From: a virus
Lineage: Duplodnaviria > Caudoviricetes
Strand: one strand, 5' to 3'
Virus record (IMG/VR): IMGVR_UViG_3300010362_000012
Coordinates: 20,425-84,424 of that record
DNA length: 64,000 bases
A model generated the notes under the pieces. The model saw only the letters and a program-made list of their open reading frames with translations, did not search any database and was not told where the DNA came from. Below are positions 1-64,000 of this stretch, in pieces (position 1 is the stretch's first letter; each line of letters starts with the position of its first letter). The translations under genes and the position numbers were made by a program.

Positions 1-837
1 GACGCCGCCGCTGATCGTGCCGTTCGCGCCGGCGATCGAATCCACGGCACTCGTCCCACTGGTTTCTTGCAGCCGCCAATAGGCACTCGCGCCGTCGGCG
101 ATCACTTGCTTGGTGTAGCCGATTGGAGGCCCAGCCGCCGCGTGGGCGGACACTTGCGTCGCCGTCAGTGCGACCGGATAAAACGCGACATCATCGACGC
201 TCCCGATAAAATTATTCGGGGATGCGCCGCCAGCGGAGTACGATCCGATCGCGAGCGCCGTAGATGGCGTGCAATCCAAACCCGCCGTCCCGACATCGCT
301 TTGATTGTCGAGGACGCCATCGACGAACACGCGCACGCGATCATGCACGCCGTCATAGAGACGTTCCATCACGCCGATGACGTGCCGCCACGCGCCATTG
401 TTCAGGGTGTTCACATTGCCCGTGATGCTGCCTGACGTGACGCCATTTGAGAGCCGGAACGTAATTCGATGGGTAGCGTCCAGAGACAACGCGAACCCCG
501 CATTGGCGGATCCGGCGGTTTTGGTGTCAACGAAAAATTGCCCACCGCCAGCCGCTGAGTCCGTCGTTTTGATCCAACACTCGATGGAGAACCCTATCGC
601 CGCCGGGATCGGATAACTCAGCATCCCTGGCACGTTGACGTAATGCCCCGTGGCCCCGTCAAACGCCATCGCTTTATTGCCATCCTCGATGGCACCGACT
701 TGATTCAGCGTCACGCCGGCCGCAATCGTGCCGTTGCGACTGCCGATGCTGTCAGCCGCTGTCGTCCCAGACAGTTCCCCTAACCGCCAGTAAGCGACAG
801 CTCCATCGGCCGCAACAAGATCGGAGTACCGGCCCAT
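1..837 (-). CDS. LamG-domain virion protein, 5' part (mirror of 42740-44185, truncated by window edge)
   Basis: Mirror copy. Confidence 0.8.
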   Translation of the reverse strand, partial: MGRYSDLVAADGAVAYWRLGELSGTTAADSIGSRNGTIAAGVTLNQVGAIEDGNKAMAFDGATGHYVNVPGMLSYPIPAAIGFSIECWIKTTDSAAGGGQFFVDTKTAGSANAGFALSLDATHRITFRLSNGVTSGSITGNVNTLNNGAWRHVIGVMERLYDGVHDRVRVFVDGVLDNQSDVGTAGLDCTPSTALAIGSYSAGGASPNNFIGSVDDVAFYPVALTATQVSAHAAAGPPIGYTKQVIADGASAYWRLQETSGTSAVDSIAGANGTISGGV

Positions 838-874
838 CGTTTGCTATTCGCCTTGCATGTCCCGTACGCGGGCG

Positions 875-964
875 ATGAAGAAACACCAGAGCTTGATCGT
901 GATCGCGCTGATCTGTTTCGCCGTGGTGTTGCTCGTCCTGATCGTTTTTGTCCGACTCCAGTAA
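875..964 (+). CDS. 29-aa single-TM peptide (mirror of 42613-42702)
   Basis: MKKHQSLIVIALICFAVVLLVLIVFVRLQ. Confidence 0.5.
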   Translation: MKKHQSLIVIALICFAVVLLVLIVFVRLQ

Positions 965-971
965 GTCTTCT

Positions 972-1508
972 TTAGCTCTCGAGCGCGTACGTTAGCGCGA
1001 TGTCGATCGCCGTCGCCGTGGTGAAGCTGCTGCCCGTCTTCCCGATCGTGATCGCGGTGTTCGCATCGTTCTGCACAAACGAGGCGCCGTCGGCGAGGAC
1101 CGTGACGCCGGTTGAGCCAGGGCGCAGGACGGTTGACTGTGTCAGGTTCGCCTGCGCGAAGGTGACGAGCTTGACGCTCGCGCTGCTCTGCGTACCGAGA
1201 ATATCGACGGTCGTGCCCGCCGCGGCGGCACCACCGACCGCGATGGCCTGCACGTCGATCAATCGATACTTGCGGCCGGCGACGGCCGGCAGCAGCGTCA
1301 GGCCGGCGTTGACGTCGGCGATCGCGACGCGCGTACGGAGACTCCGCACTTGCGTCGCGGGGCTGCCGCTCGAACCCGACGTGCCGGTGCCGACGACGAG
1401 CTCGTTGGTCAGGCCATCGACGTACACGCCGTTCGCGTTCGGCGTGTTCGCGAAATCCGGCGGCGCCCCACCCGTCGCCGGCCCGCGCTCAATCCAGTGT
1501 TGCGGCAT
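972..1508 (-). CDS. Putative virion/capsid decoration protein (mirror of 42069-42605)
   Basis: Mirror copy. Confidence 0.55.
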   Translation of the reverse strand: MPQHWIERGPATGGAPPDFANTPNANGVYVDGLTNELVVGTGTSGSSGSPATQVRSLRTRVAIADVNAGLTLLPAVAGRKYRLIDVQAIAVGGAAAAGTTVDILGTQSSASVKLVTFAQANLTQSTVLRPGSTGVTVLADGASFVQNDANTAITIGKTGSSFTTATAIDIALTYALES

Positions 1509-1518
1509 GGAATCCTCC

Positions 1519-2100
1519 CTACGGCGCGGTGATCGCGAAGCCGTCGCCACCGTCCGCCGCCGCCGAAATCGTGAACGTATCGGCGAGCGTGACGAGCGCG
1601 AACCGCAGACCGTTCGCGACGGCGAGGCCGTTCGGGTTCACGTACAAGCCCTCGTAGAGCGTGCCGGGGTTGCCGCTCGACACGGCGCCAAGCGGAATCA
1701 CGAGACGGCTCGCGGCGGTCATGCCCGAGAGCGCGCCGTCCGTGCCGTCGTCGAAAAATTTCAAATAGCTGGCTGTCGAGGATCCGGCGACGTTCGTCTT
1801 GCGGATGTAGACACCATACAGCCGCGTCGCGATCAGGCCGTAGAGGCCGCCGGTGGACGCCGTGATCAGCCCGCTGGTCGAGTTGACGAGCGGCGTGAAG
1901 CGCGCCTGCGGCGCCTGGAGGTGCTGCGCCATCCATCGCCGCAAGCCATCGAAGGCCCGCTGCGCGCCGGGCGTCGCGCCGGCAAGCGCCATGTCCACGC
2001 GTTGCCAGATGGCGGACTCCGCTTCGATGGCGGCCGCCGCCGCCTGGTTCGCCCACAGATAGCCGTCGGGCGACTGCGTAAATTGCTTCGTCCAGTTCAT
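1519..2100 (-). CDS. Hypothetical virion protein (mirror of 41477-42058)
   Basis: Mirror copy. Confidence 0.65.
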   Translation of the reverse strand: MNWTKQFTQSPDGYLWANQAAAAAIEAESAIWQRVDMALAGATPGAQRAFDGLRRWMAQHLQAPQARFTPLVNSTSGLITASTGGLYGLIATRLYGVYIRKTNVAGSSTASYLKFFDDGTDGALSGMTAASRLVIPLGAVSSGNPGTLYEGLYVNPNGLAVANGLRFALVTLADTFTISAAADGGDGFAITAP

Positions 2101-2378
2101 CGGCCGTCTCCTCGTGATTGAGTTTTCCGACGCAGCGCCGCGATCGATCCGTTCGGGGACGGCGGCAGCTCGATGTCTTCCCGCTTCCTTGGGAGCAGCG
2201 ATTGCAATTTCAAGCCGACGCCGGCGAGCTTGTCGATCAGTCCCGGTTGCTGCGCGTACCAGTTCTGCAGCCAGTCCATCGTGGCCGCATCCTTGTCGGG
2301 CGGCGCCGGCGCCGGCATGCGCGACTCGCCCGACCAGAAGACATTGGGCGTAAACGGCCGGCGCGGGTCGTCGGGCAT
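2097..2378 (-). CDS. Hypothetical protein (mirror of 41199-41480)
   Basis: Mirror copy. Confidence 0.55.
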   Translation of the reverse strand: MPDDPRRPFTPNVFWSGESRMPAPAPPDKDAATMDWLQNWYAQQPGLIDKLAGVGLKLQSLLPRKREDIELPPSPNGSIAALRRKTQSRGDGR

Positions 2379-2707
2379 CAGTCCTTCTCGGTCACGGTGA
2401 ACGTCGCCGCACCCCGGCGGCCATCGGTCGTCGTCACCACGAGCTCGCCGCTCGTCGCGCCGTACGGCACGAGCGTCTGGATCACCAGCGGCGTCCAGAG
2501 CACGACGGGTGCCGGCACTTCATTGAGAAACAGCGTGCCCGGTTGATCGCCGAAGTCGGTGCCGGTGATCACAATCGCCGTGTGCTCCGGTCCACTGCTG
2601 GGATCAAGCGTGAACGCAAGCGTGGTCGGGTCGGCGATGGACATCCGCATCGAGGTCGGCACCGCTACATCATTCGGTTCGTCGTCGTGCTCGACTCGTT
2701 TCGTCAT
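2378..2707 (-). CDS. IPT/TIG domain protein (mirror of 40870-41199)
   Basis: Mirror copy. Confidence 0.7.
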   Translation of the reverse strand: MTKRVEHDDEPNDVAVPTSMRMSIADPTTLAFTLDPSSGPEHTAIVITGTDFGDQPGTLFLNEVPAPVVLWTPLVIQTLVPYGATSGELVVTTTDGRRGAATFTVTEKD

Positions 2708-3276
2708 GCGCTTGGCTCCGTGGGGGGCGGCAGGTCGCTGGGTCTTCCGGCGTTGAGGACTCGCTCGCCTGTTCGGGCCTGAAGACTTCGCCACGCGTCA
2801 CCTGTTGCGTGATAGACGTCGTCGCGCACCTCGCGATCGATTCCGCGGCGCTCGGCGGCATCGCGTTCATCCAGCATCTCGCCGTATTTCGATCCGCCTT
2901 CGAACATCGCCTTCTTGACGCGATCCTCCGTGAGCGGCCCGCCTTCGACCGCCCAGGTATCCCGCGCCGCGAGCTCGCCGACGACGTAGGTGAGAAAGCC
3001 TTCGCTCCAGCCGTCGGTACTGGCGATCCACGTCACCGGCACCAGGTCATGCTTGACGAACATGGCCGTGTCGTTCTGGTCGTCGATGATCGCCTCACCC
3101 GTCAGGCCTTTGCTGTAGCGTTTCACCCGCGCCAACCACCAGACGGGTTTTTTGCGACCGGGCAGCATCCGCAAATCCGCATCGAAGGCCCACAATCCCT
3201 GCTGCCACCAGAGCGGTGGCGGCTCGAGGTTGAAGGGATTCAGATCCCGCACGTAGATCGCGCCCAGCTCGATCAT
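2704..3276 (-). CDS. Hypothetical head-module protein (mirror of 40301-40873)
   Basis: Mirror copy. Confidence 0.65.
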   Translation of the reverse strand: MIELGAIYVRDLNPFNLEPPPLWWQQGLWAFDADLRMLPGRKKPVWWLARVKRYSKGLTGEAIIDDQNDTAMFVKHDLVPVTWIASTDGWSEGFLTYVVGELAARDTWAVEGGPLTEDRVKKAMFEGGSKYGEMLDERDAAERRGIDREVRDDVYHATGDAWRSLQARTGERVLNAGRPSDLPPPTEPSA

Positions 3277-3671
3277 CGGCGTTCGGCGTCGTCCTGCAGG
3301 TTGACCGTCTCCACGCCCTGGCGCGCATCGAAGTGCGTCGGGCCGCCCGCGTTCATGCCCTTCACCTTGCGGCCGACGCCCAGTACCTTGGTGCGATCGA
3401 TCCGTTCGCCGGCGTTGCTCTGCTCGAGCGGCGAGCAGTCGCCGAAGGGATCGCGCGCGCCTTTGATGCCGAACAGCGACGTGAAGAGATTCGGGTCGCC
3501 GAGCGGATCCTCTGAGCCGAGCAGCGGGTTCTGCTTGACTGCCGCAACGGCGATCGCGGTCGGCACGTTCGGCGTCTCGCCGGGTTCGAAGTGGTAGTGC
3601 GTGCCGTCCCACTGCGCCGACAGCATCTTCGTGGTGCGGTTGACGAGCAGGACGGTATCCCCGAATTGCAT
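3273..3671 (-). CDS. Hypothetical head-module protein (mirror of 39906-40304)
   Basis: Mirror copy. Confidence 0.65.
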   Translation of the reverse strand: MQFGDTVLLVNRTTKMLSAQWDGTHYHFEPGETPNVPTAIAVAAVKQNPLLGSEDPLGDPNLFTSLFGIKGARDPFGDCSPLEQSNAGERIDRTKVLGVGRKVKGMNAGGPTHFDARQGVETVNLQDDAERR

Positions 3672-3683
3672 GAGCAGTTCCCT

Positions 3684-4217
3684 CTATGAACAGGCGACGG
3701 TGGCGCCGGGCACAGCCCCATTCGTCGTCGCCGGCGTGAACGTACAGCCGACGCTCAGCACGCGTGTGCCTGGCGGTTGTTCCACGGTGATCGTCGCGCT
3801 GGTGAACGACAGGTCGGTGATGGCTTCCGTCCAATTGGGGTTGGCGCAATCGGGCGCGCCGGGAATGATCGCCACGGGCGCAATGGTCACCACATCGAAT
3901 GGCGTCGTCCCGTTTTTGATCGCCTCCTCCGGAATCGCCTGACTGCCAGAGACGCTGATCGGCGCGGGGTTCTGCCCCGGTGCCGCATTGCCGCCCTGGT
4001 TGGTGCAGGTTGCCGTGACGTTGGCCGTGGCGGCCAGCGTGACGAGGACATCCCCGTTGCCTAACCCCGCGAGCGATGCCGCGGCTTCCAAGGCCAGTCC
4101 GAGATCATTGAAGCTGGGTTGCGCGTTCGCGCCGCCTTTCAGATGCACGCTGTTCGCGAGCAGGGTCACGCCCAGCAGGATCAACGCGAGACTCAGTCCG
4201 ATTCGTCGCATGGTCAT
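3684..4217 (-). CDS. Secreted protein with signal peptide (mirror of 39360-39893)
   Basis: Mirror copy. Confidence 0.7.
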   Translation of the reverse strand: MTMRRIGLSLALILLGVTLLANSVHLKGGANAQPSFNDLGLALEAAASLAGLGNGDVLVTLAATANVTATCTNQGGNAAPGQNPAPISVSGSQAIPEEAIKNGTTPFDVVTIAPVAIIPGAPDCANPNWTEAITDLSFTSATITVEQPPGTRVLSVGCTFTPATTNGAVPGATVACS

Positions 4218-4249
4218 GCTCTCCTCGTCAGTCGTCGAATCTCGATTCG

Positions 4250-5575
4250 CTATTCACCACGCACGACAACGAACGTCATGCCAGTTAGGCCGTCGAGCCG
4301 CGCGCACTTGCCAGGATTGCGGCAAAACAGGTTGTAGCGCTTGTAATACCACGCCTCCCAACTGTGGCGCGCTGCCACGCCGGTTCCATCTCGGACGAGG
4401 ATCTCGCCGCTGGTGCCGCTCACCCACTTGCCTTTCTCGCTGGTGTACCTCACGAAGTCGCCGCCGGTCGTGTCCACGAGGAACATGCTTCGCAGCGGCA
4501 GGGTGCGGATCGCTTTGTACGCGACGGACCCCATCGTCAGGTCTTCCTGCTGGAACGCGCGCGTGCCGCCGTCGGGATTCATGCGGCTCGATTGATCGGC
4601 GTAGCGGCGATCGGCCTGGGTCAGCAGGATGTAGACGCGACGCACCGAGTGATGCGACCAGATCGCATTGACCTCGCCGTCGAGTCGCTGGTTGACGATG
4701 TCGCTCACGCGCTGCAGCAGATCGAACGACAACGCGCCGGTCGAGGCCGAGACGTAGGACGTGTAGTTCGGGTAGAGCGCGCGATCGACGCCGAAATAGT
4801 TCTGTCGGTAGGTCCCGTCATCGATGAGCGCGGTGATGCCCCAGGGCGCTTTCTCGTACGCGGTATCGAGCGCATCGGTGACGGACGTGTTCGCCGCCTG
4901 CACCACGTAGTCGCCCGTCGTCCAGCTCGGCGCGGCCGACACCGTCACGTCGGTGCCGTCGCTGTTGACTGCCGTGACTTTCGGCGTATTCGTGCGGATG
5001 ACACCGTTTGCGGGATTGATCGCAGCGAGCGTCATGCCGCGCTTGATGAAGCGATTGCCGAACGCGCTCGTGATCGCGACGCCGGTCGAGGAGACGTTGC
5101 CGGGGGAATTGAGCTCGAGCGTCGTGCCCGATGTGGTAGCATCGACAATCGCGAAGACGCCCCGCCCATCACTCCCCAGGTAAAATTCTTCTCGATAGGC
5201 GATGTCATCGATGAGACGCTCCATGTTCTCCGAGCGTGTCGATCGATACGCGCCCTCGCGTGACTGCGTGTCATCGAGTTGTTCCTGCGTGACACGCCAC
5301 CGCGCCATGATCTTGCGCTGCGTGATGAACCCGGTGATGTACTTCTGATTGTCGGCGACCGGGATCGCGCTATCGGAGCCGACGGCCATCGGGGAGTTGT
5401 TTCTCTCGACGTGCGCGCTCCACTCTTTTCCGCGCCCGCCGTCCCAGGGGGAATCTTTGGGTTTGAATGCGTCGCGGAGCTGAAACTTTTTCAGCACGCC
5501 TTCGGCGATGACATCCTCGTAGGTCGTTTTGAGGAGGCCGTCCTCTGTCGCAGCATCTGATCCGGGTCCAGCCAT
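4250..5575 (-). CDS. Major capsid protein (mirror of 38002-39327)
   Basis: Mirror copy. Confidence 0.8.
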   Translation of the reverse strand: MAGPGSDAATEDGLLKTTYEDVIAEGVLKKFQLRDAFKPKDSPWDGGRGKEWSAHVERNNSPMAVGSDSAIPVADNQKYITGFITQRKIMARWRVTQEQLDDTQSREGAYRSTRSENMERLIDDIAYREEFYLGSDGRGVFAIVDATTSGTTLELNSPGNVSSTGVAITSAFGNRFIKRGMTLAAINPANGVIRTNTPKVTAVNSDGTDVTVSAAPSWTTGDYVVQAANTSVTDALDTAYEKAPWGITALIDDGTYRQNYFGVDRALYPNYTSYVSASTGALSFDLLQRVSDIVNQRLDGEVNAIWSHHSVRRVYILLTQADRRYADQSSRMNPDGGTRAFQQEDLTMGSVAYKAIRTLPLRSMFLVDTTGGDFVRYTSEKGKWVSGTSGEILVRDGTGVAARHSWEAWYYKRYNLFCRNPGKCARLDGLTGMTFVVVRGE

Positions 5576-5619
5576 GATGCATCCTCACTCAGCCCATTGA
5601 CGCGCGCGAGAACCGGGGA

Positions 5620-6504
5620 TCAGCGCCCGAGTGCTTCGGCTTCCTTCTCAGCGTGCTCGAGCATCTGCTGCACGGTCATGTTGCTGTAATCCGGTTTGCC
5701 TTTTTGCGTGACCACCGGCGCGGCCGGCCCGCTGCGCGGCACGGGGCGCCGCAGCATCGGGATGGTGGCCTGGCGCCGCGCGGGTTCGAGCATGTCGGTG
5801 ACGTACTCCTTCACGAAGTCGTCGATCAGCGTCTCGTCGTTGGCCTCGTAGCGTCGCGCGAACGCCGCGTGTCCCTGCGGGTCCGTGCGCTCGTCGGGAA
5901 TGAGGGCGCCGAACGCCGCGCGCAATTTGCCCTGTTGGCCGGGCGTCAACGCGTCCACACCGATCTCGGTGGCGAAGGCCTCGTCGAGACGGTCGAGGAA
6001 CCGATCGGTGTGGGCATTCCAGACGTGATCGCGGGCCGCGGTGATCGAGCTTCCGTCCTGGACCAACGCCGCGACGCTCCGAATCAATTCCGGCGTGACG
6101 TAGCGCAAGTGCGCGAACTGCGGCAGGCTGTAGAACGCGTTGGCGATCTGCTCCGCTTCCGCCTGTTTCGGATCCGACGGAGCCACGCCGGCGAGGGCGG
6201 CGATGCGGCGGTTCTGTTCGGCGATGTAGCCGCGCGCGCGCTCGAGCTCGCTCGCCGTGCGATTGACCGCCGCTTCCGCGCGCCGGTAGCGATCGGGATC
6301 GATCCAGGCCGAGCGATCTTCCTTGTAGGTGAACGTCTTCTCGCCGCCGGCCGCCGCCGCGCCGTCGGCCGCTACAGGAGCCTGGGCCGGGGCTGCCGCC
6401 CCATCACCGCCAGGGGGGCTGACAGTGCTCCCAGTGGCGCCACCGCCGGCGCCAGACTCCGCAGCAAAGTACACAGTCGGGCTGTCCCAATGAGTGAGTG
6501 TCAT
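5620..6504 (-). CDS. Capsid scaffolding protein (mirror of 37073-37957)
   Basis: Mirror copy. Confidence 0.7.
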   Translation of the reverse strand: MTLTHWDSPTVYFAAESGAGGGATGSTVSPPGGDGAAAPAQAPVAADGAAAAGGEKTFTYKEDRSAWIDPDRYRRAEAAVNRTASELERARGYIAEQNRRIAALAGVAPSDPKQAEAEQIANAFYSLPQFAHLRYVTPELIRSVAALVQDGSSITAARDHVWNAHTDRFLDRLDEAFATEIGVDALTPGQQGKLRAAFGALIPDERTDPQGHAAFARRYEANDETLIDDFVKEYVTDMLEPARRQATIPMLRRPVPRSGPAAPVVTQKGKPDYSNMTVQQMLEHAEKEAEALGR

Positions 6505-6526
6505 GACGCCGTGCCTTTCCCGAACA

Positions 6527-6681
6527 GGTGTTACGCGGGATTGCGTATTACACGATCGCGGTTTGGGTCGTACGCGTGAGGTCGGGTCTTACGCGAGTGT
6601 GCGACCGGAGGGAGGTCGCAGCGGTTTGTTACACGAGGTCGTACGCGGTGGACTATACACCCGAGTTTTGGGCCATGCCAA
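6527..6681 (-). promoter_or_regulatory. Promoter plus six-copy CGYGTA motif leader (mirror of 36896-37050)
   Basis: Mirror copy. Confidence 0.55.
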
Positions 6682-6687
6682 GCCTGC

Positions 6688-6924
6688 TCATCCGGTGCCG
6701 GTGGGGTTGATGGCCTCAAGGTACCGCTGGCGCTCTTCCTGGCCGGTGACCTGGAGCACCCGCGGCGGCAAACTGTTGAGTTGGGTCTGCCAGTACGCCT
6801 GATCGTCCGGCGTCGTGGCGGCATCCAGCTTCGCATGCAGCGCGTTGTAGGTCGCGCGCTCGGTCGGCGACAACGTCGGGCCTGATCGGGTCGCGCGCAT
6901 CAACGCCGCGAGCGCATCCCGCAT
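6688..6924 (-). CDS. Hypothetical protein (mirror of 36653-36889)
   Basis: Mirror copy. Confidence 0.55.
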   Translation of the reverse strand: MRDALAALMRATRSGPTLSPTERATYNALHAKLDAATTPDDQAYWQTQLNSLPPRVLQVTGQEERQRYLEAINPTGTG

Positions 6925-9345
6925 CTACGTCCCCGGTCCCGCGCCGACGGCCGGCATGGCCGGCTGCGCCTGGTTGCCGATCGGCGCCGTATTCTGATTG
7001 CTGTTCGCCATCGCCAGGCCGGCGCCTTGCGGCGGGCCGCCCGGTTCGCCGGGCGCGGTGCGCGACGCCGGCGGCGGAATGTCCGCGGCGGCGAGGAAGG
7101 CCTGACGCACAGCCGGATCGGCGGCCATGTCCTCGCTGCCGAAGCTGTAGGAGATCTTCGGTTTCTCTGGCGGCGGCGTCGTGGCGTTGCCGATCTTCTG
7201 ATCCATCTCGCCGAGATATTTCGCCACGAAGTACCGCGCCTTCGGAATCATCTTGAACAACTCGATGGCCTCGTCGCTGACCGCCCACTTGACGAGCTCG
7301 ATGCGGTGGATGGGGACCTCGTACCACGGCTGCAAGACAAACGGGTAGGTCGGATCCGTGCTTGGATCCGGTGGCGGAGGCGGAATCCCTCCCTCCGCCC
7401 CCGCCGCCGGAGGTGCAGCCTGCGGAACGTACGTCAACGCAGCAGGCGTGCGAATCCAGTTCATGAACAGTTCCTGATTCTGTAGCGCCGCCTGATGCTG
7501 ATTGTCGGTCGCCGGAATCAGATCGGTCTGTCCGAGTTTCTGGTAGACCGCGTATTGCGTATCGGGATTGTTGATATCGACGCCGCCGAGTTGTTTGAGA
7601 TGCTCGATCGACGCGCGCTCGGCGAGCTGAGTTTTCGGCTTGGTGCTGCCGTCCGCCACTTCGAACGTGACCTCGCCGTCGAGATCCGCACGCTGGAAGG
7701 TCTGGAAGTTATACCCGCGGCCGGGCGTGATCACCGACTGCACGCGTTTCTCAGGACCGAATTCGCGTTCGATTTCAATCTGCGAGCGCGTCAGATCGCG
7801 GAACGCGAGCGCGCGCGATTTGAACGCCCCGGCGAAGCGCGCTTCGCCCGCCTCGACGAGCAACTGCATCGCGGAGAACGCTTCGACGTTCGGCGGTTTG
7901 CGTCCGCGCAGCACGTCGTTCGTGCCGAGCGCCGCGTCAATCTCCTCGCTGATCTGCAGCCGGAGCTGCACCCACGACCGCGGCGGATCCTGGCCGGGCC
8001 ACTGTTCCGGTTTGCCGCCGCCCGGCGCCGGCGCGTATTCGGCGATGAGGCCCGGCATGGCCGGCGAATCGCCGAGCCACTGGATGTCCTGGCCTTTGGG
8101 TTTCAAGATCTGCGGAATCGCCATCCGCGTCATCATCATCTCGACGATCGAGTCGAGGCGATTCAGCTGATCGAACTTCCCCATCGCGGGATCGAGCGCG
8201 CCGGTGCCGAGCACGCGCCCGCCGACGTGTTCGTACGCTGCGTGGTGAAACGTCCAGAGCGGATTACCGTTCGCTTCGTGATACGGCAGTGGGCCGGGCA
8301 AGCCCTCCGTCTCCTCGAGATGGAGCACGACGGGCGTGCTGTCGCCGGCGACGCGCATCACGAACCCGTCGGGCCGCATCGGCGTCGGGCGTTCCCAGAG
8401 CTCGTATTCGGCGACGCCTTCTTCGTCGCCGCTGCCCGCGGCCGTGCCGAGCAGGTTCGGACTGAGCTCGGTCTGGAACGGCAGCGACTGGAAAATCTGC
8501 AGCGACCGCTCGGTCGAGGTTTTCGCGAACGTGATGCGCTTCACGTACGGCTCGAGCGCCGGCTGCGATTCATAGTAGGCCTTCGTGCGCCAGCGCATCC
8601 GGATCAGCCGATCGACGAGGCTCCAGCGTGGCCGCATGAAGGGGAACGCGACCTCGAGCGGCGAGAGCGCGGTGGTGACGGTGTGGCCGTTGGCGCGCAC
8701 GTCCATCCGCGGCCGCCCGTCGGGACCGACCGCGCGCACAAACGGGCCGGGTTTGCCGCACATCGGACATTTCTGCCCGGCTTTCGCGATCACGTCGCTC
8801 GTCACTTCGTAGCCGCACGAGAGACAGCGTTCGAACGGCACTTGGAGGTACGTCCCGTCATCGTCGTAGCTGACGTGATAAATCACATTGCCCGTGACGA
8901 TGAACCAGTAATCGCCTTCGTGCAGCACCTGGTCCATGTCGTTGGCGATATACAACACCGGCGCGAGTTTGTCGGCGGTCGTCGCCGTCGTCATCGACTG
9001 GACGTCGTTCTTCAACGGCCGCACGTCCACGCCCAACGTCGCCGCCGTGAACATCGCGCGGATTGCCTGCAGGCCTTCTTTCGGCTTGCTCGTCACCGGC
9101 CGCGGCACGCCCTTCGCGACGCGGCTGTCCATCCAACCGCCGTTGCGGTCGTAGACGCCGAGCCACTGGCGCATGTTGCAGTAGTGAATCGCGCGCGTCC
9201 ACACGCGTTCATAGCGCCAGCGGTCGGCGAAACATTCGCGTTTGGCTTTGTCGAAGTGCTCGAGCAGCGGCCTGTCGGGATCCCCGGCGCCGCCGGGTGT
9301 CACGACGGCGGGAGCACGACCAAACGTCCCTGACGCGACCGCCAT
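6925..9345 (-). CDS. Portal protein (mirror of 34232-36652)
   Basis: Mirror copy. Confidence 0.8.
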   Translation of the reverse strand: MAVASGTFGRAPAVVTPGGAGDPDRPLLEHFDKAKRECFADRWRYERVWTRAIHYCNMRQWLGVYDRNGGWMDSRVAKGVPRPVTSKPKEGLQAIRAMFTAATLGVDVRPLKNDVQSMTTATTADKLAPVLYIANDMDQVLHEGDYWFIVTGNVIYHVSYDDDGTYLQVPFERCLSCGYEVTSDVIAKAGQKCPMCGKPGPFVRAVGPDGRPRMDVRANGHTVTTALSPLEVAFPFMRPRWSLVDRLIRMRWRTKAYYESQPALEPYVKRITFAKTSTERSLQIFQSLPFQTELSPNLLGTAAGSGDEEGVAEYELWERPTPMRPDGFVMRVAGDSTPVVLHLEETEGLPGPLPYHEANGNPLWTFHHAAYEHVGGRVLGTGALDPAMGKFDQLNRLDSIVEMMMTRMAIPQILKPKGQDIQWLGDSPAMPGLIAEYAPAPGGGKPEQWPGQDPPRSWVQLRLQISEEIDAALGTNDVLRGRKPPNVEAFSAMQLLVEAGEARFAGAFKSRALAFRDLTRSQIEIEREFGPEKRVQSVITPGRGYNFQTFQRADLDGEVTFEVADGSTKPKTQLAERASIEHLKQLGGVDINNPDTQYAVYQKLGQTDLIPATDNQHQAALQNQELFMNWIRTPAALTYVPQAAPPAAGAEGGIPPPPPDPSTDPTYPFVLQPWYEVPIHRIELVKWAVSDEAIELFKMIPKARYFVAKYLGEMDQKIGNATTPPPEKPKISYSFGSEDMAADPAVRQAFLAAADIPPPASRTAPGEPGGPPQGAGLAMANSNQNTAPIGNQAQPAMPAVGAGPGT

Positions 9346-9346
9346 A

Positions 9347-9697
9347 TCACCTCGCCGGCGCCGGGAGTCGTCCGTAATTCACCGTCCCATCCGGATGCCA
9401 GCCGGCGGGCGCGTGCGCGGGGTTGTCTTCGAAAATCCCCATCGCGGAGATCTGCTCGAGCAGATCGCTCGCGCTACTCGCGGGCGTCGCGGCCGGCGTC
9501 ACCTGGAGGGTCGGGACCGGGATGTCGATGTTCAGAATCTGCTTCAGCAGCAGCGCGCGTTCCGTCTCGAGCTGATTGACGCGCGCGCAGAGGAAGGCGA
9601 TGGTCGTTTGTTGCGTCTCGACGCGGCGGGTCAGTTCCTCACGGCGGGCGCGTTCAGCGGCGAGATCCTCGAGCATCTTGAGGCGAGCGCCCCACAT
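9347..9697 (-). CDS. Coiled-coil hypothetical protein (mirror of 33880-34230)
   Basis: Mirror copy. Confidence 0.65.
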   Translation of the reverse strand: MWGARLKMLEDLAAERARREELTRRVETQQTTIAFLCARVNQLETERALLLKQILNIDIPVPTLQVTPAATPASSASDLLEQISAMGIFEDNPAHAPAGWHPDGTVNYGRLPAPAR

Positions 9698-9720
9698 GCC
9701 CTCGAATCGTACACCCGACG

Positions 9721-10194
9721 TCAATTCATCCGCTTGGACGGTTGAAACACCTGCTGCGCGAAGGCACTCACGCGCATCAGTTCGCGCTGCTGATGGTCGC
9801 TCAGCGCGTCGAATTCCGCGCGAATCATCGTTCGCAGGCGCAGCAGGCCCGTCAGCGGATCGACGTCGAAGACCATCGGCAATCCGCACGCGAGGCACCC
9901 GCAGACGTCGCCCGGTCCTGGGGTGCCGACCGATCCGTCGCTCGAGCCGATCGCGTCCGACTTGTGGCCGCAGCGCGGACAGTGGAAGACGGCTACACGC
10001 GTCACGTCGGGCTCGTCATCGACCCTGATCGCCACCTGCGGCCACGTCTCGCGTACGCGCTCGATGGCCGCGCGCGTCAGTGTCTCGCGATTCTCGCGCG
10101 TGTCGGCGTATCCTGCCGCATCAAGCATCTCCTCGATGACGAGATGCATCGCGCCGGCGTCGTCCTGGTAGACACCGTCGGTGATCTTCTTCAT
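9721..10194 (-). CDS. Zn-ribbon hypothetical protein (mirror of 33383-33856)
   Basis: Mirror copy. Confidence 0.65.
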   Translation of the reverse strand: MKKITDGVYQDDAGAMHLVIEEMLDAAGYADTRENRETLTRAAIERVRETWPQVAIRVDDEPDVTRVAVFHCPRCGHKSDAIGSSDGSVGTPGPGDVCGCLACGLPMVFDVDPLTGLLRLRTMIRAEFDALSDHQQRELMRVSAFAQQVFQPSKRMN

Positions 10195-10568
10195 GGCTGC
10201 TGCTCGATCAGTTCGGCATGATCGGCCGTCGTCATGATCAGCAGCATCAGTTCTTCGATCGTGACCGTGTCGCCCTGGATCACGCGATGGAATTCCTCGA
10301 CGTAGCCCGACTTGCCGATGTAGTCGAGGATCACCGTCCGCAGCGCGGCGAAGTGCTTCGGCTTGAACTCGCCCAACATCTCGGCTGCCAGGATGAGCGG
10401 GGCAATCACGCGCGCACTGTCGTCGGTGAAGTGGACGCGCATGTCGTAGCCATCTTCGTCTGACACGCGCTCCAGTTGAATCGTGTCGCGCAACGTATCG
10501 AGCACGCGCCTAATGTGTGCCTCGAGCCGCCGCACGCGCATGTCGCGCATCGCTTCGATTTCGTTCAT
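10191..10568 (-). CDS. Hypothetical protein (mirror of 33009-33386)
   Basis: Mirror copy. Confidence 0.65.
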   Translation of the reverse strand: MNEIEAMRDMRVRRLEAHIRRVLDTLRDTIQLERVSDEDGYDMRVHFTDDSARVIAPLILAAEMLGEFKPKHFAALRTVILDYIGKSGYVEEFHRVIQGDTVTIEELMLLIMTTADHAELIEQQP

Positions 10569-12124
10569 GTGGTCCCCCAGAAGTCGCCGAGGCTGTAGGC
10601 TGCGACCTCCCGCGGCTCGTCGCGCTCGACGGAACGCAGGTATTCAATCTCCGCGCGCGTGCGCTCGTCGAGCTTCGACAGATCGCGTCCCTCCGGTTTC
10701 GGCGCGACGCCCGGCGGTTCCGGCCGCGACATCACGAGATAGCGCAGCGCCTTGGCCGCCTGCACCGGTCCGTCATCGTCGAGATCTTCGGGATTCGCCG
10801 TCGCCTGCAGGAGCTGCGGCACGGTCCGGATGAGCGTCGAGCAGTCCGGACTCACAATCAGCGCCGGCTGCTCGCCGGCCGGCGTGATCATCGGCTGGAA
10901 CCAGTGCTGGAGTCGTTGCCACCCGTTGATCGGATCGTGATCGGACCGGATCACCGGCACGCCGTGCAGGTAGAGCGTTTCGAACGTGTGCTCGCCGATT
11001 TCATCATCGGGAACGGTCTTCAGCGGGTTGCCCCACACCTGGCTCATCGTCAATTTCGATTGCGCGTTGATCAGGCTGATCGCTTTGGCGACATCGCTCG
11101 CGACCGTTTCGTTGAACGTGTGCTCGCGCTCGATGTAGAGCCGCCCGTCGGGCAGGACGACCGCCCAAAGCATGATCCCCGGTCGGAAAAAGCCCCAGTG
11201 CAGGCCGCAGAGGCGCGGGACGTCGTGCGGCACATCGATGTGCTGCACGCGGTCGTGCCGGACGAAGGTTTTGAAATATTGGCGCGGGAACACGTCGCGC
11301 CGGCCGAAGCGGAACATCGCGCGCCGCTCCGGTGAGAGCCCGGCCAGGTTTTGCACGTACCGCGGGTCCGCGTATGGGTTGTCCTCGAGTTTCGCGGCCA
11401 CGAAGTGGTACTGCGACGGATCCCAGTCCGGAAATTTCGTGCGATCGAACGTTTTGTCGATGAACATCTCCTCGACGAACGCCGAAAGCGGACCGCCAGG
11501 GTTTTCGCCGGCCAGGACGAGGCCGCGCCAGGTCGATCGCTTCCGCGTGCGGCCCGTCGAGGGCATGATCTCGACAAATTGGGTCTGTTCGAATTCCTCG
11601 AGCTGATCGAAGACGATCAAATCGACGTCGCCGCCGATGTAGGCCTTGTAGGCATCGGGTTCGAAGCAACTCCCCCACGTCAGCTCGCTGTCGTTGTCCC
11701 AGACGACTGAGTTGGTCATGTACTTCGCGCCGATCTGCTTGGTTTCGCGGATCGCGTAGCGCATGTGATTCAGGCGCAGCTCCGGCATGGTGCGCCGCAG
11801 GAACAACACGCTGAAATTCTCGAATTTGCCGCAGTAGCGATACGCGACCATCCGTAACAGATGCGATTTCGCCGAATTCCGATGCCCGCCGATGGCGATC
11901 GCCGCGTACTGCTGCGATTCGATCGCGTCGAGGAGCTCGACTTGCTTCGGCAGCGGCAGAAAAAACAGCCGCTTGTCGGTGGTGAGCTGTTTGTACGCGA
12001 GTTGGCGCTCGAAACACTCGTCGGTCGGGCACGCCCAGGCGGCGACGCGGTCCACCGTGCGCTGAATGAATTCGCTGTCGCAAAAACAGCAGCGAAATTC
12101 CGGCACCCAGCCGAGCGTCGTCAT
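10565..12124 (-). CDS. terL: Terminase large subunit, nuclease-degenerate (mirror of 31453-33012)
   Basis: Mirror copy. Confidence 0.88.
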   Translation of the reverse strand: MTTLGWVPEFRCCFCDSEFIQRTVDRVAAWACPTDECFERQLAYKQLTTDKRLFFLPLPKQVELLDAIESQQYAAIAIGGHRNSAKSHLLRMVAYRYCGKFENFSVLFLRRTMPELRLNHMRYAIRETKQIGAKYMTNSVVWDNDSELTWGSCFEPDAYKAYIGGDVDLIVFDQLEEFEQTQFVEIMPSTGRTRKRSTWRGLVLAGENPGGPLSAFVEEMFIDKTFDRTKFPDWDPSQYHFVAAKLEDNPYADPRYVQNLAGLSPERRAMFRFGRRDVFPRQYFKTFVRHDRVQHIDVPHDVPRLCGLHWGFFRPGIMLWAVVLPDGRLYIEREHTFNETVASDVAKAISLINAQSKLTMSQVWGNPLKTVPDDEIGEHTFETLYLHGVPVIRSDHDPINGWQRLQHWFQPMITPAGEQPALIVSPDCSTLIRTVPQLLQATANPEDLDDDGPVQAAKALRYLVMSRPEPPGVAPKPEGRDLSKLDERTRAEIEYLRSVERDEPREVAAYSLGDFWGTT

Positions 12125-12240
12125 GATCGGCTCGTGATCCGCCTGGTGATCAAGACGAAACAGTGTACGCACCAGCCGTGATGCCACGTCCAACGGTTGC
12201 AACGTGGACAGAGAATCTCGTCGCGGTCATTGGCGCTCAT
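12121..12240 (-). CDS. 39-aa Cys/His-rich peptide (mirror of 31337-31456)
   Basis: Mirror copy. Confidence 0.45.
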   Translation of the reverse strand: MSANDRDEILCPRCNRWTWHHGWCVHCFVLITRRITSRS

Positions 12241-12749
12241 GTTTCGAGGATCGGCATCCCGTACTGCGCTTCGAAGTGGCGGCGCGATCGTCGATAGAGC
12301 TTCGTCTTCACGCCCTTCGTGTCTTCGGTCACGAACGCGACCTCGCCGGCGCGACGATACACGAAATCCGCGATCCACTTGCCGACGACGTGCGTGCGGC
12401 CATCGACGATCGACACGACGGTGAGATCGTATTCGACCTGGCACTGCAGATCGCTGATCGCCTTCGCCTGCTCGAGCCGCTTGAGCTCGAGATAGCGCCG
12501 GCCTTCCTTCGTCGAGGCGAACCAGAGGCCGACGATCGCGCAGCGCGCGGCGCGTTCTTTCAGCGTGCCCGTGCCGATGCGTTGCTGAGCGAATTCTGCG
12601 GTGGTGATGTCGGCCGCGGTGAATAGCGTGCCGTCAGGTGTGACGATGCAGGGCTCGGCGCGGTACTTCTGCCGTGCCTCAGCAGGCCTTTGTTTCGGCG
12701 CGGCGAGGCGGGCGAGATCGGTCGGCGTGACGCGTTCCCACCCGCGCAC
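12237..12749 (-). CDS. DUF1064-family PD-(D/E)XK-like protein (mirror of 30828-31340)
   Basis: Mirror copy. Confidence 0.8.
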   Translation of the reverse strand: MRGWERVTPTDLARLAAPKQRPAEARQKYRAEPCIVTPDGTLFTAADITTAEFAQQRIGTGTLKERAARCAIVGLWFASTKEGRRYLELKRLEQAKAISDLQCQVEYDLTVVSIVDGRTHVVGKWIADFVYRRAGEVAFVTEDTKGVKTKLYRRSRRHFEAQYGMPILET

Positions 12750-12752
12750 GGA

Positions 12753-12947
12753 TCACGCTGCGCTCGCGCCTTCAGCCGGCGATGGCGTCTCTGGCGTCCG
12801 AGTCAACCGCTTCAGTTCGCGTAGCAACATCCGCCTAACCTGAGCTGTTCGCGAACGGTCGCCTTCGGCAGCCAACGCATCGACCTTGTCGAGCAGTTCG
12901 GCTTCCAGTCGGAGGTAGAGGGTCTTACGCGAGGTGTTACGCGCCAT
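12753..12947 (-). CDS. Ribbon-helix-helix regulator (mirror of 30630-30824)
   Basis: Mirror copy. Confidence 0.75.
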   Translation of the reverse strand: MARNTSRKTLYLRLEAELLDKVDALAAEGDRSRTAQVRRMLLRELKRLTRTPETPSPAEGASAA

Positions 12948-13291
12948 AGTGAGTCAGATTCTATAACACGAATTAACAACAGTACCGGACAATCTGACAT
13001 TGAGTCAGGATTGTGGTATTGTGCCCGCCAATGTCTTCGCCCCAAGGGGTTGTGTCAGCCGAAAAATAACTGGTAAATAACCCAGTTTCTTTCCATGAAA
13101 CGGAGCGGTAACGTGTGCAACTCGCGAGTTTCGGCTAGGTGTTTACGGTCCCGGCTGGTCCCCTCCACTCGCCGCCGGACCCCCATCGCCGCCTCTCAGG
13201 CGGCATCTGCCGCGCACATGGCCCACAGGTGTGGCACGCCTGGCACTTTCCGTATCGGCGGACAGCCTTGTTCGCTGCACACCGGTCAAGC

Positions 13292-14002
13292 ATGACCGAC
13301 ACTGCTGACCCCCCGCGCCGCGAGCCGCAGTGGGGACGGACGTACCAGTGGGTGATCAAACAATGCCGCGGTAAACCCCTCGCCGCCCACCTGTACAGTC
13401 ATCTCGCGTCCACCTACGGCTATCGCCATCGCACCTTTCATCCCGATCGCCAGCGACTCGCCGCGGAACTGGGCTGCAAGTCCGTCCGCACGATCGCCCG
13501 CGCGCTCGATCATCTGCGCGACATCGACGCCATCCGCACGACCGAACGCCGGCGCGACGGGAAAAATGCCGCGCTCCTGATCGAGCTCGTCGGGATCGAC
13601 TACTTTCGGGAGGCTCCCAAGCAGGAGGACTCTACAGTCCCTCTGGCCGAGCAGGGGGACTCTACGATCCCTCTGAAAGGGCGTTCAGAGGGACTTGAAG
13701 TGGGGTTTCAGGGGGACTCTAGAGTCCCCGCACGTAACAGATCGATCTGTACAGATCTAAATACTAAGAACCCCCCTACCCCCCTTAAAAGGGGGGACCC
13801 CCCCGAAACAACCCCCCGCATCACCAGAGACGACCGGAACCGAGCGGCCGAAGTGATGAAACTGCGCTTAGGACGCTGCCTGGGTCACGACCCGCCCTGC
13901 CGGTCACCGGCGGAGTGTCGGGCGAAGTTGGCCGCCGAGTACGCCGTGAATCGCGTCGAGCTCGAACGCGAGAGCTTGCACGCCGCGATGGGTGTGCGGT
14001 GA
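13292..14002 (+). CDS. HTH replication initiator (mirror of 29575-30285)
   Basis: Mirror copy. Confidence 0.7.
   Translation: MTDTADPPRREPQWGRTYQWVIKQCRGKPLAAHLYSHLASTYGYRHRTFHPDRQRLAAELGCKSVRTIARALDHLRDIDAIRTTERRRDGKNAALLIELVGIDYFREAPKQEDSTVPLAEQGDSTIPLKGRSEGLEVGFQGDSRVPARNRSICTDLNTKNPPTPLKRGDPPETTPRITRDDRNRAAEVMKLRLGRCLGHDPPCRSPAECRAKLAAEYAVNRVELERESLHAAMGVR
13622..13770. promoter_or_regulatory. Iterons plus AT-rich tract, putative origin (mirror of 29807-29955)
   Basis: CAGGAGGACTCTACAGTCCC, CAGGGGGACTCTACGATCCC, CAGAGGGACTT, CAGGGGGACTCTAGAGTCCC. Confidence 0.65.
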
Positions 14003-14262
14003 CGACGCGCCAGTGGGTCCGGGCAACCCGCAATCGCTTCTGCGGCCGATGCCGCGCCAAGATCCGGCGCGGGGACGCGATGGTCGAGATCCGGATGCAC
14101 CAGGTCACGCGCGCGCTCGTGCGTTGTCCCGTCTGCGCGGACGCGGCGGTTCCGGATGATCTGCCGCCGCTCCCGGATCCGATCGCGCCCTTCAGTCCAG
14201 CCCCTTTTCCGGTCGGGGCCGTCAGCGCCGGCCGGCGCGGCCGATACGGAGAAGACACATGA
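13999..14262 (+). CDS. Zn-finger hypothetical protein (mirror of 29315-29578)
   Basis: Mirror copy. Confidence 0.55.
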   Translation: MTTRQWVRATRNRFCGRCRAKIRRGDAMVEIRMHQVTRALVRCPVCADAAVPDDLPPLPDPIAPFSPAPFPVGAVSAGRRGRYGEDT

Positions 14263-14408
14263 CCATCGCCCTCTGGATGTTCAACAGCGCGATCGTGATC
14301 GGGCTCGTCGTCTGGTGGCGCGCGCGGCGGGGGAGTCGCGACTCGGAGCTCCGCGTGCTCATGACGCGCAAGCGTGTGGCGGAAATGTGCGACCGCGACG
14401 TGCATTGA
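14259..14408 (+). CDS. 49-aa TM peptide (mirror of 29169-29318)
   Basis: Mirror copy. Confidence 0.5.
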   Translation: MTIALWMFNSAIVIGLVVWWRARRGSRDSELRVLMTRKRVAEMCDRDVH

Positions 14409-14435
14409 CAATGCGCGGTACGATCAGCCGGGGCG

Positions 14436-14738
14436 GTGATGCAACTGTCCGAACGACCCGTCCGCGATGCGTGGCAAGTGCTGCACGAGACGGGCCTGCT
14501 GGGCATCCTCATCGCGATCCTGATCGGCGGCTGGAAAAAGTGGTGGATCTTCGGCTGGCAACATCGCGAAGTGATCGACATGCTGAACCAGCACCATGAC
14601 GAGGAACTCACCCGCGTGTCGGCCGATCGCGATGACTGGAAGCGGATGGTGCTGGACGCGCCACGCCGCGACGTGTGGGACGACAACAAACGGCGCGCCG
14701 CGCAAGCGGCCCGCGAAGCCAGAGGAAGTGCCGCATGA
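14436..14738 (+). CDS. Holin-like membrane protein (mirror of 28839-29141)
   Basis: Mirror copy. Confidence 0.5.
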   Translation: MMQLSERPVRDAWQVLHETGLLGILIAILIGGWKKWWIFGWQHREVIDMLNQHHDEELTRVSADRDDWKRMVLDAPRRDVWDDNKRRAAQAAREARGSAA

Positions 14739-15082
14739 CGAAGCACGCCGCTCCGAAACCGACCGATGACGCGACCACGGCAGCCGAGGCCGCGCCGCGC
14801 GCGATCGAGGCGGTCGCGAAAGACAAATGCGTCGAGCAGTTCGACGGCTACGTCACGGTGACGATCGACGATGATCCCACGATCAGGCGCGGCGACGGAT
14901 CGCCGGCCGAAGTCGGCGACGTGCTCAGTGTGCAACCCGATGGCACGCTGCAAGCGCGCGAATCGGGCGCGAACGGCGCGTACGAGCTCGCGAAACCGAG
15001 CGGCAACTGGCTCGTCTACCGCCCGATCGTCGGCGGCAAGGCCTTTCTGATTCCGCTCGCCACCGACTGGCCGAACGTATGA
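14735..15082 (+). CDS. Fascin/beta-trefoil-like small protein (mirror of 28495-28842)
   Basis: Mirror copy. Confidence 0.55.
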   Translation: MTKHAAPKPTDDATTAAEAAPRAIEAVAKDKCVEQFDGYVTVTIDDDPTIRRGDGSPAEVGDVLSVQPDGTLQARESGANGAYELAKPSGNWLVYRPIVGGKAFLIPLATDWPNV

Positions 15083-15339
15083 TCACGGCCCTTGCGACTG
15101 GCGACGATGGTAAACAGATCATCGTGCTCGGACTGTCGTACGAGAACCTGAAGCGGCTCCGCGACGGAAAACCGATTCACGTGCGCTCAGATGTCCACGC
15201 GGGATTTCCGGAAAATCTCGCGATCATGATTTTCGCCGGCGCGACAGAACGCGCGATGGCCGAGCAACTGCAACCCTTGATTTCCGCCGCGACGAAGGTC
15301 ATCGCCGTGCCGAGAGATCACGACAAGCCGAAAGGGTGA
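15079..15339 (+). CDS. Hypothetical protein (mirror of 28238-28498)
   Basis: Mirror copy. Confidence 0.65.
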   Translation: MITALATGDDGKQIIVLGLSYENLKRLRDGKPIHVRSDVHAGFPENLAIMIFAGATERAMAEQLQPLISAATKVIAVPRDHDKPKG

Positions 15340-15343
15340 AGCG

Positions 15344-16522
15344 ATGCGAACGCTCACGCGCGTAGAGACGGCCCTCGTGATCAACAGCGCGGCCATGACA
15401 GTCCCGCGGCCACCGCGCGACCGGCGCAATTTTCTGGCGAGCTACTGCAGTCATCGCGATGATGAAGACGAGGTCGTGTTCGATCCGATTTACTTCGGCG
15501 TGTGGTGGCAGAGCCGCGATTTCACGCGACTCGATCGCTGCCTCGAGGTTAAGCGATCACTCGGCGTGAATGCCATCCAGCTCGCCGTGCAGGGCGGCTA
15601 TCCCGGCTACATGGCGGGCGCGACCTACGATTTCCGCACCAATCTCGCCGACTACGGCGCACTCTGTGACTACATCGTCGCGGAGGGCTTCACGCCGATC
15701 ATTCTCGTCGGCACCGCGGACGGAGGCACCCATCAGGAAATTTACAACGGGCAGATGGCGCGGACCCTCGACGCCGTCGCGCACCTGGCGAAGGATGCGT
15801 GGTACTGCGCCGGCTACGAGCAGAATCTCGATCGGGGCGGCGCGTACAACTGCAAGAACATGGACGACGCGCTGAAGCTGATGCGATCACACGTCGGCGA
15901 CGACGGGCTGCTCGCGCTCTGGCTGCAGCCGACGCGCTGCACGCCGGCCGGCTACTGGGGCAGCTACAAACCGAACAAGCCAACCACGCCCGACTGGAAC
16001 CCGACCGAGCTCTATTGGAAGCAAAGCGATCAGAATCCCGACGAAGGCGCCTGGCTCGAGGTCGAGGATCCGTACGAAGGCGACGAACAGGGCGCGTACT
16101 ACAAGAGCGCTGGCGTGGAGATCGACGGCTTGCTCTATCAGACCGATCACGGCAACAACGGCCCCGCCTACGTCAGTGGGGGACCGGGCCTCGACGCGCA
16201 CGGCAAGCCGCGCTGGTGGGATCGCTGGATCGAGATCTGCGACCGCTTCCTGCCGCCCGGCACGCCGATGCCGCTCGCGCAGGGCTTCATCGATAGCAGC
16301 AACCTGACGCATCCGAACGCGACTGCGCCGTCGATCAGCGCACCGGACTGGTTCCACGACGCGAGTCGCCGCCGTGGCCGTCCGGTGCTCTGTCTCTGGG
16401 AAACGGTCCCGTACGAATACACGCGCGACGCCTGCAGCGACGAAGCCGTCCAACGCTGCAGTCAGGACTCGATCGGCCTGGGCGTTACCGTGCAAGGTTG
16501 CTGGCAACCATCGACATCGTGA
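15344..16522 (+). CDS. TIM-barrel glycoside-hydrolase-like protein (mirror of 27055-28233)
   Basis: Mirror copy. Confidence 0.55.
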   Translation: MRTLTRVETALVINSAAMTVPRPPRDRRNFLASYCSHRDDEDEVVFDPIYFGVWWQSRDFTRLDRCLEVKRSLGVNAIQLAVQGGYPGYMAGATYDFRTNLADYGALCDYIVAEGFTPIILVGTADGGTHQEIYNGQMARTLDAVAHLAKDAWYCAGYEQNLDRGGAYNCKNMDDALKLMRSHVGDDGLLALWLQPTRCTPAGYWGSYKPNKPTTPDWNPTELYWKQSDQNPDEGAWLEVEDPYEGDEQGAYYKSAGVEIDGLLYQTDHGNNGPAYVSGGPGLDAHGKPRWWDRWIEICDRFLPPGTPMPLAQGFIDSSNLTHPNATAPSISAPDWFHDASRRRGRPVLCLWETVPYEYTRDACSDEAVQRCSQDSIGLGVTVQGCWQPSTS

Positions 16523-16524
16523 GA

Positions 16525-16893
16525 CTACGGTGTGCAGGTGATGACGATCGAAGAGCACTGCGCCAGGACTGGCGTGCCCGCGCAGAACGTCAAGCCTGTA
16601 TTCGCGACGATGAACGCGTCGCGGTGCTGCACACCAGCCGCAACCGTCATCGACTGCGACTGCTGACTGGGTCCGAGTGTGCTGACGAGAGAACCGTCCC
16701 ACTGGACATTCAACGTCAGATTGGTGCCGTTGCGAAATGTGATCTCCGCGGTGTTATTCGCTTGGCACGCAGGAGTGGCTGGCACGGGGGGGGTTGTAGG
16801 TGCTGTCGGAGACGATCCGCCGCACGCACTGAGGACGAGTGCAGCCGCCAACGTGAAAGAAACGAAGACGCGAGTATGCTTAGGGTCAGCCAT
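16525..16893 (-). CDS. Lipoprotein (mirror of 26684-27052)
   Basis: Mirror copy. Confidence 0.8.
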   Translation of the reverse strand: MADPKHTRVFVSFTLAAALVLSACGGSSPTAPTTPPVPATPACQANNTAEITFRNGTNLTLNVQWDGSLVSTLGPSQQSQSMTVAAGVQHRDAFIVANTGLTFCAGTPVLAQCSSIVITCTP

Positions 16894-16995
16894 CTGTCGG
16901 CACCTCCTATGTGCCGGTTCGTGGTTAGAGGCGGCTGACGTCTCATCACGTCAGTTGCCTCGCTCTACTGTATCACGTTCCTGCCGGAACACCCA

Positions 16996-17421
16996 TCAAG
17001 CTGCGGCGACATGGCGTACGCCCGTTCGACACGTCTTGCAAATGAACTCGACGTCGAACGGGTCGCTGTAATCACCAAGTTGGCGAACCTGCAGTTCGTC
17101 CATCGAGCCGCACGCGCACGGCCGGCGCTCGAGCTTCCCGCGAGCGAGATGAGAATTTGTCAGACGACGGCAATTCGCACGGCGCCGAGCTTCGGGATCC
17201 AACTCGGAGTGCTTCGGTCGCGTCGCGCGGGCATATTCGTTGTGGCAGGCGCGACAGTACCGCTGCCCAGGACGATCGTTGTCCTCGCCGCACTTCGAAC
17301 AGAGCGGAGAGATACCCGTCTTCACCCGTCGCGGCCTGCGCCGCTGAAATGTGGAACGTGAAACTGTTCCACGTGGATAGAGGCCGAGAGCCGCCAATAC
17401 CTCGACTGTGACTGAGTCCAT
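16996..17421 (-). CDS. Degenerate HNH/Zn-finger protein (mirror of 26156-26581)
   Basis: Mirror copy. Confidence 0.6.
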   Translation of the reverse strand: MDSVTVEVLAALGLYPRGTVSRSTFQRRRPRRVKTGISPLCSKCGEDNDRPGQRYCRACHNEYARATRPKHSELDPEARRRANCRRLTNSHLARGKLERRPCACGSMDELQVRQLGDYSDPFDVEFICKTCRTGVRHVAAA

Positions 17422-17515
17422 GTCGGACTCCTTCTGACGCGGGCGGTGGGCTGGGCAGCCACTGGAAAGCACCCGCAGAGGCGTAGTAGGGCAGATCCCG
17501 TAACACTTGTCAACC

Positions 17516-17535
17516 GTGTAGACAGTTGTCTACAC
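17516..17535. promoter_or_regulatory. Palindromic operator (mirror of 26042-26061)
   Basis: GTGTAGACA-GT-TGTCTACAC inside the TTGTCA...TACACT promoter. Confidence 0.7.
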
Positions 17536-17546
17536 TAGTCAGCCTC

Positions 17547-17720
17547 ATGGCGAAATCTCGATCGACGGTGACGATTTCCGTGCGCGGCCCGCGCCGCTTG
17601 CGTGATGACCTGTTCCGACTGGCGCGCAAAGCGCAGCGCACGCCGTCGGATTATTTGCGGCTGCAGCTTGCCGACATCGTGCGGCGGGCGCGTGATGACA
17701 AAGAAGGAGCGAATACATGA
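17547..17720 (+). CDS. RHH regulator (mirror of 25857-26030)
   Basis: Mirror copy. Confidence 0.7.
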   Translation: MAKSRSTVTISVRGPRRLRDDLFRLARKAQRTPSDYLRLQLADIVRRARDDKEGANT

Positions 17721-17971
17721 GTGAGGTGAACCCGTCGGTGGCGGCGCTCAATGCCGAGATTGAAGTGCGCCAGGACGAGCTCGACAAGCTGCGAACCGCG
17801 CTCGGTATTCTGGAATCAGCCCGTGCGAGTGTCGCGCCGAACGGCCACGCCGCCGCGGCCAAGGTCGCCACGCCGAAGAAGCAGCGGCCCCGCCGCATGT
17901 CGGCCGCCGCGCGTAAGGCGATATCGAAACGGATGCGCGCCTACTGGAAAGCACAGCGCGCAGAGAGATGA
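17717..17971 (+). CDS. Nucleoid-associated-like protein (mirror of 25606-25860)
   Basis: Mirror copy. Confidence 0.65.
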   Translation: MSEVNPSVAALNAEIEVRQDELDKLRTALGILESARASVAPNGHAAAAKVATPKKQRPRRMSAAARKAISKRMRAYWKAQRAER

Positions 17972-17982
17972 GGTGACCGACG

Positions 17983-18207
17983 ATGCCCGAATCGGCTGAC
18001 CAACATGCGATGCGACAGACCTGGGTGGCGATGAGGAAGTTCGCCGCGGACGAACCGTTGACCGACGCCGACTGGGACGCCCTGAGTTGGTTGACGATGC
18101 TTGACCGCACGCAACGCTGGTTCGGGCCGGGCAACGTGCGTTGGGCAACGTCCGCGGCCGAGCGTGCCGACAACCTGGCGTTCTATCAGTCGCTCGGCCG
18201 TCAATGA
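17983..18207 (+). CDS. Hypothetical protein (mirror of 25370-25594)
   Basis: Mirror copy. Confidence 0.6.
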   Translation: MPESADQHAMRQTWVAMRKFAADEPLTDADWDALSWLTMLDRTQRWFGPGNVRWATSAAERADNLAFYQSLGRQ

Positions 18208-18659
18208 GCCGCTACGCGAGCACGACGACGGTCAACGTCGATAAGAGCAAACGCGAGATCGAAGGCCTGCTGCGGCAGCATGGTGCCGAGCAGTATCACA
18301 CCGGGTGGGACTCGACGAGGGACATCATCGAATTCGGCTGGAAGGGCAAACAGATCCGATTCGTGCTGCCGCGGCCCGCTCGGAAAGATCACGCGCGCTC
18401 GCCGGCGGGCCGCACGCGGACGCCGCGGCAAATCGACGACGCGATCGACCAGGCGGAACGGCAGCGCTGGCGGGCGCTCTATCTCATCGTCCGTGCGAAG
18501 CTCGAGGCGGTCGAGGCCGGCATCTCGATCTTCGAAGAGGAATTCATGGCGTTCATCGTCGTGCCGGGGTCGAACCAGACGGTCGGCGAGATTTTGGTGC
18601 CCCGCATCCAGGCCGGCACGTTCGACGTGTCACGCCTCCTGCCGGCGGGGACACCGTAA
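18204..18659 (+). CDS. Conserved phage hypothetical protein (mirror of 24918-25373)
   Basis: Mirror copy. Confidence 0.75.
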   Translation: MSRYASTTTVNVDKSKREIEGLLRQHGAEQYHTGWDSTRDIIEFGWKGKQIRFVLPRPARKDHARSPAGRTRTPRQIDDAIDQAERQRWRALYLIVRAKLEAVEAGISIFEEEFMAFIVVPGSNQTVGEILVPRIQAGTFDVSRLLPAGTP

Positions 18660-19094
18660 ATGGCGAAGCCGCTGCTCATTCTCGACGAAGTCGTGGCGAT
18701 GCTCAAGGTGACGAGCGCGCCGAATCGCGTGATTGAGGCCTTCCGGCAGCAGGCTGAAGCGGTCCTGGCGGCACGTAACATCCGCGAGGTCGAGGTCACG
18801 ACAGATGAAGAACCCGAGGTGGATTCCATCACGGTGAGCTCGAGCTACGGGCAGAAGACGCAGAAGGGCTATGTGGAATTCACGCTGAACGAACAACGGT
18901 CGCAGATGCCGCCGGCGAAGGCGCGCGAGGTTGGACTGATGCTGCTCGAGGCCGCCGAGGCCGCGACATCGGACGAAATATTCGTGAAACTGCTGCGCGA
19001 GAAAGTCGGCATCGACGTCGAGCGCGCCGGCATGGTACTGATCGATCTGCGCGAGCTCCGTCAGGGGACGCGCGGCATCTCGTGGCCGTCATGA
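18660..19094 (+). CDS. Hypothetical protein (mirror of 24483-24917)
   Basis: Mirror copy. Confidence 0.7.
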   Translation: MAKPLLILDEVVAMLKVTSAPNRVIEAFRQQAEAVLAARNIREVEVTTDEEPEVDSITVSSSYGQKTQKGYVEFTLNEQRSQMPPAKAREVGLMLLEAAEAATSDEIFVKLLREKVGIDVERAGMVLIDLRELRQGTRGISWPS

Positions 19095-19315
19095 ATCGCC
19101 CTGAACGGATGGCCCAGGCGGTGGACGAGATCGCCGCCGCGCTCGAATCTGATACGTTGCGACCAGAGGATCGCAAGGCGTTGATCGACATCATGCACAC
19201 AACCGATCCCATGATGCTGAAGGTGTGCCTGCGCATGTACTACAGCGATCGTGATCGAGCGGATCGGACGCCACGCGAATTCCTATACGTGCATCTCGGA
19301 ATGTTGCTCGGATGA
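19082..19315 (+). CDS. Hypothetical protein (mirror of 24262-24495)
   Basis: Mirror copy. Confidence 0.6.
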   Translation: MAVMNRPERMAQAVDEIAAALESDTLRPEDRKALIDIMHTTDPMMLKVCLRMYYSDRDRADRTPREFLYVHLGMLLG

Positions 19316-19581
19316 AGAAGCGGCCGACAGACGTTCACGCGGGCAACTACTACGGTGTGCGCCACGGCGGCGGGCCGCTCGAGCCGGCGCCGCCAGGACG
19401 CCCGGATCACGTCGTCTGCCGGCGCGTGGCCGACTACGATATCTCGCTGCCGGCCGGCGCGGCGACCACGATCTGCAATCGCTGCGCGGCGCCGATCGCC
19501 TTCAACCCGAAGGGACCGCATCAGGACGTGCCGAAGATTTGTATGCAGTGTGCGCGGATCAAACCGCTGCCGATGACGTGA
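19312..19581 (+). CDS. Zn-binding hypothetical protein (mirror of 23996-24265)
   Basis: Mirror copy. Confidence 0.6.
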   Translation: MKKRPTDVHAGNYYGVRHGGGPLEPAPPGRPDHVVCRRVADYDISLPAGAATTICNRCAAPIAFNPKGPHQDVPKICMQCARIKPLPMT

Positions 19582-19832
19582 TGCGGTGATGGGCCTGCGA
19601 GACGTGCTCCGGCCAGTAGACCGACGTCCGCCAACCCGATTTGTCTTTCGCCCAGGCGGCAATTTGGGCCTGCGCCCACGCGACCGCTTCGACGCGCTGC
19701 CGCGCTGACCAGCGTCGAATCACCGCGACGTTGACATTCGCGCCGGCAACCGCGAGCAGTTGATGGACGCCATCACAGACGAGGAGCGTCCGCAGCCGAT
19801 GTTGGGATCGACGACGCTGTCTGTTGGAACGC

Positions 19833-20027
19833 TTACGGTCGCCAGCGCGCATTCGAGGCATTTTTCCGACGATCCATCCTTCCGCGGCGCCGTCCAATGG
19901 ACGCGTCCCATCGACGATCGTGTCCATTCGAGCGGCGATCGGCTGGGCCGACGCGGCGCTCGACAGCGTCCCAGGGTGGCGGGGGTTCTTTGGCACCGAC
20001 GACGAACCCCTTCAAGTCACTTGCCAT
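19833..20027 (-). CDS. ERR/DRR-repeat peptide (mirror of 23550-23744)
   Basis: Mirror copy. Confidence 0.45.
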   Translation of the reverse strand: MASDLKGFVVGAKEPPPPWDAVERRVGPADRRSNGHDRRWDASIGRRRGRMDRRKNASNARWRP

Positions 20028-20235
20028 GGATCCGCTTCTTCAGATTGCGGAGCGAATGCGCCGCTGCCGGTTTGCTCGAGCGCACATGTTCGGGTTTCCC
20101 GGCCATCGAACCGGAAGCGAAGTCCTCCAAGTCGCTGTCGGACATGCTCGCGCGTACTTGGCGCGCCATCGGGAAGTCAGCTCCCGCCTTGGCGGCCTGA
20201 AACAATCGCTGCGAGGCTTTTGATGGTGCTGGCAT
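20017..20235 (-). CDS. DUF3008-like protein (mirror of 23342-23560)
   Basis: Mirror copy. Confidence 0.65.
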   Translation of the reverse strand: MPAPSKASQRLFQAAKAGADFPMARQVRASMSDSDLEDFASGSMAGKPEHVRSSKPAAAHSLRNLKKRIHGK

Positions 20236-20248
20236 TGCATTCTCGCTT

Positions 20249-20911
20249 TCACGTTCGAAGGGCCAAGACGCGCGCGTGACAGGCTTCGTCGTCGAGACAG
20301 GCGAGAAGCTGCCGGCCGAGGAATTCGGTATAGGCCGGCGGAATGGCTTCGTTCAGTTCCCGATCGGTCATCCAGTCGATGCCCATGGCGGCGCGCTTGA
20401 TCGCGCGCGAGCCGTTGCCGCGCACGTTATCGCCGCCATGGCCGGCAACCGTCACGTAGTCGCCGGTTGTCACGCGCCCGCGGTGTTGCGGATGGCGCGG
20501 CTGAAGCAGCAGGACGTTACTTTCGAACATCCGATGTCGGAGCACACGCAACCCGAACATCGCGCCGCAGAGCAGCACCTGTCGCGCGAGCGGCGCACCG
20601 ATCACGTTCTCGATGATGAAGGGCCGCCCGGTGTGCTCGAGCGCCTGGCGTGTCGGCTCGATGAGGTCCGCGCGCTCGATCTCACGCCAGCGTCGAGCGG
20701 ACCACGAGTAACGCTGACAGGGCGGGCTGGCATGAATCGCGTCGAACTCGTGCCCATGCCGCGCGACATATGCGAGCGCGTCATCCTGCACGAATTCGAA
20801 GGGGTAGCGTAGCTGCGACTGAATATCGACGCCGACGATGTCGTCGAAGCCGGCGCGATGATAGCCGACGGCAGCGCCGCCGGCGCCGCAGTAGAGATCA
20901 AGCAGTCTCAT
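20249..20911 (-). CDS. C5 cytosine DNA methyltransferase (mirror of 22666-23328)
   Basis: Mirror copy. Confidence 0.88.
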   Translation of the reverse strand: MRLLDLYCGAGGAAVGYHRAGFDDIVGVDIQSQLRYPFEFVQDDALAYVARHGHEFDAIHASPPCQRYSWSARRWREIERADLIEPTRQALEHTGRPFIIENVIGAPLARQVLLCGAMFGLRVLRHRMFESNVLLLQPRHPQHRGRVTTGDYVTVAGHGGDNVRGNGSRAIKRAAMGIDWMTDRELNEAIPPAYTEFLGRQLLACLDDEACHARVLALRT

Positions 20912-21077
20912 AGTTTCCGTGGTACGAGCTTGGGCGTACACGTGCAATCGCGTCCGAGGTCACAGTCGATCGCGTGAACCCACATCCGCCGCGGACCGCG
21001 CCGGCGCCCCTCACGATGATTGGTCGAGGTCTTCCTGCCCCGTCCAGCATCAACGCCGGCGCGGTCGAGCTTTTTCT

Positions 21078-21209
21078 TCACACGATTAGGGTGAGCGTGA
21101 GACACGCGAGCCCCGCTGCGATGAGATTGACCCTCGAGGGCACCGGCCACGCCGCGAGCAAGAACAAAACAAACGCGAGGACGTAGAGCACGAGATGCAG
21201 ATTCCGCAT
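21078..21209 (-). CDS. 43-aa two-TM peptide (mirror of 22368-22499)
   Basis: Mirror copy. Confidence 0.6.
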   Translation of the reverse strand: MRNLHLVLYVLAFVLFLLAAWPVPSRVNLIAAGLACLTLTLIV

Positions 21210-21221
21210 GTAAGCCTCACC

Positions 21222-21446
21222 TCAATGATGCAGGCCGGGTGTTTCGATCGCTGCCGTTGCCGCTTTCAAGTCGTGGTAGTGCTGTAACTCATCGGCAATC
21301 AGCTCGAGATACGCGTCGAGCGTCGCCGCCCACAAGAACAGGCCGTCCGCATCGATTGACAGCACGTCGTGCTGCGTGCGGGCCTGGCCGATAGCGCGAT
21401 ACATCTGATCGATAACGGCGCGAGCTTGCTGGTGCGGCGTCGGCAT
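21222..21446 (-). CDS. Hypothetical protein (mirror of 22131-22355)
   Basis: Mirror copy. Confidence 0.6.
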   Translation of the reverse strand: MPTPHQQARAVIDQMYRAIGQARTQHDVLSIDADGLFLWAATLDAYLELIADELQHYHDLKAATAAIETPGLHH

Positions 21447-21623
21447 ACGCACCCCTTTTTCAAGAAAACACTTGACAAACGATTTCGCTTGTACTCCAAA
21501 ACGCGGACGAGGCATACTCTGAATTGGACCGGACCAATTGCGATTGGACTGCAATCCAAACCAGTCCAATGCGCTAGCAGAGACAAGAGTGACATGTCAA
21601 GCAGAAAACGCGAGCTCCACGGG

Positions 21624-21673
21624 CGCCAAGCGGCTAAGCGTGCGCGCTCGAGTGGTCGCCAAGCGGCTAAGCG
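21624..21673 (+). repeat. Two 17-bp direct repeats CGCCAAGCGGCTAAGCG, 33-bp period (mirror 21904-21953)
   Basis: Exact copies at 21624-21640 and 21657-21673. Confidence 0.9.
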
Positions 21674-21753
21674 GTTGCACGCCCTGGCACGCCGAGGGAT
21701 CGCGAGAATCGGAGTGTGCAGCCCCGTGCGGTGGAGCGTCAGAGAGAGCAGGC

Positions 21754-21783
21754 TTGACGAAGAAGCTGGGACCATGATATTTT
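21754..21783 (+). promoter_or_regulatory. Sigma70-like promoter aimed at the axis (mirror on minus strand 21794-21823)
   Basis: TTGACG-N18-TATTTT with TGn extension; predicted +1 near 21789-21791. Confidence 0.5.
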
Positions 21784-22006
21784 GGAGGCCTCCAAAATAT
21801 CATGGTCCCAGCTTCTTCGTCAAGCCTGCTCTCTCTGACGCTCCACCGCACGGGGCTGCACACTCCGATTCTCGCGATCCCTCGGCGTGCCAGGGCGTGC
21901 AACCGCTTAGCCGCTTGGCGACCACTCGAGCGCGCACGCTTAGCCGCTTGGCGCCCGTGGAGCTCGCGTTTTCTGCTTGACATGTCACTCTTGTCTCTGC
22001 TAGCGC

Positions 22007-22055
22007 ATTGGACTGGTTTGGATTGCAGTCCAATCGCAATTGGTCCGGTCCAATT
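22007..22055. promoter_or_regulatory. Adjacent inverted repeats, operator-like (mirror 21522-21570)
   Basis: ATTGGACTG-N10-CAGTCCAAT followed by AATTGG-N6-CCAATT. Confidence 0.55.
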
Positions 22056-22130
22056 CAGAGTATGCCTCGTCCGCGTTTTGGAGTACAAGCGAAATCGTTT
22101 GTCAAGTGTTTTCTTGAAAAAGGGGTGCGT

Positions 22131-22355
22131 ATGCCGACGCCGCACCAGCAAGCTCGCGCCGTTATCGATCAGATGTATCGCGCTATCGGCCAGGCCCGCA
22201 CGCAGCACGACGTGCTGTCAATCGATGCGGACGGCCTGTTCTTGTGGGCGGCGACGCTCGACGCGTATCTCGAGCTGATTGCCGATGAGTTACAGCACTA
22301 CCACGACTTGAAAGCGGCAACGGCAGCGATCGAAACACCCGGCCTGCATCATTGA
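22131..22355 (+). CDS. Hypothetical protein (74 aa), first gene from the axis
   Basis: AAAAGGGG RBS-like sequence before ATG 22131; helical amphipathic sequence. Confidence 0.6.
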   Translation: MPTPHQQARAVIDQMYRAIGQARTQHDVLSIDADGLFLWAATLDAYLELIADELQHYHDLKAATAAIETPGLHH

Positions 22356-22367
22356 GGTGAGGCTTAC

Positions 22368-22499
22368 ATGCGGAATCTGCATCTCGTGCTCTACGTCCTC
22401 GCGTTTGTTTTGTTCTTGCTCGCGGCGTGGCCGGTGCCCTCGAGGGTCAATCTCATCGCAGCGGGGCTCGCGTGTCTCACGCTCACCCTAATCGTGTGA
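22368..22499 (+). CDS. 43-aa membrane peptide, two hydrophobic segments
   Basis: MRNLHLVLYVLAFVLFLLAAWPVPSRVNLIAAGLACLTLTLIV; GAGGTGAGG RBS; below ORF-track cutoff. Confidence 0.6.
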   Translation: MRNLHLVLYVLAFVLFLLAAWPVPSRVNLIAAGLACLTLTLIV

Positions 22500-22665
22500 A
22501 GAAAAAGCTCGACCGCGCCGGCGTTGATGCTGGACGGGGCAGGAAGACCTCGACCAATCATCGTGAGGGGCGCCGGCGCGGTCCGCGGCGGATGTGGGTT
22601 CACGCGATCGACTGTGACCTCGGACGCGATTGCACGTGTACGCCCAAGCTCGTACCACGGAAACT

Positions 22666-23328
22666 ATGAGACTGCTTGATCTCTACTGCGGCGCCGGCGG
22701 CGCTGCCGTCGGCTATCATCGCGCCGGCTTCGACGACATCGTCGGCGTCGATATTCAGTCGCAGCTACGCTACCCCTTCGAATTCGTGCAGGATGACGCG
22801 CTCGCATATGTCGCGCGGCATGGGCACGAGTTCGACGCGATTCATGCCAGCCCGCCCTGTCAGCGTTACTCGTGGTCCGCTCGACGCTGGCGTGAGATCG
22901 AGCGCGCGGACCTCATCGAGCCGACACGCCAGGCGCTCGAGCACACCGGGCGGCCCTTCATCATCGAGAACGTGATCGGTGCGCCGCTCGCGCGACAGGT
23001 GCTGCTCTGCGGCGCGATGTTCGGGTTGCGTGTGCTCCGACATCGGATGTTCGAAAGTAACGTCCTGCTGCTTCAGCCGCGCCATCCGCAACACCGCGGG
23101 CGCGTGACAACCGGCGACTACGTGACGGTTGCCGGCCATGGCGGCGATAACGTGCGCGGCAACGGCTCGCGCGCGATCAAGCGCGCCGCCATGGGCATCG
23201 ACTGGATGACCGATCGGGAACTGAACGAAGCCATTCCGCCGGCCTATACCGAATTCCTCGGCCGGCAGCTTCTCGCCTGTCTCGACGACGAAGCCTGTCA
23301 CGCGCGCGTCTTGGCCCTTCGAACGTGA
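22666..23328 (+). CDS. Orphan C5 cytosine DNA methyltransferase
   Basis: Motif I LDLYCGAGG, motif IV HASPPCQ, motif VI IIENV, RHR, C-terminal EAIPPAYTEFLG. Confidence 0.88.
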   Translation: MRLLDLYCGAGGAAVGYHRAGFDDIVGVDIQSQLRYPFEFVQDDALAYVARHGHEFDAIHASPPCQRYSWSARRWREIERADLIEPTRQALEHTGRPFIIENVIGAPLARQVLLCGAMFGLRVLRHRMFESNVLLLQPRHPQHRGRVTTGDYVTVAGHGGDNVRGNGSRAIKRAAMGIDWMTDRELNEAIPPAYTEFLGRQLLACLDDEACHARVLALRT

Positions 23329-23341
23329 AAGCGAGAATGCA

Positions 23342-23560
23342 ATGCCAGCACCATCAAAAGCCTCGCAGCGATTGTTTCAGGCCGCCAAGGCGGGAGCTGA
23401 CTTCCCGATGGCGCGCCAAGTACGCGCGAGCATGTCCGACAGCGACTTGGAGGACTTCGCTTCCGGTTCGATGGCCGGGAAACCCGAACATGTGCGCTCG
23501 AGCAAACCGGCAGCGGCGCATTCGCTCCGCAATCTGAAGAAGCGGATCCATGGCAAGTGA
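23342..23560 (+). CDS. DUF3008-like small protein
   Basis: MPAxSKAxQ start and SMSDSDLEDFAS...GKPEHV match my recollection of the DUF3008 pattern. Confidence 0.65.
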   Translation: MPAPSKASQRLFQAAKAGADFPMARQVRASMSDSDLEDFASGSMAGKPEHVRSSKPAAAHSLRNLKKRIHGK

Positions 23561-23744
23561 CTTGAAGGGGTTCGTCGTCGGTGCCAAAGAACCCCCGCCA
23601 CCCTGGGACGCTGTCGAGCGCCGCGTCGGCCCAGCCGATCGCCGCTCGAATGGACACGATCGTCGATGGGACGCGTCCATTGGACGGCGCCGCGGAAGGA
23701 TGGATCGTCGGAAAAATGCCTCGAATGCGCGCTGGCGACCGTAA
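23550..23744 (+). CDS. 64-aa peptide with repeated ERR/DRR motifs
   Basis: ERRVGPADRRSNGHDRR...MDRRK; overlaps the upstream stop. Confidence 0.45.
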   Translation: MASDLKGFVVGAKEPPPPWDAVERRVGPADRRSNGHDRRWDASIGRRRGRMDRRKNASNARWRP

Positions 23745-24018
23745 GCGTTCCAACAGACAGCGTCGTCGATCCCAACATCGGCTGCGGACGCTCCTCGTCT
23801 GTGATGGCGTCCATCAACTGCTCGCGGTTGCCGGCGCGAATGTCAACGTCGCGGTGATTCGACGCTGGTCAGCGCGGCAGCGCGTCGAAGCGGTCGCGTG
23901 GGCGCAGGCCCAAATTGCCGCCTGGGCGAAAGACAAATCGGGTTGGCGGACGTCGGTCTACTGGCCGGAGCACGTCTCGCAGGCCCATCACCGCATCACG
24001 TCATCGGCAGCGGTTTGA
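23716..24018 (+). CDS. Hypothetical basic protein
   Basis: In-frame ATG inside ORF 23581-24018; start uncertain. Confidence 0.4.
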   Translation: MPRMRAGDRKRSNRQRRRSQHRLRTLLVCDGVHQLLAVAGANVNVAVIRRWSARQRVEAVAWAQAQIAAWAKDKSGWRTSVYWPEHVSQAHHRITSSAAV

Positions 24019-24265
24019 TCCGCGCACACTGCATACAAATCTTCGGCACGTCCTGATGCGGTCCCTTCGGGTTGAAGGCGATCGGCGCCGCGCAGCGATT
24101 GCAGATCGTGGTCGCCGCGCCGGCCGGCAGCGAGATATCGTAGTCGGCCACGCGCCGGCAGACGACGTGATCCGGGCGTCCTGGCGGCGCCGGCTCGAGC
24201 GGCCCGCCGCCGTGGCGCACACCGTAGTAGTTGCCCGCGTGAACGTCTGTCGGCCGCTTCTTCAT
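23996..24265 (-). CDS. Zn-binding hypothetical protein
   Basis: CNRC...CMQC; ATGA coupling. Confidence 0.6.
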   Translation of the reverse strand: MKKRPTDVHAGNYYGVRHGGGPLEPAPPGRPDHVVCRRVADYDISLPAGAATTICNRCAAPIAFNPKGPHQDVPKICMQCARIKPLPMT

Positions 24266-24495
24266 CCGAGCAACATTCCGAGATGCACGTATAGGAATTC
24301 GCGTGGCGTCCGATCCGCTCGATCACGATCGCTGTAGTACATGCGCAGGCACACCTTCAGCATCATGGGATCGGTTGTGTGCATGATGTCGATCAACGCC
24401 TTGCGATCCTCTGGTCGCAACGTATCAGATTCGAGCGCGGCGGCGATCTCGTCCACCGCCTGGGCCATCCGTTCAGGGCGATTCATGACGGCCAC
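24262..24495 (-). CDS. Hypothetical protein
   Basis: Overlapping-operon context. Confidence 0.6.
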   Translation of the reverse strand: MAVMNRPERMAQAVDEIAAALESDTLRPEDRKALIDIMHTTDPMMLKVCLRMYYSDRDRADRTPREFLYVHLGMLLG

Positions 24496-24917
24496 GAGAT
24501 GCCGCGCGTCCCCTGACGGAGCTCGCGCAGATCGATCAGTACCATGCCGGCGCGCTCGACGTCGATGCCGACTTTCTCGCGCAGCAGTTTCACGAATATT
24601 TCGTCCGATGTCGCGGCCTCGGCGGCCTCGAGCAGCATCAGTCCAACCTCGCGCGCCTTCGCCGGCGGCATCTGCGACCGTTGTTCGTTCAGCGTGAATT
24701 CCACATAGCCCTTCTGCGTCTTCTGCCCGTAGCTCGAGCTCACCGTGATGGAATCCACCTCGGGTTCTTCATCTGTCGTGACCTCGACCTCGCGGATGTT
24801 ACGTGCCGCCAGGACCGCTTCAGCCTGCTGCCGGAAGGCCTCAATCACGCGATTCGGCGCGCTCGTCACCTTGAGCATCGCCACGACTTCGTCGAGAATG
24901 AGCAGCGGCTTCGCCAT
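24483..24917 (-). CDS. Hypothetical protein
   Basis: Abuts upstream stop; normal composition. Confidence 0.7.
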   Translation of the reverse strand: MAKPLLILDEVVAMLKVTSAPNRVIEAFRQQAEAVLAARNIREVEVTTDEEPEVDSITVSSSYGQKTQKGYVEFTLNEQRSQMPPAKAREVGLMLLEAAEAATSDEIFVKLLREKVGIDVERAGMVLIDLRELRQGTRGISWPS

Positions 24918-25373
24918 TTACGGTGTCCCCGCCGGCAGGAGGCGTGACACGTCGAACGTGCCGGCCTGGATGCGGGGCACCAAAATCTCGCCGACCGTCT
25001 GGTTCGACCCCGGCACGACGATGAACGCCATGAATTCCTCTTCGAAGATCGAGATGCCGGCCTCGACCGCCTCGAGCTTCGCACGGACGATGAGATAGAG
25101 CGCCCGCCAGCGCTGCCGTTCCGCCTGGTCGATCGCGTCGTCGATTTGCCGCGGCGTCCGCGTGCGGCCCGCCGGCGAGCGCGCGTGATCTTTCCGAGCG
25201 GGCCGCGGCAGCACGAATCGGATCTGTTTGCCCTTCCAGCCGAATTCGATGATGTCCCTCGTCGAGTCCCACCCGGTGTGATACTGCTCGGCACCATGCT
25301 GCCGCAGCAGGCCTTCGATCTCGCGTTTGCTCTTATCGACGTTGACCGTCGTCGTGCTCGCGTAGCGGCTCAT
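24918..25373 (-). CDS. Conserved phage hypothetical protein
   Basis: MSRYA..T.V...SK.EIE..L..HGA and RWRAL.L..KAKLEAVE.GI..FEEEF family pattern; ATGA coupling. Confidence 0.75.
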   Translation of the reverse strand: MSRYASTTTVNVDKSKREIEGLLRQHGAEQYHTGWDSTRDIIEFGWKGKQIRFVLPRPARKDHARSPAGRTRTPRQIDDAIDQAERQRWRALYLIVRAKLEAVEAGISIFEEEFMAFIVVPGSNQTVGEILVPRIQAGTFDVSRLLPAGTP

Positions 25374-25594
25374 TGACGGCCGAGCGACTGATAGAACGCC
25401 AGGTTGTCGGCACGCTCGGCCGCGGACGTTGCCCAACGCACGTTGCCCGGCCCGAACCAGCGTTGCGTGCGGTCAAGCATCGTCAACCAACTCAGGGCGT
25501 CCCAGTCGGCGTCGGTCAACGGTTCGTCCGCGGCGAACTTCCTCATCGCCACCCAGGTCTGTCGCATCGCATGTTGGTCAGCCGATTCGGGCAT
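25370..25594 (-). CDS. Hypothetical protein
   Basis: GAGG RBS; coupled to next gene. Confidence 0.6.
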   Translation of the reverse strand: MPESADQHAMRQTWVAMRKFAADEPLTDADWDALSWLTMLDRTQRWFGPGNVRWATSAAERADNLAFYQSLGRQ

Positions 25595-25605
25595 CGTCGG
25601 TCACC

Positions 25606-25860
25606 TCATCTCTCTGCGCGCTGTGCTTTCCAGTAGGCGCGCATCCGTTTCGATATCGCCTTACGCGCGGCGGCCGACATGCGGCGGGGCCGCTGCTTCT
25701 TCGGCGTGGCGACCTTGGCCGCGGCGGCGTGGCCGTTCGGCGCGACACTCGCACGGGCTGATTCCAGAATACCGAGCGCGGTTCGCAGCTTGTCGAGCTC
25801 GTCCTGGCGCACTTCAATCTCGGCATTGAGCGCCGCCACCGACGGGTTCACCTCACTCAT
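25606..25860 (-). CDS. Coiled-coil plus basic tail, nucleoid-associated/H-NS-like protein
   Basis: N-terminal heptads; C-terminal RRMSAAARKAISKRMRAYW; AGGAG RBS. Confidence 0.65.
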   Translation of the reverse strand: MSEVNPSVAALNAEIEVRQDELDKLRTALGILESARASVAPNGHAAAAKVATPKKQRPRRMSAAARKAISKRMRAYWKAQRAER

Positions 25861-26030
25861 GTATTCGCTCCTTCTTTGTCATCACGCGCCCGCCGCACGA
25901 TGTCGGCAAGCTGCAGCCGCAAATAATCCGACGGCGTGCGCTGCGCTTTGCGCGCCAGTCGGAACAGGTCATCACGCAAGCGGCGCGGGCCGCGCACGGA
26001 AATCGTCACCGTCGATCGAGATTTCGCCAT
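25857..26030 (-). CDS. Ribbon-helix-helix (CopG/Arc-like) regulator
   Basis: TVTISVR beta strand, then LRDDLFRLARK...TPSDYLR helices. Confidence 0.7.
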   Translation of the reverse strand: MAKSRSTVTISVRGPRRLRDDLFRLARKAQRTPSDYLRLQLADIVRRARDDKEGANT

Positions 26031-26041
26031 GAGGCTGACTA

Positions 26042-26061
26042 GTGTAGACAACTGTCTACAC
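26042..26061. promoter_or_regulatory. 20-bp palindromic operator between divergent promoters
   Basis: GTGTAGACA-AC-TGTCTACAC; leftward TTGTCA-N18-TACACT; rightward TTGACA at 26064. Confidence 0.7.
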
Positions 26062-26155
26062 GGTTGACAAGTGTTACGGGATCTGCCCTACTACGCCTCT
26101 GCGGGTGCTTTCCAGTGGCTGCCCAGCCCACCGCCCGCGTCAGAAGGAGTCCGAC

Positions 26156-26581
26156 ATGGACTCAGTCACAGTCGAGGTATTGGCGGCTCTCGGCCTCTAT
26201 CCACGTGGAACAGTTTCACGTTCCACATTTCAGCGGCGCAGGCCGCGACGGGTGAAGACGGGTATCTCTCCGCTCTGTTCGAAGTGCGGCGAGGACAACG
26301 ATCGTCCTGGGCAGCGGTACTGTCGCGCCTGCCACAACGAATATGCCCGCGCGACGCGACCGAAGCACTCCGAGTTGGATCCCGAAGCTCGGCGCCGTGC
26401 GAATTGCCGTCGTCTGACAAATTCTCATCTCGCTCGCGGGAAGCTCGAGCGCCGGCCGTGCGCGTGCGGCTCGATGGACGAACTGCAGGTTCGCCAACTT
26501 GGTGATTACAGCGACCCGTTCGACGTCGAGTTCATTTGCAAGACGTGTCGAACGGGCGTACGCCATGTCGCCGCAGCTTGA
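26156..26581 (+). CDS. Zn-finger protein with degenerate HNH-like C-terminus
   Basis: CSKC...CRAC; RPCACG...DYSDPFDVEFICKTC resembles the DYSKPLDV.WLC..CH HNH family; AAGGAG RBS. Confidence 0.6.
   Translation: MDSVTVEVLAALGLYPRGTVSRSTFQRRRPRRVKTGISPLCSKCGEDNDRPGQRYCRACHNEYARATRPKHSELDPEARRRANCRRLTNSHLARGKLERRPCACGSMDELQVRQLGDYSDPFDVEFICKTCRTGVRHVAAA
26197..26227. promoter_or_regulatory. Tandem parS-like sites
   Basis: CTATCCACGTGGAACA (13/16) and AGTTTCACGTTCCACA (12/16) vs TGTTNCACGTGNAACA. Confidence 0.4.
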
Positions 26582-26601
26582 TGGGTGTTCCGGCAGGAAC
26601 G

Positions 26602-26683
26602 TGATACAGTAGAGCGAGGCAACTGACGTGATGAGACGTCAGCCGCCTCTAACCACGAACCGGCACATAGGAGGTGCCGACAG
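26602..26683 (+). promoter_or_regulatory. Extended -10 promoter and structured 5' leader of the lipoprotein gene
   Basis: TGA-TACAGT; hairpins CTGACGT-N6-ACGTCAG and CGGCAC-ATAGGAG-GTGCCG. Confidence 0.55.
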
Positions 26684-27052
26684 ATGGCTGACCCTAAGCA
26701 TACTCGCGTCTTCGTTTCTTTCACGTTGGCGGCTGCACTCGTCCTCAGTGCGTGCGGCGGATCGTCTCCGACAGCACCTACAACCCCCCCCGTGCCAGCC
26801 ACTCCTGCGTGCCAAGCGAATAACACCGCGGAGATCACATTTCGCAACGGCACCAATCTGACGTTGAATGTCCAGTGGGACGGTTCTCTCGTCAGCACAC
26901 TCGGACCCAGTCAGCAGTCGCAGTCGATGACGGTTGCGGCTGGTGTGCAGCACCGCGACGCGTTCATCGTCGCGAATACAGGCTTGACGTTCTGCGCGGG
27001 CACGCCAGTCCTGGCGCAGTGCTCTTCGATCGTCATCACCTGCACACCGTAG
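26684..27052 (+). CDS. Lipoprotein (moron-like; possible superinfection exclusion)
   Basis: Signal peptide with lipobox LSAC, then GGSSPTAPT linker and beta-rich domain. Confidence 0.8.
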   Translation: MADPKHTRVFVSFTLAAALVLSACGGSSPTAPTTPPVPATPACQANNTAEITFRNGTNLTLNVQWDGSLVSTLGPSQQSQSMTVAAGVQHRDAFIVANTGLTFCAGTPVLAQCSSIVITCTP

Positions 27053-27054
27053 TC

Positions 27055-28233
27055 TCACGATGTCGATGGTTGCCAGCAACCTTGCACGGTAACGCCCAGG
27101 CCGATCGAGTCCTGACTGCAGCGTTGGACGGCTTCGTCGCTGCAGGCGTCGCGCGTGTATTCGTACGGGACCGTTTCCCAGAGACAGAGCACCGGACGGC
27201 CACGGCGGCGACTCGCGTCGTGGAACCAGTCCGGTGCGCTGATCGACGGCGCAGTCGCGTTCGGATGCGTCAGGTTGCTGCTATCGATGAAGCCCTGCGC
27301 GAGCGGCATCGGCGTGCCGGGCGGCAGGAAGCGGTCGCAGATCTCGATCCAGCGATCCCACCAGCGCGGCTTGCCGTGCGCGTCGAGGCCCGGTCCCCCA
27401 CTGACGTAGGCGGGGCCGTTGTTGCCGTGATCGGTCTGATAGAGCAAGCCGTCGATCTCCACGCCAGCGCTCTTGTAGTACGCGCCCTGTTCGTCGCCTT
27501 CGTACGGATCCTCGACCTCGAGCCAGGCGCCTTCGTCGGGATTCTGATCGCTTTGCTTCCAATAGAGCTCGGTCGGGTTCCAGTCGGGCGTGGTTGGCTT
27601 GTTCGGTTTGTAGCTGCCCCAGTAGCCGGCCGGCGTGCAGCGCGTCGGCTGCAGCCAGAGCGCGAGCAGCCCGTCGTCGCCGACGTGTGATCGCATCAGC
27701 TTCAGCGCGTCGTCCATGTTCTTGCAGTTGTACGCGCCGCCCCGATCGAGATTCTGCTCGTAGCCGGCGCAGTACCACGCATCCTTCGCCAGGTGCGCGA
27801 CGGCGTCGAGGGTCCGCGCCATCTGCCCGTTGTAAATTTCCTGATGGGTGCCTCCGTCCGCGGTGCCGACGAGAATGATCGGCGTGAAGCCCTCCGCGAC
27901 GATGTAGTCACAGAGTGCGCCGTAGTCGGCGAGATTGGTGCGGAAATCGTAGGTCGCGCCCGCCATGTAGCCGGGATAGCCGCCCTGCACGGCGAGCTGG
28001 ATGGCATTCACGCCGAGTGATCGCTTAACCTCGAGGCAGCGATCGAGTCGCGTGAAATCGCGGCTCTGCCACCACACGCCGAAGTAAATCGGATCGAACA
28101 CGACCTCGTCTTCATCATCGCGATGACTGCAGTAGCTCGCCAGAAAATTGCGCCGGTCGCGCGGTGGCCGCGGGACTGTCATGGCCGCGCTGTTGATCAC
28201 GAGGGCCGTCTCTACGCGCGTGAGCGTTCGCAT
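27055..28233 (-). CDS. TIM-barrel glycoside-hydrolase-like protein (clan GH-A pattern), candidate endolysin
   Basis: GVNAIQL, GFTPIILVG, putative acid/base GYEQN, putative nucleophile RPVLCLWET. Confidence 0.55.
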   Translation of the reverse strand: MRTLTRVETALVINSAAMTVPRPPRDRRNFLASYCSHRDDEDEVVFDPIYFGVWWQSRDFTRLDRCLEVKRSLGVNAIQLAVQGGYPGYMAGATYDFRTNLADYGALCDYIVAEGFTPIILVGTADGGTHQEIYNGQMARTLDAVAHLAKDAWYCAGYEQNLDRGGAYNCKNMDDALKLMRSHVGDDGLLALWLQPTRCTPAGYWGSYKPNKPTTPDWNPTELYWKQSDQNPDEGAWLEVEDPYEGDEQGAYYKSAGVEIDGLLYQTDHGNNGPAYVSGGPGLDAHGKPRWWDRWIEICDRFLPPGTPMPLAQGFIDSSNLTHPNATAPSISAPDWFHDASRRRGRPVLCLWETVPYEYTRDACSDEAVQRCSQDSIGLGVTVQGCWQPSTS

Positions 28234-28237
28234 CGCT

Positions 28238-28498
28238 TCACCCTTTCGGCTTGTCGTGATCTCTCGGCACGGCGATGACCTTCGTCGCGGCGGAAATCAA
28301 GGGTTGCAGTTGCTCGGCCATCGCGCGTTCTGTCGCGCCGGCGAAAATCATGATCGCGAGATTTTCCGGAAATCCCGCGTGGACATCTGAGCGCACGTGA
28401 ATCGGTTTTCCGTCGCGGAGCCGCTTCAGGTTCTCGTACGACAGTCCGAGCACGATGATCTGTTTACCATCGTCGCCAGTCGCAAGGGCCGTGATCAT
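28238..28498 (-). CDS. Hypothetical protein
   Basis: Coupled operon; normal composition. Confidence 0.65.
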   Translation of the reverse strand: MITALATGDDGKQIIVLGLSYENLKRLRDGKPIHVRSDVHAGFPENLAIMIFAGATERAMAEQLQPLISAATKVIAVPRDHDKPKG

Positions 28499-28842
28499 AC
28501 GTTCGGCCAGTCGGTGGCGAGCGGAATCAGAAAGGCCTTGCCGCCGACGATCGGGCGGTAGACGAGCCAGTTGCCGCTCGGTTTCGCGAGCTCGTACGCG
28601 CCGTTCGCGCCCGATTCGCGCGCTTGCAGCGTGCCATCGGGTTGCACACTGAGCACGTCGCCGACTTCGGCCGGCGATCCGTCGCCGCGCCTGATCGTGG
28701 GATCATCGTCGATCGTCACCGTGACGTAGCCGTCGAACTGCTCGACGCATTTGTCTTTCGCGACCGCCTCGATCGCGCGCGGCGCGGCCTCGGCTGCCGT
28801 GGTCGCGTCATCGGTCGGTTTCGGAGCGGCGTGCTTCGTCAT
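28495..28842 (-). CDS. Small protein with fascin/beta-trefoil-like segment
   Basis: VLSVQPDGTLQAR...GAYE...GNWLVYRP. Confidence 0.55.
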   Translation of the reverse strand: MTKHAAPKPTDDATTAAEAAPRAIEAVAKDKCVEQFDGYVTVTIDDDPTIRRGDGSPAEVGDVLSVQPDGTLQARESGANGAYELAKPSGNWLVYRPIVGGKAFLIPLATDWPNV

Positions 28843-29141
28843 GCGGCACTTCCTCTGGCTTCGCGGGCCGCTTGCGCGGCGCGCCGTTTGTTGTCGTCCC
28901 ACACGTCGCGGCGTGGCGCGTCCAGCACCATCCGCTTCCAGTCATCGCGATCGGCCGACACGCGGGTGAGTTCCTCGTCATGGTGCTGGTTCAGCATGTC
29001 GATCACTTCGCGATGTTGCCAGCCGAAGATCCACCACTTTTTCCAGCCGCCGATCAGGATCGCGATGAGGATGCCCAGCAGGCCCGTCTCGTGCAGCACT
29101 TGCCACGCATCGCGGACGGGTCGTTCGGACAGTTGCATCAC
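28839..29141 (-). CDS. Holin-like membrane protein
   Basis: One TM (GLLGILIAILIGGW), WWIFGW, then coiled coil ADRDDWKRM. Confidence 0.5.
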   Translation of the reverse strand: MMQLSERPVRDAWQVLHETGLLGILIAILIGGWKKWWIFGWQHREVIDMLNQHHDEELTRVSADRDDWKRMVLDAPRRDVWDDNKRRAAQAAREARGSAA

Positions 29142-29168
29142 CGCCCCGGCTGATCGTACCGCGCATTG

Positions 29169-29318
29169 TCAATGCACGTCGCGGTCGCACATTTCCGCCA
29201 CACGCTTGCGCGTCATGAGCACGCGGAGCTCCGAGTCGCGACTCCCCCGCCGCGCGCGCCACCAGACGACGAGCCCGATCACGATCGCGCTGTTGAACAT
29301 CCAGAGGGCGATGGTCAT
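29169..29318 (-). CDS. 49-aa single-TM peptide
   Basis: MTIALWMFNSAIVIGLVVWWRARRG...; ATGA coupling; GGAG RBS. Confidence 0.5.
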   Translation of the reverse strand: MTIALWMFNSAIVIGLVVWWRARRGSRDSELRVLMTRKRVAEMCDRDVH

Positions 29319-29578
29319 GTGTCTTCTCCGTATCGGCCGCGCCGGCCGGCGCTGACGGCCCCGACCGGAAAAGGGGCTGGACTGAAGGGCGCGATCGGAT
29401 CCGGGAGCGGCGGCAGATCATCCGGAACCGCCGCGTCCGCGCAGACGGGACAACGCACGAGCGCGCGCGTGACCTGGTGCATCCGGATCTCGACCATCGC
29501 GTCCCCGCGCCGGATCTTGGCGCGGCATCGGCCGCAGAAGCGATTGCGGGTTGCCCGGACCCACTGGCGCGTCGTCAC
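29315..29578 (-). CDS. Zn-finger hypothetical protein
   Basis: CGRC...CPVC; GTGA overlap with the rep stop. Confidence 0.55.
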   Translation of the reverse strand: MTTRQWVRATRNRFCGRCRAKIRRGDAMVEIRMHQVTRALVRCPVCADAAVPDDLPPLPDPIAPFSPAPFPVGAVSAGRRGRYGEDT

Positions 29579-30285
29579 CGCACACCCATCGCGGCGTGCA
29601 AGCTCTCGCGTTCGAGCTCGACGCGATTCACGGCGTACTCGGCGGCCAACTTCGCCCGACACTCCGCCGGTGACCGGCAGGGCGGGTCGTGACCCAGGCA
29701 GCGTCCTAAGCGCAGTTTCATCACTTCGGCCGCTCGGTTCCGGTCGTCTCTGGTGATGCGGGGGGTTGTTTCGGGGGGGTCCCCCCTTTTAAGGGGGGTA
29801 GGGGGGTTCTTAGTATTTAGATCTGTACAGATCGATCTGTTACGTGCGGGGACTCTAGAGTCCCCCTGAAACCCCACTTCAAGTCCCTCTGAACGCCCTT
29901 TCAGAGGGATCGTAGAGTCCCCCTGCTCGGCCAGAGGGACTGTAGAGTCCTCCTGCTTGGGAGCCTCCCGAAAGTAGTCGATCCCGACGAGCTCGATCAG
30001 GAGCGCGGCATTTTTCCCGTCGCGCCGGCGTTCGGTCGTGCGGATGGCGTCGATGTCGCGCAGATGATCGAGCGCGCGGGCGATCGTGCGGACGGACTTG
30101 CAGCCCAGTTCCGCGGCGAGTCGCTGGCGATCGGGATGAAAGGTGCGATGGCGATAGCCGTAGGTGGACGCGAGATGACTGTACAGGTGGGCGGCGAGGG
30201 GTTTACCGCGGCATTGTTTGATCACCCACTGGTACGTCCGTCCCCACTGCGGCTCGCGGCGCGGGGGGTCAGCAGTGTCGGTCAT
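29575..30285 (-). CDS. Phage replication initiator (winged HTH, lambda O/DnaD-like)
   Basis: HPDRQRLAAELGCKSVRTIARALDHL HTH; PPTPLKRG linker; internal iterons. Confidence 0.7.
   Translation of the reverse strand: MTDTADPPRREPQWGRTYQWVIKQCRGKPLAAHLYSHLASTYGYRHRTFHPDRQRLAAELGCKSVRTIARALDHLRDIDAIRTTERRRDGKNAALLIELVGIDYFREAPKQEDSTVPLAEQGDSTIPLKGRSEGLEVGFQGDSRVPARNRSICTDLNTKNPPTPLKRGDPPETTPRITRDDRNRAAEVMKLRLGRCLGHDPPCRSPAECRAKLAAEYAVNRVELERESLHAAMGVR
29807..29955. promoter_or_regulatory. Putative replication origin inside rep
   Basis: Three full and one partial 20-bp repeats (minus strand CAGRRGGACTCTA..RTCCC, first two 30 bp apart) next to an AT-rich tract. Confidence 0.65.
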
Positions 30286-30564
30286 GCTTGACCGGTGTGC
30301 AGCGAACAAGGCTGTCCGCCGATACGGAAAGTGCCAGGCGTGCCACACCTGTGGGCCATGTGCGCGGCAGATGCCGCCTGAGAGGCGGCGATGGGGGTCC
30401 GGCGGCGAGTGGAGGGGACCAGCCGGGACCGTAAACACCTAGCCGAAACTCGCGAGTTGCACACGTTACCGCTCCGTTTCATGGAAAGAAACTGGGTTAT
30501 TTACCAGTTATTTTTCGGCTGACACAACCCCTTGGGGCGAAGACATTGGCGGGCACAATACCAC

Positions 30565-30629
30565 AATCCTGACTCAATGTCAGATTGTCCGGTACTGTTG
30601 TTAATTCGTGTTATAGAATCTGACTCACT
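30565..30629 (+). promoter_or_regulatory. Operator repeats and -10 upstream of the RHH gene
   Basis: AATCCTGAC / GTCAGATT inverted pair plus AATCTGAC; TAGAAT at 30614. Confidence 0.5.
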
Positions 30630-30824
30630 ATGGCGCGTAACACCTCGCGTAAGACCCTCTACCTCCGACTGGAAGCCGAACTGCTCGACAAGGTCGATGC
30701 GTTGGCTGCCGAAGGCGACCGTTCGCGAACAGCTCAGGTTAGGCGGATGTTGCTACGCGAACTGAAGCGGTTGACTCGGACGCCAGAGACGCCATCGCCG
30801 GCTGAAGGCGCGAGCGCAGCGTGA
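30630..30824 (+). CDS. Ribbon-helix-helix regulator
   Basis: KTLYLRL-EAELLDKVDALA...RSRTAQVRRML. Confidence 0.75.
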   Translation: MARNTSRKTLYLRLEAELLDKVDALAAEGDRSRTAQVRRMLLRELKRLTRTPETPSPAEGASAA

Positions 30825-30827
30825 TCC

Positions 30828-31340
30828 GTGCGCGGGTGGGAACGCGTCACGCCGACCGATCTCGCCCGCCTCGCCGCGCCGAAACAAAGGCCTGCTGAGG
30901 CACGGCAGAAGTACCGCGCCGAGCCCTGCATCGTCACACCTGACGGCACGCTATTCACCGCGGCCGACATCACCACCGCAGAATTCGCTCAGCAACGCAT
31001 CGGCACGGGCACGCTGAAAGAACGCGCCGCGCGCTGCGCGATCGTCGGCCTCTGGTTCGCCTCGACGAAGGAAGGCCGGCGCTATCTCGAGCTCAAGCGG
31101 CTCGAGCAGGCGAAGGCGATCAGCGATCTGCAGTGCCAGGTCGAATACGATCTCACCGTCGTGTCGATCGTCGATGGCCGCACGCACGTCGTCGGCAAGT
31201 GGATCGCGGATTTCGTGTATCGTCGCGCCGGCGAGGTCGCGTTCGTGACCGAAGACACGAAGGGCGTGAAGACGAAGCTCTATCGACGATCGCGCCGCCA
31301 CTTCGAAGCGCAGTACGGGATGCCGATCCTCGAAACATGA
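30828..31340 (+). CDS. DUF1064-family PD-(D/E)XK-like protein
   Basis: FASTKEGRRYLELK, LQCQVEYDL, IADFVY, VTEDTKGVKT. Confidence 0.8.
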   Translation: MRGWERVTPTDLARLAAPKQRPAEARQKYRAEPCIVTPDGTLFTAADITTAEFAQQRIGTGTLKERAARCAIVGLWFASTKEGRRYLELKRLEQAKAISDLQCQVEYDLTVVSIVDGRTHVVGKWIADFVYRRAGEVAFVTEDTKGVKTKLYRRSRRHFEAQYGMPILET

Positions 31341-31456
31341 GCGCCAATGACCGCGACGAGATTCTCTGTCCACGTTGCAACCGTTGGACGTGGCATCACG
31401 GCTGGTGCGTACACTGTTTCGTCTTGATCACCAGGCGGATCACGAGCCGATCATGA
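31337..31456 (+). CDS. 39-aa Cys/His-rich peptide
   Basis: CPRC..W..HHGWCVHC; ATGA overlaps at both ends. Confidence 0.45.
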   Translation: MSANDRDEILCPRCNRWTWHHGWCVHCFVLITRRITSRS

Positions 31457-33012
31457 CGACGCTCGGCTGGGTGCCGGAATTTCGCTGCTGTTTTTGCGAC
31501 AGCGAATTCATTCAGCGCACGGTGGACCGCGTCGCCGCCTGGGCGTGCCCGACCGACGAGTGTTTCGAGCGCCAACTCGCGTACAAACAGCTCACCACCG
31601 ACAAGCGGCTGTTTTTTCTGCCGCTGCCGAAGCAAGTCGAGCTCCTCGACGCGATCGAATCGCAGCAGTACGCGGCGATCGCCATCGGCGGGCATCGGAA
31701 TTCGGCGAAATCGCATCTGTTACGGATGGTCGCGTATCGCTACTGCGGCAAATTCGAGAATTTCAGCGTGTTGTTCCTGCGGCGCACCATGCCGGAGCTG
31801 CGCCTGAATCACATGCGCTACGCGATCCGCGAAACCAAGCAGATCGGCGCGAAGTACATGACCAACTCAGTCGTCTGGGACAACGACAGCGAGCTGACGT
31901 GGGGGAGTTGCTTCGAACCCGATGCCTACAAGGCCTACATCGGCGGCGACGTCGATTTGATCGTCTTCGATCAGCTCGAGGAATTCGAACAGACCCAATT
32001 TGTCGAGATCATGCCCTCGACGGGCCGCACGCGGAAGCGATCGACCTGGCGCGGCCTCGTCCTGGCCGGCGAAAACCCTGGCGGTCCGCTTTCGGCGTTC
32101 GTCGAGGAGATGTTCATCGACAAAACGTTCGATCGCACGAAATTTCCGGACTGGGATCCGTCGCAGTACCACTTCGTGGCCGCGAAACTCGAGGACAACC
32201 CATACGCGGACCCGCGGTACGTGCAAAACCTGGCCGGGCTCTCACCGGAGCGGCGCGCGATGTTCCGCTTCGGCCGGCGCGACGTGTTCCCGCGCCAATA
32301 TTTCAAAACCTTCGTCCGGCACGACCGCGTGCAGCACATCGATGTGCCGCACGACGTCCCGCGCCTCTGCGGCCTGCACTGGGGCTTTTTCCGACCGGGG
32401 ATCATGCTTTGGGCGGTCGTCCTGCCCGACGGGCGGCTCTACATCGAGCGCGAGCACACGTTCAACGAAACGGTCGCGAGCGATGTCGCCAAAGCGATCA
32501 GCCTGATCAACGCGCAATCGAAATTGACGATGAGCCAGGTGTGGGGCAACCCGCTGAAGACCGTTCCCGATGATGAAATCGGCGAGCACACGTTCGAAAC
32601 GCTCTACCTGCACGGCGTGCCGGTGATCCGGTCCGATCACGATCCGATCAACGGGTGGCAACGACTCCAGCACTGGTTCCAGCCGATGATCACGCCGGCC
32701 GGCGAGCAGCCGGCGCTGATTGTGAGTCCGGACTGCTCGACGCTCATCCGGACCGTGCCGCAGCTCCTGCAGGCGACGGCGAATCCCGAAGATCTCGACG
32801 ATGACGGACCGGTGCAGGCGGCCAAGGCGCTGCGCTATCTCGTGATGTCGCGGCCGGAACCGCCGGGCGTCGCGCCGAAACCGGAGGGACGCGATCTGTC
32901 GAAGCTCGACGAGCGCACGCGCGCGGAGATTGAATACCTGCGTTCCGTCGAGCGCGACGAGCCGCGGGAGGTCGCAGCCTACAGCCTCGGCGACTTCTGG
33001 GGGACCACATGA
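31453..33012 (+). CDS. terL: Terminase large subunit; nuclease residues substituted
   Basis: Walker A GGHRNSAKS, FLRRTMPEL, Walker B LIVFDQ, coupling motif ENPGG, AKLEDNPY, C-terminal ALRY; upstream of portal. Confidence 0.88.
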   Translation: MTTLGWVPEFRCCFCDSEFIQRTVDRVAAWACPTDECFERQLAYKQLTTDKRLFFLPLPKQVELLDAIESQQYAAIAIGGHRNSAKSHLLRMVAYRYCGKFENFSVLFLRRTMPELRLNHMRYAIRETKQIGAKYMTNSVVWDNDSELTWGSCFEPDAYKAYIGGDVDLIVFDQLEEFEQTQFVEIMPSTGRTRKRSTWRGLVLAGENPGGPLSAFVEEMFIDKTFDRTKFPDWDPSQYHFVAAKLEDNPYADPRYVQNLAGLSPERRAMFRFGRRDVFPRQYFKTFVRHDRVQHIDVPHDVPRLCGLHWGFFRPGIMLWAVVLPDGRLYIEREHTFNETVASDVAKAISLINAQSKLTMSQVWGNPLKTVPDDEIGEHTFETLYLHGVPVIRSDHDPINGWQRLQHWFQPMITPAGEQPALIVSPDCSTLIRTVPQLLQATANPEDLDDDGPVQAAKALRYLVMSRPEPPGVAPKPEGRDLSKLDERTRAEIEYLRSVERDEPREVAAYSLGDFWGTT

Positions 33013-33386
33013 ACGAAATCGAAGCGATGCGCGACATGCGCGTGCGGCGGCTCGAGGCACACATTAGGCGCGTGCTCGATACGTTGCGCGACACGATTCA
33101 ACTGGAGCGCGTGTCAGACGAAGATGGCTACGACATGCGCGTCCACTTCACCGACGACAGTGCGCGCGTGATTGCCCCGCTCATCCTGGCAGCCGAGATG
33201 TTGGGCGAGTTCAAGCCGAAGCACTTCGCCGCGCTGCGGACGGTGATCCTCGACTACATCGGCAAGTCGGGCTACGTCGAGGAATTCCATCGCGTGATCC
33301 AGGGCGACACGGTCACGATCGAAGAACTGATGCTGCTGATCATGACGACGGCCGATCATGCCGAACTGATCGAGCAGCAGCCATGA
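33009..33386 (+). CDS. Hypothetical protein
   Basis: ATGA coupling. Confidence 0.65.
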   Translation: MNEIEAMRDMRVRRLEAHIRRVLDTLRDTIQLERVSDEDGYDMRVHFTDDSARVIAPLILAAEMLGEFKPKHFAALRTVILDYIGKSGYVEEFHRVIQGDTVTIEELMLLIMTTADHAELIEQQP

Positions 33387-33856
33387 AGAAGATCACCGAC
33401 GGTGTCTACCAGGACGACGCCGGCGCGATGCATCTCGTCATCGAGGAGATGCTTGATGCGGCAGGATACGCCGACACGCGCGAGAATCGCGAGACACTGA
33501 CGCGCGCGGCCATCGAGCGCGTACGCGAGACGTGGCCGCAGGTGGCGATCAGGGTCGATGACGAGCCCGACGTGACGCGTGTAGCCGTCTTCCACTGTCC
33601 GCGCTGCGGCCACAAGTCGGACGCGATCGGCTCGAGCGACGGATCGGTCGGCACCCCAGGACCGGGCGACGTCTGCGGGTGCCTCGCGTGCGGATTGCCG
33701 ATGGTCTTCGACGTCGATCCGCTGACGGGCCTGCTGCGCCTGCGAACGATGATTCGCGCGGAATTCGACGCGCTGAGCGACCATCAGCAGCGCGAACTGA
33801 TGCGCGTGAGTGCCTTCGCGCAGCAGGTGTTTCAACCGTCCAAGCGGATGAATTGA
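33383..33856 (+). CDS. Zn-ribbon hypothetical protein
   Basis: CPRC...CLAC. Confidence 0.65.
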   Translation: MKKITDGVYQDDAGAMHLVIEEMLDAAGYADTRENRETLTRAAIERVRETWPQVAIRVDDEPDVTRVAVFHCPRCGHKSDAIGSSDGSVGTPGPGDVCGCLACGLPMVFDVDPLTGLLRLRTMIRAEFDALSDHQQRELMRVSAFAQQVFQPSKRMN

Positions 33857-33879
33857 CGTCGGGTGTACGATTCGAGGGC

Positions 33880-34230
33880 ATGTGGGGCGCTCGCCTCAAG
33901 ATGCTCGAGGATCTCGCCGCTGAACGCGCCCGCCGTGAGGAACTGACCCGCCGCGTCGAGACGCAACAAACGACCATCGCCTTCCTCTGCGCGCGCGTCA
34001 ATCAGCTCGAGACGGAACGCGCGCTGCTGCTGAAGCAGATTCTGAACATCGACATCCCGGTCCCGACCCTCCAGGTGACGCCGGCCGCGACGCCCGCGAG
34101 TAGCGCGAGCGATCTGCTCGAGCAGATCTCCGCGATGGGGATTTTCGAAGACAACCCCGCGCACGCGCCCGCCGGCTGGCATCCGGATGGGACGGTGAAT
34201 TACGGACGACTCCCGGCGCCGGCGAGGTGA
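33880..34230 (+). CDS. Coiled-coil protein upstream of portal
   Basis: GAGG RBS; heptads LETERALLLKQIL. Confidence 0.65.
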   Translation: MWGARLKMLEDLAAERARREELTRRVETQQTTIAFLCARVNQLETERALLLKQILNIDIPVPTLQVTPAATPASSASDLLEQISAMGIFEDNPAHAPAGWHPDGTVNYGRLPAPAR

Positions 34231-34231
34231 T

Positions 34232-36652
34232 ATGGCGGTCGCGTCAGGGACGTTTGGTCGTGCTCCCGCCGTCGTGACACCCGGCGGCGCCGGGGATCCC
34301 GACAGGCCGCTGCTCGAGCACTTCGACAAAGCCAAACGCGAATGTTTCGCCGACCGCTGGCGCTATGAACGCGTGTGGACGCGCGCGATTCACTACTGCA
34401 ACATGCGCCAGTGGCTCGGCGTCTACGACCGCAACGGCGGTTGGATGGACAGCCGCGTCGCGAAGGGCGTGCCGCGGCCGGTGACGAGCAAGCCGAAAGA
34501 AGGCCTGCAGGCAATCCGCGCGATGTTCACGGCGGCGACGTTGGGCGTGGACGTGCGGCCGTTGAAGAACGACGTCCAGTCGATGACGACGGCGACGACC
34601 GCCGACAAACTCGCGCCGGTGTTGTATATCGCCAACGACATGGACCAGGTGCTGCACGAAGGCGATTACTGGTTCATCGTCACGGGCAATGTGATTTATC
34701 ACGTCAGCTACGACGATGACGGGACGTACCTCCAAGTGCCGTTCGAACGCTGTCTCTCGTGCGGCTACGAAGTGACGAGCGACGTGATCGCGAAAGCCGG
34801 GCAGAAATGTCCGATGTGCGGCAAACCCGGCCCGTTTGTGCGCGCGGTCGGTCCCGACGGGCGGCCGCGGATGGACGTGCGCGCCAACGGCCACACCGTC
34901 ACCACCGCGCTCTCGCCGCTCGAGGTCGCGTTCCCCTTCATGCGGCCACGCTGGAGCCTCGTCGATCGGCTGATCCGGATGCGCTGGCGCACGAAGGCCT
35001 ACTATGAATCGCAGCCGGCGCTCGAGCCGTACGTGAAGCGCATCACGTTCGCGAAAACCTCGACCGAGCGGTCGCTGCAGATTTTCCAGTCGCTGCCGTT
35101 CCAGACCGAGCTCAGTCCGAACCTGCTCGGCACGGCCGCGGGCAGCGGCGACGAAGAAGGCGTCGCCGAATACGAGCTCTGGGAACGCCCGACGCCGATG
35201 CGGCCCGACGGGTTCGTGATGCGCGTCGCCGGCGACAGCACGCCCGTCGTGCTCCATCTCGAGGAGACGGAGGGCTTGCCCGGCCCACTGCCGTATCACG
35301 AAGCGAACGGTAATCCGCTCTGGACGTTTCACCACGCAGCGTACGAACACGTCGGCGGGCGCGTGCTCGGCACCGGCGCGCTCGATCCCGCGATGGGGAA
35401 GTTCGATCAGCTGAATCGCCTCGACTCGATCGTCGAGATGATGATGACGCGGATGGCGATTCCGCAGATCTTGAAACCCAAAGGCCAGGACATCCAGTGG
35501 CTCGGCGATTCGCCGGCCATGCCGGGCCTCATCGCCGAATACGCGCCGGCGCCGGGCGGCGGCAAACCGGAACAGTGGCCCGGCCAGGATCCGCCGCGGT
35601 CGTGGGTGCAGCTCCGGCTGCAGATCAGCGAGGAGATTGACGCGGCGCTCGGCACGAACGACGTGCTGCGCGGACGCAAACCGCCGAACGTCGAAGCGTT
35701 CTCCGCGATGCAGTTGCTCGTCGAGGCGGGCGAAGCGCGCTTCGCCGGGGCGTTCAAATCGCGCGCGCTCGCGTTCCGCGATCTGACGCGCTCGCAGATT
35801 GAAATCGAACGCGAATTCGGTCCTGAGAAACGCGTGCAGTCGGTGATCACGCCCGGCCGCGGGTATAACTTCCAGACCTTCCAGCGTGCGGATCTCGACG
35901 GCGAGGTCACGTTCGAAGTGGCGGACGGCAGCACCAAGCCGAAAACTCAGCTCGCCGAGCGCGCGTCGATCGAGCATCTCAAACAACTCGGCGGCGTCGA
36001 TATCAACAATCCCGATACGCAATACGCGGTCTACCAGAAACTCGGACAGACCGATCTGATTCCGGCGACCGACAATCAGCATCAGGCGGCGCTACAGAAT
36101 CAGGAACTGTTCATGAACTGGATTCGCACGCCTGCTGCGTTGACGTACGTTCCGCAGGCTGCACCTCCGGCGGCGGGGGCGGAGGGAGGGATTCCGCCTC
36201 CGCCACCGGATCCAAGCACGGATCCGACCTACCCGTTTGTCTTGCAGCCGTGGTACGAGGTCCCCATCCACCGCATCGAGCTCGTCAAGTGGGCGGTCAG
36301 CGACGAGGCCATCGAGTTGTTCAAGATGATTCCGAAGGCGCGGTACTTCGTGGCGAAATATCTCGGCGAGATGGATCAGAAGATCGGCAACGCCACGACG
36401 CCGCCGCCAGAGAAACCGAAGATCTCCTACAGCTTCGGCAGCGAGGACATGGCCGCCGATCCGGCTGTGCGTCAGGCCTTCCTCGCCGCCGCGGACATTC
36501 CGCCGCCGGCGTCGCGCACCGCGCCCGGCGAACCGGGCGGCCCGCCGCAAGGCGCCGGCCTGGCGATGGCGAACAGCAATCAGAATACGGCGCCGATCGG
36601 CAACCAGGCGCAGCCGGCCATGCCGGCCGTCGGCGCGGGACCGGGGACGTAG
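34232..36652 (+). CDS. Portal protein (P22/podovirus-like) with Zn-ribbon insertion
   Basis: 806 aa between terL and scaffold/MCP; Q..LNR..S.I, GTNDVLRG...AFSAMQLLVE portal-like segments; Pro-rich tail. Confidence 0.8.
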   Translation: MAVASGTFGRAPAVVTPGGAGDPDRPLLEHFDKAKRECFADRWRYERVWTRAIHYCNMRQWLGVYDRNGGWMDSRVAKGVPRPVTSKPKEGLQAIRAMFTAATLGVDVRPLKNDVQSMTTATTADKLAPVLYIANDMDQVLHEGDYWFIVTGNVIYHVSYDDDGTYLQVPFERCLSCGYEVTSDVIAKAGQKCPMCGKPGPFVRAVGPDGRPRMDVRANGHTVTTALSPLEVAFPFMRPRWSLVDRLIRMRWRTKAYYESQPALEPYVKRITFAKTSTERSLQIFQSLPFQTELSPNLLGTAAGSGDEEGVAEYELWERPTPMRPDGFVMRVAGDSTPVVLHLEETEGLPGPLPYHEANGNPLWTFHHAAYEHVGGRVLGTGALDPAMGKFDQLNRLDSIVEMMMTRMAIPQILKPKGQDIQWLGDSPAMPGLIAEYAPAPGGGKPEQWPGQDPPRSWVQLRLQISEEIDAALGTNDVLRGRKPPNVEAFSAMQLLVEAGEARFAGAFKSRALAFRDLTRSQIEIEREFGPEKRVQSVITPGRGYNFQTFQRADLDGEVTFEVADGSTKPKTQLAERASIEHLKQLGGVDINNPDTQYAVYQKLGQTDLIPATDNQHQAALQNQELFMNWIRTPAALTYVPQAAPPAAGAEGGIPPPPPDPSTDPTYPFVLQPWYEVPIHRIELVKWAVSDEAIELFKMIPKARYFVAKYLGEMDQKIGNATTPPPEKPKISYSFGSEDMAADPAVRQAFLAAADIPPPASRTAPGEPGGPPQGAGLAMANSNQNTAPIGNQAQPAMPAVGAGPGT

Positions 36653-36889
36653 ATGCGGGATGCGCTCGCGGCGTTGATGCGCGCGACCCGATCAGGCCCG
36701 ACGTTGTCGCCGACCGAGCGCGCGACCTACAACGCGCTGCATGCGAAGCTGGATGCCGCCACGACGCCGGACGATCAGGCGTACTGGCAGACCCAACTCA
36801 ACAGTTTGCCGCCGCGGGTGCTCCAGGTCACCGGCCAGGAAGAGCGCCAGCGGTACCTTGAGGCCATCAACCCCACCGGCACCGGATGA
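36653..36889 (+). CDS. Hypothetical protein
   Basis: Abuts the portal stop. Confidence 0.55.
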   Translation: MRDALAALMRATRSGPTLSPTERATYNALHAKLDAATTPDDQAYWQTQLNSLPPRVLQVTGQEERQRYLEAINPTGTG

Positions 36890-36895
36890 GCAGGC

Positions 36896-37050
36896 TTGGC
36901 ATGGCCCAAAACTCGGGTGTATAGTCCACCGCGTACGACCTCGTGTAACAAACCGCTGCGACCTCCCTCCGGTCGCACACTCGCGTAAGACCCGACCTCA
37001 CGCGTACGACCCAAACCGCGATCGTGTAATACGCAATCCCGCGTAACACC
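36896..37050 (+). promoter_or_regulatory. Sigma70-like promoter plus leader with six related 11-mers
   Basis: TTGGCA-N18-TATAGT; CGCGTACGACC, CGTGTAACAAA, CGCGTAAGACC, CGCGTACGACC, CGTGTAATACG, CGCGTAACACC. Confidence 0.55.
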
Positions 37051-37072
37051 TGTTCGGGAAAGGCACGGCGTC

Positions 37073-37957
37073 ATGACACTCACTCATTGGGACAGCCCGA
37101 CTGTGTACTTTGCTGCGGAGTCTGGCGCCGGCGGTGGCGCCACTGGGAGCACTGTCAGCCCCCCTGGCGGTGATGGGGCGGCAGCCCCGGCCCAGGCTCC
37201 TGTAGCGGCCGACGGCGCGGCGGCGGCCGGCGGCGAGAAGACGTTCACCTACAAGGAAGATCGCTCGGCCTGGATCGATCCCGATCGCTACCGGCGCGCG
37301 GAAGCGGCGGTCAATCGCACGGCGAGCGAGCTCGAGCGCGCGCGCGGCTACATCGCCGAACAGAACCGCCGCATCGCCGCCCTCGCCGGCGTGGCTCCGT
37401 CGGATCCGAAACAGGCGGAAGCGGAGCAGATCGCCAACGCGTTCTACAGCCTGCCGCAGTTCGCGCACTTGCGCTACGTCACGCCGGAATTGATTCGGAG
37501 CGTCGCGGCGTTGGTCCAGGACGGAAGCTCGATCACCGCGGCCCGCGATCACGTCTGGAATGCCCACACCGATCGGTTCCTCGACCGTCTCGACGAGGCC
37601 TTCGCCACCGAGATCGGTGTGGACGCGTTGACGCCCGGCCAACAGGGCAAATTGCGCGCGGCGTTCGGCGCCCTCATTCCCGACGAGCGCACGGACCCGC
37701 AGGGACACGCGGCGTTCGCGCGACGCTACGAGGCCAACGACGAGACGCTGATCGACGACTTCGTGAAGGAGTACGTCACCGACATGCTCGAACCCGCGCG
37801 GCGCCAGGCCACCATCCCGATGCTGCGGCGCCCCGTGCCGCGCAGCGGGCCGGCCGCGCCGGTGGTCACGCAAAAAGGCAAACCGGATTACAGCAACATG
37901 ACCGTGCAGCAGATGCTCGAGCACGCTGAGAAGGAAGCCGAAGCACTCGGGCGCTGA
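37073..37957 (+). CDS. Capsid scaffolding protein
   Basis: Low-complexity N-terminus, helical coiled coil, position directly before MCP. Confidence 0.7.
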   Translation: MTLTHWDSPTVYFAAESGAGGGATGSTVSPPGGDGAAAPAQAPVAADGAAAAGGEKTFTYKEDRSAWIDPDRYRRAEAAVNRTASELERARGYIAEQNRRIAALAGVAPSDPKQAEAEQIANAFYSLPQFAHLRYVTPELIRSVAALVQDGSSITAARDHVWNAHTDRFLDRLDEAFATEIGVDALTPGQQGKLRAAFGALIPDERTDPQGHAAFARRYEANDETLIDDFVKEYVTDMLEPARRQATIPMLRRPVPRSGPAAPVVTQKGKPDYSNMTVQQMLEHAEKEAEALGR

Positions 37958-38001
37958 TCCCCGGTTCTCGCGCGCGTCAATGGGCTGAGTGAGGATGCAT
38001 C

Positions 38002-39327
38002 ATGGCTGGACCCGGATCAGATGCTGCGACAGAGGACGGCCTCCTCAAAACGACCTACGAGGATGTCATCGCCGAAGGCGTGCTGAAAAAGTTTCAGCTC
38101 CGCGACGCATTCAAACCCAAAGATTCCCCCTGGGACGGCGGGCGCGGAAAAGAGTGGAGCGCGCACGTCGAGAGAAACAACTCCCCGATGGCCGTCGGCT
38201 CCGATAGCGCGATCCCGGTCGCCGACAATCAGAAGTACATCACCGGGTTCATCACGCAGCGCAAGATCATGGCGCGGTGGCGTGTCACGCAGGAACAACT
38301 CGATGACACGCAGTCACGCGAGGGCGCGTATCGATCGACACGCTCGGAGAACATGGAGCGTCTCATCGATGACATCGCCTATCGAGAAGAATTTTACCTG
38401 GGGAGTGATGGGCGGGGCGTCTTCGCGATTGTCGATGCTACCACATCGGGCACGACGCTCGAGCTCAATTCCCCCGGCAACGTCTCCTCGACCGGCGTCG
38501 CGATCACGAGCGCGTTCGGCAATCGCTTCATCAAGCGCGGCATGACGCTCGCTGCGATCAATCCCGCAAACGGTGTCATCCGCACGAATACGCCGAAAGT
38601 CACGGCAGTCAACAGCGACGGCACCGACGTGACGGTGTCGGCCGCGCCGAGCTGGACGACGGGCGACTACGTGGTGCAGGCGGCGAACACGTCCGTCACC
38701 GATGCGCTCGATACCGCGTACGAGAAAGCGCCCTGGGGCATCACCGCGCTCATCGATGACGGGACCTACCGACAGAACTATTTCGGCGTCGATCGCGCGC
38801 TCTACCCGAACTACACGTCCTACGTCTCGGCCTCGACCGGCGCGTTGTCGTTCGATCTGCTGCAGCGCGTGAGCGACATCGTCAACCAGCGACTCGACGG
38901 CGAGGTCAATGCGATCTGGTCGCATCACTCGGTGCGTCGCGTCTACATCCTGCTGACCCAGGCCGATCGCCGCTACGCCGATCAATCGAGCCGCATGAAT
39001 CCCGACGGCGGCACGCGCGCGTTCCAGCAGGAAGACCTGACGATGGGGTCCGTCGCGTACAAAGCGATCCGCACCCTGCCGCTGCGAAGCATGTTCCTCG
39101 TGGACACGACCGGCGGCGACTTCGTGAGGTACACCAGCGAGAAAGGCAAGTGGGTGAGCGGCACCAGCGGCGAGATCCTCGTCCGAGATGGAACCGGCGT
39201 GGCAGCGCGCCACAGTTGGGAGGCGTGGTATTACAAGCGCTACAACCTGTTTTGCCGCAATCCTGGCAAGTGCGCGCGGCTCGACGGCCTAACTGGCATG
39301 ACGTTCGTTGTCGTGCGTGGTGAATAG
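38002..39327 (+). CDS. Major capsid protein (HK97 fold presumed)
   Basis: 441 aa after scaffold; composition and synteny typical of podovirus coat proteins; GAGG RBS. Confidence 0.8.
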   Translation: MAGPGSDAATEDGLLKTTYEDVIAEGVLKKFQLRDAFKPKDSPWDGGRGKEWSAHVERNNSPMAVGSDSAIPVADNQKYITGFITQRKIMARWRVTQEQLDDTQSREGAYRSTRSENMERLIDDIAYREEFYLGSDGRGVFAIVDATTSGTTLELNSPGNVSSTGVAITSAFGNRFIKRGMTLAAINPANGVIRTNTPKVTAVNSDGTDVTVSAAPSWTTGDYVVQAANTSVTDALDTAYEKAPWGITALIDDGTYRQNYFGVDRALYPNYTSYVSASTGALSFDLLQRVSDIVNQRLDGEVNAIWSHHSVRRVYILLTQADRRYADQSSRMNPDGGTRAFQQEDLTMGSVAYKAIRTLPLRSMFLVDTTGGDFVRYTSEKGKWVSGTSGEILVRDGTGVAARHSWEAWYYKRYNLFCRNPGKCARLDGLTGMTFVVVRGE

Positions 39328-39359
39328 CGAATCGAGATTCGACGACTGACGAGGAGAGC

Positions 39360-39893
39360 ATGACCATGCGACGAATCGGACTGAGTCTCGCGTTGATCCT
39401 GCTGGGCGTGACCCTGCTCGCGAACAGCGTGCATCTGAAAGGCGGCGCGAACGCGCAACCCAGCTTCAATGATCTCGGACTGGCCTTGGAAGCCGCGGCA
39501 TCGCTCGCGGGGTTAGGCAACGGGGATGTCCTCGTCACGCTGGCCGCCACGGCCAACGTCACGGCAACCTGCACCAACCAGGGCGGCAATGCGGCACCGG
39601 GGCAGAACCCCGCGCCGATCAGCGTCTCTGGCAGTCAGGCGATTCCGGAGGAGGCGATCAAAAACGGGACGACGCCATTCGATGTGGTGACCATTGCGCC
39701 CGTGGCGATCATTCCCGGCGCGCCCGATTGCGCCAACCCCAATTGGACGGAAGCCATCACCGACCTGTCGTTCACCAGCGCGACGATCACCGTGGAACAA
39801 CCGCCAGGCACACGCGTGCTGAGCGTCGGCTGTACGTTCACGCCGGCGACGACGAATGGGGCTGTGCCCGGCGCCACCGTCGCCTGTTCATAG
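39360..39893 (+). CDS. Secreted protein with Sec signal peptide
   Basis: MRRIGLSLALILLGVTLLA|NSV; LAGLGNGDV...ATCTNQGGN..PGQN; Cys pairs. Confidence 0.7.
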   Translation: MTMRRIGLSLALILLGVTLLANSVHLKGGANAQPSFNDLGLALEAAASLAGLGNGDVLVTLAATANVTATCTNQGGNAAPGQNPAPISVSGSQAIPEEAIKNGTTPFDVVTIAPVAIIPGAPDCANPNWTEAITDLSFTSATITVEQPPGTRVLSVGCTFTPATTNGAVPGATVACS

Positions 39894-39905
39894 AGGGAAC
39901 TGCTC

Positions 39906-40304
39906 ATGCAATTCGGGGATACCGTCCTGCTCGTCAACCGCACCACGAAGATGCTGTCGGCGCAGTGGGACGGCACGCACTACCACTTCGAACCCGGCGA
40001 GACGCCGAACGTGCCGACCGCGATCGCCGTTGCGGCAGTCAAGCAGAACCCGCTGCTCGGCTCAGAGGATCCGCTCGGCGACCCGAATCTCTTCACGTCG
40101 CTGTTCGGCATCAAAGGCGCGCGCGATCCCTTCGGCGACTGCTCGCCGCTCGAGCAGAGCAACGCCGGCGAACGGATCGATCGCACCAAGGTACTGGGCG
40201 TCGGCCGCAAGGTGAAGGGCATGAACGCGGGCGGCCCGACGCACTTCGATGCGCGCCAGGGCGTGGAGACGGTCAACCTGCAGGACGACGCCGAACGCCG
40301 ATGA
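39906..40304 (+). CDS. Hypothetical head-module protein
   Basis: Operon context; GAGGG RBS. Confidence 0.65.
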   Translation: MQFGDTVLLVNRTTKMLSAQWDGTHYHFEPGETPNVPTAIAVAAVKQNPLLGSEDPLGDPNLFTSLFGIKGARDPFGDCSPLEQSNAGERIDRTKVLGVGRKVKGMNAGGPTHFDARQGVETVNLQDDAERR

Positions 40305-40873
40305 TCGAGCTGGGCGCGATCTACGTGCGGGATCTGAATCCCTTCAACCTCGAGCCGCCACCGCTCTGGTGGCAGCAGGGATTGTGGGCCTTCGATGCGG
40401 ATTTGCGGATGCTGCCCGGTCGCAAAAAACCCGTCTGGTGGTTGGCGCGGGTGAAACGCTACAGCAAAGGCCTGACGGGTGAGGCGATCATCGACGACCA
40501 GAACGACACGGCCATGTTCGTCAAGCATGACCTGGTGCCGGTGACGTGGATCGCCAGTACCGACGGCTGGAGCGAAGGCTTTCTCACCTACGTCGTCGGC
40601 GAGCTCGCGGCGCGGGATACCTGGGCGGTCGAAGGCGGGCCGCTCACGGAGGATCGCGTCAAGAAGGCGATGTTCGAAGGCGGATCGAAATACGGCGAGA
40701 TGCTGGATGAACGCGATGCCGCCGAGCGCCGCGGAATCGATCGCGAGGTGCGCGACGACGTCTATCACGCAACAGGTGACGCGTGGCGAAGTCTTCAGGC
40801 CCGAACAGGCGAGCGAGTCCTCAACGCCGGAAGACCCAGCGACCTGCCGCCCCCCACGGAGCCAAGCGCATGA
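40301..40873 (+). CDS. Hypothetical head-module protein
   Basis: ATGA coupling; true start inside the longer track ORF. Confidence 0.65.
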   Translation: MIELGAIYVRDLNPFNLEPPPLWWQQGLWAFDADLRMLPGRKKPVWWLARVKRYSKGLTGEAIIDDQNDTAMFVKHDLVPVTWIASTDGWSEGFLTYVVGELAARDTWAVEGGPLTEDRVKKAMFEGGSKYGEMLDERDAAERRGIDREVRDDVYHATGDAWRSLQARTGERVLNAGRPSDLPPPTEPSA

Positions 40874-41199
40874 CGAAACGAGTCGAGCACGACGACGAAC
40901 CGAATGATGTAGCGGTGCCGACCTCGATGCGGATGTCCATCGCCGACCCGACCACGCTTGCGTTCACGCTTGATCCCAGCAGTGGACCGGAGCACACGGC
41001 GATTGTGATCACCGGCACCGACTTCGGCGATCAACCGGGCACGCTGTTTCTCAATGAAGTGCCGGCACCCGTCGTGCTCTGGACGCCGCTGGTGATCCAG
41101 ACGCTCGTGCCGTACGGCGCGACGAGCGGCGAGCTCGTGGTGACGACGACCGATGGCCGCCGGGGTGCGGCGACGTTCACCGTGACCGAGAAGGACTGA
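40870..41199 (+). CDS. IPT/TIG domain protein
   Basis: LDPSSGPEHTAIVITGTDFG...VPYGATSGELVVTT. Confidence 0.7.
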   Translation: MTKRVEHDDEPNDVAVPTSMRMSIADPTTLAFTLDPSSGPEHTAIVITGTDFGDQPGTLFLNEVPAPVVLWTPLVIQTLVPYGATSGELVVTTTDGRRGAATFTVTEKD

Positions 41200-41480
41200 T
41201 GCCCGACGACCCGCGCCGGCCGTTTACGCCCAATGTCTTCTGGTCGGGCGAGTCGCGCATGCCGGCGCCGGCGCCGCCCGACAAGGATGCGGCCACGATG
41301 GACTGGCTGCAGAACTGGTACGCGCAGCAACCGGGACTGATCGACAAGCTCGCCGGCGTCGGCTTGAAATTGCAATCGCTGCTCCCAAGGAAGCGGGAAG
41401 ACATCGAGCTGCCGCCGTCCCCGAACGGATCGATCGCGGCGCTGCGTCGGAAAACTCAATCACGAGGAGACGGCCGATGA
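41199..41480 (+). CDS. Hypothetical protein
   Basis: TGATG coupling. Confidence 0.55.
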   Translation: MPDDPRRPFTPNVFWSGESRMPAPAPPDKDAATMDWLQNWYAQQPGLIDKLAGVGLKLQSLLPRKREDIELPPSPNGSIAALRRKTQSRGDGR

Positions 41481-42058
41481 ACTGGACGAAGCAATTTACG
41501 CAGTCGCCCGACGGCTATCTGTGGGCGAACCAGGCGGCGGCGGCCGCCATCGAAGCGGAGTCCGCCATCTGGCAACGCGTGGACATGGCGCTTGCCGGCG
41601 CGACGCCCGGCGCGCAGCGGGCCTTCGATGGCTTGCGGCGATGGATGGCGCAGCACCTCCAGGCGCCGCAGGCGCGCTTCACGCCGCTCGTCAACTCGAC
41701 CAGCGGGCTGATCACGGCGTCCACCGGCGGCCTCTACGGCCTGATCGCGACGCGGCTGTATGGTGTCTACATCCGCAAGACGAACGTCGCCGGATCCTCG
41801 ACAGCCAGCTATTTGAAATTTTTCGACGACGGCACGGACGGCGCGCTCTCGGGCATGACCGCCGCGAGCCGTCTCGTGATTCCGCTTGGCGCCGTGTCGA
41901 GCGGCAACCCCGGCACGCTCTACGAGGGCTTGTACGTGAACCCGAACGGCCTCGCCGTCGCGAACGGTCTGCGGTTCGCGCTCGTCACGCTCGCCGATAC
42001 GTTCACGATTTCGGCGGCGGCGGACGGTGGCGACGGCTTCGCGATCACCGCGCCGTAG
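41477..42058 (+). CDS. Hypothetical virion protein
   Basis: AGGAG RBS; beta-rich C-terminus. Confidence 0.65.
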   Translation: MNWTKQFTQSPDGYLWANQAAAAAIEAESAIWQRVDMALAGATPGAQRAFDGLRRWMAQHLQAPQARFTPLVNSTSGLITASTGGLYGLIATRLYGVYIRKTNVAGSSTASYLKFFDDGTDGALSGMTAASRLVIPLGAVSSGNPGTLYEGLYVNPNGLAVANGLRFALVTLADTFTISAAADGGDGFAITAP

Positions 42059-42068
42059 GGAGGATTCC

Positions 42069-42605
42069 ATGCCGCAACACTGGATTGAGCGCGGGCCGGC
42101 GACGGGTGGGGCGCCGCCGGATTTCGCGAACACGCCGAACGCGAACGGCGTGTACGTCGATGGCCTGACCAACGAGCTCGTCGTCGGCACCGGCACGTCG
42201 GGTTCGAGCGGCAGCCCCGCGACGCAAGTGCGGAGTCTCCGTACGCGCGTCGCGATCGCCGACGTCAACGCCGGCCTGACGCTGCTGCCGGCCGTCGCCG
42301 GCCGCAAGTATCGATTGATCGACGTGCAGGCCATCGCGGTCGGTGGTGCCGCCGCGGCGGGCACGACCGTCGATATTCTCGGTACGCAGAGCAGCGCGAG
42401 CGTCAAGCTCGTCACCTTCGCGCAGGCGAACCTGACACAGTCAACCGTCCTGCGCCCTGGCTCAACCGGCGTCACGGTCCTCGCCGACGGCGCCTCGTTT
42501 GTGCAGAACGATGCGAACACCGCGATCACGATCGGGAAGACGGGCAGCAGCTTCACCACGGCGACGGCGATCGACATCGCGCTAACGTACGCGCTCGAGA
42601 GCTAA
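42069..42605 (+). CDS. Putative virion/capsid decoration protein
   Basis: GGAGG RBS; Ala/Thr/Gly-rich beta sandwich. Confidence 0.55.
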   Translation: MPQHWIERGPATGGAPPDFANTPNANGVYVDGLTNELVVGTGTSGSSGSPATQVRSLRTRVAIADVNAGLTLLPAVAGRKYRLIDVQAIAVGGAAAAGTTVDILGTQSSASVKLVTFAQANLTQSTVLRPGSTGVTVLADGASFVQNDANTAITIGKTGSSFTTATAIDIALTYALES

Positions 42606-42612
42606 AGAAGAC

Positions 42613-42702
42613 TTACTGGAGTCGGACAAAAACGATCAGGACGAGCAACACCACGGCGAAACAGATCAGCGCGATCACGATCAAGCTCTGGTGTTTCTTC
42701 AT
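42613..42702 (-). CDS. 29-aa single-TM peptide, antisense to the structural operon
   Basis: MKKHQSLIVIALICFAVVLLVLIVFVRLQ fills the intergenic gap. Confidence 0.5.
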   Translation of the reverse strand: MKKHQSLIVIALICFAVVLLVLIVFVRLQ

Positions 42703-42739
42703 CGCCCGCGTACGGGACATGCAAGGCGAATAGCAAACG

Positions 42740-44185
42740 ATGGGCCGGTACTCCGATCTTGTTGCGGCCGATGGAGCTGTCGCTTACTGGCGGTTAGGGG
42801 AACTGTCTGGGACGACAGCGGCTGACAGCATCGGCAGTCGCAACGGCACGATTGCGGCCGGCGTGACGCTGAATCAAGTCGGTGCCATCGAGGATGGCAA
42901 TAAAGCGATGGCGTTTGACGGGGCCACGGGGCATTACGTCAACGTGCCAGGGATGCTGAGTTATCCGATCCCGGCGGCGATAGGGTTCTCCATCGAGTGT
43001 TGGATCAAAACGACGGACTCAGCGGCTGGCGGTGGGCAATTTTTCGTTGACACCAAAACCGCCGGATCCGCCAATGCGGGGTTCGCGTTGTCTCTGGACG
43101 CTACCCATCGAATTACGTTCCGGCTCTCAAATGGCGTCACGTCAGGCAGCATCACGGGCAATGTGAACACCCTGAACAATGGCGCGTGGCGGCACGTCAT
43201 CGGCGTGATGGAACGTCTCTATGACGGCGTGCATGATCGCGTGCGCGTGTTCGTCGATGGCGTCCTCGACAATCAAAGCGATGTCGGGACGGCGGGTTTG
43301 GATTGCACGCCATCTACGGCGCTCGCGATCGGATCGTACTCCGCTGGCGGCGCATCCCCGAATAATTTTATCGGGAGCGTCGATGATGTCGCGTTTTATC
43401 CGGTCGCACTGACGGCGACGCAAGTGTCCGCCCACGCGGCGGCTGGGCCTCCAATCGGCTACACCAAGCAAGTGATCGCCGACGGCGCGAGTGCCTATTG
43501 GCGGCTGCAAGAAACCAGTGGGACGAGTGCCGTGGATTCGATCGCCGGCGCGAACGGCACGATCAGCGGCGGCGTCACGCTCAACGTGCCGGGGCCGTAT
43601 GCGGGTTCAGTCGCGTATCGCTTCAACGGATCGACGGGACGTGTGACGGTGGCGACCGGGACGTACCAAACATTCGGGACGGGGCCGGTGACGCTGGAAT
43701 GCTGGGTGCGGTATCTGGGCGGCGGGAATCAGGATGTCGTGGACATGAAGGGGGCGGGATCATCGGTCGCTGGCATCCGCATTGTGACGGACACCTCGCC
43801 AGGACTGTATGGTCAGGTGTCAGATGGCACGACGCTTTGGGCCAGTGCGGTCGGTGTGCCAACACTCTTTACCGACCTCCGCTGGCGCCATCTTGTCGCG
43901 GTGGTCTCGCGCACGGCGAACACGATCACGCTCTACAGCAACGGCGTGGCGATTGGTCCGGTGACGGCTATCACGGCGGGGGTCAATATCGGCACCACGG
44001 CGGCGACCGAACTGGGCGGCTATGCGGGCACGATTGTGCTGAACGGTGACCTCGCCGAAGTGGCTGTCTACAAGGCCGCGCTGACGCCGGCGCAGATCGC
44101 CAATCACTACAACCTCGGCACCGGAGGCCAAGGTGGCACACCGGCCGAACTCCGCACACGCTATCGGTGGCGCGATGCCGCCTGA
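42740..44185 (+). CDS. Tandem LamG/concanavalin A-like domain virion protein
   Basis: Two repeats AYWRL.E.SGT.A.DS...WRH(V/L)...G..DDVA.Y..ALT..Q...H. Confidence 0.88.
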   Translation: MGRYSDLVAADGAVAYWRLGELSGTTAADSIGSRNGTIAAGVTLNQVGAIEDGNKAMAFDGATGHYVNVPGMLSYPIPAAIGFSIECWIKTTDSAAGGGQFFVDTKTAGSANAGFALSLDATHRITFRLSNGVTSGSITGNVNTLNNGAWRHVIGVMERLYDGVHDRVRVFVDGVLDNQSDVGTAGLDCTPSTALAIGSYSAGGASPNNFIGSVDDVAFYPVALTATQVSAHAAAGPPIGYTKQVIADGASAYWRLQETSGTSAVDSIAGANGTISGGVTLNVPGPYAGSVAYRFNGSTGRVTVATGTYQTFGTGPVTLECWVRYLGGGNQDVVDMKGAGSSVAGIRIVTDTSPGLYGQVSDGTTLWASAVGVPTLFTDLRWRHLVAVVSRTANTITLYSNGVAIGPVTAITAGVNIGTTAATELGGYAGTIVLNGDLAEVAVYKAALTPAQIANHYNLGTGGQGGTPAELRTRYRWRDAA

Positions 44186-44197
44186 AGGAGTCATCGC

Positions 44198-44515
44198 GTG
44201 AAAGACTACACGTTGACGCTGAACGGGAGTGCTCAGCAGCTTTCGACCGTGCTGTCGAACGCCGCGCGCGATGACATCCCGTGGCAGCAGTTGCATATCC
44301 AACCGGACGCGGCGAATGCCAATCCGGTGTACGTGGGCACGGCCTCGACCGTCTCGTCCTCGTCGCACGGCGTGCGGTTGCCCGCCGCGTCGGGTGGCGT
44401 GCCGCCCGCGCCCTACATCTTCGAAGCCGTCGGTCAGGGGCAGCTCCGGCTGTCCGCGCTCTACGTCCTCGGCACGAATGCCGAGAAGTTACACATTCTC
44501 GGGGTCGAGCAATGA
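44198..44515 (+). CDS. Hypothetical structural protein
   Basis: AAGGAG RBS; NANPVYVG motif. Confidence 0.6.
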   Translation: MKDYTLTLNGSAQQLSTVLSNAARDDIPWQQLHIQPDAANANPVYVGTASTVSSSSHGVRLPAASGGVPPAPYIFEAVGQGQLRLSALYVLGTNAEKLHILGVEQ

Positions 44516-44868
44516 GCACGACCTGTGCGCGCACGACGACGTTCACCTACACCGGCGATCTCACGCTCACGCAGACCGTGGAGGCGCTGCAGAACCTCGC
44601 CAGTCCCGGCATGATCCAGTTGATCAATCTCGAGGTCGGCGCCAACACGATCGACATACCGGAAACCGGCGTGGCGACGGCCGTCGCCGTCACGATCGTC
44701 CCACCGGCCGGCAACACGAACGCGATCCTCCTCAAAGCGTTGCCGGGGGACACCGGCCTCCGGCTGCACGACACTGATCCGACGACGATCGCGCTCGACC
44801 CTTCGGTGACGAGCTTCGTGCTCGAGATCACCACCGCGATTCTCGGCGTGCGCCTGTTCTGGAGCTAA
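44512..44868 (+). CDS. Hypothetical structural protein
   Basis: ATGA coupling; Thr-rich beta protein. Confidence 0.6.
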   Translation: MSTTCARTTTFTYTGDLTLTQTVEALQNLASPGMIQLINLEVGANTIDIPETGVATAVAVTIVPPAGNTNAILLKALPGDTGLRLHDTDPTTIALDPSVTSFVLEITTAILGVRLFWS

Positions 44869-44874
44869 TGCATT

Positions 44875-45648
44875 GTGCCCACGCGACTGGGAGCAATCGT
44901 CGCCCGAACGCGGACGCAGATTCTCGCGCCGCTCGTCCAATCCGGCGCGATCTCTCCTGATCAATTCTGGGACGACGCGGAGCTGCTCGCCCATACGATC
45001 GCGGGCTGCAAGGATTTCTGGCGCGCGCTCGTCGATCTCCATCAGGACCACTTCGTCAGCATCAACACGACAGTCGTACTGCCCGCTGCTGCCGATGCAT
45101 TCGTAGGGGTTCCCTCCGATCTGTTCCGCATCCTGCTTCTCACGCCGCGCGACGCGAGTGACTACAACCGGCCGATCAGGTTCCAGCGGGCCAGTCTGAC
45201 GTCGCTCGATTTCACCAGCGCGCTCGAGCGGGCGTCGATCGATGTCAGCACGGGGGGCATCGTCTACGTGGCCTTGGTGAACGCCGGGTCGCCCGTGATG
45301 ATGCCGGCGATCTACAACGCGCCGCGGGTCGGCAGCAACATTCCGTGTCGCCTCGTCTACGTGCCGACGCTGCCGGTGCTGACCGCCGACAGCTTCAATC
45401 CGATTCCGGGGGAATCCGATCACGCGCTCATGGCGTGGACGGCGGCGTACGCGCTCGGCAAGCAGGCGGACGACGGCAGCTTCGCGCCTGACACGACCTG
45501 GCTGCAGGTCTACAGCACCGAAAAAGAGAGCATCAAAGTCGTGGCCGAACCGCGCGATGCTTCCTCGCCGTCAATCGTGCGCGGGGTGTTCGATGACACC
45601 TACGGTCCTGGCCTATCGGGATGGGGCGGCGATTGGGACTGGTGGTAA
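44875..45648 (+). CDS. Head-tail adaptor-like protein
   Basis: FWDDAEL...D.W.AL; NPIPGESDHALMAW.AAYAL; podovirus neck position. Confidence 0.55.
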   Translation: MPTRLGAIVARTRTQILAPLVQSGAISPDQFWDDAELLAHTIAGCKDFWRALVDLHQDHFVSINTTVVLPAAADAFVGVPSDLFRILLLTPRDASDYNRPIRFQRASLTSLDFTSALERASIDVSTGGIVYVALVNAGSPVMMPAIYNAPRVGSNIPCRLVYVPTLPVLTADSFNPIPGESDHALMAWTAAYALGKQADDGSFAPDTTWLQVYSTEKESIKVVAEPRDASSPSIVRGVFDDTYGPGLSGWGGDWDWW

Positions 45649-45651
45649 CGC

Positions 45652-45921
45652 GTGCCCCCGCGCAAGATCTACGGCCTCGGCAGTCTGGGCGTCAACACCG
45701 ACAGCGACGAATTCGCGCTCGATGATCGGGAGCTGCGGAAAGCGCAGAACGCGATTACCGATCAGATCAGCGGCGAAGGCTTGATCAATCGCCCTGGTTA
45801 TGGGGCGGTCAATACGGTCGCGGCCCCAGGGACGATCCTCGGCGGCGTCGGCGTGCCGCTCGCGGACCTCTCGAGCGGGACCGCACACTTCTTCTGGATC
45901 GGCCGCGGGCCGACGTCCTGA
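45652..45921 (+). CDS. Hypothetical protein resembling the N-terminal segment of nozzle proteins
   Basis: GVNTDSDEFALDDRELRKAQN...GL..RPG. Confidence 0.5.
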   Translation: MPPRKIYGLGSLGVNTDSDEFALDDRELRKAQNAITDQISGEGLINRPGYGAVNTVAAPGTILGGVGVPLADLSSGTAHFFWIGRGPTS

Positions 45922-47582
45922 TGGCGACGTATACGCTCTTGTCGTTGCCGTGGGCGGGTGCCCCCGGATTCTACGTGATGACACTCGCCGCCGTGAATAC
46001 CCCCAATAACAGCGATCCCGATACCGGCTCGATTTCCACCCTGGTCGCCAGCAATCCTGATGGAGGTGTCGGGCTTCGTCAGATCGGTGAAGGCTCCACA
46101 ATTCTGCAATCGGTCACGCCCGGTTCGAACCCTGGTGGCTACGTCCCCAGCATCACGTTTTATCTGCAGGACGATGGCAGCATTCCGATTGACGCCGTGA
46201 TCAGCAGTGTCACGGTGCGTGTGCGGGTCAAGGCATTGGCTGGCGCCAATCTCGACTTCTTGGGTCCGCATCAACCGTTCCAGCTCTATTCACATGGGAG
46301 CATCTCGCTTGGGGGTACGAACGTCGCGGCCTCGGCCGCGAGTGCCATCGATTCGACGTATTCCTACATCGAGACAGATCCGCTCACCGTGAATCCGGCC
46401 ACGGGGACAGCGTGGCTCCGCGCGGATTTGTTCAGCGACGGCAATGTCGATGAGCACGGCAATGGCGCGTGGATTTTGTATATTCTGCCGACCAACTTCA
46501 ACAACAGCGTCGAGTTCGATTATGCGGCGCTTGAAGTTATCGCTGGCGGCGTGCCGATGCAGTGGTGCTTCAACCCGACATCCAACCACTACGTCTTCGC
46601 CGCGGAGTGTCCTGGCCCGCCGTTCATCTCCGGCGTGGCGCCACCGACGATCAGCGTCACGGGCGTTGAACCGCGCTCGAGTCGTGGCGAAACCGGCACG
46701 ATGATGGTGCGTGCGATCCCACGGCGGTCCATGCAGCTCCTGAAGGCGCCACCGCCGCCAGCCAGCGCGCCGCGTGCGATGCCGGTGCGGCAACCGCGAT
46801 CCGCACCACGATCATCCACGCACGCGCTGAAGACGAAAGCCTTCGCGACGGCGCCGACGTTCCAAGGCACGCCGCTCAGTACCTACGGCTCCTACAGCGA
46901 CGGCGGCGGCCCGCAATCGAACAATGACCCGACCGTCGTGCTGCCGGCGCTACCCGATGGCGGCACCTGTTTGCATGACCTGAGCGATGGCAAGGATGTC
47001 ACGAAGACCTACACCTCGGCCGGCTTCGGATCGTTCATGCGGATGGCGGTGTATTTCGAGGATGACGGGCTGATTCCGCTCGACGCCGTCATCAACTCGG
47101 TGCAGTTCGTCGCGAATGTGAAGGGCACGAATGGACACCCGATCAAGCAACTCTTTCTCTCCGGGGGGTTCTTTTCCAACGATTCTGGGCCAGGTTCCGG
47201 CACGACGGCGTTCGATACCCACACGCCACAATCCTCCTCGTATGCACTCGTCTCGGGCTTGCTCCTGACCGAGAACGCGGTCACCCATGCCCCATGGCAG
47301 CGGGCCGAACTGTTCACCGATAACGATGCCGGTGGACATGGGAATGGGGGGCTGTCGTTCTTCTGCGGCGAAGACGTCTTCGGCTCGACCATCGGCGACA
47401 GCTACGGGATTGACTACATCGCGCTGATTATCGATTACACGGCCATCCTGCCTGGCATGTGGTGCTACAACCCCTACTCGAATCGGTACCGCTACGCGGC
47501 TGAGTGTCCAGGCCCGCCGTGGATCTCCGATGTCGAGCCTCCGACGATCGCCGTGACCGGCGTGAGTCCACGGTCAGGCTGA
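45921..47582 (+). CDS. Virion protein with duplicated domain; ends in the first strand of an IPT domain
   Basis: DDG.IP.DAVI.SV / W.RA.LF.D...HGNG / WC.NP.SN.Y..AAECPGPP each occur twice. Confidence 0.75.
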   Translation: MATYTLLSLPWAGAPGFYVMTLAAVNTPNNSDPDTGSISTLVASNPDGGVGLRQIGEGSTILQSVTPGSNPGGYVPSITFYLQDDGSIPIDAVISSVTVRVRVKALAGANLDFLGPHQPFQLYSHGSISLGGTNVAASAASAIDSTYSYIETDPLTVNPATGTAWLRADLFSDGNVDEHGNGAWILYILPTNFNNSVEFDYAALEVIAGGVPMQWCFNPTSNHYVFAAECPGPPFISGVAPPTISVTGVEPRSSRGETGTMMVRAIPRRSMQLLKAPPPPASAPRAMPVRQPRSAPRSSTHALKTKAFATAPTFQGTPLSTYGSYSDGGGPQSNNDPTVVLPALPDGGTCLHDLSDGKDVTKTYTSAGFGSFMRMAVYFEDDGLIPLDAVINSVQFVANVKGTNGHPIKQLFLSGGFFSNDSGPGSGTTAFDTHTPQSSSYALVSGLLLTENAVTHAPWQRAELFTDNDAGGHGNGGLSFFCGEDVFGSTIGDSYGIDYIALIIDYTAILPGMWCYNPYSNRYRYAAECPGPPWISDVEPPTIAVTGVSPRSG

Positions 47583-49918
47583 TGGATCCGATCACCATCA
47601 CCGGCAGCGGCTTCGGCGACGGCGCGACCGTCACCTTCGACGGCGTCGCCGCGACGGCTGTCGTCGTCCACGATCAGACGCGCATCACCTGTGTGCCGCC
47701 CGATCATCCGGACGGCTTCGCCGATGTCGTGGTCACGAATCTCGATGGCACCAGTGGCGAGCTGGACGACACGTTCGTCTACACGACGCTGTCGATCACG
47801 CCAGAAGAAGGGCCGATCGACGGTGGCACGACGCTGACGATCTCGATCAGCGATGGCGGCGCCGGCATCGAATGGTTCCCGGCGGGGCATCTCTACAACG
47901 TCTACGTCGATAACGTGCTGCGGTCCTTGGGCAATGACCTCACCGATCCGGATCTGATTCACGCGGGCGGCCCCGGCAACCTCCCATATACCTGGGTCAG
48001 CATCTCGGAACTCACCTGCGTCACCAACCCGCAGACGTGCGGCCCGACTGATGTCACCGTCCTCGACGGCAACAAGGTGCTCACCAGTGAACCGAACGTC
48101 GCGTTCTATCTGCAGGAGGCCTATACCTATCAGTTGCCGGCGCCGACGCTGACCGACATCGCACCGACCAGCGGCGCCGCCCGCGGCGGCACCCACGTCG
48201 TCCTCACCGGCAGCTTCTCCTGCGTGACGTGCGAGGGCGGCGGGACGGTGCATGTCGAATTCGGTGGCGTGCCGTTGACGTCGGTCGGCTGCAGCTCCGA
48301 CACGATCACGGGCATTACCGGCCTGCACCCGGCCGGTATTGTGGATGTCGTCGTCACGAATCCTGATGGACAGACCGTCGAACTGCTCGGCGCCTACACC
48401 TATGTCGATGCGCCGACCGTGACGGCCATCGATCCGGACCACGGTCCCGATGGCGGCGGGACGGACGTCACGATCACTGGCACCGGGTTTCTGACGGGTG
48501 CCAGCGTGTTCCTGACCGGCACCGTCACGACGCCCGCTGACGACACGACCACACCCCCGACGCCGCCGAACACGTTCGTCGCCCTCGCGGATGCCTTCGA
48601 TGTCATCGTCGTGGACGACACCACGATCACCGCGACGACCGGTGGAACGGTAGCGGGCGTGTACGACGTCGTCGTCACGAATCCCGACGGCCAGCGCGGC
48701 ACGCTCGAGCACGGCTATAGCTATGACGGCTGGTGGGACGACCTCGACATTCCCTATGGGTGGTTCTATGGTCCTGAACCACCAGACGATATTCCGGGCC
48801 GACCACCGCGCCGCTGGCGGCGCGAGCCGCTGCTGGTGCCAGGACCGAATGGCTGGTGGATGTCCACCGCGGAGTATGGCGGGGCCGTCGAGGTCATCGT
48901 GGATAGCCGTCCGAAGAATCCGCGGACATGGGCGCAGGTGGCGATCTTCGCGACGGGCTCGACCGCGATGCTCGGTGGCTCGCCGGGGATCGCCACCGTC
49001 TACCGCAACCGGATGGTGTACGCCGCGAGTGATTACACCGTCGGCACGAGCTATCCGCCGCTTCGCATCTACGACGGCAGTTTCGATCGGGAACTGTGTC
49101 GGCTGCCGCCGACGACCACGAGCGCGGTCCCCACGGCGGTCCTGTCGATGCTCGTCGCGAATGGGACGGTGTACGTCTCGACGCTTGACGCCGGCAGCTC
49201 CTCGGCCGATTGGATCGGGCGCGTGTTTGCGCTCGACGTCAACACCGCTACGCTGACCCAGATCGGCGCGACATTCCCGACCGGGCATCTCCCGTATGCG
49301 TTGTGCTGGCACAACGGGATGCTCTGGTGCGGTACGCATCGGCAGGCGACCGATGTCGCCGGCAAAATCTTTCGCATCCGACCGGACCTCGCGGATCCCG
49401 CGTGGACGGAGGACGCGACACTCGCCGTGGGGTTCAATGTCGCCGCGCTCTGTTCGTGGCACGGCATCCTCTACGCGGGGACGACGGCGCCCGCTGGTAC
49501 GTTCGCCCAGATTCGCGCGCGTGCGACGGACGGGACGTGGAGCGTCGTGGACACCGGCAGCGGCGGCACCGCCACGGCGAACAACGGGTTCCTGGCGTTC
49601 AGTCCGTTCGGCCCCGCGCTCTTTGCGAGCTACTGGAATGCCGATTCGCCGGCCATCGCGCGCGTGCGCGTCACCAGGGACGGCACCGCATGGAGCACCA
49701 GCTACGGTGGTGCGGCCGGCACGCTGCGCCCCTTCATCGTGCTCACCGTCGATAAGGACCAATTATTCGCGGTCGGCGGGGGCGCGCATTTGACCGCCGC
49801 GATTGTCCGTTGTGTGCTCACGCCCGACGGCGCCGGCGAATTGTGGAACGATCTGACGATCGAATTGCCCGATACGGACAAGACCGCGCTGCCGGCGGTC
49901 GCCACGCTGGTGCTCTGA
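47582..49918 (+). CDS. IPT/TIG-repeat protein with C-terminal beta-propeller
   Basis: About four IPT repeats (e.g. PTVTAIDPDHGPDGGGTDVTITGTGF); propeller-like blades ALCWHNGMLWCG, ALCSWHGILYAG. Confidence 0.8.
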   Translation: MDPITITGSGFGDGATVTFDGVAATAVVVHDQTRITCVPPDHPDGFADVVVTNLDGTSGELDDTFVYTTLSITPEEGPIDGGTTLTISISDGGAGIEWFPAGHLYNVYVDNVLRSLGNDLTDPDLIHAGGPGNLPYTWVSISELTCVTNPQTCGPTDVTVLDGNKVLTSEPNVAFYLQEAYTYQLPAPTLTDIAPTSGAARGGTHVVLTGSFSCVTCEGGGTVHVEFGGVPLTSVGCSSDTITGITGLHPAGIVDVVVTNPDGQTVELLGAYTYVDAPTVTAIDPDHGPDGGGTDVTITGTGFLTGASVFLTGTVTTPADDTTTPPTPPNTFVALADAFDVIVVDDTTITATTGGTVAGVYDVVVTNPDGQRGTLEHGYSYDGWWDDLDIPYGWFYGPEPPDDIPGRPPRRWRREPLLVPGPNGWWMSTAEYGGAVEVIVDSRPKNPRTWAQVAIFATGSTAMLGGSPGIATVYRNRMVYAASDYTVGTSYPPLRIYDGSFDRELCRLPPTTTSAVPTAVLSMLVANGTVYVSTLDAGSSSADWIGRVFALDVNTATLTQIGATFPTGHLPYALCWHNGMLWCGTHRQATDVAGKIFRIRPDLADPAWTEDATLAVGFNVAALCSWHGILYAGTTAPAGTFAQIRARATDGTWSVVDTGSGGTATANNGFLAFSPFGPALFASYWNADSPAIARVRVTRDGTAWSTSYGGAAGTLRPFIVLTVDKDQLFAVGGGAHLTAAIVRCVLTPDGAGELWNDLTIELPDTDKTALPAVATLVL

Positions 49919-49920
49919 GT

Positions 49921-51546
49921 ATGGCATTCGCTGTCATTCAAGCAGGCGATACCCTGCAGTTAGTTTCGACCGACGGCACGCTGACGCCGCTGACGCTGCC
50001 GAGCGGCATCGAGCTGCGGACGGACGTGCCGCCGCGCTGGGCCGTCTATGGGCGCTACGTCATTTTGGTCAACACGCCGAGCTTCCCGCTCACGATCGAC
50101 GGCCATGGCACCGTGCGGCCGGTGACGCCTCGCGCGCCGCGGCTCGCGGCTGTGCTGAGCGGCGTCGCCGGCGGGACGCTCAGTGGCACGTACCGCGTGC
50201 GCTACACCTTCGTCATGCTCGACGACATCGGCAACATCATCAGCGAAAGCGACTACAGCCCGATCGGCAATGCCGTCACGATCAGCTCGCAGATGCTGAA
50301 AGCGTCGAACCTCGAGATATCACCAGACCCGATTGACGCCCGCCGCTGCTACCGGACGACGACCAACGGCGCGGTCTATTTCCAGTGGGTGGATCTCAAC
50401 GGCAACGTCCTGACGACGGTGCAGGACGACCTGGCCGATGCGGGCCTCGGCGAAACCGCCGGGCCGACGCTCGGCACGCCGCCGCGGCTGACGTTGATCG
50501 CGGAGTTTCGCGATCGCCTCTTCGGTGTCGGCGACATCGACATCGACAACGTCGTCTACACCGAGACGGGCCTCATGTATGCCTGGTCCCCGCTGAACAC
50601 GATCGTCGTGCCGCGCGTTGGCTCCGACACGTTCGGCGTCACGGGCCTCATCAGTCGCCGTGAGGCGCTCGGCGTCGGCCGCCTGAATCGCCTCAACCAG
50701 ATCGTCGGCACGGGCGAGGAGAACACCAGCGGGCAAACGGATCTGCGGCTGATCAAGCTGTCCGACGAAACCGGTTTCCTCGGCCAGGAGTCGGTCATCG
50801 TCTATCGCGACGTCGTCTATTTCCTCTGGTTCGACGGCGTCTACGAATGGAGCGACAACGGCATCGTGTGTCTCTCCGACGGCCACGGCGGCCAAGGACG
50901 CGTGCGGTCCTGGTTCACGACGGATGACTTTTTCGATCGCAGCGCCTTTCCGGTCGCGTTCGCCCAGATCGATCCGAATCGCAACGTCTATCAGTTGTTT
51001 CTGAAGGATCCGGCCGGCGTACGGCACTACGTCGAGTTCGATTTGATCAACAGGGTCTGGTATGGCCCGCATCGGATCGACGCGTTCACGGCGACGAGCG
51101 CGTTCACGCGGCTCAATGCTAGCAACGTCAAAGTGCCGACCGTCGGCGCGAGCGATGGCGGCGTCTATGCGCCAACGGCTCGAGCGGCGGATGTGTCGCT
51201 CGCGGGACAGGCGTACGGGATCGCCTACGACGTGGACACGCCGGCGTTTGCGGGCTCATCACCGGATCGCCTGCAGTACTGGGGCGAACTATCGGTGCTC
51301 GGCCGCTCGCAGCAGGCCGGCACGCTGATGATCACGCCGAGTCTGGGGTATCTCGATCAGGAGGGCGGCCTCGCGCTGACGCCGCAAACGCCCATCGCGC
51401 ACAACCTGCGGAAAGGCCGCGAGCGGTTGCGCCGCCTGGGGACGGGTGCGCTCGCGCAGTTGAACCTGCAGCACGACGGGATCGATGAGCCGGTGTCAGT
51501 GCTTGGGATCGAGATCGCGGATCAGCACGAAGTGGGGCGTCGATGA
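49921..51546 (+). CDS. Tail nozzle / P22 gp10-like stabilisation protein
   Basis: GTYRVRYTF...ES..SP; FRDRLFGVG...VVYTE..W; VVYFLWFDGVY.W. Confidence 0.7.
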   Translation: MAFAVIQAGDTLQLVSTDGTLTPLTLPSGIELRTDVPPRWAVYGRYVILVNTPSFPLTIDGHGTVRPVTPRAPRLAAVLSGVAGGTLSGTYRVRYTFVMLDDIGNIISESDYSPIGNAVTISSQMLKASNLEISPDPIDARRCYRTTTNGAVYFQWVDLNGNVLTTVQDDLADAGLGETAGPTLGTPPRLTLIAEFRDRLFGVGDIDIDNVVYTETGLMYAWSPLNTIVVPRVGSDTFGVTGLISRREALGVGRLNRLNQIVGTGEENTSGQTDLRLIKLSDETGFLGQESVIVYRDVVYFLWFDGVYEWSDNGIVCLSDGHGGQGRVRSWFTTDDFFDRSAFPVAFAQIDPNRNVYQLFLKDPAGVRHYVEFDLINRVWYGPHRIDAFTATSAFTRLNASNVKVPTVGASDGGVYAPTARAADVSLAGQAYGIAYDVDTPAFAGSSPDRLQYWGELSVLGRSQQAGTLMITPSLGYLDQEGGLALTPQTPIAHNLRKGRERLRRLGTGALAQLNLQHDGIDEPVSVLGIEIADQHEVGRR

Positions 51547-51842
51547 TCGCGCAGAAGTATCGCCTCAACTTCCTGCAGCAGACGGCGCTCAAGCCGGAAG
51601 TCAACCGCGCGCTCGGGACGCAATTCGCCAATGCGGATGAGATGTTCGAAACACTGTTCATCGAAGCGAACCGGGTGGCGGCGCTGCTCGCCGCGGGCAC
51701 GGGCGGTGGCGGCGGCGGCGGCGATGGCGGCGGAACCGAGACGGGCTATTGGTCGGTGCTGACGGATGGCGAACCCGTCGGCACGGAACTGATCTTCGCC
51801 GACGGGGACGTGATCATGACGTTCGTGCCGACGACGAGTTAG
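51543..51842 (+). CDS. Hypothetical tail protein
   Basis: ATGA coupling; Gly linker; C-terminal ELIFADGDVIM. Confidence 0.6.
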   Translation: MIAQKYRLNFLQQTALKPEVNRALGTQFANADEMFETLFIEANRVAALLAAGTGGGGGGGDGGGTETGYWSVLTDGEPVGTELIFADGDVIMTFVPTTS

Positions 51843-51845
51843 ACC

Positions 51846-53201
51846 ATGAGTCGTTTACAGGATGTCGTTCTCCGCGACGTGATCGCCTCGCGACCGGCGG
51901 CGACGGCCGTGCCGGCCGGCACATTGTTTTTCGCCACGGACACGCAAGTCACCACGCGGTCCAATGGCAGCGCGTGGGAGAGCTATTCCTCAGCGGCCGC
52001 CGCTGGTGATGTGGTCGGTCCCTCGGGTGCGGTGGACCAGGCCATTGTGATCTTCAACGGCACGACGGGCAAGCTCCTCGCCGACAGCACGGTGGTCGTC
52101 GGATCGCTGGCCCCGAAGGCCTCGCCGGCGCTGACCGGCACACCGACCGCGCCGACGGCCGCGGCTGGCACCGACACCACGCAGATTGCGACGACGGCGT
52201 TCGTCCAGGACGAAGTCGCGGCGGTCCCATCCTCGATCTTCAGCTACGAGTTCTCGGCATCCACCAGCACGCCGCCTGGCGCGAACCAACTGCGATTCGA
52301 TGCGGGATCGCCGTACACCGCCGTGACGAAAGTCTGGGCGCGAATCGTCACGGCGGGCGGCGTCGATGTCTTCAATGCCCTGCGGCTGCTCGCGGTCGGG
52401 GATCGCATCAACGTCCAGGACAAAAACGATCACACGCAATACGTCTCCTTCACCGTCAGCGGCGCGCCGATCGACAACACGACCTATTTCGAGATTCCCG
52501 TCACGCATCTCGAGCATGGCAGCGCGCTGTCTGGTGGGCAGCCGGTGCTGTTTCAGAGTGTCGGTCAAGGGAGCGGGGCGACGTCAGGCACGGTCACGCA
52601 CACGGTCGGCGCGCTCACCGATCACGCGGTCGTCGTCGGCAACGGGGCGGATGACATCCAAGTGCTGAGCTCGCTCGGCACCAGCGTGCTCGTGCTGCAT
52701 GGCAACGCCAGTGGGGATCCGACATGGAGTGCCGTCAGCCTCACGGCCGACGTGACCGGCGTGCTGCCGGCGGCGAATGGCGGCGCCGCGCAAGCCGTCG
52801 GGACCAGCGACACCCCGCAGTTCGCACGCGTCGGCCTCGGCACGGCCGCGGACTCGAGCGCGGTCCTCAAAGCAAACGGTCAGATCTACAGCGCGACGAA
52901 GGACGATGGCAATACCTCGACGGCCGTCACCTTCAACTGGAACGACAGCAACAACCACGAAGCGACGATGACCGGCGCGGCGGCCGTCACGTTGAGCAAT
53001 CCGAAAGATGGGGCCACCTACGGGATCCTCTTGAAGGGTGGCGCCGGCGGGTTCACGCCCACCTGGCCGGGCACCGTCGTCTGGGGCAACGGCGTGTCGC
53101 CGACCTATCCGATCGCGTCGGGGCACAGTCATCTGGTGCGGATGCAGTACTTCGCGTCGATCAGCAAGTATCTGGCGGGCTGGGCGGATTTCGTCGCGTA
53201 G
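51846..53201 (+). CDS. Tail fibre protein
   Basis: LAPKASPALTGTPTAPTAAAGTDTTQIATTAFV fibre repeat; C-terminal FNW...TLSNP.DG...TWP..V.W.G. Confidence 0.75.
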   Translation: MSRLQDVVLRDVIASRPAATAVPAGTLFFATDTQVTTRSNGSAWESYSSAAAAGDVVGPSGAVDQAIVIFNGTTGKLLADSTVVVGSLAPKASPALTGTPTAPTAAAGTDTTQIATTAFVQDEVAAVPSSIFSYEFSASTSTPPGANQLRFDAGSPYTAVTKVWARIVTAGGVDVFNALRLLAVGDRINVQDKNDHTQYVSFTVSGAPIDNTTYFEIPVTHLEHGSALSGGQPVLFQSVGQGSGATSGTVTHTVGALTDHAVVVGNGADDIQVLSSLGTSVLVLHGNASGDPTWSAVSLTADVTGVLPAANGGAAQAVGTSDTPQFARVGLGTAADSSAVLKANGQIYSATKDDGNTSTAVTFNWNDSNNHEATMTGAAAVTLSNPKDGATYGILLKGGAGGFTPTWPGTVVWGNGVSPTYPIASGHSHLVRMQYFASISKYLAGWADFVA

Positions 53202-53207
53202 AGGACT

Positions 53208-55718
53208 ATGGCAACGCTCGCGAGTCTCGGTGGCAACTTCACGACCGCGGGGAGCTGGGCGCTCTGCGATGCCACATCCGCGCTCGATTCCGAAGCGAGC
53301 TCGGCGGCCGGGTCCACCGGCACGCAGGATTCCAACACGTTCATCCCGGCCGCCGTGGCGATCGACGCGGTCGGGATCAAGATTGCCTCGCGCGCCTCGG
53401 GCACCCCGTCGAACACGATCTCGATGATCCTTCGCAACAGCACGACGGCGACCAACATCGCGACCGTGACGATCAACGTCGCCGACCTCGATGTCTGCAC
53501 GACGAGCGACCATGCCGGCGGCTGGTATTTCTTCAAGCTCGGCGCGACCCACACCCCGAACGGCACCGATAGCTACGTTATTCGCATCACGATGTCGGCG
53601 ACGACGACGGCGGTCAGTCTGTGGGTATCGGCCGGCACGAACTGGGCGCGGCTGCTGCGGACGACGACGACGCAGGCGCCGGCGGCTGGCGACAAGCTGG
53701 TGATTGGCGGGGAGTTCACGGGCGCGGGGACCGGCACCAATATCAGCATCACCATGAACAACACGGCCACGACGACGTTCGGCGCCGTGGTCAGTACCTC
53801 CACGTTTCTCGCCACGCTCTCGATCGGCAAGCGCGGCACGCTCACCTGGGCCACGTCGTCGGCCACGAACTACGTGTTGCGCATGTCCGGCTTTCTGGTG
53901 GTGCATTCGGGCGGCGTCATGCAGCAGTACAGCTCCGGATCGCCCTGCCCGATCGATTCGACGGCGGTGATCGAATTCACGCCGACCTCGAGCGCCGACT
54001 CGGGCATCCTCATCTTGAATGGCGCGACGTGGACGAGCGAAGGGAATCCAGCGCGCACCGCGGGCAAGAGTTTCGACCGGACGTTGCTGACGGCCGACGC
54101 CGCCGCGGCGGCGACGTCGCTCACGATCGCGACCGACACCGGCTGGCTCAACGGCGACGAGATTGGGATCGCGCCGACGAAGCGGACGTCCTCGCAGTAC
54201 GAGCTGCGGACGCTCAACGCCAATGCCGGCGCCTCGAGCCTCTCGATCTCGAGCGGCCTGACCAACGCGCACGACGGCTCCGCGACGAACGGCATCCAGG
54301 CGGAAATCATTCTGCTCACGCGCAGCGTGAAGATTCGATCCACGTCCACCAGTCTCGCGGCGTATCTCTGGACGTCGGCAACCGCGGTCACGCTCCTCGA
54401 GTGGGTGGAGTTTCGCTACTGTGGGGGCAACGTCCAGACGCGGAGCACGGGCAGCGTCACCATCGGCACGACGACCGGCACGCTGACGGTCAATCGATGT
54501 GCGATCCGGGATCCGATTTACGCCGCCTTCGATTCGGATTCGGGGATTTCGACGTCGAACAATTTCACGATCACGAACAACGTCGTGTATGGCGGGACGG
54601 CGACGTTTGGCTTTCGCATCGCCAACGCGCAGACCACGTCCAATTGGTCCTTCACGAACAACATCATCCTGGGCACGAGCACCGGCTTTCAGTCGGCGAG
54701 TATGCGCGGCACGATCACCGGCAACACGGTCGCGGGGGCTGCGACGCGCGGCTTCGATTGGACGGACTCCACGTCGCCGATCGTGCTCGGATCCTTCGAC
54801 AACAACACAGCGCATTCCAACAACGAAGGCATTTACCTGAACAGCGTCATTGACGGGGGGCAATCGCTCACGGGTCTGACGGCCTGGCGGAATGGCGTGT
54901 CGGGCATTACGTTGAATGTCTCCGCGAACCACTACGTGGGTCTGCAATTGATCAATCCGCTGATCTTCGGGAACGCCACGGCGGGGATCTATTTGTCGCT
55001 CAGCAATCAAATCGCCATGCTGATCAAAGGCGGGGTCTTTGCGGGCGATTCGTCCTTCGGCCAGCCGGCCGGCGTGTTGTGCTCGACGGGCGTGCTGATC
55101 GACATCCGCTTAGAAACCTGCACCTTCGGCGTGGCGAGCGGGATCAAGGTCGCGCATTCTACGGGCGACTTCGACTTCAATTCCGTCAAACGACTCGTTC
55201 GTCTCTCGTTTTGGAATTGCAACATCGCGTCCTCGACGCGCTTCGCCAACACCACGAACCTCGTAGACGGCTCGTATTTCGCCGAGACAAAAAAGAATCA
55301 GACCGCCGGCTCGCATCAGAAGCAACTGCTGAAGCGCGGGACCGTGGCGGTCGACACCAGCACCGTCCATACCTCGACGGCGAGTCAGAAGCTGACGCCG
55401 TCCACGGCGACGGGCTTGAAGCTGCAGTCGGGACCGAAGCGCGCCCAGGTCGGCAACGGCAACACGGTCACCTTCAGTGCGTGGGTGCGGAAGGACGGCA
55501 GCTATGCGGGCGCGGCGGCGCGGCTGGTGCTCCGCGCGAATCCGGCGCTCGGCATCACCAGCGATACGGTCCTGGCGACGGCGGCGGCTGCGGCGAACAC
55601 GTGGGAGCAACTGAGCGGCACGTCGGCGAGCGTCACCGACAACGGTGTGCTCGAGGCGTATGTCGATTGTGATGGCTCGGCGGGCAACGTCTACGTGACC
55701 GACGAGGCGGTGAGCTGA
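53208..55718 (+). CDS. Tailspike/depolymerase-like protein (G8-like + right-handed beta-helix + CBM-like C-terminus)
   Basis: AEIILLTRSVKI; repeated TITNN/TITGNT/FDNNT rungs; TFSAWVRK...TWEQLSGT. Confidence 0.7.
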   Translation: MATLASLGGNFTTAGSWALCDATSALDSEASSAAGSTGTQDSNTFIPAAVAIDAVGIKIASRASGTPSNTISMILRNSTTATNIATVTINVADLDVCTTSDHAGGWYFFKLGATHTPNGTDSYVIRITMSATTTAVSLWVSAGTNWARLLRTTTTQAPAAGDKLVIGGEFTGAGTGTNISITMNNTATTTFGAVVSTSTFLATLSIGKRGTLTWATSSATNYVLRMSGFLVVHSGGVMQQYSSGSPCPIDSTAVIEFTPTSSADSGILILNGATWTSEGNPARTAGKSFDRTLLTADAAAAATSLTIATDTGWLNGDEIGIAPTKRTSSQYELRTLNANAGASSLSISSGLTNAHDGSATNGIQAEIILLTRSVKIRSTSTSLAAYLWTSATAVTLLEWVEFRYCGGNVQTRSTGSVTIGTTTGTLTVNRCAIRDPIYAAFDSDSGISTSNNFTITNNVVYGGTATFGFRIANAQTTSNWSFTNNIILGTSTGFQSASMRGTITGNTVAGAATRGFDWTDSTSPIVLGSFDNNTAHSNNEGIYLNSVIDGGQSLTGLTAWRNGVSGITLNVSANHYVGLQLINPLIFGNATAGIYLSLSNQIAMLIKGGVFAGDSSFGQPAGVLCSTGVLIDIRLETCTFGVASGIKVAHSTGDFDFNSVKRLVRLSFWNCNIASSTRFANTTNLVDGSYFAETKKNQTAGSHQKQLLKRGTVAVDTSTVHTSTASQKLTPSTATGLKLQSGPKRAQVGNGNTVTFSAWVRKDGSYAGAAARLVLRANPALGITSDTVLATAAAAANTWEQLSGTSASVTDNGVLEAYVDCDGSAGNVYVTDEAVS

Positions 55719-55933
55719 TGGCAGCGGTCACCGACAACGGCGGCACCGAAATCTACTGGTTCGACGGCGTGGCGTTCGACGGCGTGCGGAAAGCCTCGAG
55801 CCCGCCCGACGCCGGCACCGAGCTCTATTGGTACGAGGGCGTGCCGGCGAGCTCGCTGTTTCCGGTGAGCGGGGGCGGGGGGCCGACGCCAGGCGCGCCC
55901 GAAGCGTTCTACACGCTGATGATCGGTCTGTAA
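55718..55933 (+). CDS. Small hypothetical tail protein
   Basis: TGATG coupling; internal repeat GTE(I/L)YW(F/Y)(D/E)GV. Confidence 0.6.
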   Translation: MAAVTDNGGTEIYWFDGVAFDGVRKASSPPDAGTELYWYEGVPASSLFPVSGGGGPTPGAPEAFYTLMIGL

Positions 55934-55967
55934 CGGGTGGTACGATTTCGACGGAAGGACGGGCACG

Positions 55968-56759
55968 ATGCCAGGAGGAGGAATCGGCGGGGCGGGCTAC
56001 CTCAACGTCAGCAGCGGGCCGCGCGATCAGTACGGCAATGTGCCGCGTCAAATCCCGGCGGGCTACACCACGGACCCGAATACGGGCAAGTACATTCCGA
56101 TTGCGGGCTCGGCGACGGATGTCCTCACGCAGCGCGCCCGGCAGCAGCAGATCGAGGATCAGGCGCGCGCCACCACGTTTTCACGGACGGAAGCGGATCG
56201 CGCCGCACGGGATCAGCTCCGGACCAGGTTAATGGGCATGCTCGACCGGCCGGTCGAAACCTCCTACTCGACCGCCGGCTACGCGGCCGGCGGCGGGGGC
56301 GGCGGCGACGTCGGTCCAGTGCCACCCGAAATCGGCAAGATCGAACTGCCGGATACCTCAGCCGCCCAAGCGAATATCTTCGCCAGGGCGAAGGACCAAG
56401 TGGGCTTGGAAACTGCCGGCAGCCTGGCGTCGCTCAGGAGCGCGCTTGCCGGCCGGGGCATGTTGGGAGGCGGCGCCGAAGTTCGTGGCGCCCAGAACAT
56501 CCTGACGGCCGGGCAGGGGCAATTGGGCGACACCACGCGCGAGCAGGCGATTCAAGAGGCCAAGCGCCTGACCGACTTCGCGGAGATGGGCTACAAGGGG
56601 GCGATTGACCAGCGCGGCCAGGACATTACCGCGCGCGGCCAGAACATCACCGCCCGCGGCCAGGATATCGATGAACGCATTGCCGCGGCCAATCGCGCGG
56701 CCAACGCCAACCGGACGCGCTACGAAGGGATCAGCAATCTGCTCGGCCGGCTGTACTGA
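55968..56759 (+). CDS. DNA ejection/pilot-like protein
   Basis: RGQDITA-type repeats (21-bp tandem, 56613-56669); Ala/Gln/Gly-rich. Confidence 0.6.
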   Translation: MPGGGIGGAGYLNVSSGPRDQYGNVPRQIPAGYTTDPNTGKYIPIAGSATDVLTQRARQQQIEDQARATTFSRTEADRAARDQLRTRLMGMLDRPVETSYSTAGYAAGGGGGGDVGPVPPEIGKIELPDTSAAQANIFARAKDQVGLETAGSLASLRSALAGRGMLGGGAEVRGAQNILTAGQGQLGDTTREQAIQEAKRLTDFAEMGYKGAIDQRGQDITARGQNITARGQDIDERIAAANRAANANRTRYEGISNLLGRLY

Positions 56760-56760
56760 C

Positions 56761-57444
56761 ATGCCGAATTGGTCGATTAGCTCACTGTATCGTCGGGTCT
56801 TTCCAGGCGCGAGCCTGCTCGACGACCTGCCGGCGCCGGCGAGTCCGGATCGATCCGCGCAGATGCCGCAACCCTTGCGGCCTGGCGACCCCGTGGGGAA
56901 CGTCGCCGATCCGACGTTTGCCATCACCGACCCGCGTGAAGGCGGGCGCCTGACCGGCGGCAGCTATCCCGGCCTTGTCGCACGGGACGTCGCCACCGTC
57001 GCGCGACGCACCGGCGTCGATCCGCATACCGCGCTCGCCATGGGGCTGCAGGAATCGACCCTTGGTCGCACCCAGGCCAGCAATCCCCTGACGCTGTCGG
57101 CGCCGCATCCCATGGTGGATCCGACCACCGATCCGATCGCGTCCACGCTGGCGTCGTCCCCGCACTATCGCACCGCGCTCGAGGCGCACACGCGCGACGT
57201 CAATCTCACGAACGCGCTCGGCTATTTGAAGTCGCTGCAGCAGCGGTTGAGCACCAGTCCTGAGGAACGGCAGATCCAGGCGTACAACGGCCTCGGCCGC
57301 CCGCGGTTCGCGAGCACGGCCTATGGCGGCGTCGCGCCGGCGGAGCTCCCCGAAAACTTCTACGGCCGGCGGGTGCAAGACATTCGCGAAAACGTCGTGA
57401 AGACCAACCCGATGTTGACCCGGTTCGCGAGAGGTGGGGACTGA
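56761..57444 (+). CDS. Lytic transglycosylase/lysozyme-like virion protein
   Basis: GVDPHTALAMGLQES (catalytic Glu), N...ALGYLK, IQAYNGLG. Confidence 0.7.
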   Translation: MPNWSISSLYRRVFPGASLLDDLPAPASPDRSAQMPQPLRPGDPVGNVADPTFAITDPREGGRLTGGSYPGLVARDVATVARRTGVDPHTALAMGLQESTLGRTQASNPLTLSAPHPMVDPTTDPIASTLASSPHYRTALEAHTRDVNLTNALGYLKSLQQRLSTSPEERQIQAYNGLGRPRFASTAYGGVAPAELPENFYGRRVQDIRENVVKTNPMLTRFARGGD

Positions 57445-57445
57445 G

Positions 57446-57985
57446 ATGGCGATGCAATCCGTCCGCACGCTGCGTCAGAAGACCGTGCCCTTGCGCCCCT
57501 CAGCGGACGATGCCCGTCTGCAACAGATCGAAGACGAGTGGCAGCAGTATCCGGGGCGCGCACCCGGCGGGACCGGACTGACCGGCCTGCTGCCGAACGA
57601 CAGCCGCGGCTACTCGGACATGCTCAACGAGCAGACGGAGTACGCCAATCTCCTGCGGCGCCAAAAAGGACAGGGACCGCTGCAGGTCGTTCCACGCTAC
57701 CAGTTCGATGACGATCGATCGTTCACCGCCGGTGATGCGCTCGCCGGCGTGGAACGGTCGATGCCGTGGTATGTGCCGCCGCCGAAGCAGCCACAACAGC
57801 AACAGCCGGCCGCGCCGCAAGGGCCGCAGGCGCCGGCCGCGCCGCCCCCACCGAAGAACCGTGGTCAGCTCAAGGCGCAAGACGTTGCGGCGTACACCCC
57901 CGCGGTGCCGTCGCAGCAGCGGCTCGATCAAAGCGCCTCGATTGGCGCGTTGCGACGAGGCACCCTCCCGTACTACGGGATGTGA
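57446..57985 (+). CDS. Internal virion/ejection-like protein
   Basis: Pro/Gln-rich; operon context. Confidence 0.55.
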   Translation: MAMQSVRTLRQKTVPLRPSADDARLQQIEDEWQQYPGRAPGGTGLTGLLPNDSRGYSDMLNEQTEYANLLRRQKGQGPLQVVPRYQFDDDRSFTAGDALAGVERSMPWYVPPPKQPQQQQPAAPQGPQAPAAPPPPKNRGQLKAQDVAAYTPAVPSQQRLDQSASIGALRRGTLPYYGM

Positions 57986-57992
57986 GGGCACG

Positions 57993-59471
57993 ATGGCTGA
58001 TGAATTCGGGACGGAGGAAACGTGGGATCCCGCGACCGGCCTCTTCATCAAGAAGCGGCGCACGACCGATATCGTGCTGCCCAAAGATCCCACTGGCCCT
58101 ACCGATCGGTTTGGCGACGCGTATCGGTGGACCGCCGATACGCCCGACACGCTGGACGTCGTCAACTGGCCGTCGCCAGAGACGCGAGGTCCGGTCGGCC
58201 CGCCAAGCGCCGAACGAAAGGCGCAGATTGCCGCGGCCATCACGCCGCAACGCGTCGCCGGCTCGAGCGGGTTGAGTCCTGGCGACGCGATCGGCGTGCT
58301 GCGGCGCGCGTTCGGCGCGTTCGATCCGCGCTACAGCGAATCGCCCGCATCGGACCCGTCCGCGGCCTATGGTGATCCCGGCGGCGCGCTCGCGTTGAAT
58401 GCCCTGCGTGAGGGGCGCGCCGGCGAGCTCGAGGATCGCGTGCGTCGAGCGGAAGCCGCGGCCTTCCTGCCCACCGAAGGCTACGTGCAAGGTGAGCCGG
58501 GCCGACGTACGCGCAGCAACGCGAGCGCGCTGATGGATCTGTTCTTTCAGCGTGGCAACCTCGAGCAGCTCGGCGGCGAGATGGCCGCCGATCCGTTTAC
58601 GGGCACGGCCGAACAGCAGCGCGTCAGGGACGTGCAGGACGCGCTCGACAAAACGATGTTGAGTCAGCGTCCCGAAGTGGCGGCGGCGGCGGATGCCGCC
58701 GCGAAACGCAACGCGTTCGCCGAATTCCTCAAGCAGCAGGGCATCGACACCGGCAAGTACGCGGCGCGCGTCTCGCCGGAAGGACGGGCCGCCGCCGAGA
58801 TCGAACAGCAGATCGCCGGCGTCAAGAAGGCCGGGCAACCACAGACCTATTTCGACGCGCAGGGCAAGGCGCACACGGTGCGCTTCATCAACGGTGTGCC
58901 GGAAGAAGTGGCGATGCCGTTCGAATCGGCGGGCAAAACGAATCCGACCACACCGCAAACGCGCGATCGGCAAGCGCGCGCCGGCGAGATCCTGCCGCAC
59001 TTCGCCCGCGCCAACGATCTGCTGAATGAGGCCGAAGCGAAGGGCGTGCTCGGTCCACTGGCGGGCCGCACGATTGGGGAGTTCCTCGCCCACGAGGTGG
59101 GATCGACGGGTGATCCGGACACCGATCGGATCCTCGCTGCCCTGCAGATGAACATGACCGCGCTGAGCTCTGGCTTTGCCTCGCTGCATGGCCGCGGTGG
59201 CGCCAACGTCGGCATCGCCCACGAAATGAGCAATCAGCTCAACAAGCGGAAGATGACGGCCGACGCGATTCGCGGCGCGCTCTACGAAATGCAGGATTGG
59301 ACGCGCGGCTACGCGGAAGGCCGGAACGGCGACCTGGCCGAAGTCGGCGCCGGTGGCGCGCCAGGTGGCGCGAGGCCTGCTGCGGGCAGTTTCCATATCA
59401 AGGGGCCGAACGGCGAAAGCGGATGGGTGCCAGCGGGTACCGAAGTGCCGGCCGGCTGGAAGAAGGAGTAA
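57993..59471 (+). CDS. Internal virion/ejection-like protein
   Basis: Helical, Ala-rich; GPLAGR...GRGG..GI..E pattern; C-terminal VPAGWKKE. Confidence 0.6.
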   Translation: MADEFGTEETWDPATGLFIKKRRTTDIVLPKDPTGPTDRFGDAYRWTADTPDTLDVVNWPSPETRGPVGPPSAERKAQIAAAITPQRVAGSSGLSPGDAIGVLRRAFGAFDPRYSESPASDPSAAYGDPGGALALNALREGRAGELEDRVRRAEAAAFLPTEGYVQGEPGRRTRSNASALMDLFFQRGNLEQLGGEMAADPFTGTAEQQRVRDVQDALDKTMLSQRPEVAAAADAAAKRNAFAEFLKQQGIDTGKYAARVSPEGRAAAEIEQQIAGVKKAGQPQTYFDAQGKAHTVRFINGVPEEVAMPFESAGKTNPTTPQTRDRQARAGEILPHFARANDLLNEAEAKGVLGPLAGRTIGEFLAHEVGSTGDPDTDRILAALQMNMTALSSGFASLHGRGGANVGIAHEMSNQLNKRKMTADAIRGALYEMQDWTRGYAEGRNGDLAEVGAGGAPGGARPAAGSFHIKGPNGESGWVPAGTEVPAGWKKE

Positions 59472-59474
59472 GTC

Positions 59475-61229
59475 ATGCCCCTACCGAAAGGGTTTATTTC
59501 GGACGCCGACGTGCCCGCGGGCTTCATGCCTGACTCGAGGTCACCCGTCGCGGCGCCGGCCGCGGCACCTGACGACAGCTTCACGTTCCAGCCCGGCGAA
59601 TCGACGGCGCACGCGATGCTGCGCTACGGCGGTCGAGAACTGCTGGGCGCCGCGCGCAGTCCGCTCGATGCGTTGAAGGGATTGCTGCAGCTCCCTGGCG
59701 CCGTCGTGAAGGGATGGACCGAAGATATTCCCACGCTGCTCCGCGATCCCTCGCTGCTCAAGGAACTACCAGGCGTGGCGGCGGACGCGGCGACATCGGT
59801 CGCGATGCACCCGGAGGAATTGGGATCGTTACTGGGACAAGCGGTCATCGGCAAAGCGGTGCCGACGGTTGTGCCCAAGGTTGGTCCCGCGCTGACGCGT
59901 GCCGGTGGCTTGGTGGAGTCGGCCGCCGGCGACATCGCGAATCAGGGCTTGCTGAAAGGCCTCTCGAAAGCGGTCGCGGCGCCGACGATCGAAAAGGGTG
60001 GTCAACTGCTACAACGCGCGGGCAAGGCCTTGGAGCCGATGGCGGCCGAGCGACCAGTCGCCAAGATTCCGACCGGGCCACGCACGCGCTATCTGGGCAG
60101 CAAGGAAGTGCCGTATCGCCTGCCCAGCGAGATGCCGACGGTCGATCCCTATAGCCCGAATATCAGCGGATTCGATCCGGCGGCGCCGGCGAGCGACATC
60201 GCCATGGGTGGCCCCTACGAGCCGCCAGGACCGCGCTGGTTCAGCGCCGCGGCGCAGCAGGGCACGGAGGCCTCGCCCGTTGACGTCCTGCAGCAGCGCA
60301 CGTTGCCGGCAGGACCGCAGCCGCGGGGCTTGCTGACGGCGGGCCAGGAACCGCGGGGCTTGCTGGGACCAGGACGCGTCTTCACCGGACCAAACAGCCT
60401 CGCCGAAGCCGACCTGCTCGACAGATGGCGCGCTCTCAAGGTCGGCGAAGAACAAGCGGCGCGCGCCGCCGCAAGGCAAGGCCCGGCGTTCGGCCCGCAG
60501 ACATTCGAGGCGTCGTTGCCAGACGTCCGCGATTTCAGCTTTGAAGGGCAGGCGAATCTGCGTCCTGGTGAGTTTGCGCCGGGTCCGGCGGCGCCAGGGT
60601 TTGAGGTCGGCGAGCCGTCGCCGTTCACCTACCATGGGACGGCCGACATGAACGCCGCGCCGACGGGTGCGCCGGGATTTGAGATTCAGCCGCCGATGGC
60701 GATGCGTGACGTCCCCGTTTCGCGCGCCACGCTGACGAACAACCTCCGCTCGCGCGCGATTCAAAACATGCAGCGGGCGCTCCGAGAAAGTCAGCCAGCA
60801 GCAGAACCGTCTGGAGCGTTGTCGCCGGAGCTGCGCCAGGCATTTGTCGATGAGGCGAATGCCGCCTTTGAGCCGCCAGCCCTCACCAAAGCGCAAGTCG
60901 CGGAGGTGCTCAAGCGGGCGAAAGGGCTGAGAAAAGGCGATATCTGGCCCACCCTGCAGCGGGAAGGCCTCGAGAGCGCGCTCGCCGATCCGTCGCTGAT
61001 GCCGGCAGAAACGACGGCGACGGCGACGGCGCCGACCGGGACGTCGTTCGAACCGCCGGCGACGTCGCCGGCGGAAACCCTGGTGGACAAATTGCGCGAG
61101 AGTCTGACCGAGAGCCCGAAAAAGATGAAGGGAACGAAGGGGACGAAAACGAAGCGCAGTCCCGCGCGGGGGAAGCGCGGGACGTTCTCACAGACGCGCG
61201 AGTGGAAACCCTATCAGGGCGGCGAGTAA
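59475..61229 (+). CDS. Internal virion/ejection-like protein
   Basis: MPLPKGFISD.DVPAGF start typical of podovirus ejection proteins; last gene of the late operon. Confidence 0.6.
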   Translation: MPLPKGFISDADVPAGFMPDSRSPVAAPAAAPDDSFTFQPGESTAHAMLRYGGRELLGAARSPLDALKGLLQLPGAVVKGWTEDIPTLLRDPSLLKELPGVAADAATSVAMHPEELGSLLGQAVIGKAVPTVVPKVGPALTRAGGLVESAAGDIANQGLLKGLSKAVAAPTIEKGGQLLQRAGKALEPMAAERPVAKIPTGPRTRYLGSKEVPYRLPSEMPTVDPYSPNISGFDPAAPASDIAMGGPYEPPGPRWFSAAAQQGTEASPVDVLQQRTLPAGPQPRGLLTAGQEPRGLLGPGRVFTGPNSLAEADLLDRWRALKVGEEQAARAAARQGPAFGPQTFEASLPDVRDFSFEGQANLRPGEFAPGPAAPGFEVGEPSPFTYHGTADMNAAPTGAPGFEIQPPMAMRDVPVSRATLTNNLRSRAIQNMQRALRESQPAAEPSGALSPELRQAFVDEANAAFEPPALTKAQVAEVLKRAKGLRKGDIWPTLQREGLESALADPSLMPAETTATATAPTGTSFEPPATSPAETLVDKLRESLTESPKKMKGTKGTKTKRSPARGKRGTFSQTREWKPYQGGE

Positions 61230-61230
61230 A

Positions 61231-61683
61231 TCAGATCCGTCGCGGATCGCGACAGAGCGCCACGAGCTCAGGGTGCCATGGGCCGTAGTGCCCGGTGCGT
61301 GCGTTTTCCTCACACGCCTGTCGCGGCGTGTAGCGCACGACCGAGTCGCGCTCCACGCGCGAGACGCGGTAGTACTCGGCGATCTCCACGCTGAAGCAGA
61401 TCCGCTGCCCGTTCCAGATGATGCCGTGGTCCCAGACGATCCACGCCCCGTCGGGGCGGCGCTCCTCGAGCCACGCGTGCGCGATCCGTCCGATGTTGCC
61501 CTGCTCGGCGGCGCCGTGGATGACGCCATGCACCAGGACGACCGTGTCGCTCTTGGCGATCATCGGTTCGTGCCGCACGCGGCGCTCGAGGAGCTCGAGC
61601 GCATCGTCGAAGCAGCGGTGGGTCGGAAGGATGACCTGGTGCGCGTCCATGGGTGGGTAGATTACGCTGTTGAACAGTCTCAT
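61231..61683 (-). CDS. Transglutaminase/papain-fold-like protein
   Basis: CFDDA...LVHG...AHAWLE...VWD, a Cys-His-Asp pattern; RBS AGGAG in a hairpin loop. Confidence 0.5.
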   Translation of the reverse strand: MRLFNSVIYPPMDAHQVILPTHRCFDDALELLERRVRHEPMIAKSDTVVLVHGVIHGAAEQGNIGRIAHAWLEERRPDGAWIVWDHGIIWNGQRICFSVEIAEYYRVSRVERDSVVRYTPRQACEENARTGHYGPWHPELVALCRDPRRI

Positions 61684-61719
61684 GTTTGCAGTGCTCCTAC
61701 ACTGCGACTGTGGGATTAG

Positions 61720-61756
61720 GGGCGCGCGCCGCGGTTGCCGCCGCGCGCGCGTCCCG
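61720..61756. terminator. Strong GC hairpin (terminator or RNA-stabilising element; no clear U-tract)
   Basis: About 14-bp stem, minus strand GGGACGCGCGCGCGG-CGGCAA-CCGCGGCGCGCGCCCC. Confidence 0.4.
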
Positions 61757-61766
61757 CCTTATCAGT

Positions 61767-62024
61767 TCACTCCCAGAATGCCGTGTACGTGACCTCGGTG
61801 TCGCCGACCGTCATCTGCCCGGCGAACAGGCGCCGCAGCGCCGTGCGCGTCTCGGTCGTCACGCGATAGACCGGAGGGCGCCGGCCTGGTGACGAGTCGA
61901 GCTGGCGCTGCTCCCGATGCTGCCAGATCGTCAGCAGACAGTCGTCGCAGAGCGTGCCGCCCGGCATCATCGCGCATTGCTGACAGATCGTCGTCGGGGT
62001 CGGTTCGGTCGTTGGTTCGGCCAT
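61767..62024 (-). CDS. Zn-finger hypothetical protein
   Basis: CQQC...CDDC; TAATG coupling. Confidence 0.6.
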   Translation of the reverse strand: MAEPTTEPTPTTICQQCAMMPGGTLCDDCLLTIWQHREQRQLDSSPGRRPPVYRVTTETRTALRRLFAGQMTVGDTEVTYTAFWE

Positions 62025-62275
62025 TAGCGGTTCCACCTGGGTTCGGACAGGTCGGCTTCGATTTCCTCAATCCGATCGTCTAGATCCCTGATCTGCGCCT
62101 TCAGGGTGTCGATTTCGGCTGTCTGATCTTCCAGTTCGGCGGTCATGCGCCCGTTGTCGCCGATGAGCGCCAGCACTTTGCCTTCGAGACTCGCGATCCG
62201 GTCTTCGTTGGGACGGTCGCAGGCGGTGAACGCGAGCGCGCAGATGATGGCGAGAAGTAGTTTGTTCAAGCTCAT
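62024..62275 (-). CDS. Coiled-coil lipoprotein
   Basis: Signal peptide, lipobox-like FTAC, long heptad repeat. Confidence 0.7.
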   Translation of the reverse strand: MSLNKLLLAIICALAFTACDRPNEDRIASLEGKVLALIGDNGRMTAELEDQTAEIDTLKAQIRDLDDRIEEIEADLSEPRWNR

Positions 62276-62508
62276 TCCCCCCGCTCAGCCGCGCGTCGTG
62301 CGTCGGCCTCGTCGTCTTCGTGATCGGTAAACCAGTCCTCGATCGCCTTCTGGATCGTCTCGGCCAAGTCCGTCACATAAGCGCCGCGCTCCATGCCGAA
62401 GCGATTCATCTGGACGATATCGCCGAGCGGCGAGTTGTCCACGAACGCCTCGGCCAAGTCGATAACATCGTCATCGCAGGCGATCTTCTTCTTCGTCGTC
62501 TCAGGCAT
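62272..62508 (-). CDS. Acidic hypothetical protein
   Basis: GGAG RBS; ATGA coupling. Confidence 0.65.
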   Translation of the reverse strand: MPETTKKKIACDDDVIDLAEAFVDNSPLGDIVQMNRFGMERGAYVTDLAETIQKAIEDWFTDHEDDEADARRAAERGE

Positions 62509-62771
62509 TAGTGTTCTCCGCGGGTCTGTTCAAGCGACAAGATGCGCCGTTCCAATTCCGCCTACCGCGCCGCCATCGCCTGCGTCTCCGTGTGAAATGT
62601 CGTTTCGAGTGCATTGTGCTGGTCGATGACGGTGTCGAGGGCAAACACCAATTGCCCGAAGACATCACGCAGCGTCGTGTTCAACTGCGTGACCGCCGTA
62701 TTGAGATTGCCGATGGATCGGTCGAGTGCGTCTCGCAATTCATCGACCTTCAGAACGTCGCCGCGCTTCAT
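62508..62771 (-). CDS. Coiled-coil protein with in-frame TAG at 62562-62564 (69 aa, or 87 aa by readthrough)
   Basis: Frame continues AELERRILSLEQTRGEH to a TAA that overlaps the next ATG. Confidence 0.55.
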
Positions 62772-63019
62772 CGTTGCTCCTCGATCACGCGCGTGATCAC
62801 CGTGTCCTCGACGATGCTGTATGCGACGACACCGTCCAGCGTGGCGAGATGCTGCCGCGCGTCAGCGACGGTCTTGAATGGACCAGCCTCGCGCTGCCAG
62901 CGCGTGATCTTGTGCGGCGACAGCACCTCGTAATACAGCGTGACCTTCCGCTCGACCGACGAGACGTCGTCGAGCGATTTGGCGATCTCTTTCAGGATGT
63001 CGATCGTTGGTGTCGGCAT
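62768..63019 (-). CDS. Hypothetical protein
   Basis: GGAGG RBS; TGATG coupling. Confidence 0.6.
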   Translation of the reverse strand: MPTPTIDILKEIAKSLDDVSSVERKVTLYYEVLSPHKITRWQREAGPFKTVADARQHLATLDGVVAYSIVEDTVITRVIEEQR

Positions 63020-63336
63020 CAGTCCTCCGCGAACTGGGCAGCCTCTTCGCGCGCCCACTGTTCGGCCTCCTGCGCGCGCCAGTCGGAATACGCGCGCTCG
63101 AGCCCGCTGTCGGTCAACTGCCGCACGTCGCGGCGACCGGACGGCAGCGAGTGGCGCTCGTAGGTCCACCAGGTGTCCGTCGCGTCGAGCCAGCGCAGGA
63201 ACGCTTCGGCGCGCTCCTCGGCGTCGTGCAGATGGTCCTCGCTGTCGCCGAAGACCGGTCCGAAGGCCCAGTCCGTCGTGCTGCAGAACAGCACGGCGTG
63301 TTTCTGATAGTGGTCGGAGAGAATGTGGACACCCAT
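63019..63336 (-). CDS. Hypothetical protein
   Basis: MGVHILSD...AVLFCSTTDWAFGPVF. Confidence 0.65.
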   Translation of the reverse strand: MGVHILSDHYQKHAVLFCSTTDWAFGPVFGDSEDHLHDAEERAEAFLRWLDATDTWWTYERHSLPSGRRDVRQLTDSGLERAYSDWRAQEAEQWAREEAAQFAED

Positions 63337-63338
63337 GA

Positions 63339-63956
63339 TCAGGCTCGCTTTCTGCGCGCGCGTCGGCGCGAGGGAGTTCGTTCCGTCTTCGGGATCATCG
63401 TCGGTTGCGTGAGCAGTTTGCGTCCGCGCGCGGTGCGATCGCCGGCGTCGTGCTTGTCCCACTTGCACGTGGAGACGTTGGCCGGGACGAGTGCTGACAG
63501 TGTCAGCAGTTTGCGGAGGCGCGCCGTGCGCTCATTCGCGGTGTGTTTGTCCCAGCGGCACTTCGTCAGTTTGAGGTGCTTGAACCACGAGGCGCGTTCC
63601 ATCGATAGTCCCCATGCCATCTGGCCCAGCGGCGAGTGGATGCAGACCATCTGCGCGTGCGACAGCTTCTCTGTCTCGGACGGCGTGATATGCGCGGACC
63701 ACCCCACCGGTCGGCACTCCTGAATGAACCGTGTGCAGAGCGCCAGGACCGCGTCCCGGTCGGGCTGATACCGACGCTCGCGCCGCAACTCGTCGGATTC
63801 TTCCTCTTCGACCAGCCGTTCCCAGCGGCGGTTCATTTCTTGTTCCTCGGTTTCCTTCGGCCGGGCAGGGCGACCAGGCGTCTTCATCGGCGTCGCGGGC
63901 GTCTGGAATCGGCGCCGGAATTCCTCGGCCGGCGTCTCATTCTTTGGCGTGTCCAT
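63339..63956 (-). CDS. Conserved phage hypothetical protein with duplicated WDKH motif
   Basis: SPLGQMAW...WDKH resembles the LPTGQ.SWH...WDGH family. Confidence 0.65.
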   Translation of the reverse strand: MDTPKNETPAEEFRRRFQTPATPMKTPGRPARPKETEEQEMNRRWERLVEEEESDELRRERRYQPDRDAVLALCTRFIQECRPVGWSAHITPSETEKLSHAQMVCIHSPLGQMAWGLSMERASWFKHLKLTKCRWDKHTANERTARLRKLLTLSALVPANVSTCKWDKHDAGDRTARGRKLLTQPTMIPKTERTPSRRRARRKRA

Positions 63957-64000
63957 TAGCCCTCCATCCCGTGATCGGAGGGGTGGCAGTAGTCGGGCGG
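63956..64000 (-). CDS. 3' end of a gene entering from the right edge
   Basis: Open frame ending TAA that overlaps the ATG at 63956. Confidence 0.35.
   Translation of the reverse strand, partial: PPDYCHPSDHGMEG

Follow-up and report, generated by a model that had tools for sequence, protein, structure and literature searches.

A doubled contig of a soil tailed phage folds at a conserved DNA end: probable turning molecules and a possible resolvase route

Introduction

To our knowledge, the virion DNA ends of the tailed phages studied so far are made by the terminase nuclease or, in phi29-like phages, by terminal proteins. The hairpin ends known to us occur only in plasmid prophages that carry a protelomerase, and we know of no tailed phage with hairpin ends that lacks this enzyme.

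The DNA analyzed here, a window of 64,000 nucleotides from the IMG/VR record IMGVR_UViG_3300010362_000012, turns back on itself at a single point. Positions 21789–64000 (plus strand) comprise exactly one arm of the record, a 42,212-bp part of the genome of an uncultivated tailed soil phage, recognized by Pfam and PHROGs matches and incomplete at its far end. We propose that the locus be read in three layers: a contig that was written out twice, a real and conserved DNA end beneath it, and molecules that would turn at this end through a resolvase mechanism without a protelomerase. To the three layers taken together we assign a probability of slightly over one half (about 0.55).

Results

The perfect zero-spacer palindrome of at least 43.5 kb that had been noticed in the window was confirmed and turned out to be larger. 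The mirror symmetry is free of mismatches all the way to the window edge, 21,788 bp on each arm, and the full IMG/VR record, one contig of 84,424 bp, is its own reverse complement with two arms of 42,212 bp. The length of the record is even, its axis has no spacer and the palindrome reaches both contig ends, one of them being position 64000 of the window. The axis lies between positions 21788 and 21789, with ...TTTTGGAGG on one side and CCTCCAAAA... on the other, and coincides with the conserved end of the phage linear DNA. Positions 1–21788 are a redundant mirror copy of 21789–43576 (exact reverse complement, 0 mismatches), which arose when the assembler wrote out a palindromic unitig in full. 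The label "inverted terminal repeats" (ITR) attached to the record in IMG/VR is the 84,424-bp palindrome itself.

As the sequence-only reading had stated, the axis falls in a non-coding gap of about 340 bp per arm and is flanked by repeats. The distance from the axis to the first gene (22131–22355, plus strand) is 342 nt; this gene encodes 74 aa with no function assigned and was the query used to locate other assemblies of the phage. The repeats are two direct copies of 17–20 nt at 21904 and 21937 (CGCTTAGCCGCTTGGCG(A/C)CC, 33 bp spacing, together 21904–21956 on the plus strand), placed in the 342-nt non-coding end region and partly conserved in relatives. Since a crude GC3 gene call puts the non-coding share of the arm at approximately 11%, the non-coding position of the axis alone is only about a one-in-nine coincidence. 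The arm carries an early region, genes for the large terminase (TerL), portal, major capsid, tail and fibre, and a leftward operon of small genes. From about position 23595 it is collinear with a related phage genome of 49.8 kb (G001). A C5 cytosine DNA methyltransferase gene (22666–23328, plus strand; PF00145) forms, with two small genes upstream of it, a cassette of about 1.4 kb that is absent from G001.

The 84.4-kb palindrome does not represent a molecule; the assembler wrote out one 42.2-kb unitig twice. Both SPAdes and MEGAHIT output palindromic unitigs in full, and unitigs are unsafe at low coverage (Rahman & Medvedev 2022, PMC9528984). The read depth over the phage is about 9–11x. The unitig ended in an inverted loop, that is, in sequence reading round a turn, and was written forwards and then backwards to give the 84.4-kb contig, and IMG/VR then labelled the self-complementary contig as ITR. 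In its source code MEGAHIT folds palindromic unitigs, the behaviour being tied to older MEGAHIT. An ENA MEGAHIT k141 contig of the same phage (7,421 bp) consists of 7,350 nt of the arm plus 71 nt, an overhang that equals (k+1)/2 = (141+1)/2 and lies past the axis by gene-offset arithmetic, the value of 71 nt following from an offset of 21,717 that stays the same across six genes and k from the k141 contig names of a sister assembly. The ENA assembly may share reads with the IMG/VR record and is in that case not independent read evidence. The Logan contig (k=31) from what is probably the source run ends 103 nt before the axis, with no strand-changing joint listed.

At the far end of the contig no fold-back was found. 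The contig breaks there inside a gene, whose 3' part (63956–64000, minus strand; open frame PPDYCHPSDHGMEG) comprises 14 codons and a TAA overlapping the ATG of the last complete gene of the arm. The latter (63339–63956, minus strand, 205 aa) has its start 44 nt from the contig end, and the Logan contig of the source run starts 44 nt upstream of this same gene, matching the end of the arm. In a 40.4-kb ENA contig a 176-aa gene ends at that ATG, and the contig, with identical gene spacing, extends 5,415 bp past the far end of the arm, adding 13 more genes; G001 also extends about 5.2 kb beyond this position. The far end of the arm is a contig break and not a genome end, and the arm represents an incomplete phage genome with a full length of at least about 47.6 kb. 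The two ends of the arm, the far one not being a true end, share only 2 nt. No direct terminal repeat was detected in the arm or in G001, and no contig bearing joined ends was present in the viral and genome collections searched.

The same end was found in related genomes. The contig of G001, which comes from another sample (JGI 3300028293), starts with AGCCTGTAAATATCATGG, 2 nt beyond the base homologous to the axis. A second relative from a different sample, L031 (JGI 3300036841), starts with an 18-nt mirrored overhang, so that the start of its contig is a perfect 36-nt palindrome, centred between AGG and CCT within 1 nt of the axis-homologous base; its first gene likewise begins at nt 343 of the contig. 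The contigs of the three phages end 2, 18 and 71 nt past the same centre, and among the contigs of the phage and its relatives none reads through from the axis into non-mirrored or unique sequence; such read-through had been named beforehand as speaking against a biological end. As to the earlier preference for such an end over a random chimera, the end is supported by G001 and L031, whereas the argument from the non-coding location carries no more than the one-in-nine weight given above. Altogether, it is well supported that the axis is a real, site-specific and sequence-specific end of the phage linear DNA. Mirrored overhangs, as head-to-head junctions or hairpins may leave, are present in the contigs of this phage and of L031 but not in that of G001, which has two plain ends, unlike each other and free of mirrored overhangs. 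These two plain ends fit ordinary open ends and count against the hairpin reading.

Close to the end, at 21794–21823 on the minus strand, lies a conserved sigma-70 promoter-like box, TTGACG-N16-GATATT, which points outwards and is separated from the DNA end by 6–8 nt. It is the sole promoter-like site within 912 bp, against 0.2 expected, and stands at the matching place in G001 and L031 (3/3 phages). It may serve as a promoter or mark the end for recognition. In a more distant relative, L037, which has a degenerate TerL nuclease site, the end was uninformative.

The TerL gene (31375–33012, plus strand; phrog_979) encodes a protein that keeps the Walker A lysine and the Walker B aspartate but has all conserved acidic positions of the nuclease substituted (H335, N392, V480-Q481, K484). 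It was aligned with the TerLs of three cultured phages and with 104 deep homologues; among the 104, these positions carry D in 93, D in 76, D in 93, H in 89 and D/E in 92, and here they are H, N, V, Q and K. The nuclease residues are also lost in the TerLs of G001, of another relative (L010) and of the four nearest cluster representatives. Judged from these alignments, TerL appears to lack a competent nuclease of the Terminase_6 kind with its RNase H-like site, and the site is degenerate throughout the clade, over a deep divergence. Directly upstream, in the usual position of the small terminase, lies a gene (30828–31340, plus strand) for a predicted DUF1064 PD-(D/E)XK nuclease (PF06356, E=4e-12; phrog_190 'Holliday junction resolvase', E=2e-20). 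Holliday-junction resolvases are common in phages, where they are used for debranching DNA, so the presence of DUF1064 is weak evidence and its resolvase role comes from homology annotation only. DUF1064 proteins are predicted to be nucleases akin to T7 endonuclease I, TnsA and archaeal resolvases (PMC1189080).

Discussion

The contig-level evidence suggests that some molecules in the sample probably do turn at the end; these would be covalently closed hairpins or else head-to-head junctions formed in replication. The phage accounts for about 0.01% of a 3.8-Gb soil library, which makes it seem implausible that two copies of this end were ligated into a chimera.

The alternative that survives best, although we regard it as unlikely, accepts a real conserved end, open and either blunt or cohesive, and ascribes the mirrored reads to an intramolecular library artefact followed by the assembler at a dead end where it had no competitor. 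Such an artefact could arise if, in end repair or whole-genome amplification, the polymerase snapped back or switched templates on reaching the template's 5' end. The plain ends of G001 and the Logan contig stopping before the axis speak for this explanation, as does the depth of about 10x, at which one or two artefact reads suffice. However, two different phages, each from its own sample, show this turn despite the low depth, and we counted this for real turning molecules. We know of no step in standard sheared, A-tailed libraries that produces zero-spacer fold-backs at native ends, there is no complement near the terminal strand for snap-back priming, and the degenerate nuclease site of TerL is left unexplained.

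It is much less probable that the axis is a natural internal palindrome of a genome that continues, circular or concatemeric, and that the contigs broke or folded because of the way assemblers handle palindromes. The outward promoter-like box would be sensible if transcription ran into neighbouring DNA, but none of the three contigs goes from the shared centre into non-mirrored sequence, an assembly with k≥55 is not broken by a 36-nt palindrome, and the 42-kb arm has no fork where a natural palindrome would stop. Similarly improbable is that the axis marks no biological end at all but a random fold-back chimera or a gap in coverage. Low depth favours it, and whole-contig palindromes do recur as a metagenome-assembly artefact (PMC9528984), but the probability that the G001 end and the L031 centre both fell within 1 nt of the homologous base by chance is negligible, and a conserved motif adjoins the end; on the sequences of the relatives' ends, this explanation appears close to refuted. 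Hardly tenable is a linear plasmid-prophage telomere of the N15 type, made by a protelomerase on a palindromic tel site: a zero-spacer palindrome at a non-coding end is what reading round such a telomere is expected to give, but a six-frame search with PF16684 at E≤10, covering the 42.2-kb arm of the record and G001, gave no match (the largest gene in the 5.4 kb by which the phage continues past the arm encodes 301 aa), Pfam and PHROGs gave no protelomerase, integrase or partition matches among about 50 ORFs, the left end of G001 shares no 8-mer with its right end read as reverse complement, nor any inverted repeat, and plasmid records contained nothing that matched the capsid protein. The parallel with N15, phiKO2, PY54, Borrelia and Agrobacterium drawn in the sequence-only reading is not supported: no protelomerase domain was found in the arm or in G001, and the G001 ends have no inverted similarity.

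Under the three-layered reading, the turning molecules would not be made by a protelomerase, and a pox- or rudivirus-like route is favoured. Replication would yield palindromic junctions, and the DUF1064 nuclease, a PD-(D/E)XK enzyme of the Holliday-junction-resolvase type, would resolve or cut them at a fixed place. TerL with its degenerate nuclease site would serve only as the packaging motor, and open-ended molecules such as the one represented by the G001 contig would be what results from processing or what the virion carries. We tentatively extend this, as a reading less likely than not, to a clade of soil tailed phages that might replicate through head-to-head junctions, form covalently closed hairpin ends without a protelomerase by means of a resolvase acting at the terminal box, and pack unit-length DNA with a nuclease-less TerL.

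For the database, the record holds twice the real sequence yet is incomplete, and its 'ITR / complete genome' label is wrong. Doubled records of this kind can distort the completeness estimates for relatives, and this one should be halved between 21788 and 21789. For phage biology, a site-specific end, turning reads, a degenerate TerL nuclease and a resolvase-type nuclease at the small-terminase position would together constitute a new way to make and package phage ends.

Compared with known systems, the record resembles the palindromic-unitig artefacts of de Bruijn assemblers (PMC9528984) in being its own reverse complement, of even length, with zero spacer, extended to both contig ends and of low coverage, and in that a second assembler yields one arm plus (k+1)/2 nt. 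It differs from them in the position of the loop: rather than sitting at random or on a short palindrome arisen by chance, the loop is found again at the homologous base of other phages, which indicates that something in the DNA end itself triggers it. With N15, phiKO2, PY54, Borrelia ResT and Agrobacterium TelA it shares a perfect palindrome in non-coding DNA as the result of reading round the end, whereas no protelomerase, tel half-site symmetry, partition or lysogeny genes were found here. HK97-like cos phages with HNH or accessory-nuclease terminases likewise have a separate nuclease gene adjoining the terminase, which could help to make the ends, but their TerLs keep the catalytic residues and the accessory enzyme is HNH rather than PD-(D/E)XK resolvase-like. 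As in phi29, whose packaging ATPase handles a unit-length genome with no cutting, the packaging ATPase here is apparently unable to cut DNA, judging by its residues, and the ends would then be made before or independently of the motor. However, gp16 of phi29 lacks the whole nuclease domain, and phi29 uses terminal proteins and a protein-primed polymerase; the TerL of the present phage retains the nuclease domain, although its active site is degenerate, and neither a terminal protein nor a polymerase B came to light.

Poxviruses and rudiviruses (SIRV) differ in their long inverted terminal repeats and in having no terminase, whereas the ends of G001 carry no repeat and this phage packages by terminase; the poxvirus resolvase is RuvC-like as opposed to the predicted DUF1064 PD-(D/E)XK enzyme, and a closed end is, for this phage, a candidate structure. 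The likeness lies in a zero-spacer turn at a linear end, a predicted nuclease of the junction-resolvase type and the absence of a protelomerase from the sequences searched. In addition, the promoter-like element here points at the apex, which recalls the telomere-resolution sequence of vaccinia virus, known to act as a late promoter. If the proposed reading is true, it would place a pox- or rudivirus-like end strategy in a terminase-packaging bacteriophage.

The Mirror Axis in Related Phages

Comparison with two other phages points to the axis at window 21788|21789 as a real, conserved DNA end. G001 is a contig of a different phage from a different sample, with ~70–80% nucleotide identity in conserved genes, and its start, AGCCTGTAAATATCATGG..., aligns with the start of the arm, CCTCCAAAATATCATGG.... 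In the third phage, L031 (Ga0376036_0030085, JGI 3300036841), the first gene begins at nt 343, exactly as in the arm. The L031 contig opens with GCACATGATATTTATAGG|CCTATAAATATCATGTGC, a perfect 36-nt palindrome that reaches the contig start and has the homologous base as its centre. All three phages carry an outward TTGACG-N16-GATATT box, which ends 6–8 nt from the DNA end (7, 8 and 6 nt), and it is the only such site in the arm and in L031. Read-through past the axis into non-mirrored sequence was seen in no contig of any relative. Hence, the same axis was recovered in related genomes, as the contig start in G001 and the palindrome centre in L031.

Exact-match scans of viral and metagenome contigs for the tip and far-end sequences returned nothing, and neither did a junction-pattern scan of viral and genome contigs. 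Contigs L026 and L028, obtained in a degenerate terminal-motif scan, were AT-rich and showed no similarity to the phage, and were discarded as chance matches. L030 and L032 fall short of the end region, and the contig ends of L037 and L038, which encode more distant large terminases (TerL) with degenerate nuclease sites, were uninformative. L037 (Logan SRR29078136_4970, 47,364 bp) encodes a 49% identical TerL whose start, nt 9,587, lies as far from the beginning of its contig as TerL does from the axis in the arm. This contig starts inside a gene, without a palindrome, and its early region codes for a DNA polymerase III beta clamp and a DUF87 ATPase.

Extent and Origin of the Palindrome

The symmetry about the axis is exact: the 21,788 bp on either side of it pair with 0 mismatches. 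The window corresponds to bases 1–64000, reverse-complemented, of a one-contig assembly of 84,424 bp, which from end to end is a perfect palindrome with arms of 42,212 bp each; window 21789–64000 is thus exactly one arm, and window 64000 is the contig end. The 43.5-kb palindrome noted in the sequence-only reading was therefore borne out and is larger, spanning all 84,424 bp. The IMG/VR class of the record, 'inverted terminal repeats', simply denotes this whole-contig palindrome.

The genes proximal to the axis were also found on a 7,421-bp contig of the ENA assembly ERZ27257142, which may derive from the same reads as the IMG contig. They are collinear with the window, and the offset of 21,717 is constant over six genes, so this contig starts 71 nt beyond the axis. 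The contig names of the sister assembly give k=141, and 71 is exactly (141+1)/2, which we take to be the overhang that MEGAHIT leaves on trimming a palindromic unitig to a single arm. An alternative in which these 71 nt were true read-through and the arm ends were adjacent in a circle had rested on a promoter at one arm end and a promoterless gene at the other; it was dropped because 71 equals (k+1)/2 and the far end is a break inside a gene. An overhang of 18 nt, like that of L031, is expected from a large-k assembler if a turn is crossed, by up to 18 nt, in a few reads; a full fold-back like the present one results once the loop is closed by reads or by contigs of lower k.

In the doubled de Bruijn graph, a unitig that terminates in a single inverted loop is palindromic, palindromic unitigs are written out in full by SPAdes and MEGAHIT, and unitigs are unsafe at low coverage (Rahman & Medvedev, PMC9528984). 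Word depth was ~9–11x in the probable source run, SRR5215473, and ~4x in a second run. Altogether, the palindrome was produced by assembly, one of its two arms is redundant, and the database entry should be cut to half its length.

At window 23611, the C of the IMG contig is contradicted by the Logan contigs of both runs, in which all of the depth (8.7/8.7 and 3.9/3.9) supports G; the C probably reflects a consensus error in the record, or else a minor allele. Several other sites showed a minor strain at ~3–4x in the source run. CheckV completeness was 73% for the 84-kb doubled record and 47% for the 49.8-kb G001, giving an expected genome of ~106–115 kb. We speculate that the reference used by CheckV was also a doubled palindromic 'ITR' contig; completeness would then be underestimated by half throughout the clade.

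Gene Content and Far End of the Arm

The arm (GC ~64%) encodes a tailed phage, with TerL at window 31375–33012, the portal at 34232–36652 and the major head protein at 38002–39327. It also codes for structural proteins with Laminin_G and TIG domains, a tail fibre, a replication-initiator-like HTH protein, a C5 DNA methyltransferase and many small genes of unknown function. A cassette of ~1.4 kb (window 22131–23328), composed of genes for a 74-aa protein, a 43-aa membrane peptide and the C5 methyltransferase, is absent from G001, in which the homologous non-coding end region is directly followed by the homologue of window ~23595. A 392-aa protein with no Pfam or PHROG match, encoded on the minus strand in the early region (27055–28233), is the largest non-structural product left unexplained.

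Between the start of the last gene (63339–63956, minus strand) and the contig end lie 44 nt. They hold the 3' portion of an upstream gene, in open frame, with a TAA stop that overlaps the ATG of the last gene. Exact-protein look-ups found the same phage in ERZ27257142, on a 40,401-bp contig in which the genes are spaced identically (two gene starts lie 2,273 bp apart, and the coordinates of six further genes match). That contig runs 5,415 bp past window 64000, a stretch that holds eleven small genes besides genes of 176 aa and 301 aa; this 5.4 kb of the phage (13 genes, the largest of 301 aa) is known from the gene table alone. G001 (IMGVR_UViG_3300028293_000008, 49,793 bp) likewise extends ~5.2 kb past the homologous gene. 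The Logan contig of SRR5215473 ends at the same base as the IMG contig, so the break at window 64000 is probably a fork between strains. With the contig broken inside a gene and the ENA contig reading on, the far end is not a genome end; the arm is incomplete, and the full phage genome must span about 47.6 kb or more.

Beyond the far-end homologue, G001 encodes a 386-aa DUF3560 protein (L024 5092–6252; G001 45092–46252) and several unknowns. A search for relatives of the right-end gene of G001 returned G001 itself as the sole hit.

The Terminase Nuclease Site

TerL is at most 29% identical to that of any cultured phage, placing this phage far from cultured ones, and has no sequence-detectable match in the PDB; the type of end is therefore not inferable from relatives. 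We compared TerL with those of three cultured phages and with 104 full-length deep homologues. TerL retains both the lysine of Walker A and the aspartate of Walker B. At the nuclease site, H335 replaces a residue that is D in 93/104 homologues and N392 one that is D in 76/104; V480-Q481 stands in place of D-H (93/104 and 89/104), and K484 in place of D or E (92/104). The loss is common to G001, the relative L010 and the four nearest 50%-cluster representatives (38–49% identity), and the canonical set is present in homologues of ≤36% identity. By this distribution, the nuclease site has been degenerate across deep divergence, although the protein is conserved in other respects.

The N-terminus of TerL has a Cys-rich, zinc-ribbon-like extension (CCxC ... 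CPxxEC), absent from the cultured-phage homologues, and its Walker B motif reads D-Q (D-E in 97/104 homologues). Both features are common to close clade members.

The Kind of End

The end is not of the N15 kind. Six-frame searches of the record and of G001 at E≤10 detected no protelomerase catalytic domain, and no protelomerase, integrase or partition match was obtained among ~50 ORFs. The two ends of G001 have no direct or inverted repeat in common, the arm has neither a direct terminal repeat nor inverted similarity between its ends, and the capsid protein matched no plasmid record. The covalently closed hairpin telomere proposed in the sequence-only reading thus found no support in its N15-type form.

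The mirrored junction can come only from DNA that truly turns, whether as a head-to-head dimer or a closed hairpin, or from an intramolecular artefact. At ~0.01% of a 3.8-Gb soil library, the phage is too rare for two of its ends to have plausibly been ligated head to head, and this route was rejected. We favor a real end with truly turning DNA molecules, at a probability of roughly 0.55. In the Logan contigs of two runs, neither a joint nor a loose end was seen at the tip, which these contigs miss by 103 and 226 nt; as contigs only, at 4–10x, they are neutral on the turn. The stop of the source-run contig 103 nt before the axis nevertheless counts among the weaknesses of the favored reading. 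A real end with an artefactual turn is considered rather unlikely. Little weight is left to a random chimera, which cannot give the recurrence across G001, L031 and the arm, and the earlier preference for a biological end is supported by the relatives ending or turning at the homologous base. A natural internal palindrome, also of small weight, would not stop three contigs 2, 18 and 71 nt beyond one centre. The plain ends of G001 fit open-ended molecules, so the simplest way to reconcile the observations would be a mixture of open forms (virion) and turning forms (replicative or closed).

A Possible Mechanism

The gene adjoining TerL on its upstream side, the usual position of the small terminase, encodes a DUF1064 protein that matches PHROG 190, 'Holliday junction resolvase'. 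DUF1064 is a predicted PD-(D/E)XK nuclease, akin to T7 endonuclease I, TnsA and archaeal resolvases (PMC1189080). Replication may leave palindromic junctions at the ends, which the resolvase-type nuclease would resolve or cut where the conserved terminal box directs it, and TerL would then package the DNA without cutting. Resolvases are common in phages, which weakens this proposal. In vaccinia, the telomere-resolution sequence is a late promoter pointing at the hairpin, and the outward promoter-like box beside the phage apex recalls this arrangement.

Follow-up and report, generated by a model that had tools for sequence, protein, structure and literature searches.

Can a tailed phage package its genome with a large terminase (TerL) that has lost the residues for cutting DNA, and where do the ends of the packaged molecule then come from? 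The question is raised by a terL gene at positions 31453-33012 (plus strand) of the window, the 64,000-nt stretch of an 84,424-nt IMG/VR record analysed here. In the literature, phi29-like phages are the only tailed phages stated to possess a packaging motor without nuclease activity (PMC13595956). The original prediction held that this TerL packages hairpin-ended DNA without any cut: the loss of TerL cutting and the presence of fixed linear ends were supported by the present analysis, whereas hairpin ends were not. According to the explanation favored here, the enzyme is probably the phage's only large terminase and a translocase unable to cut, the genome ends being made elsewhere. What is new is a full-length, otherwise classical TerL that lacks the metal triad throughout a diversified clade, with its fold still under selection.

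Identity, fold and ATPase domain of the large terminase

The reading frame encodes 519 amino acids from an ATG (an alternative upstream TTG at 31375 would give a longer frame; homologues begin near the ATG). Its assignment is based on PHROG 979 “terminase large subunit” (E 4.6e-18), on 144 homologues, the distant ones of which (27-45% identity) carry the Pfam families PF04466, PF03237 and PF17289 (Terminase_3/6N/6C), and on an AF2 model of two domains (pLDDT 90.5), for which the top Foldseek matches were the TerLs of D6E, HK97, Sf6 and T4 over the full length. The phmmer search of the query against the PDB gave no match, and Pfam returned for the query itself only a chance match to Endonuc_Holl (E 0.28). 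The gene is followed by two small open reading frames, the portal gene (34232-36652, plus strand; 806 aa; PHROG 156 portal, E 2e-4, a weak Pfam P22_portal match and synteny), a scaffold-like gene and the major capsid gene, an order that is kept in the relatives. With the canonical enzymes (SPP1 G2P, D6E, P22, Sf6), the protein thus has in common the two domains, a P-loop with Arg, the RNase H-like C-terminal domain and the proximity to the portal gene; indeed, its best sequence and fold matches are canonical Terminase_3/Terminase_6-type TerLs. It differs from them in the replacement of three Asp and one His, in a D-Q-x-E Walker B, in a Glu at the sensor-I position and in an N-terminal Cys4 zinc ribbon, although the nearest nuclease-intact relatives have the latter as well. 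This zinc ribbon (CCFC...CPTDEC, residues ~10-45; 31480-31587, plus strand), recognized by its motif and folded in the AF2 model as two beta-hairpins and a helix, is a family trait, because it is common to nuclease-intact relatives and those lacking the catalytic residues.

The Walker A motif GGHRNSAKS (31687-31713, plus strand) lies in a strand-loop-helix of the AF2 model and includes the P-loop Lys and Arg; G79, G80, K86 and S87 are invariant across the family. The Walker B motif is non-canonical (LIVF-D173-Q174-L-E176; 31957-31980, plus strand) and departs from the canonical hhhhDE, in which the catalytic Glu adjoins the Asp: in the family alignment, position 174 is Gln in all homologues that lack the catalytic Asp residues and Glu in all nuclease-intact relatives, the motif of which reads hhhFDE, and E176 is invariant in the former. 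At the sensor-I or C-motif position, the role of which has been described (PMC9410871), E207 (32071-32073, plus strand) stands where 96% of the nuclease-intact relatives have Thr. The ATPase site is thus re-wired (D173-Q174-x-E176 plus E207), yet plausibly active, because the P-loop is invariant and D-Q-x-E is also found in the nuclease-intact TerLs P0176, P0188, P0189, P0234, P0246, P0253 and P0256; the occurrence in these TerLs makes a dead ATPase unlikely. If so, nature would have provided a viral packaging ATPase whose catalytic glutamate has changed its position.

Replacement of the catalytic residues in the nuclease domain

The RNase H-like “nuclease” fold (residues ~300-470; 32350-32862, plus strand) was delimited by profile alignment and Foldseek, the domain matching those of P22 (4dkw, TM 0.69), SPP1 (2wc9, 0.65) and G20c (5m1f, 0.68), and is predicted to be catalytically disabled. 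H309 (CAC at 32377-32379, plus strand; LCGLHWGFF) occupies the place of the first catalytic Asp (SPP1 D266), N366 (AAC at 32548-32550, plus strand; QVWGNPLKT) that of the second (SPP1 D321), and Q455-A-A-K458 (32815-32826, plus strand) that of the H-x-x-D element (SPP1 H400/D403), with Q455 standing where the D-H-x-x-D motif has its His and K458 encoded by AAG at 32824-32826 (VQAAKALRY). The register of these three positions, as given in the original prediction, was borne out by three lines of evidence: In an alignment of 87 family members, the relatives at 27-45% identity show xDWG, (A/G)D(P/T) and EDHAaDALRY at the corresponding positions; the family profile aligned with residues 169-414 of the solved D6E TerL (5oe8; E 5e-6), which reads CDYG, VDPS and DHqlDAdRY at the catalytic columns; and in the AF2 model H309 and N366 terminate the beta-strands 304-309 and 360-366, while K458 lies within helix 455-465, all three at the canonical metal-ligand positions of the RNase H fold.

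In SPP1, nuclease activity is lost with the substitutions D266N, D321N and D403N and reduced by H400A (PMC2685612); generally, mutation of the conserved acidic metal ligands of TerL abolishes cleavage (reviewed in 2026, PMC13595956). Judged by its residues, the two-metal site of the present TerL (Asp/Asp/His/Asp changed to His/Asn/Gln/Lys) would be abolished and cutting lost with it. The further-reaching statement that every acidic residue of the nuclease had been substituted was correct for the three canonical Asp (and the His) and too broad otherwise, as E334, E382 and E446 remain. The original prediction had also allowed for other acidic residues completing the active site; these three Glu are conserved equally in nuclease-intact relatives and are no new metal ligands.

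Origin of the Asp-deficient clade and constraint on the domain

The homologues that lack the first Asp, 53 of 53, group in a single exclusive clade (support 0.943; hereafter the Asp-deficient clade), which is nested among TerLs with the complete Asp-Asp-Asp set and has five such TerLs as its sister group (support of the parent node 1.0). By this topology, the nuclease site was lost once, and its loss marks a clade of phages from soil and groundwater that has since diversified. At matched identity of the ATPase domain, the nuclease-domain identity was 0.51 in the Asp-deficient and 0.47 in the nuclease-intact clade; the RNase H-like fold is thus held under purifying selection with a constraint equal to that of the nuclease-intact relatives. 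Relaxed selection or a pseudogene is ruled out by this retained conservation, and the selective, long-maintained loss of the cutting site that had been postulated is upheld. Among the replacements, His is present at position 309 in 94% of the clade (Arg, Phe or Gln in early branches) and Asn at position 366 in 96%; position 458 is variable (Lys, Asn, Arg, Thr, Glu, Ile, Gln), with Lys, Asn or Arg in most members.

A second or canonical terL, named in the original prediction as a possible complication, was sought in related records and not found: searches with PF03237, PF04466, PF03354 and PF05876 (Terminase_6N, Terminase_3, TerL_ATPase, GpA_ATPase) in five records of 43.5-84 kb, with a CheckV completeness of 39-73%, returned only this terL or nothing. 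Ten related records, the longest of 49.8 kb, likewise yielded no canonical terL.

The palindromic record and the genome ends of relatives

The full record of 84,424 nt is one perfect palindrome, composed of a 42,212-nt unit and its exact reverse complement with zero spacer and 100% identity; the part within the window spans 1-43576 (arms 1-21788 and 21789-43576). The mirror copy of terL on the other arm (10565-12124, minus strand) is therefore an identical reverse complement and no independent sequence, and the agreement of both arms, adduced as support in the original prediction, is trivial because the whole record is a perfect palindrome. Assembly errors are documented to produce such whole-contig palindromes (81 contigs; PMC9455707). 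With them the record shares the exact succession of unit and reverse complement and the position of both outer ends at one broken-off point; it differs from them in that the turn lies at a terminus also reached by independent assemblies of relatives. At the end away from the axis, the unit breaks off inside a gene and is short by roughly 6-10 kb relative to the related genome G001, and because of this shortening genes are missing from it.

The fold-back axis (21788/21789) coincides with the reproducible left contig terminus of relatives: the G006 contig starts no more than 1 nt from the homologous position, those of G022 and L102 are 24 and 201 nt short of it, and all three stop there or nearby without folding back. 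No natural internal palindrome surrounds the axis; at the homologous position, the end of G006 is non-palindromic. An outward sigma-70-like promoter (TTGACG, 18 nt, TG-n-TATTTT; 21794-21823, minus strand) stops 5 nt from the axis, and the contigs of relatives show this layout at their left as well as at their right ends. The expected co-occurrence of such TerLs with palindromic contigs did not materialize, as no relative was palindromic among 80 IMG/VR loci and 38 metagenome loci, and none of ~50 related contigs was; nor were read-through or junction contigs present in IMG/VR for the right end of G001/G002 or the left end of the window. In two soil-metagenome runs, represented by Logan contigs only (~10x and ~4x depth), the longest piece ends 103 nt before the axis, with neither a loose end nor a change of strand among the joints listed at 21789. 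The mirror-image contig is the only evidence for the proposed hairpin end, and it is weak: it is of a kind known as an artefact, its unit is broken off inside a gene and a protelomerase was not found (see below). The 84-kb palindrome would thus represent an assembler fold-back that turned at a real left terminus, which is no demonstration of a hairpin.

All related contigs of at least 43 kb are linear and carry terL at a distance of 7.2-12.9 kb from one end, and fixed physical ends are therefore likely. For the Asp-deficient clade, assembly gives linear genomes of ~44-50 kb, the ends of which are reproducible: those of independent assemblies agree within 16-18 nt (L006/L007; JGI and Logan contigs of P0044), and the far end is common to G001 and G002 within 5 nt. 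The recurrence of both contig ends in relatives points to a complete genome of 47-50 kb. In consequence, the phages of this clade likely have fixed, non-permuted linear ends, although reproducible contig ends could instead reflect sequence that blocks sequencing or assembly. As to hairpin read-through at the contig ends of relatives, G001 extends 5 nt beyond the center of a 10-nt palindrome where G002 stops, and the L101 contig ends in an imperfect 8+2+8 palindrome, which is no hairpin signature because read-through of a hairpin cannot give an imperfect palindrome; both instances are too weak to indicate it. Neither direct nor inverted terminal repeats were detected between the ends of the unit or of G001-G005 (word size 7-8), and a terminal overhang sequence common to both ends was seen in no record. 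The early genes of one phage occupy the left arm, whereas those of another, in unchanged orientation, occupy the right arm, which suggests a circular genetic map.

Neighboring genes and candidate end-forming enzymes

In the usual position of the small terminase gene lies a gene for a 170-aa DUF1064 nuclease (30828-31340, plus strand; ...IADF...EDTKG; Pfam PF06356, 46.9 bits at a cut-off of 24.7; PHROG 190 “Holliday junction resolvase”, E 1.9e-20), a family assigned to the PD-(D/E)XK superfamily (PMC1189080). Between it and terL, a 39-aa Cys-rich Zn-knuckle open reading frame (CPRC...CVHC; 31337-31456, plus strand), not conserved in relatives, forms ATGA overlaps with both neighbors, through which DUF1064 is predicted to be translationally coupled to terL. 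The nuclease gene precedes terL in G000, G001, G005, G006, G022 and G023 and in the subclade defined by a TerL identity of at least 62%; it is absent from the G003/G004 subclade and, in L100 and L101, from the genes called up to 10 kb away from terL. Given this absence and its equal presence with intact TerLs (L018, L060, L075, L077), its role as a clade-wide partner of the Asp-deficient TerL was rejected; genes for such a resolvase are common in this part of the genome. A separate nuclease gene likewise adjoins the terminase genes of HK97, in which the HNH protein gp74 acts in end formation (PMC9410871); in contrast to the present case, the active site of the HK97 TerL is kept, and the neighbor found here is a PD-(D/E)XK enzyme of the DUF1064 type instead of an HNH protein and does not occur in all clade members.

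Just 3' of terL, a 157-aa zinc-ribbon protein (33383-33856, plus strand) is encoded that is conserved in the Asp-deficient clade, with homologues adjoining terL in L001, L002, L003, L008, L010 and L011; it had no Pfam or PHROG match, and its atlas matches were viral hypothetical proteins only. In a BLASTP comparison of four genomes, the conserved non-structural genes were only this small zinc-ribbon protein and two small right-arm open reading frames. A lambda-type initiator (PHROG 270) is present; the large unannotated reading frames of the window and of L029 matched no families. Ten records were searched for other enzymes and yielded no protelomerase (PF16684, ResT/TelK catalytic domain; E ≤ 1), no tyrosine recombinase/integrase (PF00589), no phi29-type family-B polymerase (PF03175; E ≤ 0.1) and no HNH protein (PF01844; E ≤ 0.1).

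N15, PY54 and phiKO2, tailed phages as well, have a genome form that is linear and closed by hairpins; at their telomeres, a fold-back junction would be expected. They carry a protelomerase beside the tel site, and their DNA is cos-cut and packaged by an active terminase. The phage described here differs from them in the lack of a detectable protelomerase or tyrosine recombinase and in its TerL, which is predicted to be nuclease-dead.

Formation of the genome ends

Since the TerL lacks all three cutting residues, the genome ends must arise in another way. A close parallel is phi29 gp16, likewise an ASCE motor of the TerL family with a non-cutting C-terminal domain derived from RNase H and with fixed, non-permuted linear genome ends (PMC7672431; PMC13595956), the non-cutting state being deduced here from the residues. 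In contrast to gp16, the present protein has a full-size nuclease fold of ~170-210 aa with typical TerL motifs retained and is 36-45% identical to active Terminase_3/6N enzymes; furthermore, a phi29-type polymerase (PF03175) was not found and the genome measures 44-50 kb compared with ~20 kb. The disabled domain may have been retained because it docks to the portal, grips DNA or takes part in regulation between the domains, roles of the kind proposed for the vestigial domain of gp16. The TerLs of the Asp-deficient clade would then be natural separation-of-function variants for such roles (portal docking, DNA grip, domain cross-talk), and in the phages of this clade the formation of ends has to be uncoupled from TerL, be it by a nuclease acting in trans, by telomere resolution or by other means.

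As the maker of the ends, something other than TerL would have to be assumed. A separate nuclease working on replicated DNA is given somewhat less than an even chance, the candidate here being the DUF1064 enzyme, which could make its cut at a cos-like site or, in the style of poxvirus A22, resolve the junction of an inverted dimer. Its cos-like version, in which replication would provide circles or concatemers, the nuclease the fixed ends and TerL the translocation, is possible but can be put forward only tentatively: In its favor, a PD-(D/E)XK gene occupies the TerS position, is linked by ATGA overlaps through the Zn-knuckle frame to terL and precedes terL in the subclade defined by a TerL identity of at least 62%, the HNH gp74 of HK97 is a precedent for an accessory nuclease in terminase cutting (PMC9410871), and the lambda-type initiator, the early genes permuted across the ends and the outward promoters at both ends, meaningful once the ends are joined, are in accordance with it. 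However, the gene is absent from G003 and G004 and from the vicinity of terL in L100 and L101 and also accompanies intact TerLs, the intact nuclease site of the HK97 TerL leaves full delegation of the cut without precedent, no contig spans a right-left junction, no overhang sequence is common to the two ends in any record, and the ends are far from terL. As an explanation of the disabled TerL, a trans-acting nuclease is about on a par with cut-free packaging. In the latter, replication itself would supply unit-length molecules, a proposal that is less likely than not. Within this option, virion DNA in the form of a unit-length duplex with covalently closed hairpins made before packaging is unlikely. 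The perfect, spacer-less joint of the left terminus with its reverse complement would fit a read that turns round a hairpin or one that crosses a dimer formed head to head in replication; its axis lies no more than 1 nt from an independently assembled terminus and outside any natural internal palindrome, the inverted layout common to left and right termini of relatives is expected from one symmetric process, the distance of 7-13 kb between terL and the end is unlike that of typical cos phages, the adjoining Holliday-junction-resolvase-type nuclease could, by analogy with poxvirus A22, resolve inverted-repeat junctions, and G001 does pass the palindrome center by 5 nt. Set against this are the documented assembly error (PMC9455707), the position of the record as the sole palindromic one among ~50 related contigs, the other termini of which are without read-through palindromes, the ten records devoid of a protelomerase (PF16684) or tyrosine recombinase, the differing arm of the early genes with the circular map it suggests, and the patchy occurrence of DUF1064 in the clade.

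The two explanations that concern TerL itself are weaker still. As H309, N366 and K458 are conserved, a different chemistry at the same site may be conceived, in which these residues, with the retained H396, D397 and E334, would form a new metal-independent or one-metal site in the old pocket. His, Lys and Asn do serve as catalytic residues in other nuclease families, and the replacements are non-random (His in 94%, Asn in 96%, Lys, Asn or Arg in most clade members); but position 458 varies and position 309 is Arg, Phe or Gln in early branches, unlike a catalytic residue, and we know of no RNase H-fold nuclease that works without carboxylates. With a single D-to-N exchange being sufficient to kill the activity of SPP1 G2P (PMC2685612), continued cutting by TerL is very improbable. 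Hardly credible is the assumption that TerL is an exapted paralogue and no working motor, the canonical terminase residing in an unsampled part of the genome or being provided by a helper: The unit is incomplete, CheckV completeness amounts to 39-73% and the Walker B is non-canonical, but no other terminase family occurs in the five records of 43.5-84 kb, terL is followed by the portal, scaffold and capsid genes as is canonical, conservation is strong in both of its domains, TerLs with an intact nuclease also carry this Walker B variant, and the recurring contig ends suggest that 47-50 kb is the whole genome.

The preferred reading of a non-cutting translocase could be extended to a soil-phage lineage with linear replication, in which a Holliday-junction-type nuclease would release hairpin-type inverted termini from dimers joined head to head (poxvirus-like, without protelomerase) and the completed unit-length genomes would then be packaged by a non-cutting TerL with a re-wired ATPase; taken as a whole, this scenario is decidedly unlikely. 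If true, hairpin-type non-cutting packaging would be a fourth strategy beside cos, pac/headful and phi29. The IMG/VR record itself, classed under “inverted terminal repeats”, is a doubled and truncated genome and could distort completeness estimates.

The nuclease site of the large terminase

The Pfam search did not recognize the 519-aa TerL (window 31453-33012, plus strand); its ATPase part matched PHROG 979 (terminase large subunit, E 4.6e-18), 144 homologues were obtained from a search of 5.8 billion proteins, and homologues at 27-45% identity bear the Pfam domains Terminase_3, Terminase_6N and Terminase_6C. In the 87-sequence family alignment, the relatives' motifs xDWG, (A/G)D(P/T) and EDHAaDALRY share columns with GLHWG, WGNP and PVQAAKALRY of the query, and, by the alignment profile, these columns fall on CDYG, VDPS and DHqlDAdRY in the D6E terminase structure 5oe8 (E 5e-6). 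The three Asp positions are occupied in the query by His, Asn and Lys (H309, N366, K458), and the His position by Gln (Q455). In the AlphaFold2 model built on the same alignment (mean pLDDT 90.5), H309 and N366 are located at beta-strand ends and K458 in the following helix; the best fold matches were full-length TerLs (D6E, HK97, Sf6, T4) and the isolated nuclease domains of P22, SPP1 and G20c. In SPP1 G2P, nuclease activity is abolished by D266N, D321N and D403N and impaired by H400A (PMC2685612). The substitution of the catalytic acidic residues, as proposed in the original prediction, is thus real and in register according to alignment columns, D6E profile and model; its wording that every acidic residue had been replaced holds for the three catalytic Asp, whereas the conserved E334, E382 and E446 have been kept. 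These glutamates are not substitutes for the lost metal ligands and are conserved to the same degree in intact relatives.

Asp was present at none of the three sites in 51 of the 87 proteins, at all three in 33 and at an intermediate number in 3. In the tree, the 53 sequences that lack the first Asp all fall into a single clade with no other members (SH-like support 0.943), which is nested within Asp-Asp-Asp terminases and has five intact ones as its sister group; its early branches carry the triads F/D/H, H/D/H, H/Q/Q and R/N/K, its main body H/N/K or H/N/N. When sequences of matched divergence in the ATPase domain are compared, conservation of the nuclease-fold domain is as high in this nuclease-dead clade as in live relatives (e.g. 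0.51 versus 0.47), and H309 and N366 are kept in at least 94% of the dead-clade sequences. On these comparisons, nuclease loss is to be regarded as a property of the clade and not as decay; the observation, first made on a single ORF, is stronger than could have been known then. A search of 1.84 billion representatives pointed to more distant TerLs without the first Asp (P0121-P0123, P0132, P0151, P0165, P0193; R/N/H and K-type); nuclease-degenerate terminases may extend beyond the H/N/K clade, the second-site alignment being unreliable in these distant sequences. In some relatives terL is interrupted or enlarged: the match at L025:9989-12081 is split into two ORFs, and in the 760-aa homologue P0100 the presence of a Hint domain (PF13403) points to an intein.

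The ATPase site

The dead clade also deviates in the motor domain. At Walker B +1 it has Q174 where live relatives have Glu (100% in each group), at +3 E176 versus Val, and at the sensor-I/C-motif position E207 versus Thr; R276 (versus Trp) and R292 (versus His) separate the groups further. Q174, E176 and E207 are invariant in the dead clade (window 31957-31980 and 32071-32073), and Walker B reads D-Q-x-E instead of D-E. A change of Glu to Gln beside the Walker B Asp would normally halt hydrolysis. In HK97 (D153/E154) it is the Walker B Glu that acts as catalytic residue, and in D6E (E143) this Glu was predicted to be indispensable. However, seven more distant TerLs whose nuclease triad is intact likewise carry D-Q-x-E, which makes a relocated catalytic Glu the likelier reading and would leave the packaging motor probably active.

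Structure of the record and the palindrome

The 84,424-nt record consists of a 42,212-nt unit (window 21789-64000) and its own exact reverse complement, base for base and with zero spacer. The observation that both arms agree on the TerL substitutions was therefore true but adds no weight, since the mirror copy of the ORF (window 10565-12124) is necessarily identical, and the IMG/VR classification as "inverted terminal repeats" is owing solely to the doubling. Perfect palindromes that span an entire contig are known as an error of short-read assembly, 81 of them having been documented in assemblies of M. bovis (PMC9455707). The fold-back end, previously taken as a hairpin sign, matches this error, and the suggested co-occurrence of dead TerL with palindromic contigs was not found, 0 of about 50 related contigs being palindromic. 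In consequence, the palindrome is no evidence for a hairpin, and the hairpin claim should be dropped unless supported by reads or virion DNA.

Within the unit, early genes including a lambda-type initiator (PHROG 270) run leftward (22.4-30.4 kb), followed by a rightward late block (DUF1064 nuclease, 39-aa Cys-rich ORF, terminase, two small ORFs, portal, scaffold-like gene, major capsid, tail genes) and, from 61.2 kb on, by genes again running leftward, the last one continuing off the unit end; compared with the collinear relative G001 (48.2 kb), the right end of the unit is short by roughly 6-10 kb. A C-5 cytosine DNA methyltransferase-like gene (window 22630-23328; PF00145, E 1.6e-7) is one of the first genes encountered inward of the left terminus. 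A 157-aa zinc-ribbon protein (CPRC...CGCLAC; window 33383-33856), for which no family assignment was obtained, adjoins terL and is kept across the dead clade.

Genome ends

The palindrome turning point (window 21788|21789) is not arbitrary. The 49.8-kb contig of the independent relative G006 (75% TerL identity) begins at most 1 nt from the homologous position, and two other related contigs start further inside, G022 by 24 nt and L102 by 201 nt; the G006 end is not palindromic, so that no natural internal palindrome lay at the turn. The related contigs of at least 43 kb (8/8) are all "linear" and carry terL at a distance of 7.2-12.9 kb from one end; ends of independent assemblies lie within 16-18 nt of one another (L006/L007; JGI versus Logan contigs of P0044), and G001 and the related record G002 have a common far end within 5 nt. 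These recurring contig ends make it very probable that the linear genomes of the clade have fixed, non-permuted ends; among the relatives with intact TerL are proviruses and records with direct terminal repeats. At the 10-nt palindrome TGAAGCTTCA, G002 stops exactly at the center and G001 5 nt beyond (L081:1-10, L084:1483-1500; two samples), an overrun too short to be named hairpin read-through. CheckV completeness of 39-73% for the G000-G006 contigs of 44-84 kb corresponds to an expected size of ~65-124 kb, yet both ends recur at 47-50 kb; the reference used for this estimate may be a palindromic, doubled record as well.

When aligned inward from their termini, the left and right ends of different members share one layout, in which the terminus is followed by about 31-37 nt and then by GTCAA(C/G)C..GTCCCC (window 21794-21823, minus strand; L140:1-60, L142:1-40, L081:1-60, L084:1440-1500, L085:1-60, L090:1440-1500). 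In the outward direction, this layout reads as a sigma-70-like promoter that would fire off the DNA end or across joined ends; the window copy is TTGACG, 18 nt, TG-n-TATTTT and ends 5 nt from the turning point. Such inverted symmetry would fit an end-making process that is itself symmetric. Small early genes that are homologous, however, lie in the left arm here (window 23996-24917) and, in the same orientation, in the right arm of the related record G005 (regions compared there, 40377-41615 and 10520-10849), as though the termini had been set at different positions on a circular map of genes. This arm switch and the outward promoters, which make sense once ends are joined, favor a circular or concatemeric stage. 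At 115-165 nt from the terminus, the 17-nt sequence CGCTTAGCCGCTTGGCG is repeated directly and exactly, its two copies (window 21904-21920 and 21937-21953; mirrored at 21624-21673) being 33 nt apart; no such repeat is expected by chance, and it may be a protein-binding site near the end.

Formation of the ends

Taken together, TerL is quite likely a translocase-only large terminase, long fixed in a clade with fixed linear ends, which would therefore have to be made by another activity. In the search that the original prediction called for, no second terminase was detected: when five records (43.5-84 kb) were searched in six frames with four terminase ATPase families, only this terL was returned. 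That a separate nuclease makes the ends is a tentative explanation, held at somewhat less than even chances. Its candidate in this phage is the DUF1064 protein encoded directly upstream of TerL (Pfam 46.9 bits; PHROG 190 "Holliday junction resolvase", E 1.9e-20), a family of the PD-(D/E)XK fold (PMC1189080), whose gene is connected to terL by ATGA overlaps and a 39-aa Zn-knuckle ORF. In the subclade sharing at least 62% TerL identity, DUF1064 is encoded 0.4-3 kb upstream of terL. As a clade-wide partner of TerL, however, DUF1064 is ruled out by its absence in the G003/G004 subclade and its equal occurrence beside intact terminases.

Alternatively, replication might yield unit-length molecules that need no cut, which we consider about as likely or slightly less so; hairpins, as one form of such replication, are improbable. 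Ten clade records were searched for other end-makers, and neither a protelomerase nor a tyrosine recombinase, nor a phi29-type polymerase, nor an HNH domain turned up. The nearest known case, phi29 gp16, likewise has a vestigial nuclease, but here the full-size TerL fold is retained, Walker B is re-wired concurrently and protein-priming genes were not found. A new chemistry in the old nuclease pocket is very improbable. The reading of TerL as translocase-only would interest those who study packaging, and raw reads together with simple biochemical assays could test it.

Several clade members encode, in their early region, a 570-670-aa HerA/FtsK-like ATPase (DUF87/HerA_C, C-terminal winged-helix domains; L094:3225-4958 and L099:2775-4790, both minus strand; L100:3407-5125; L101:3017-4897), of which no counterpart was seen in the truncated unit of the window; L100 additionally encodes a DNA polymerase III beta clamp.
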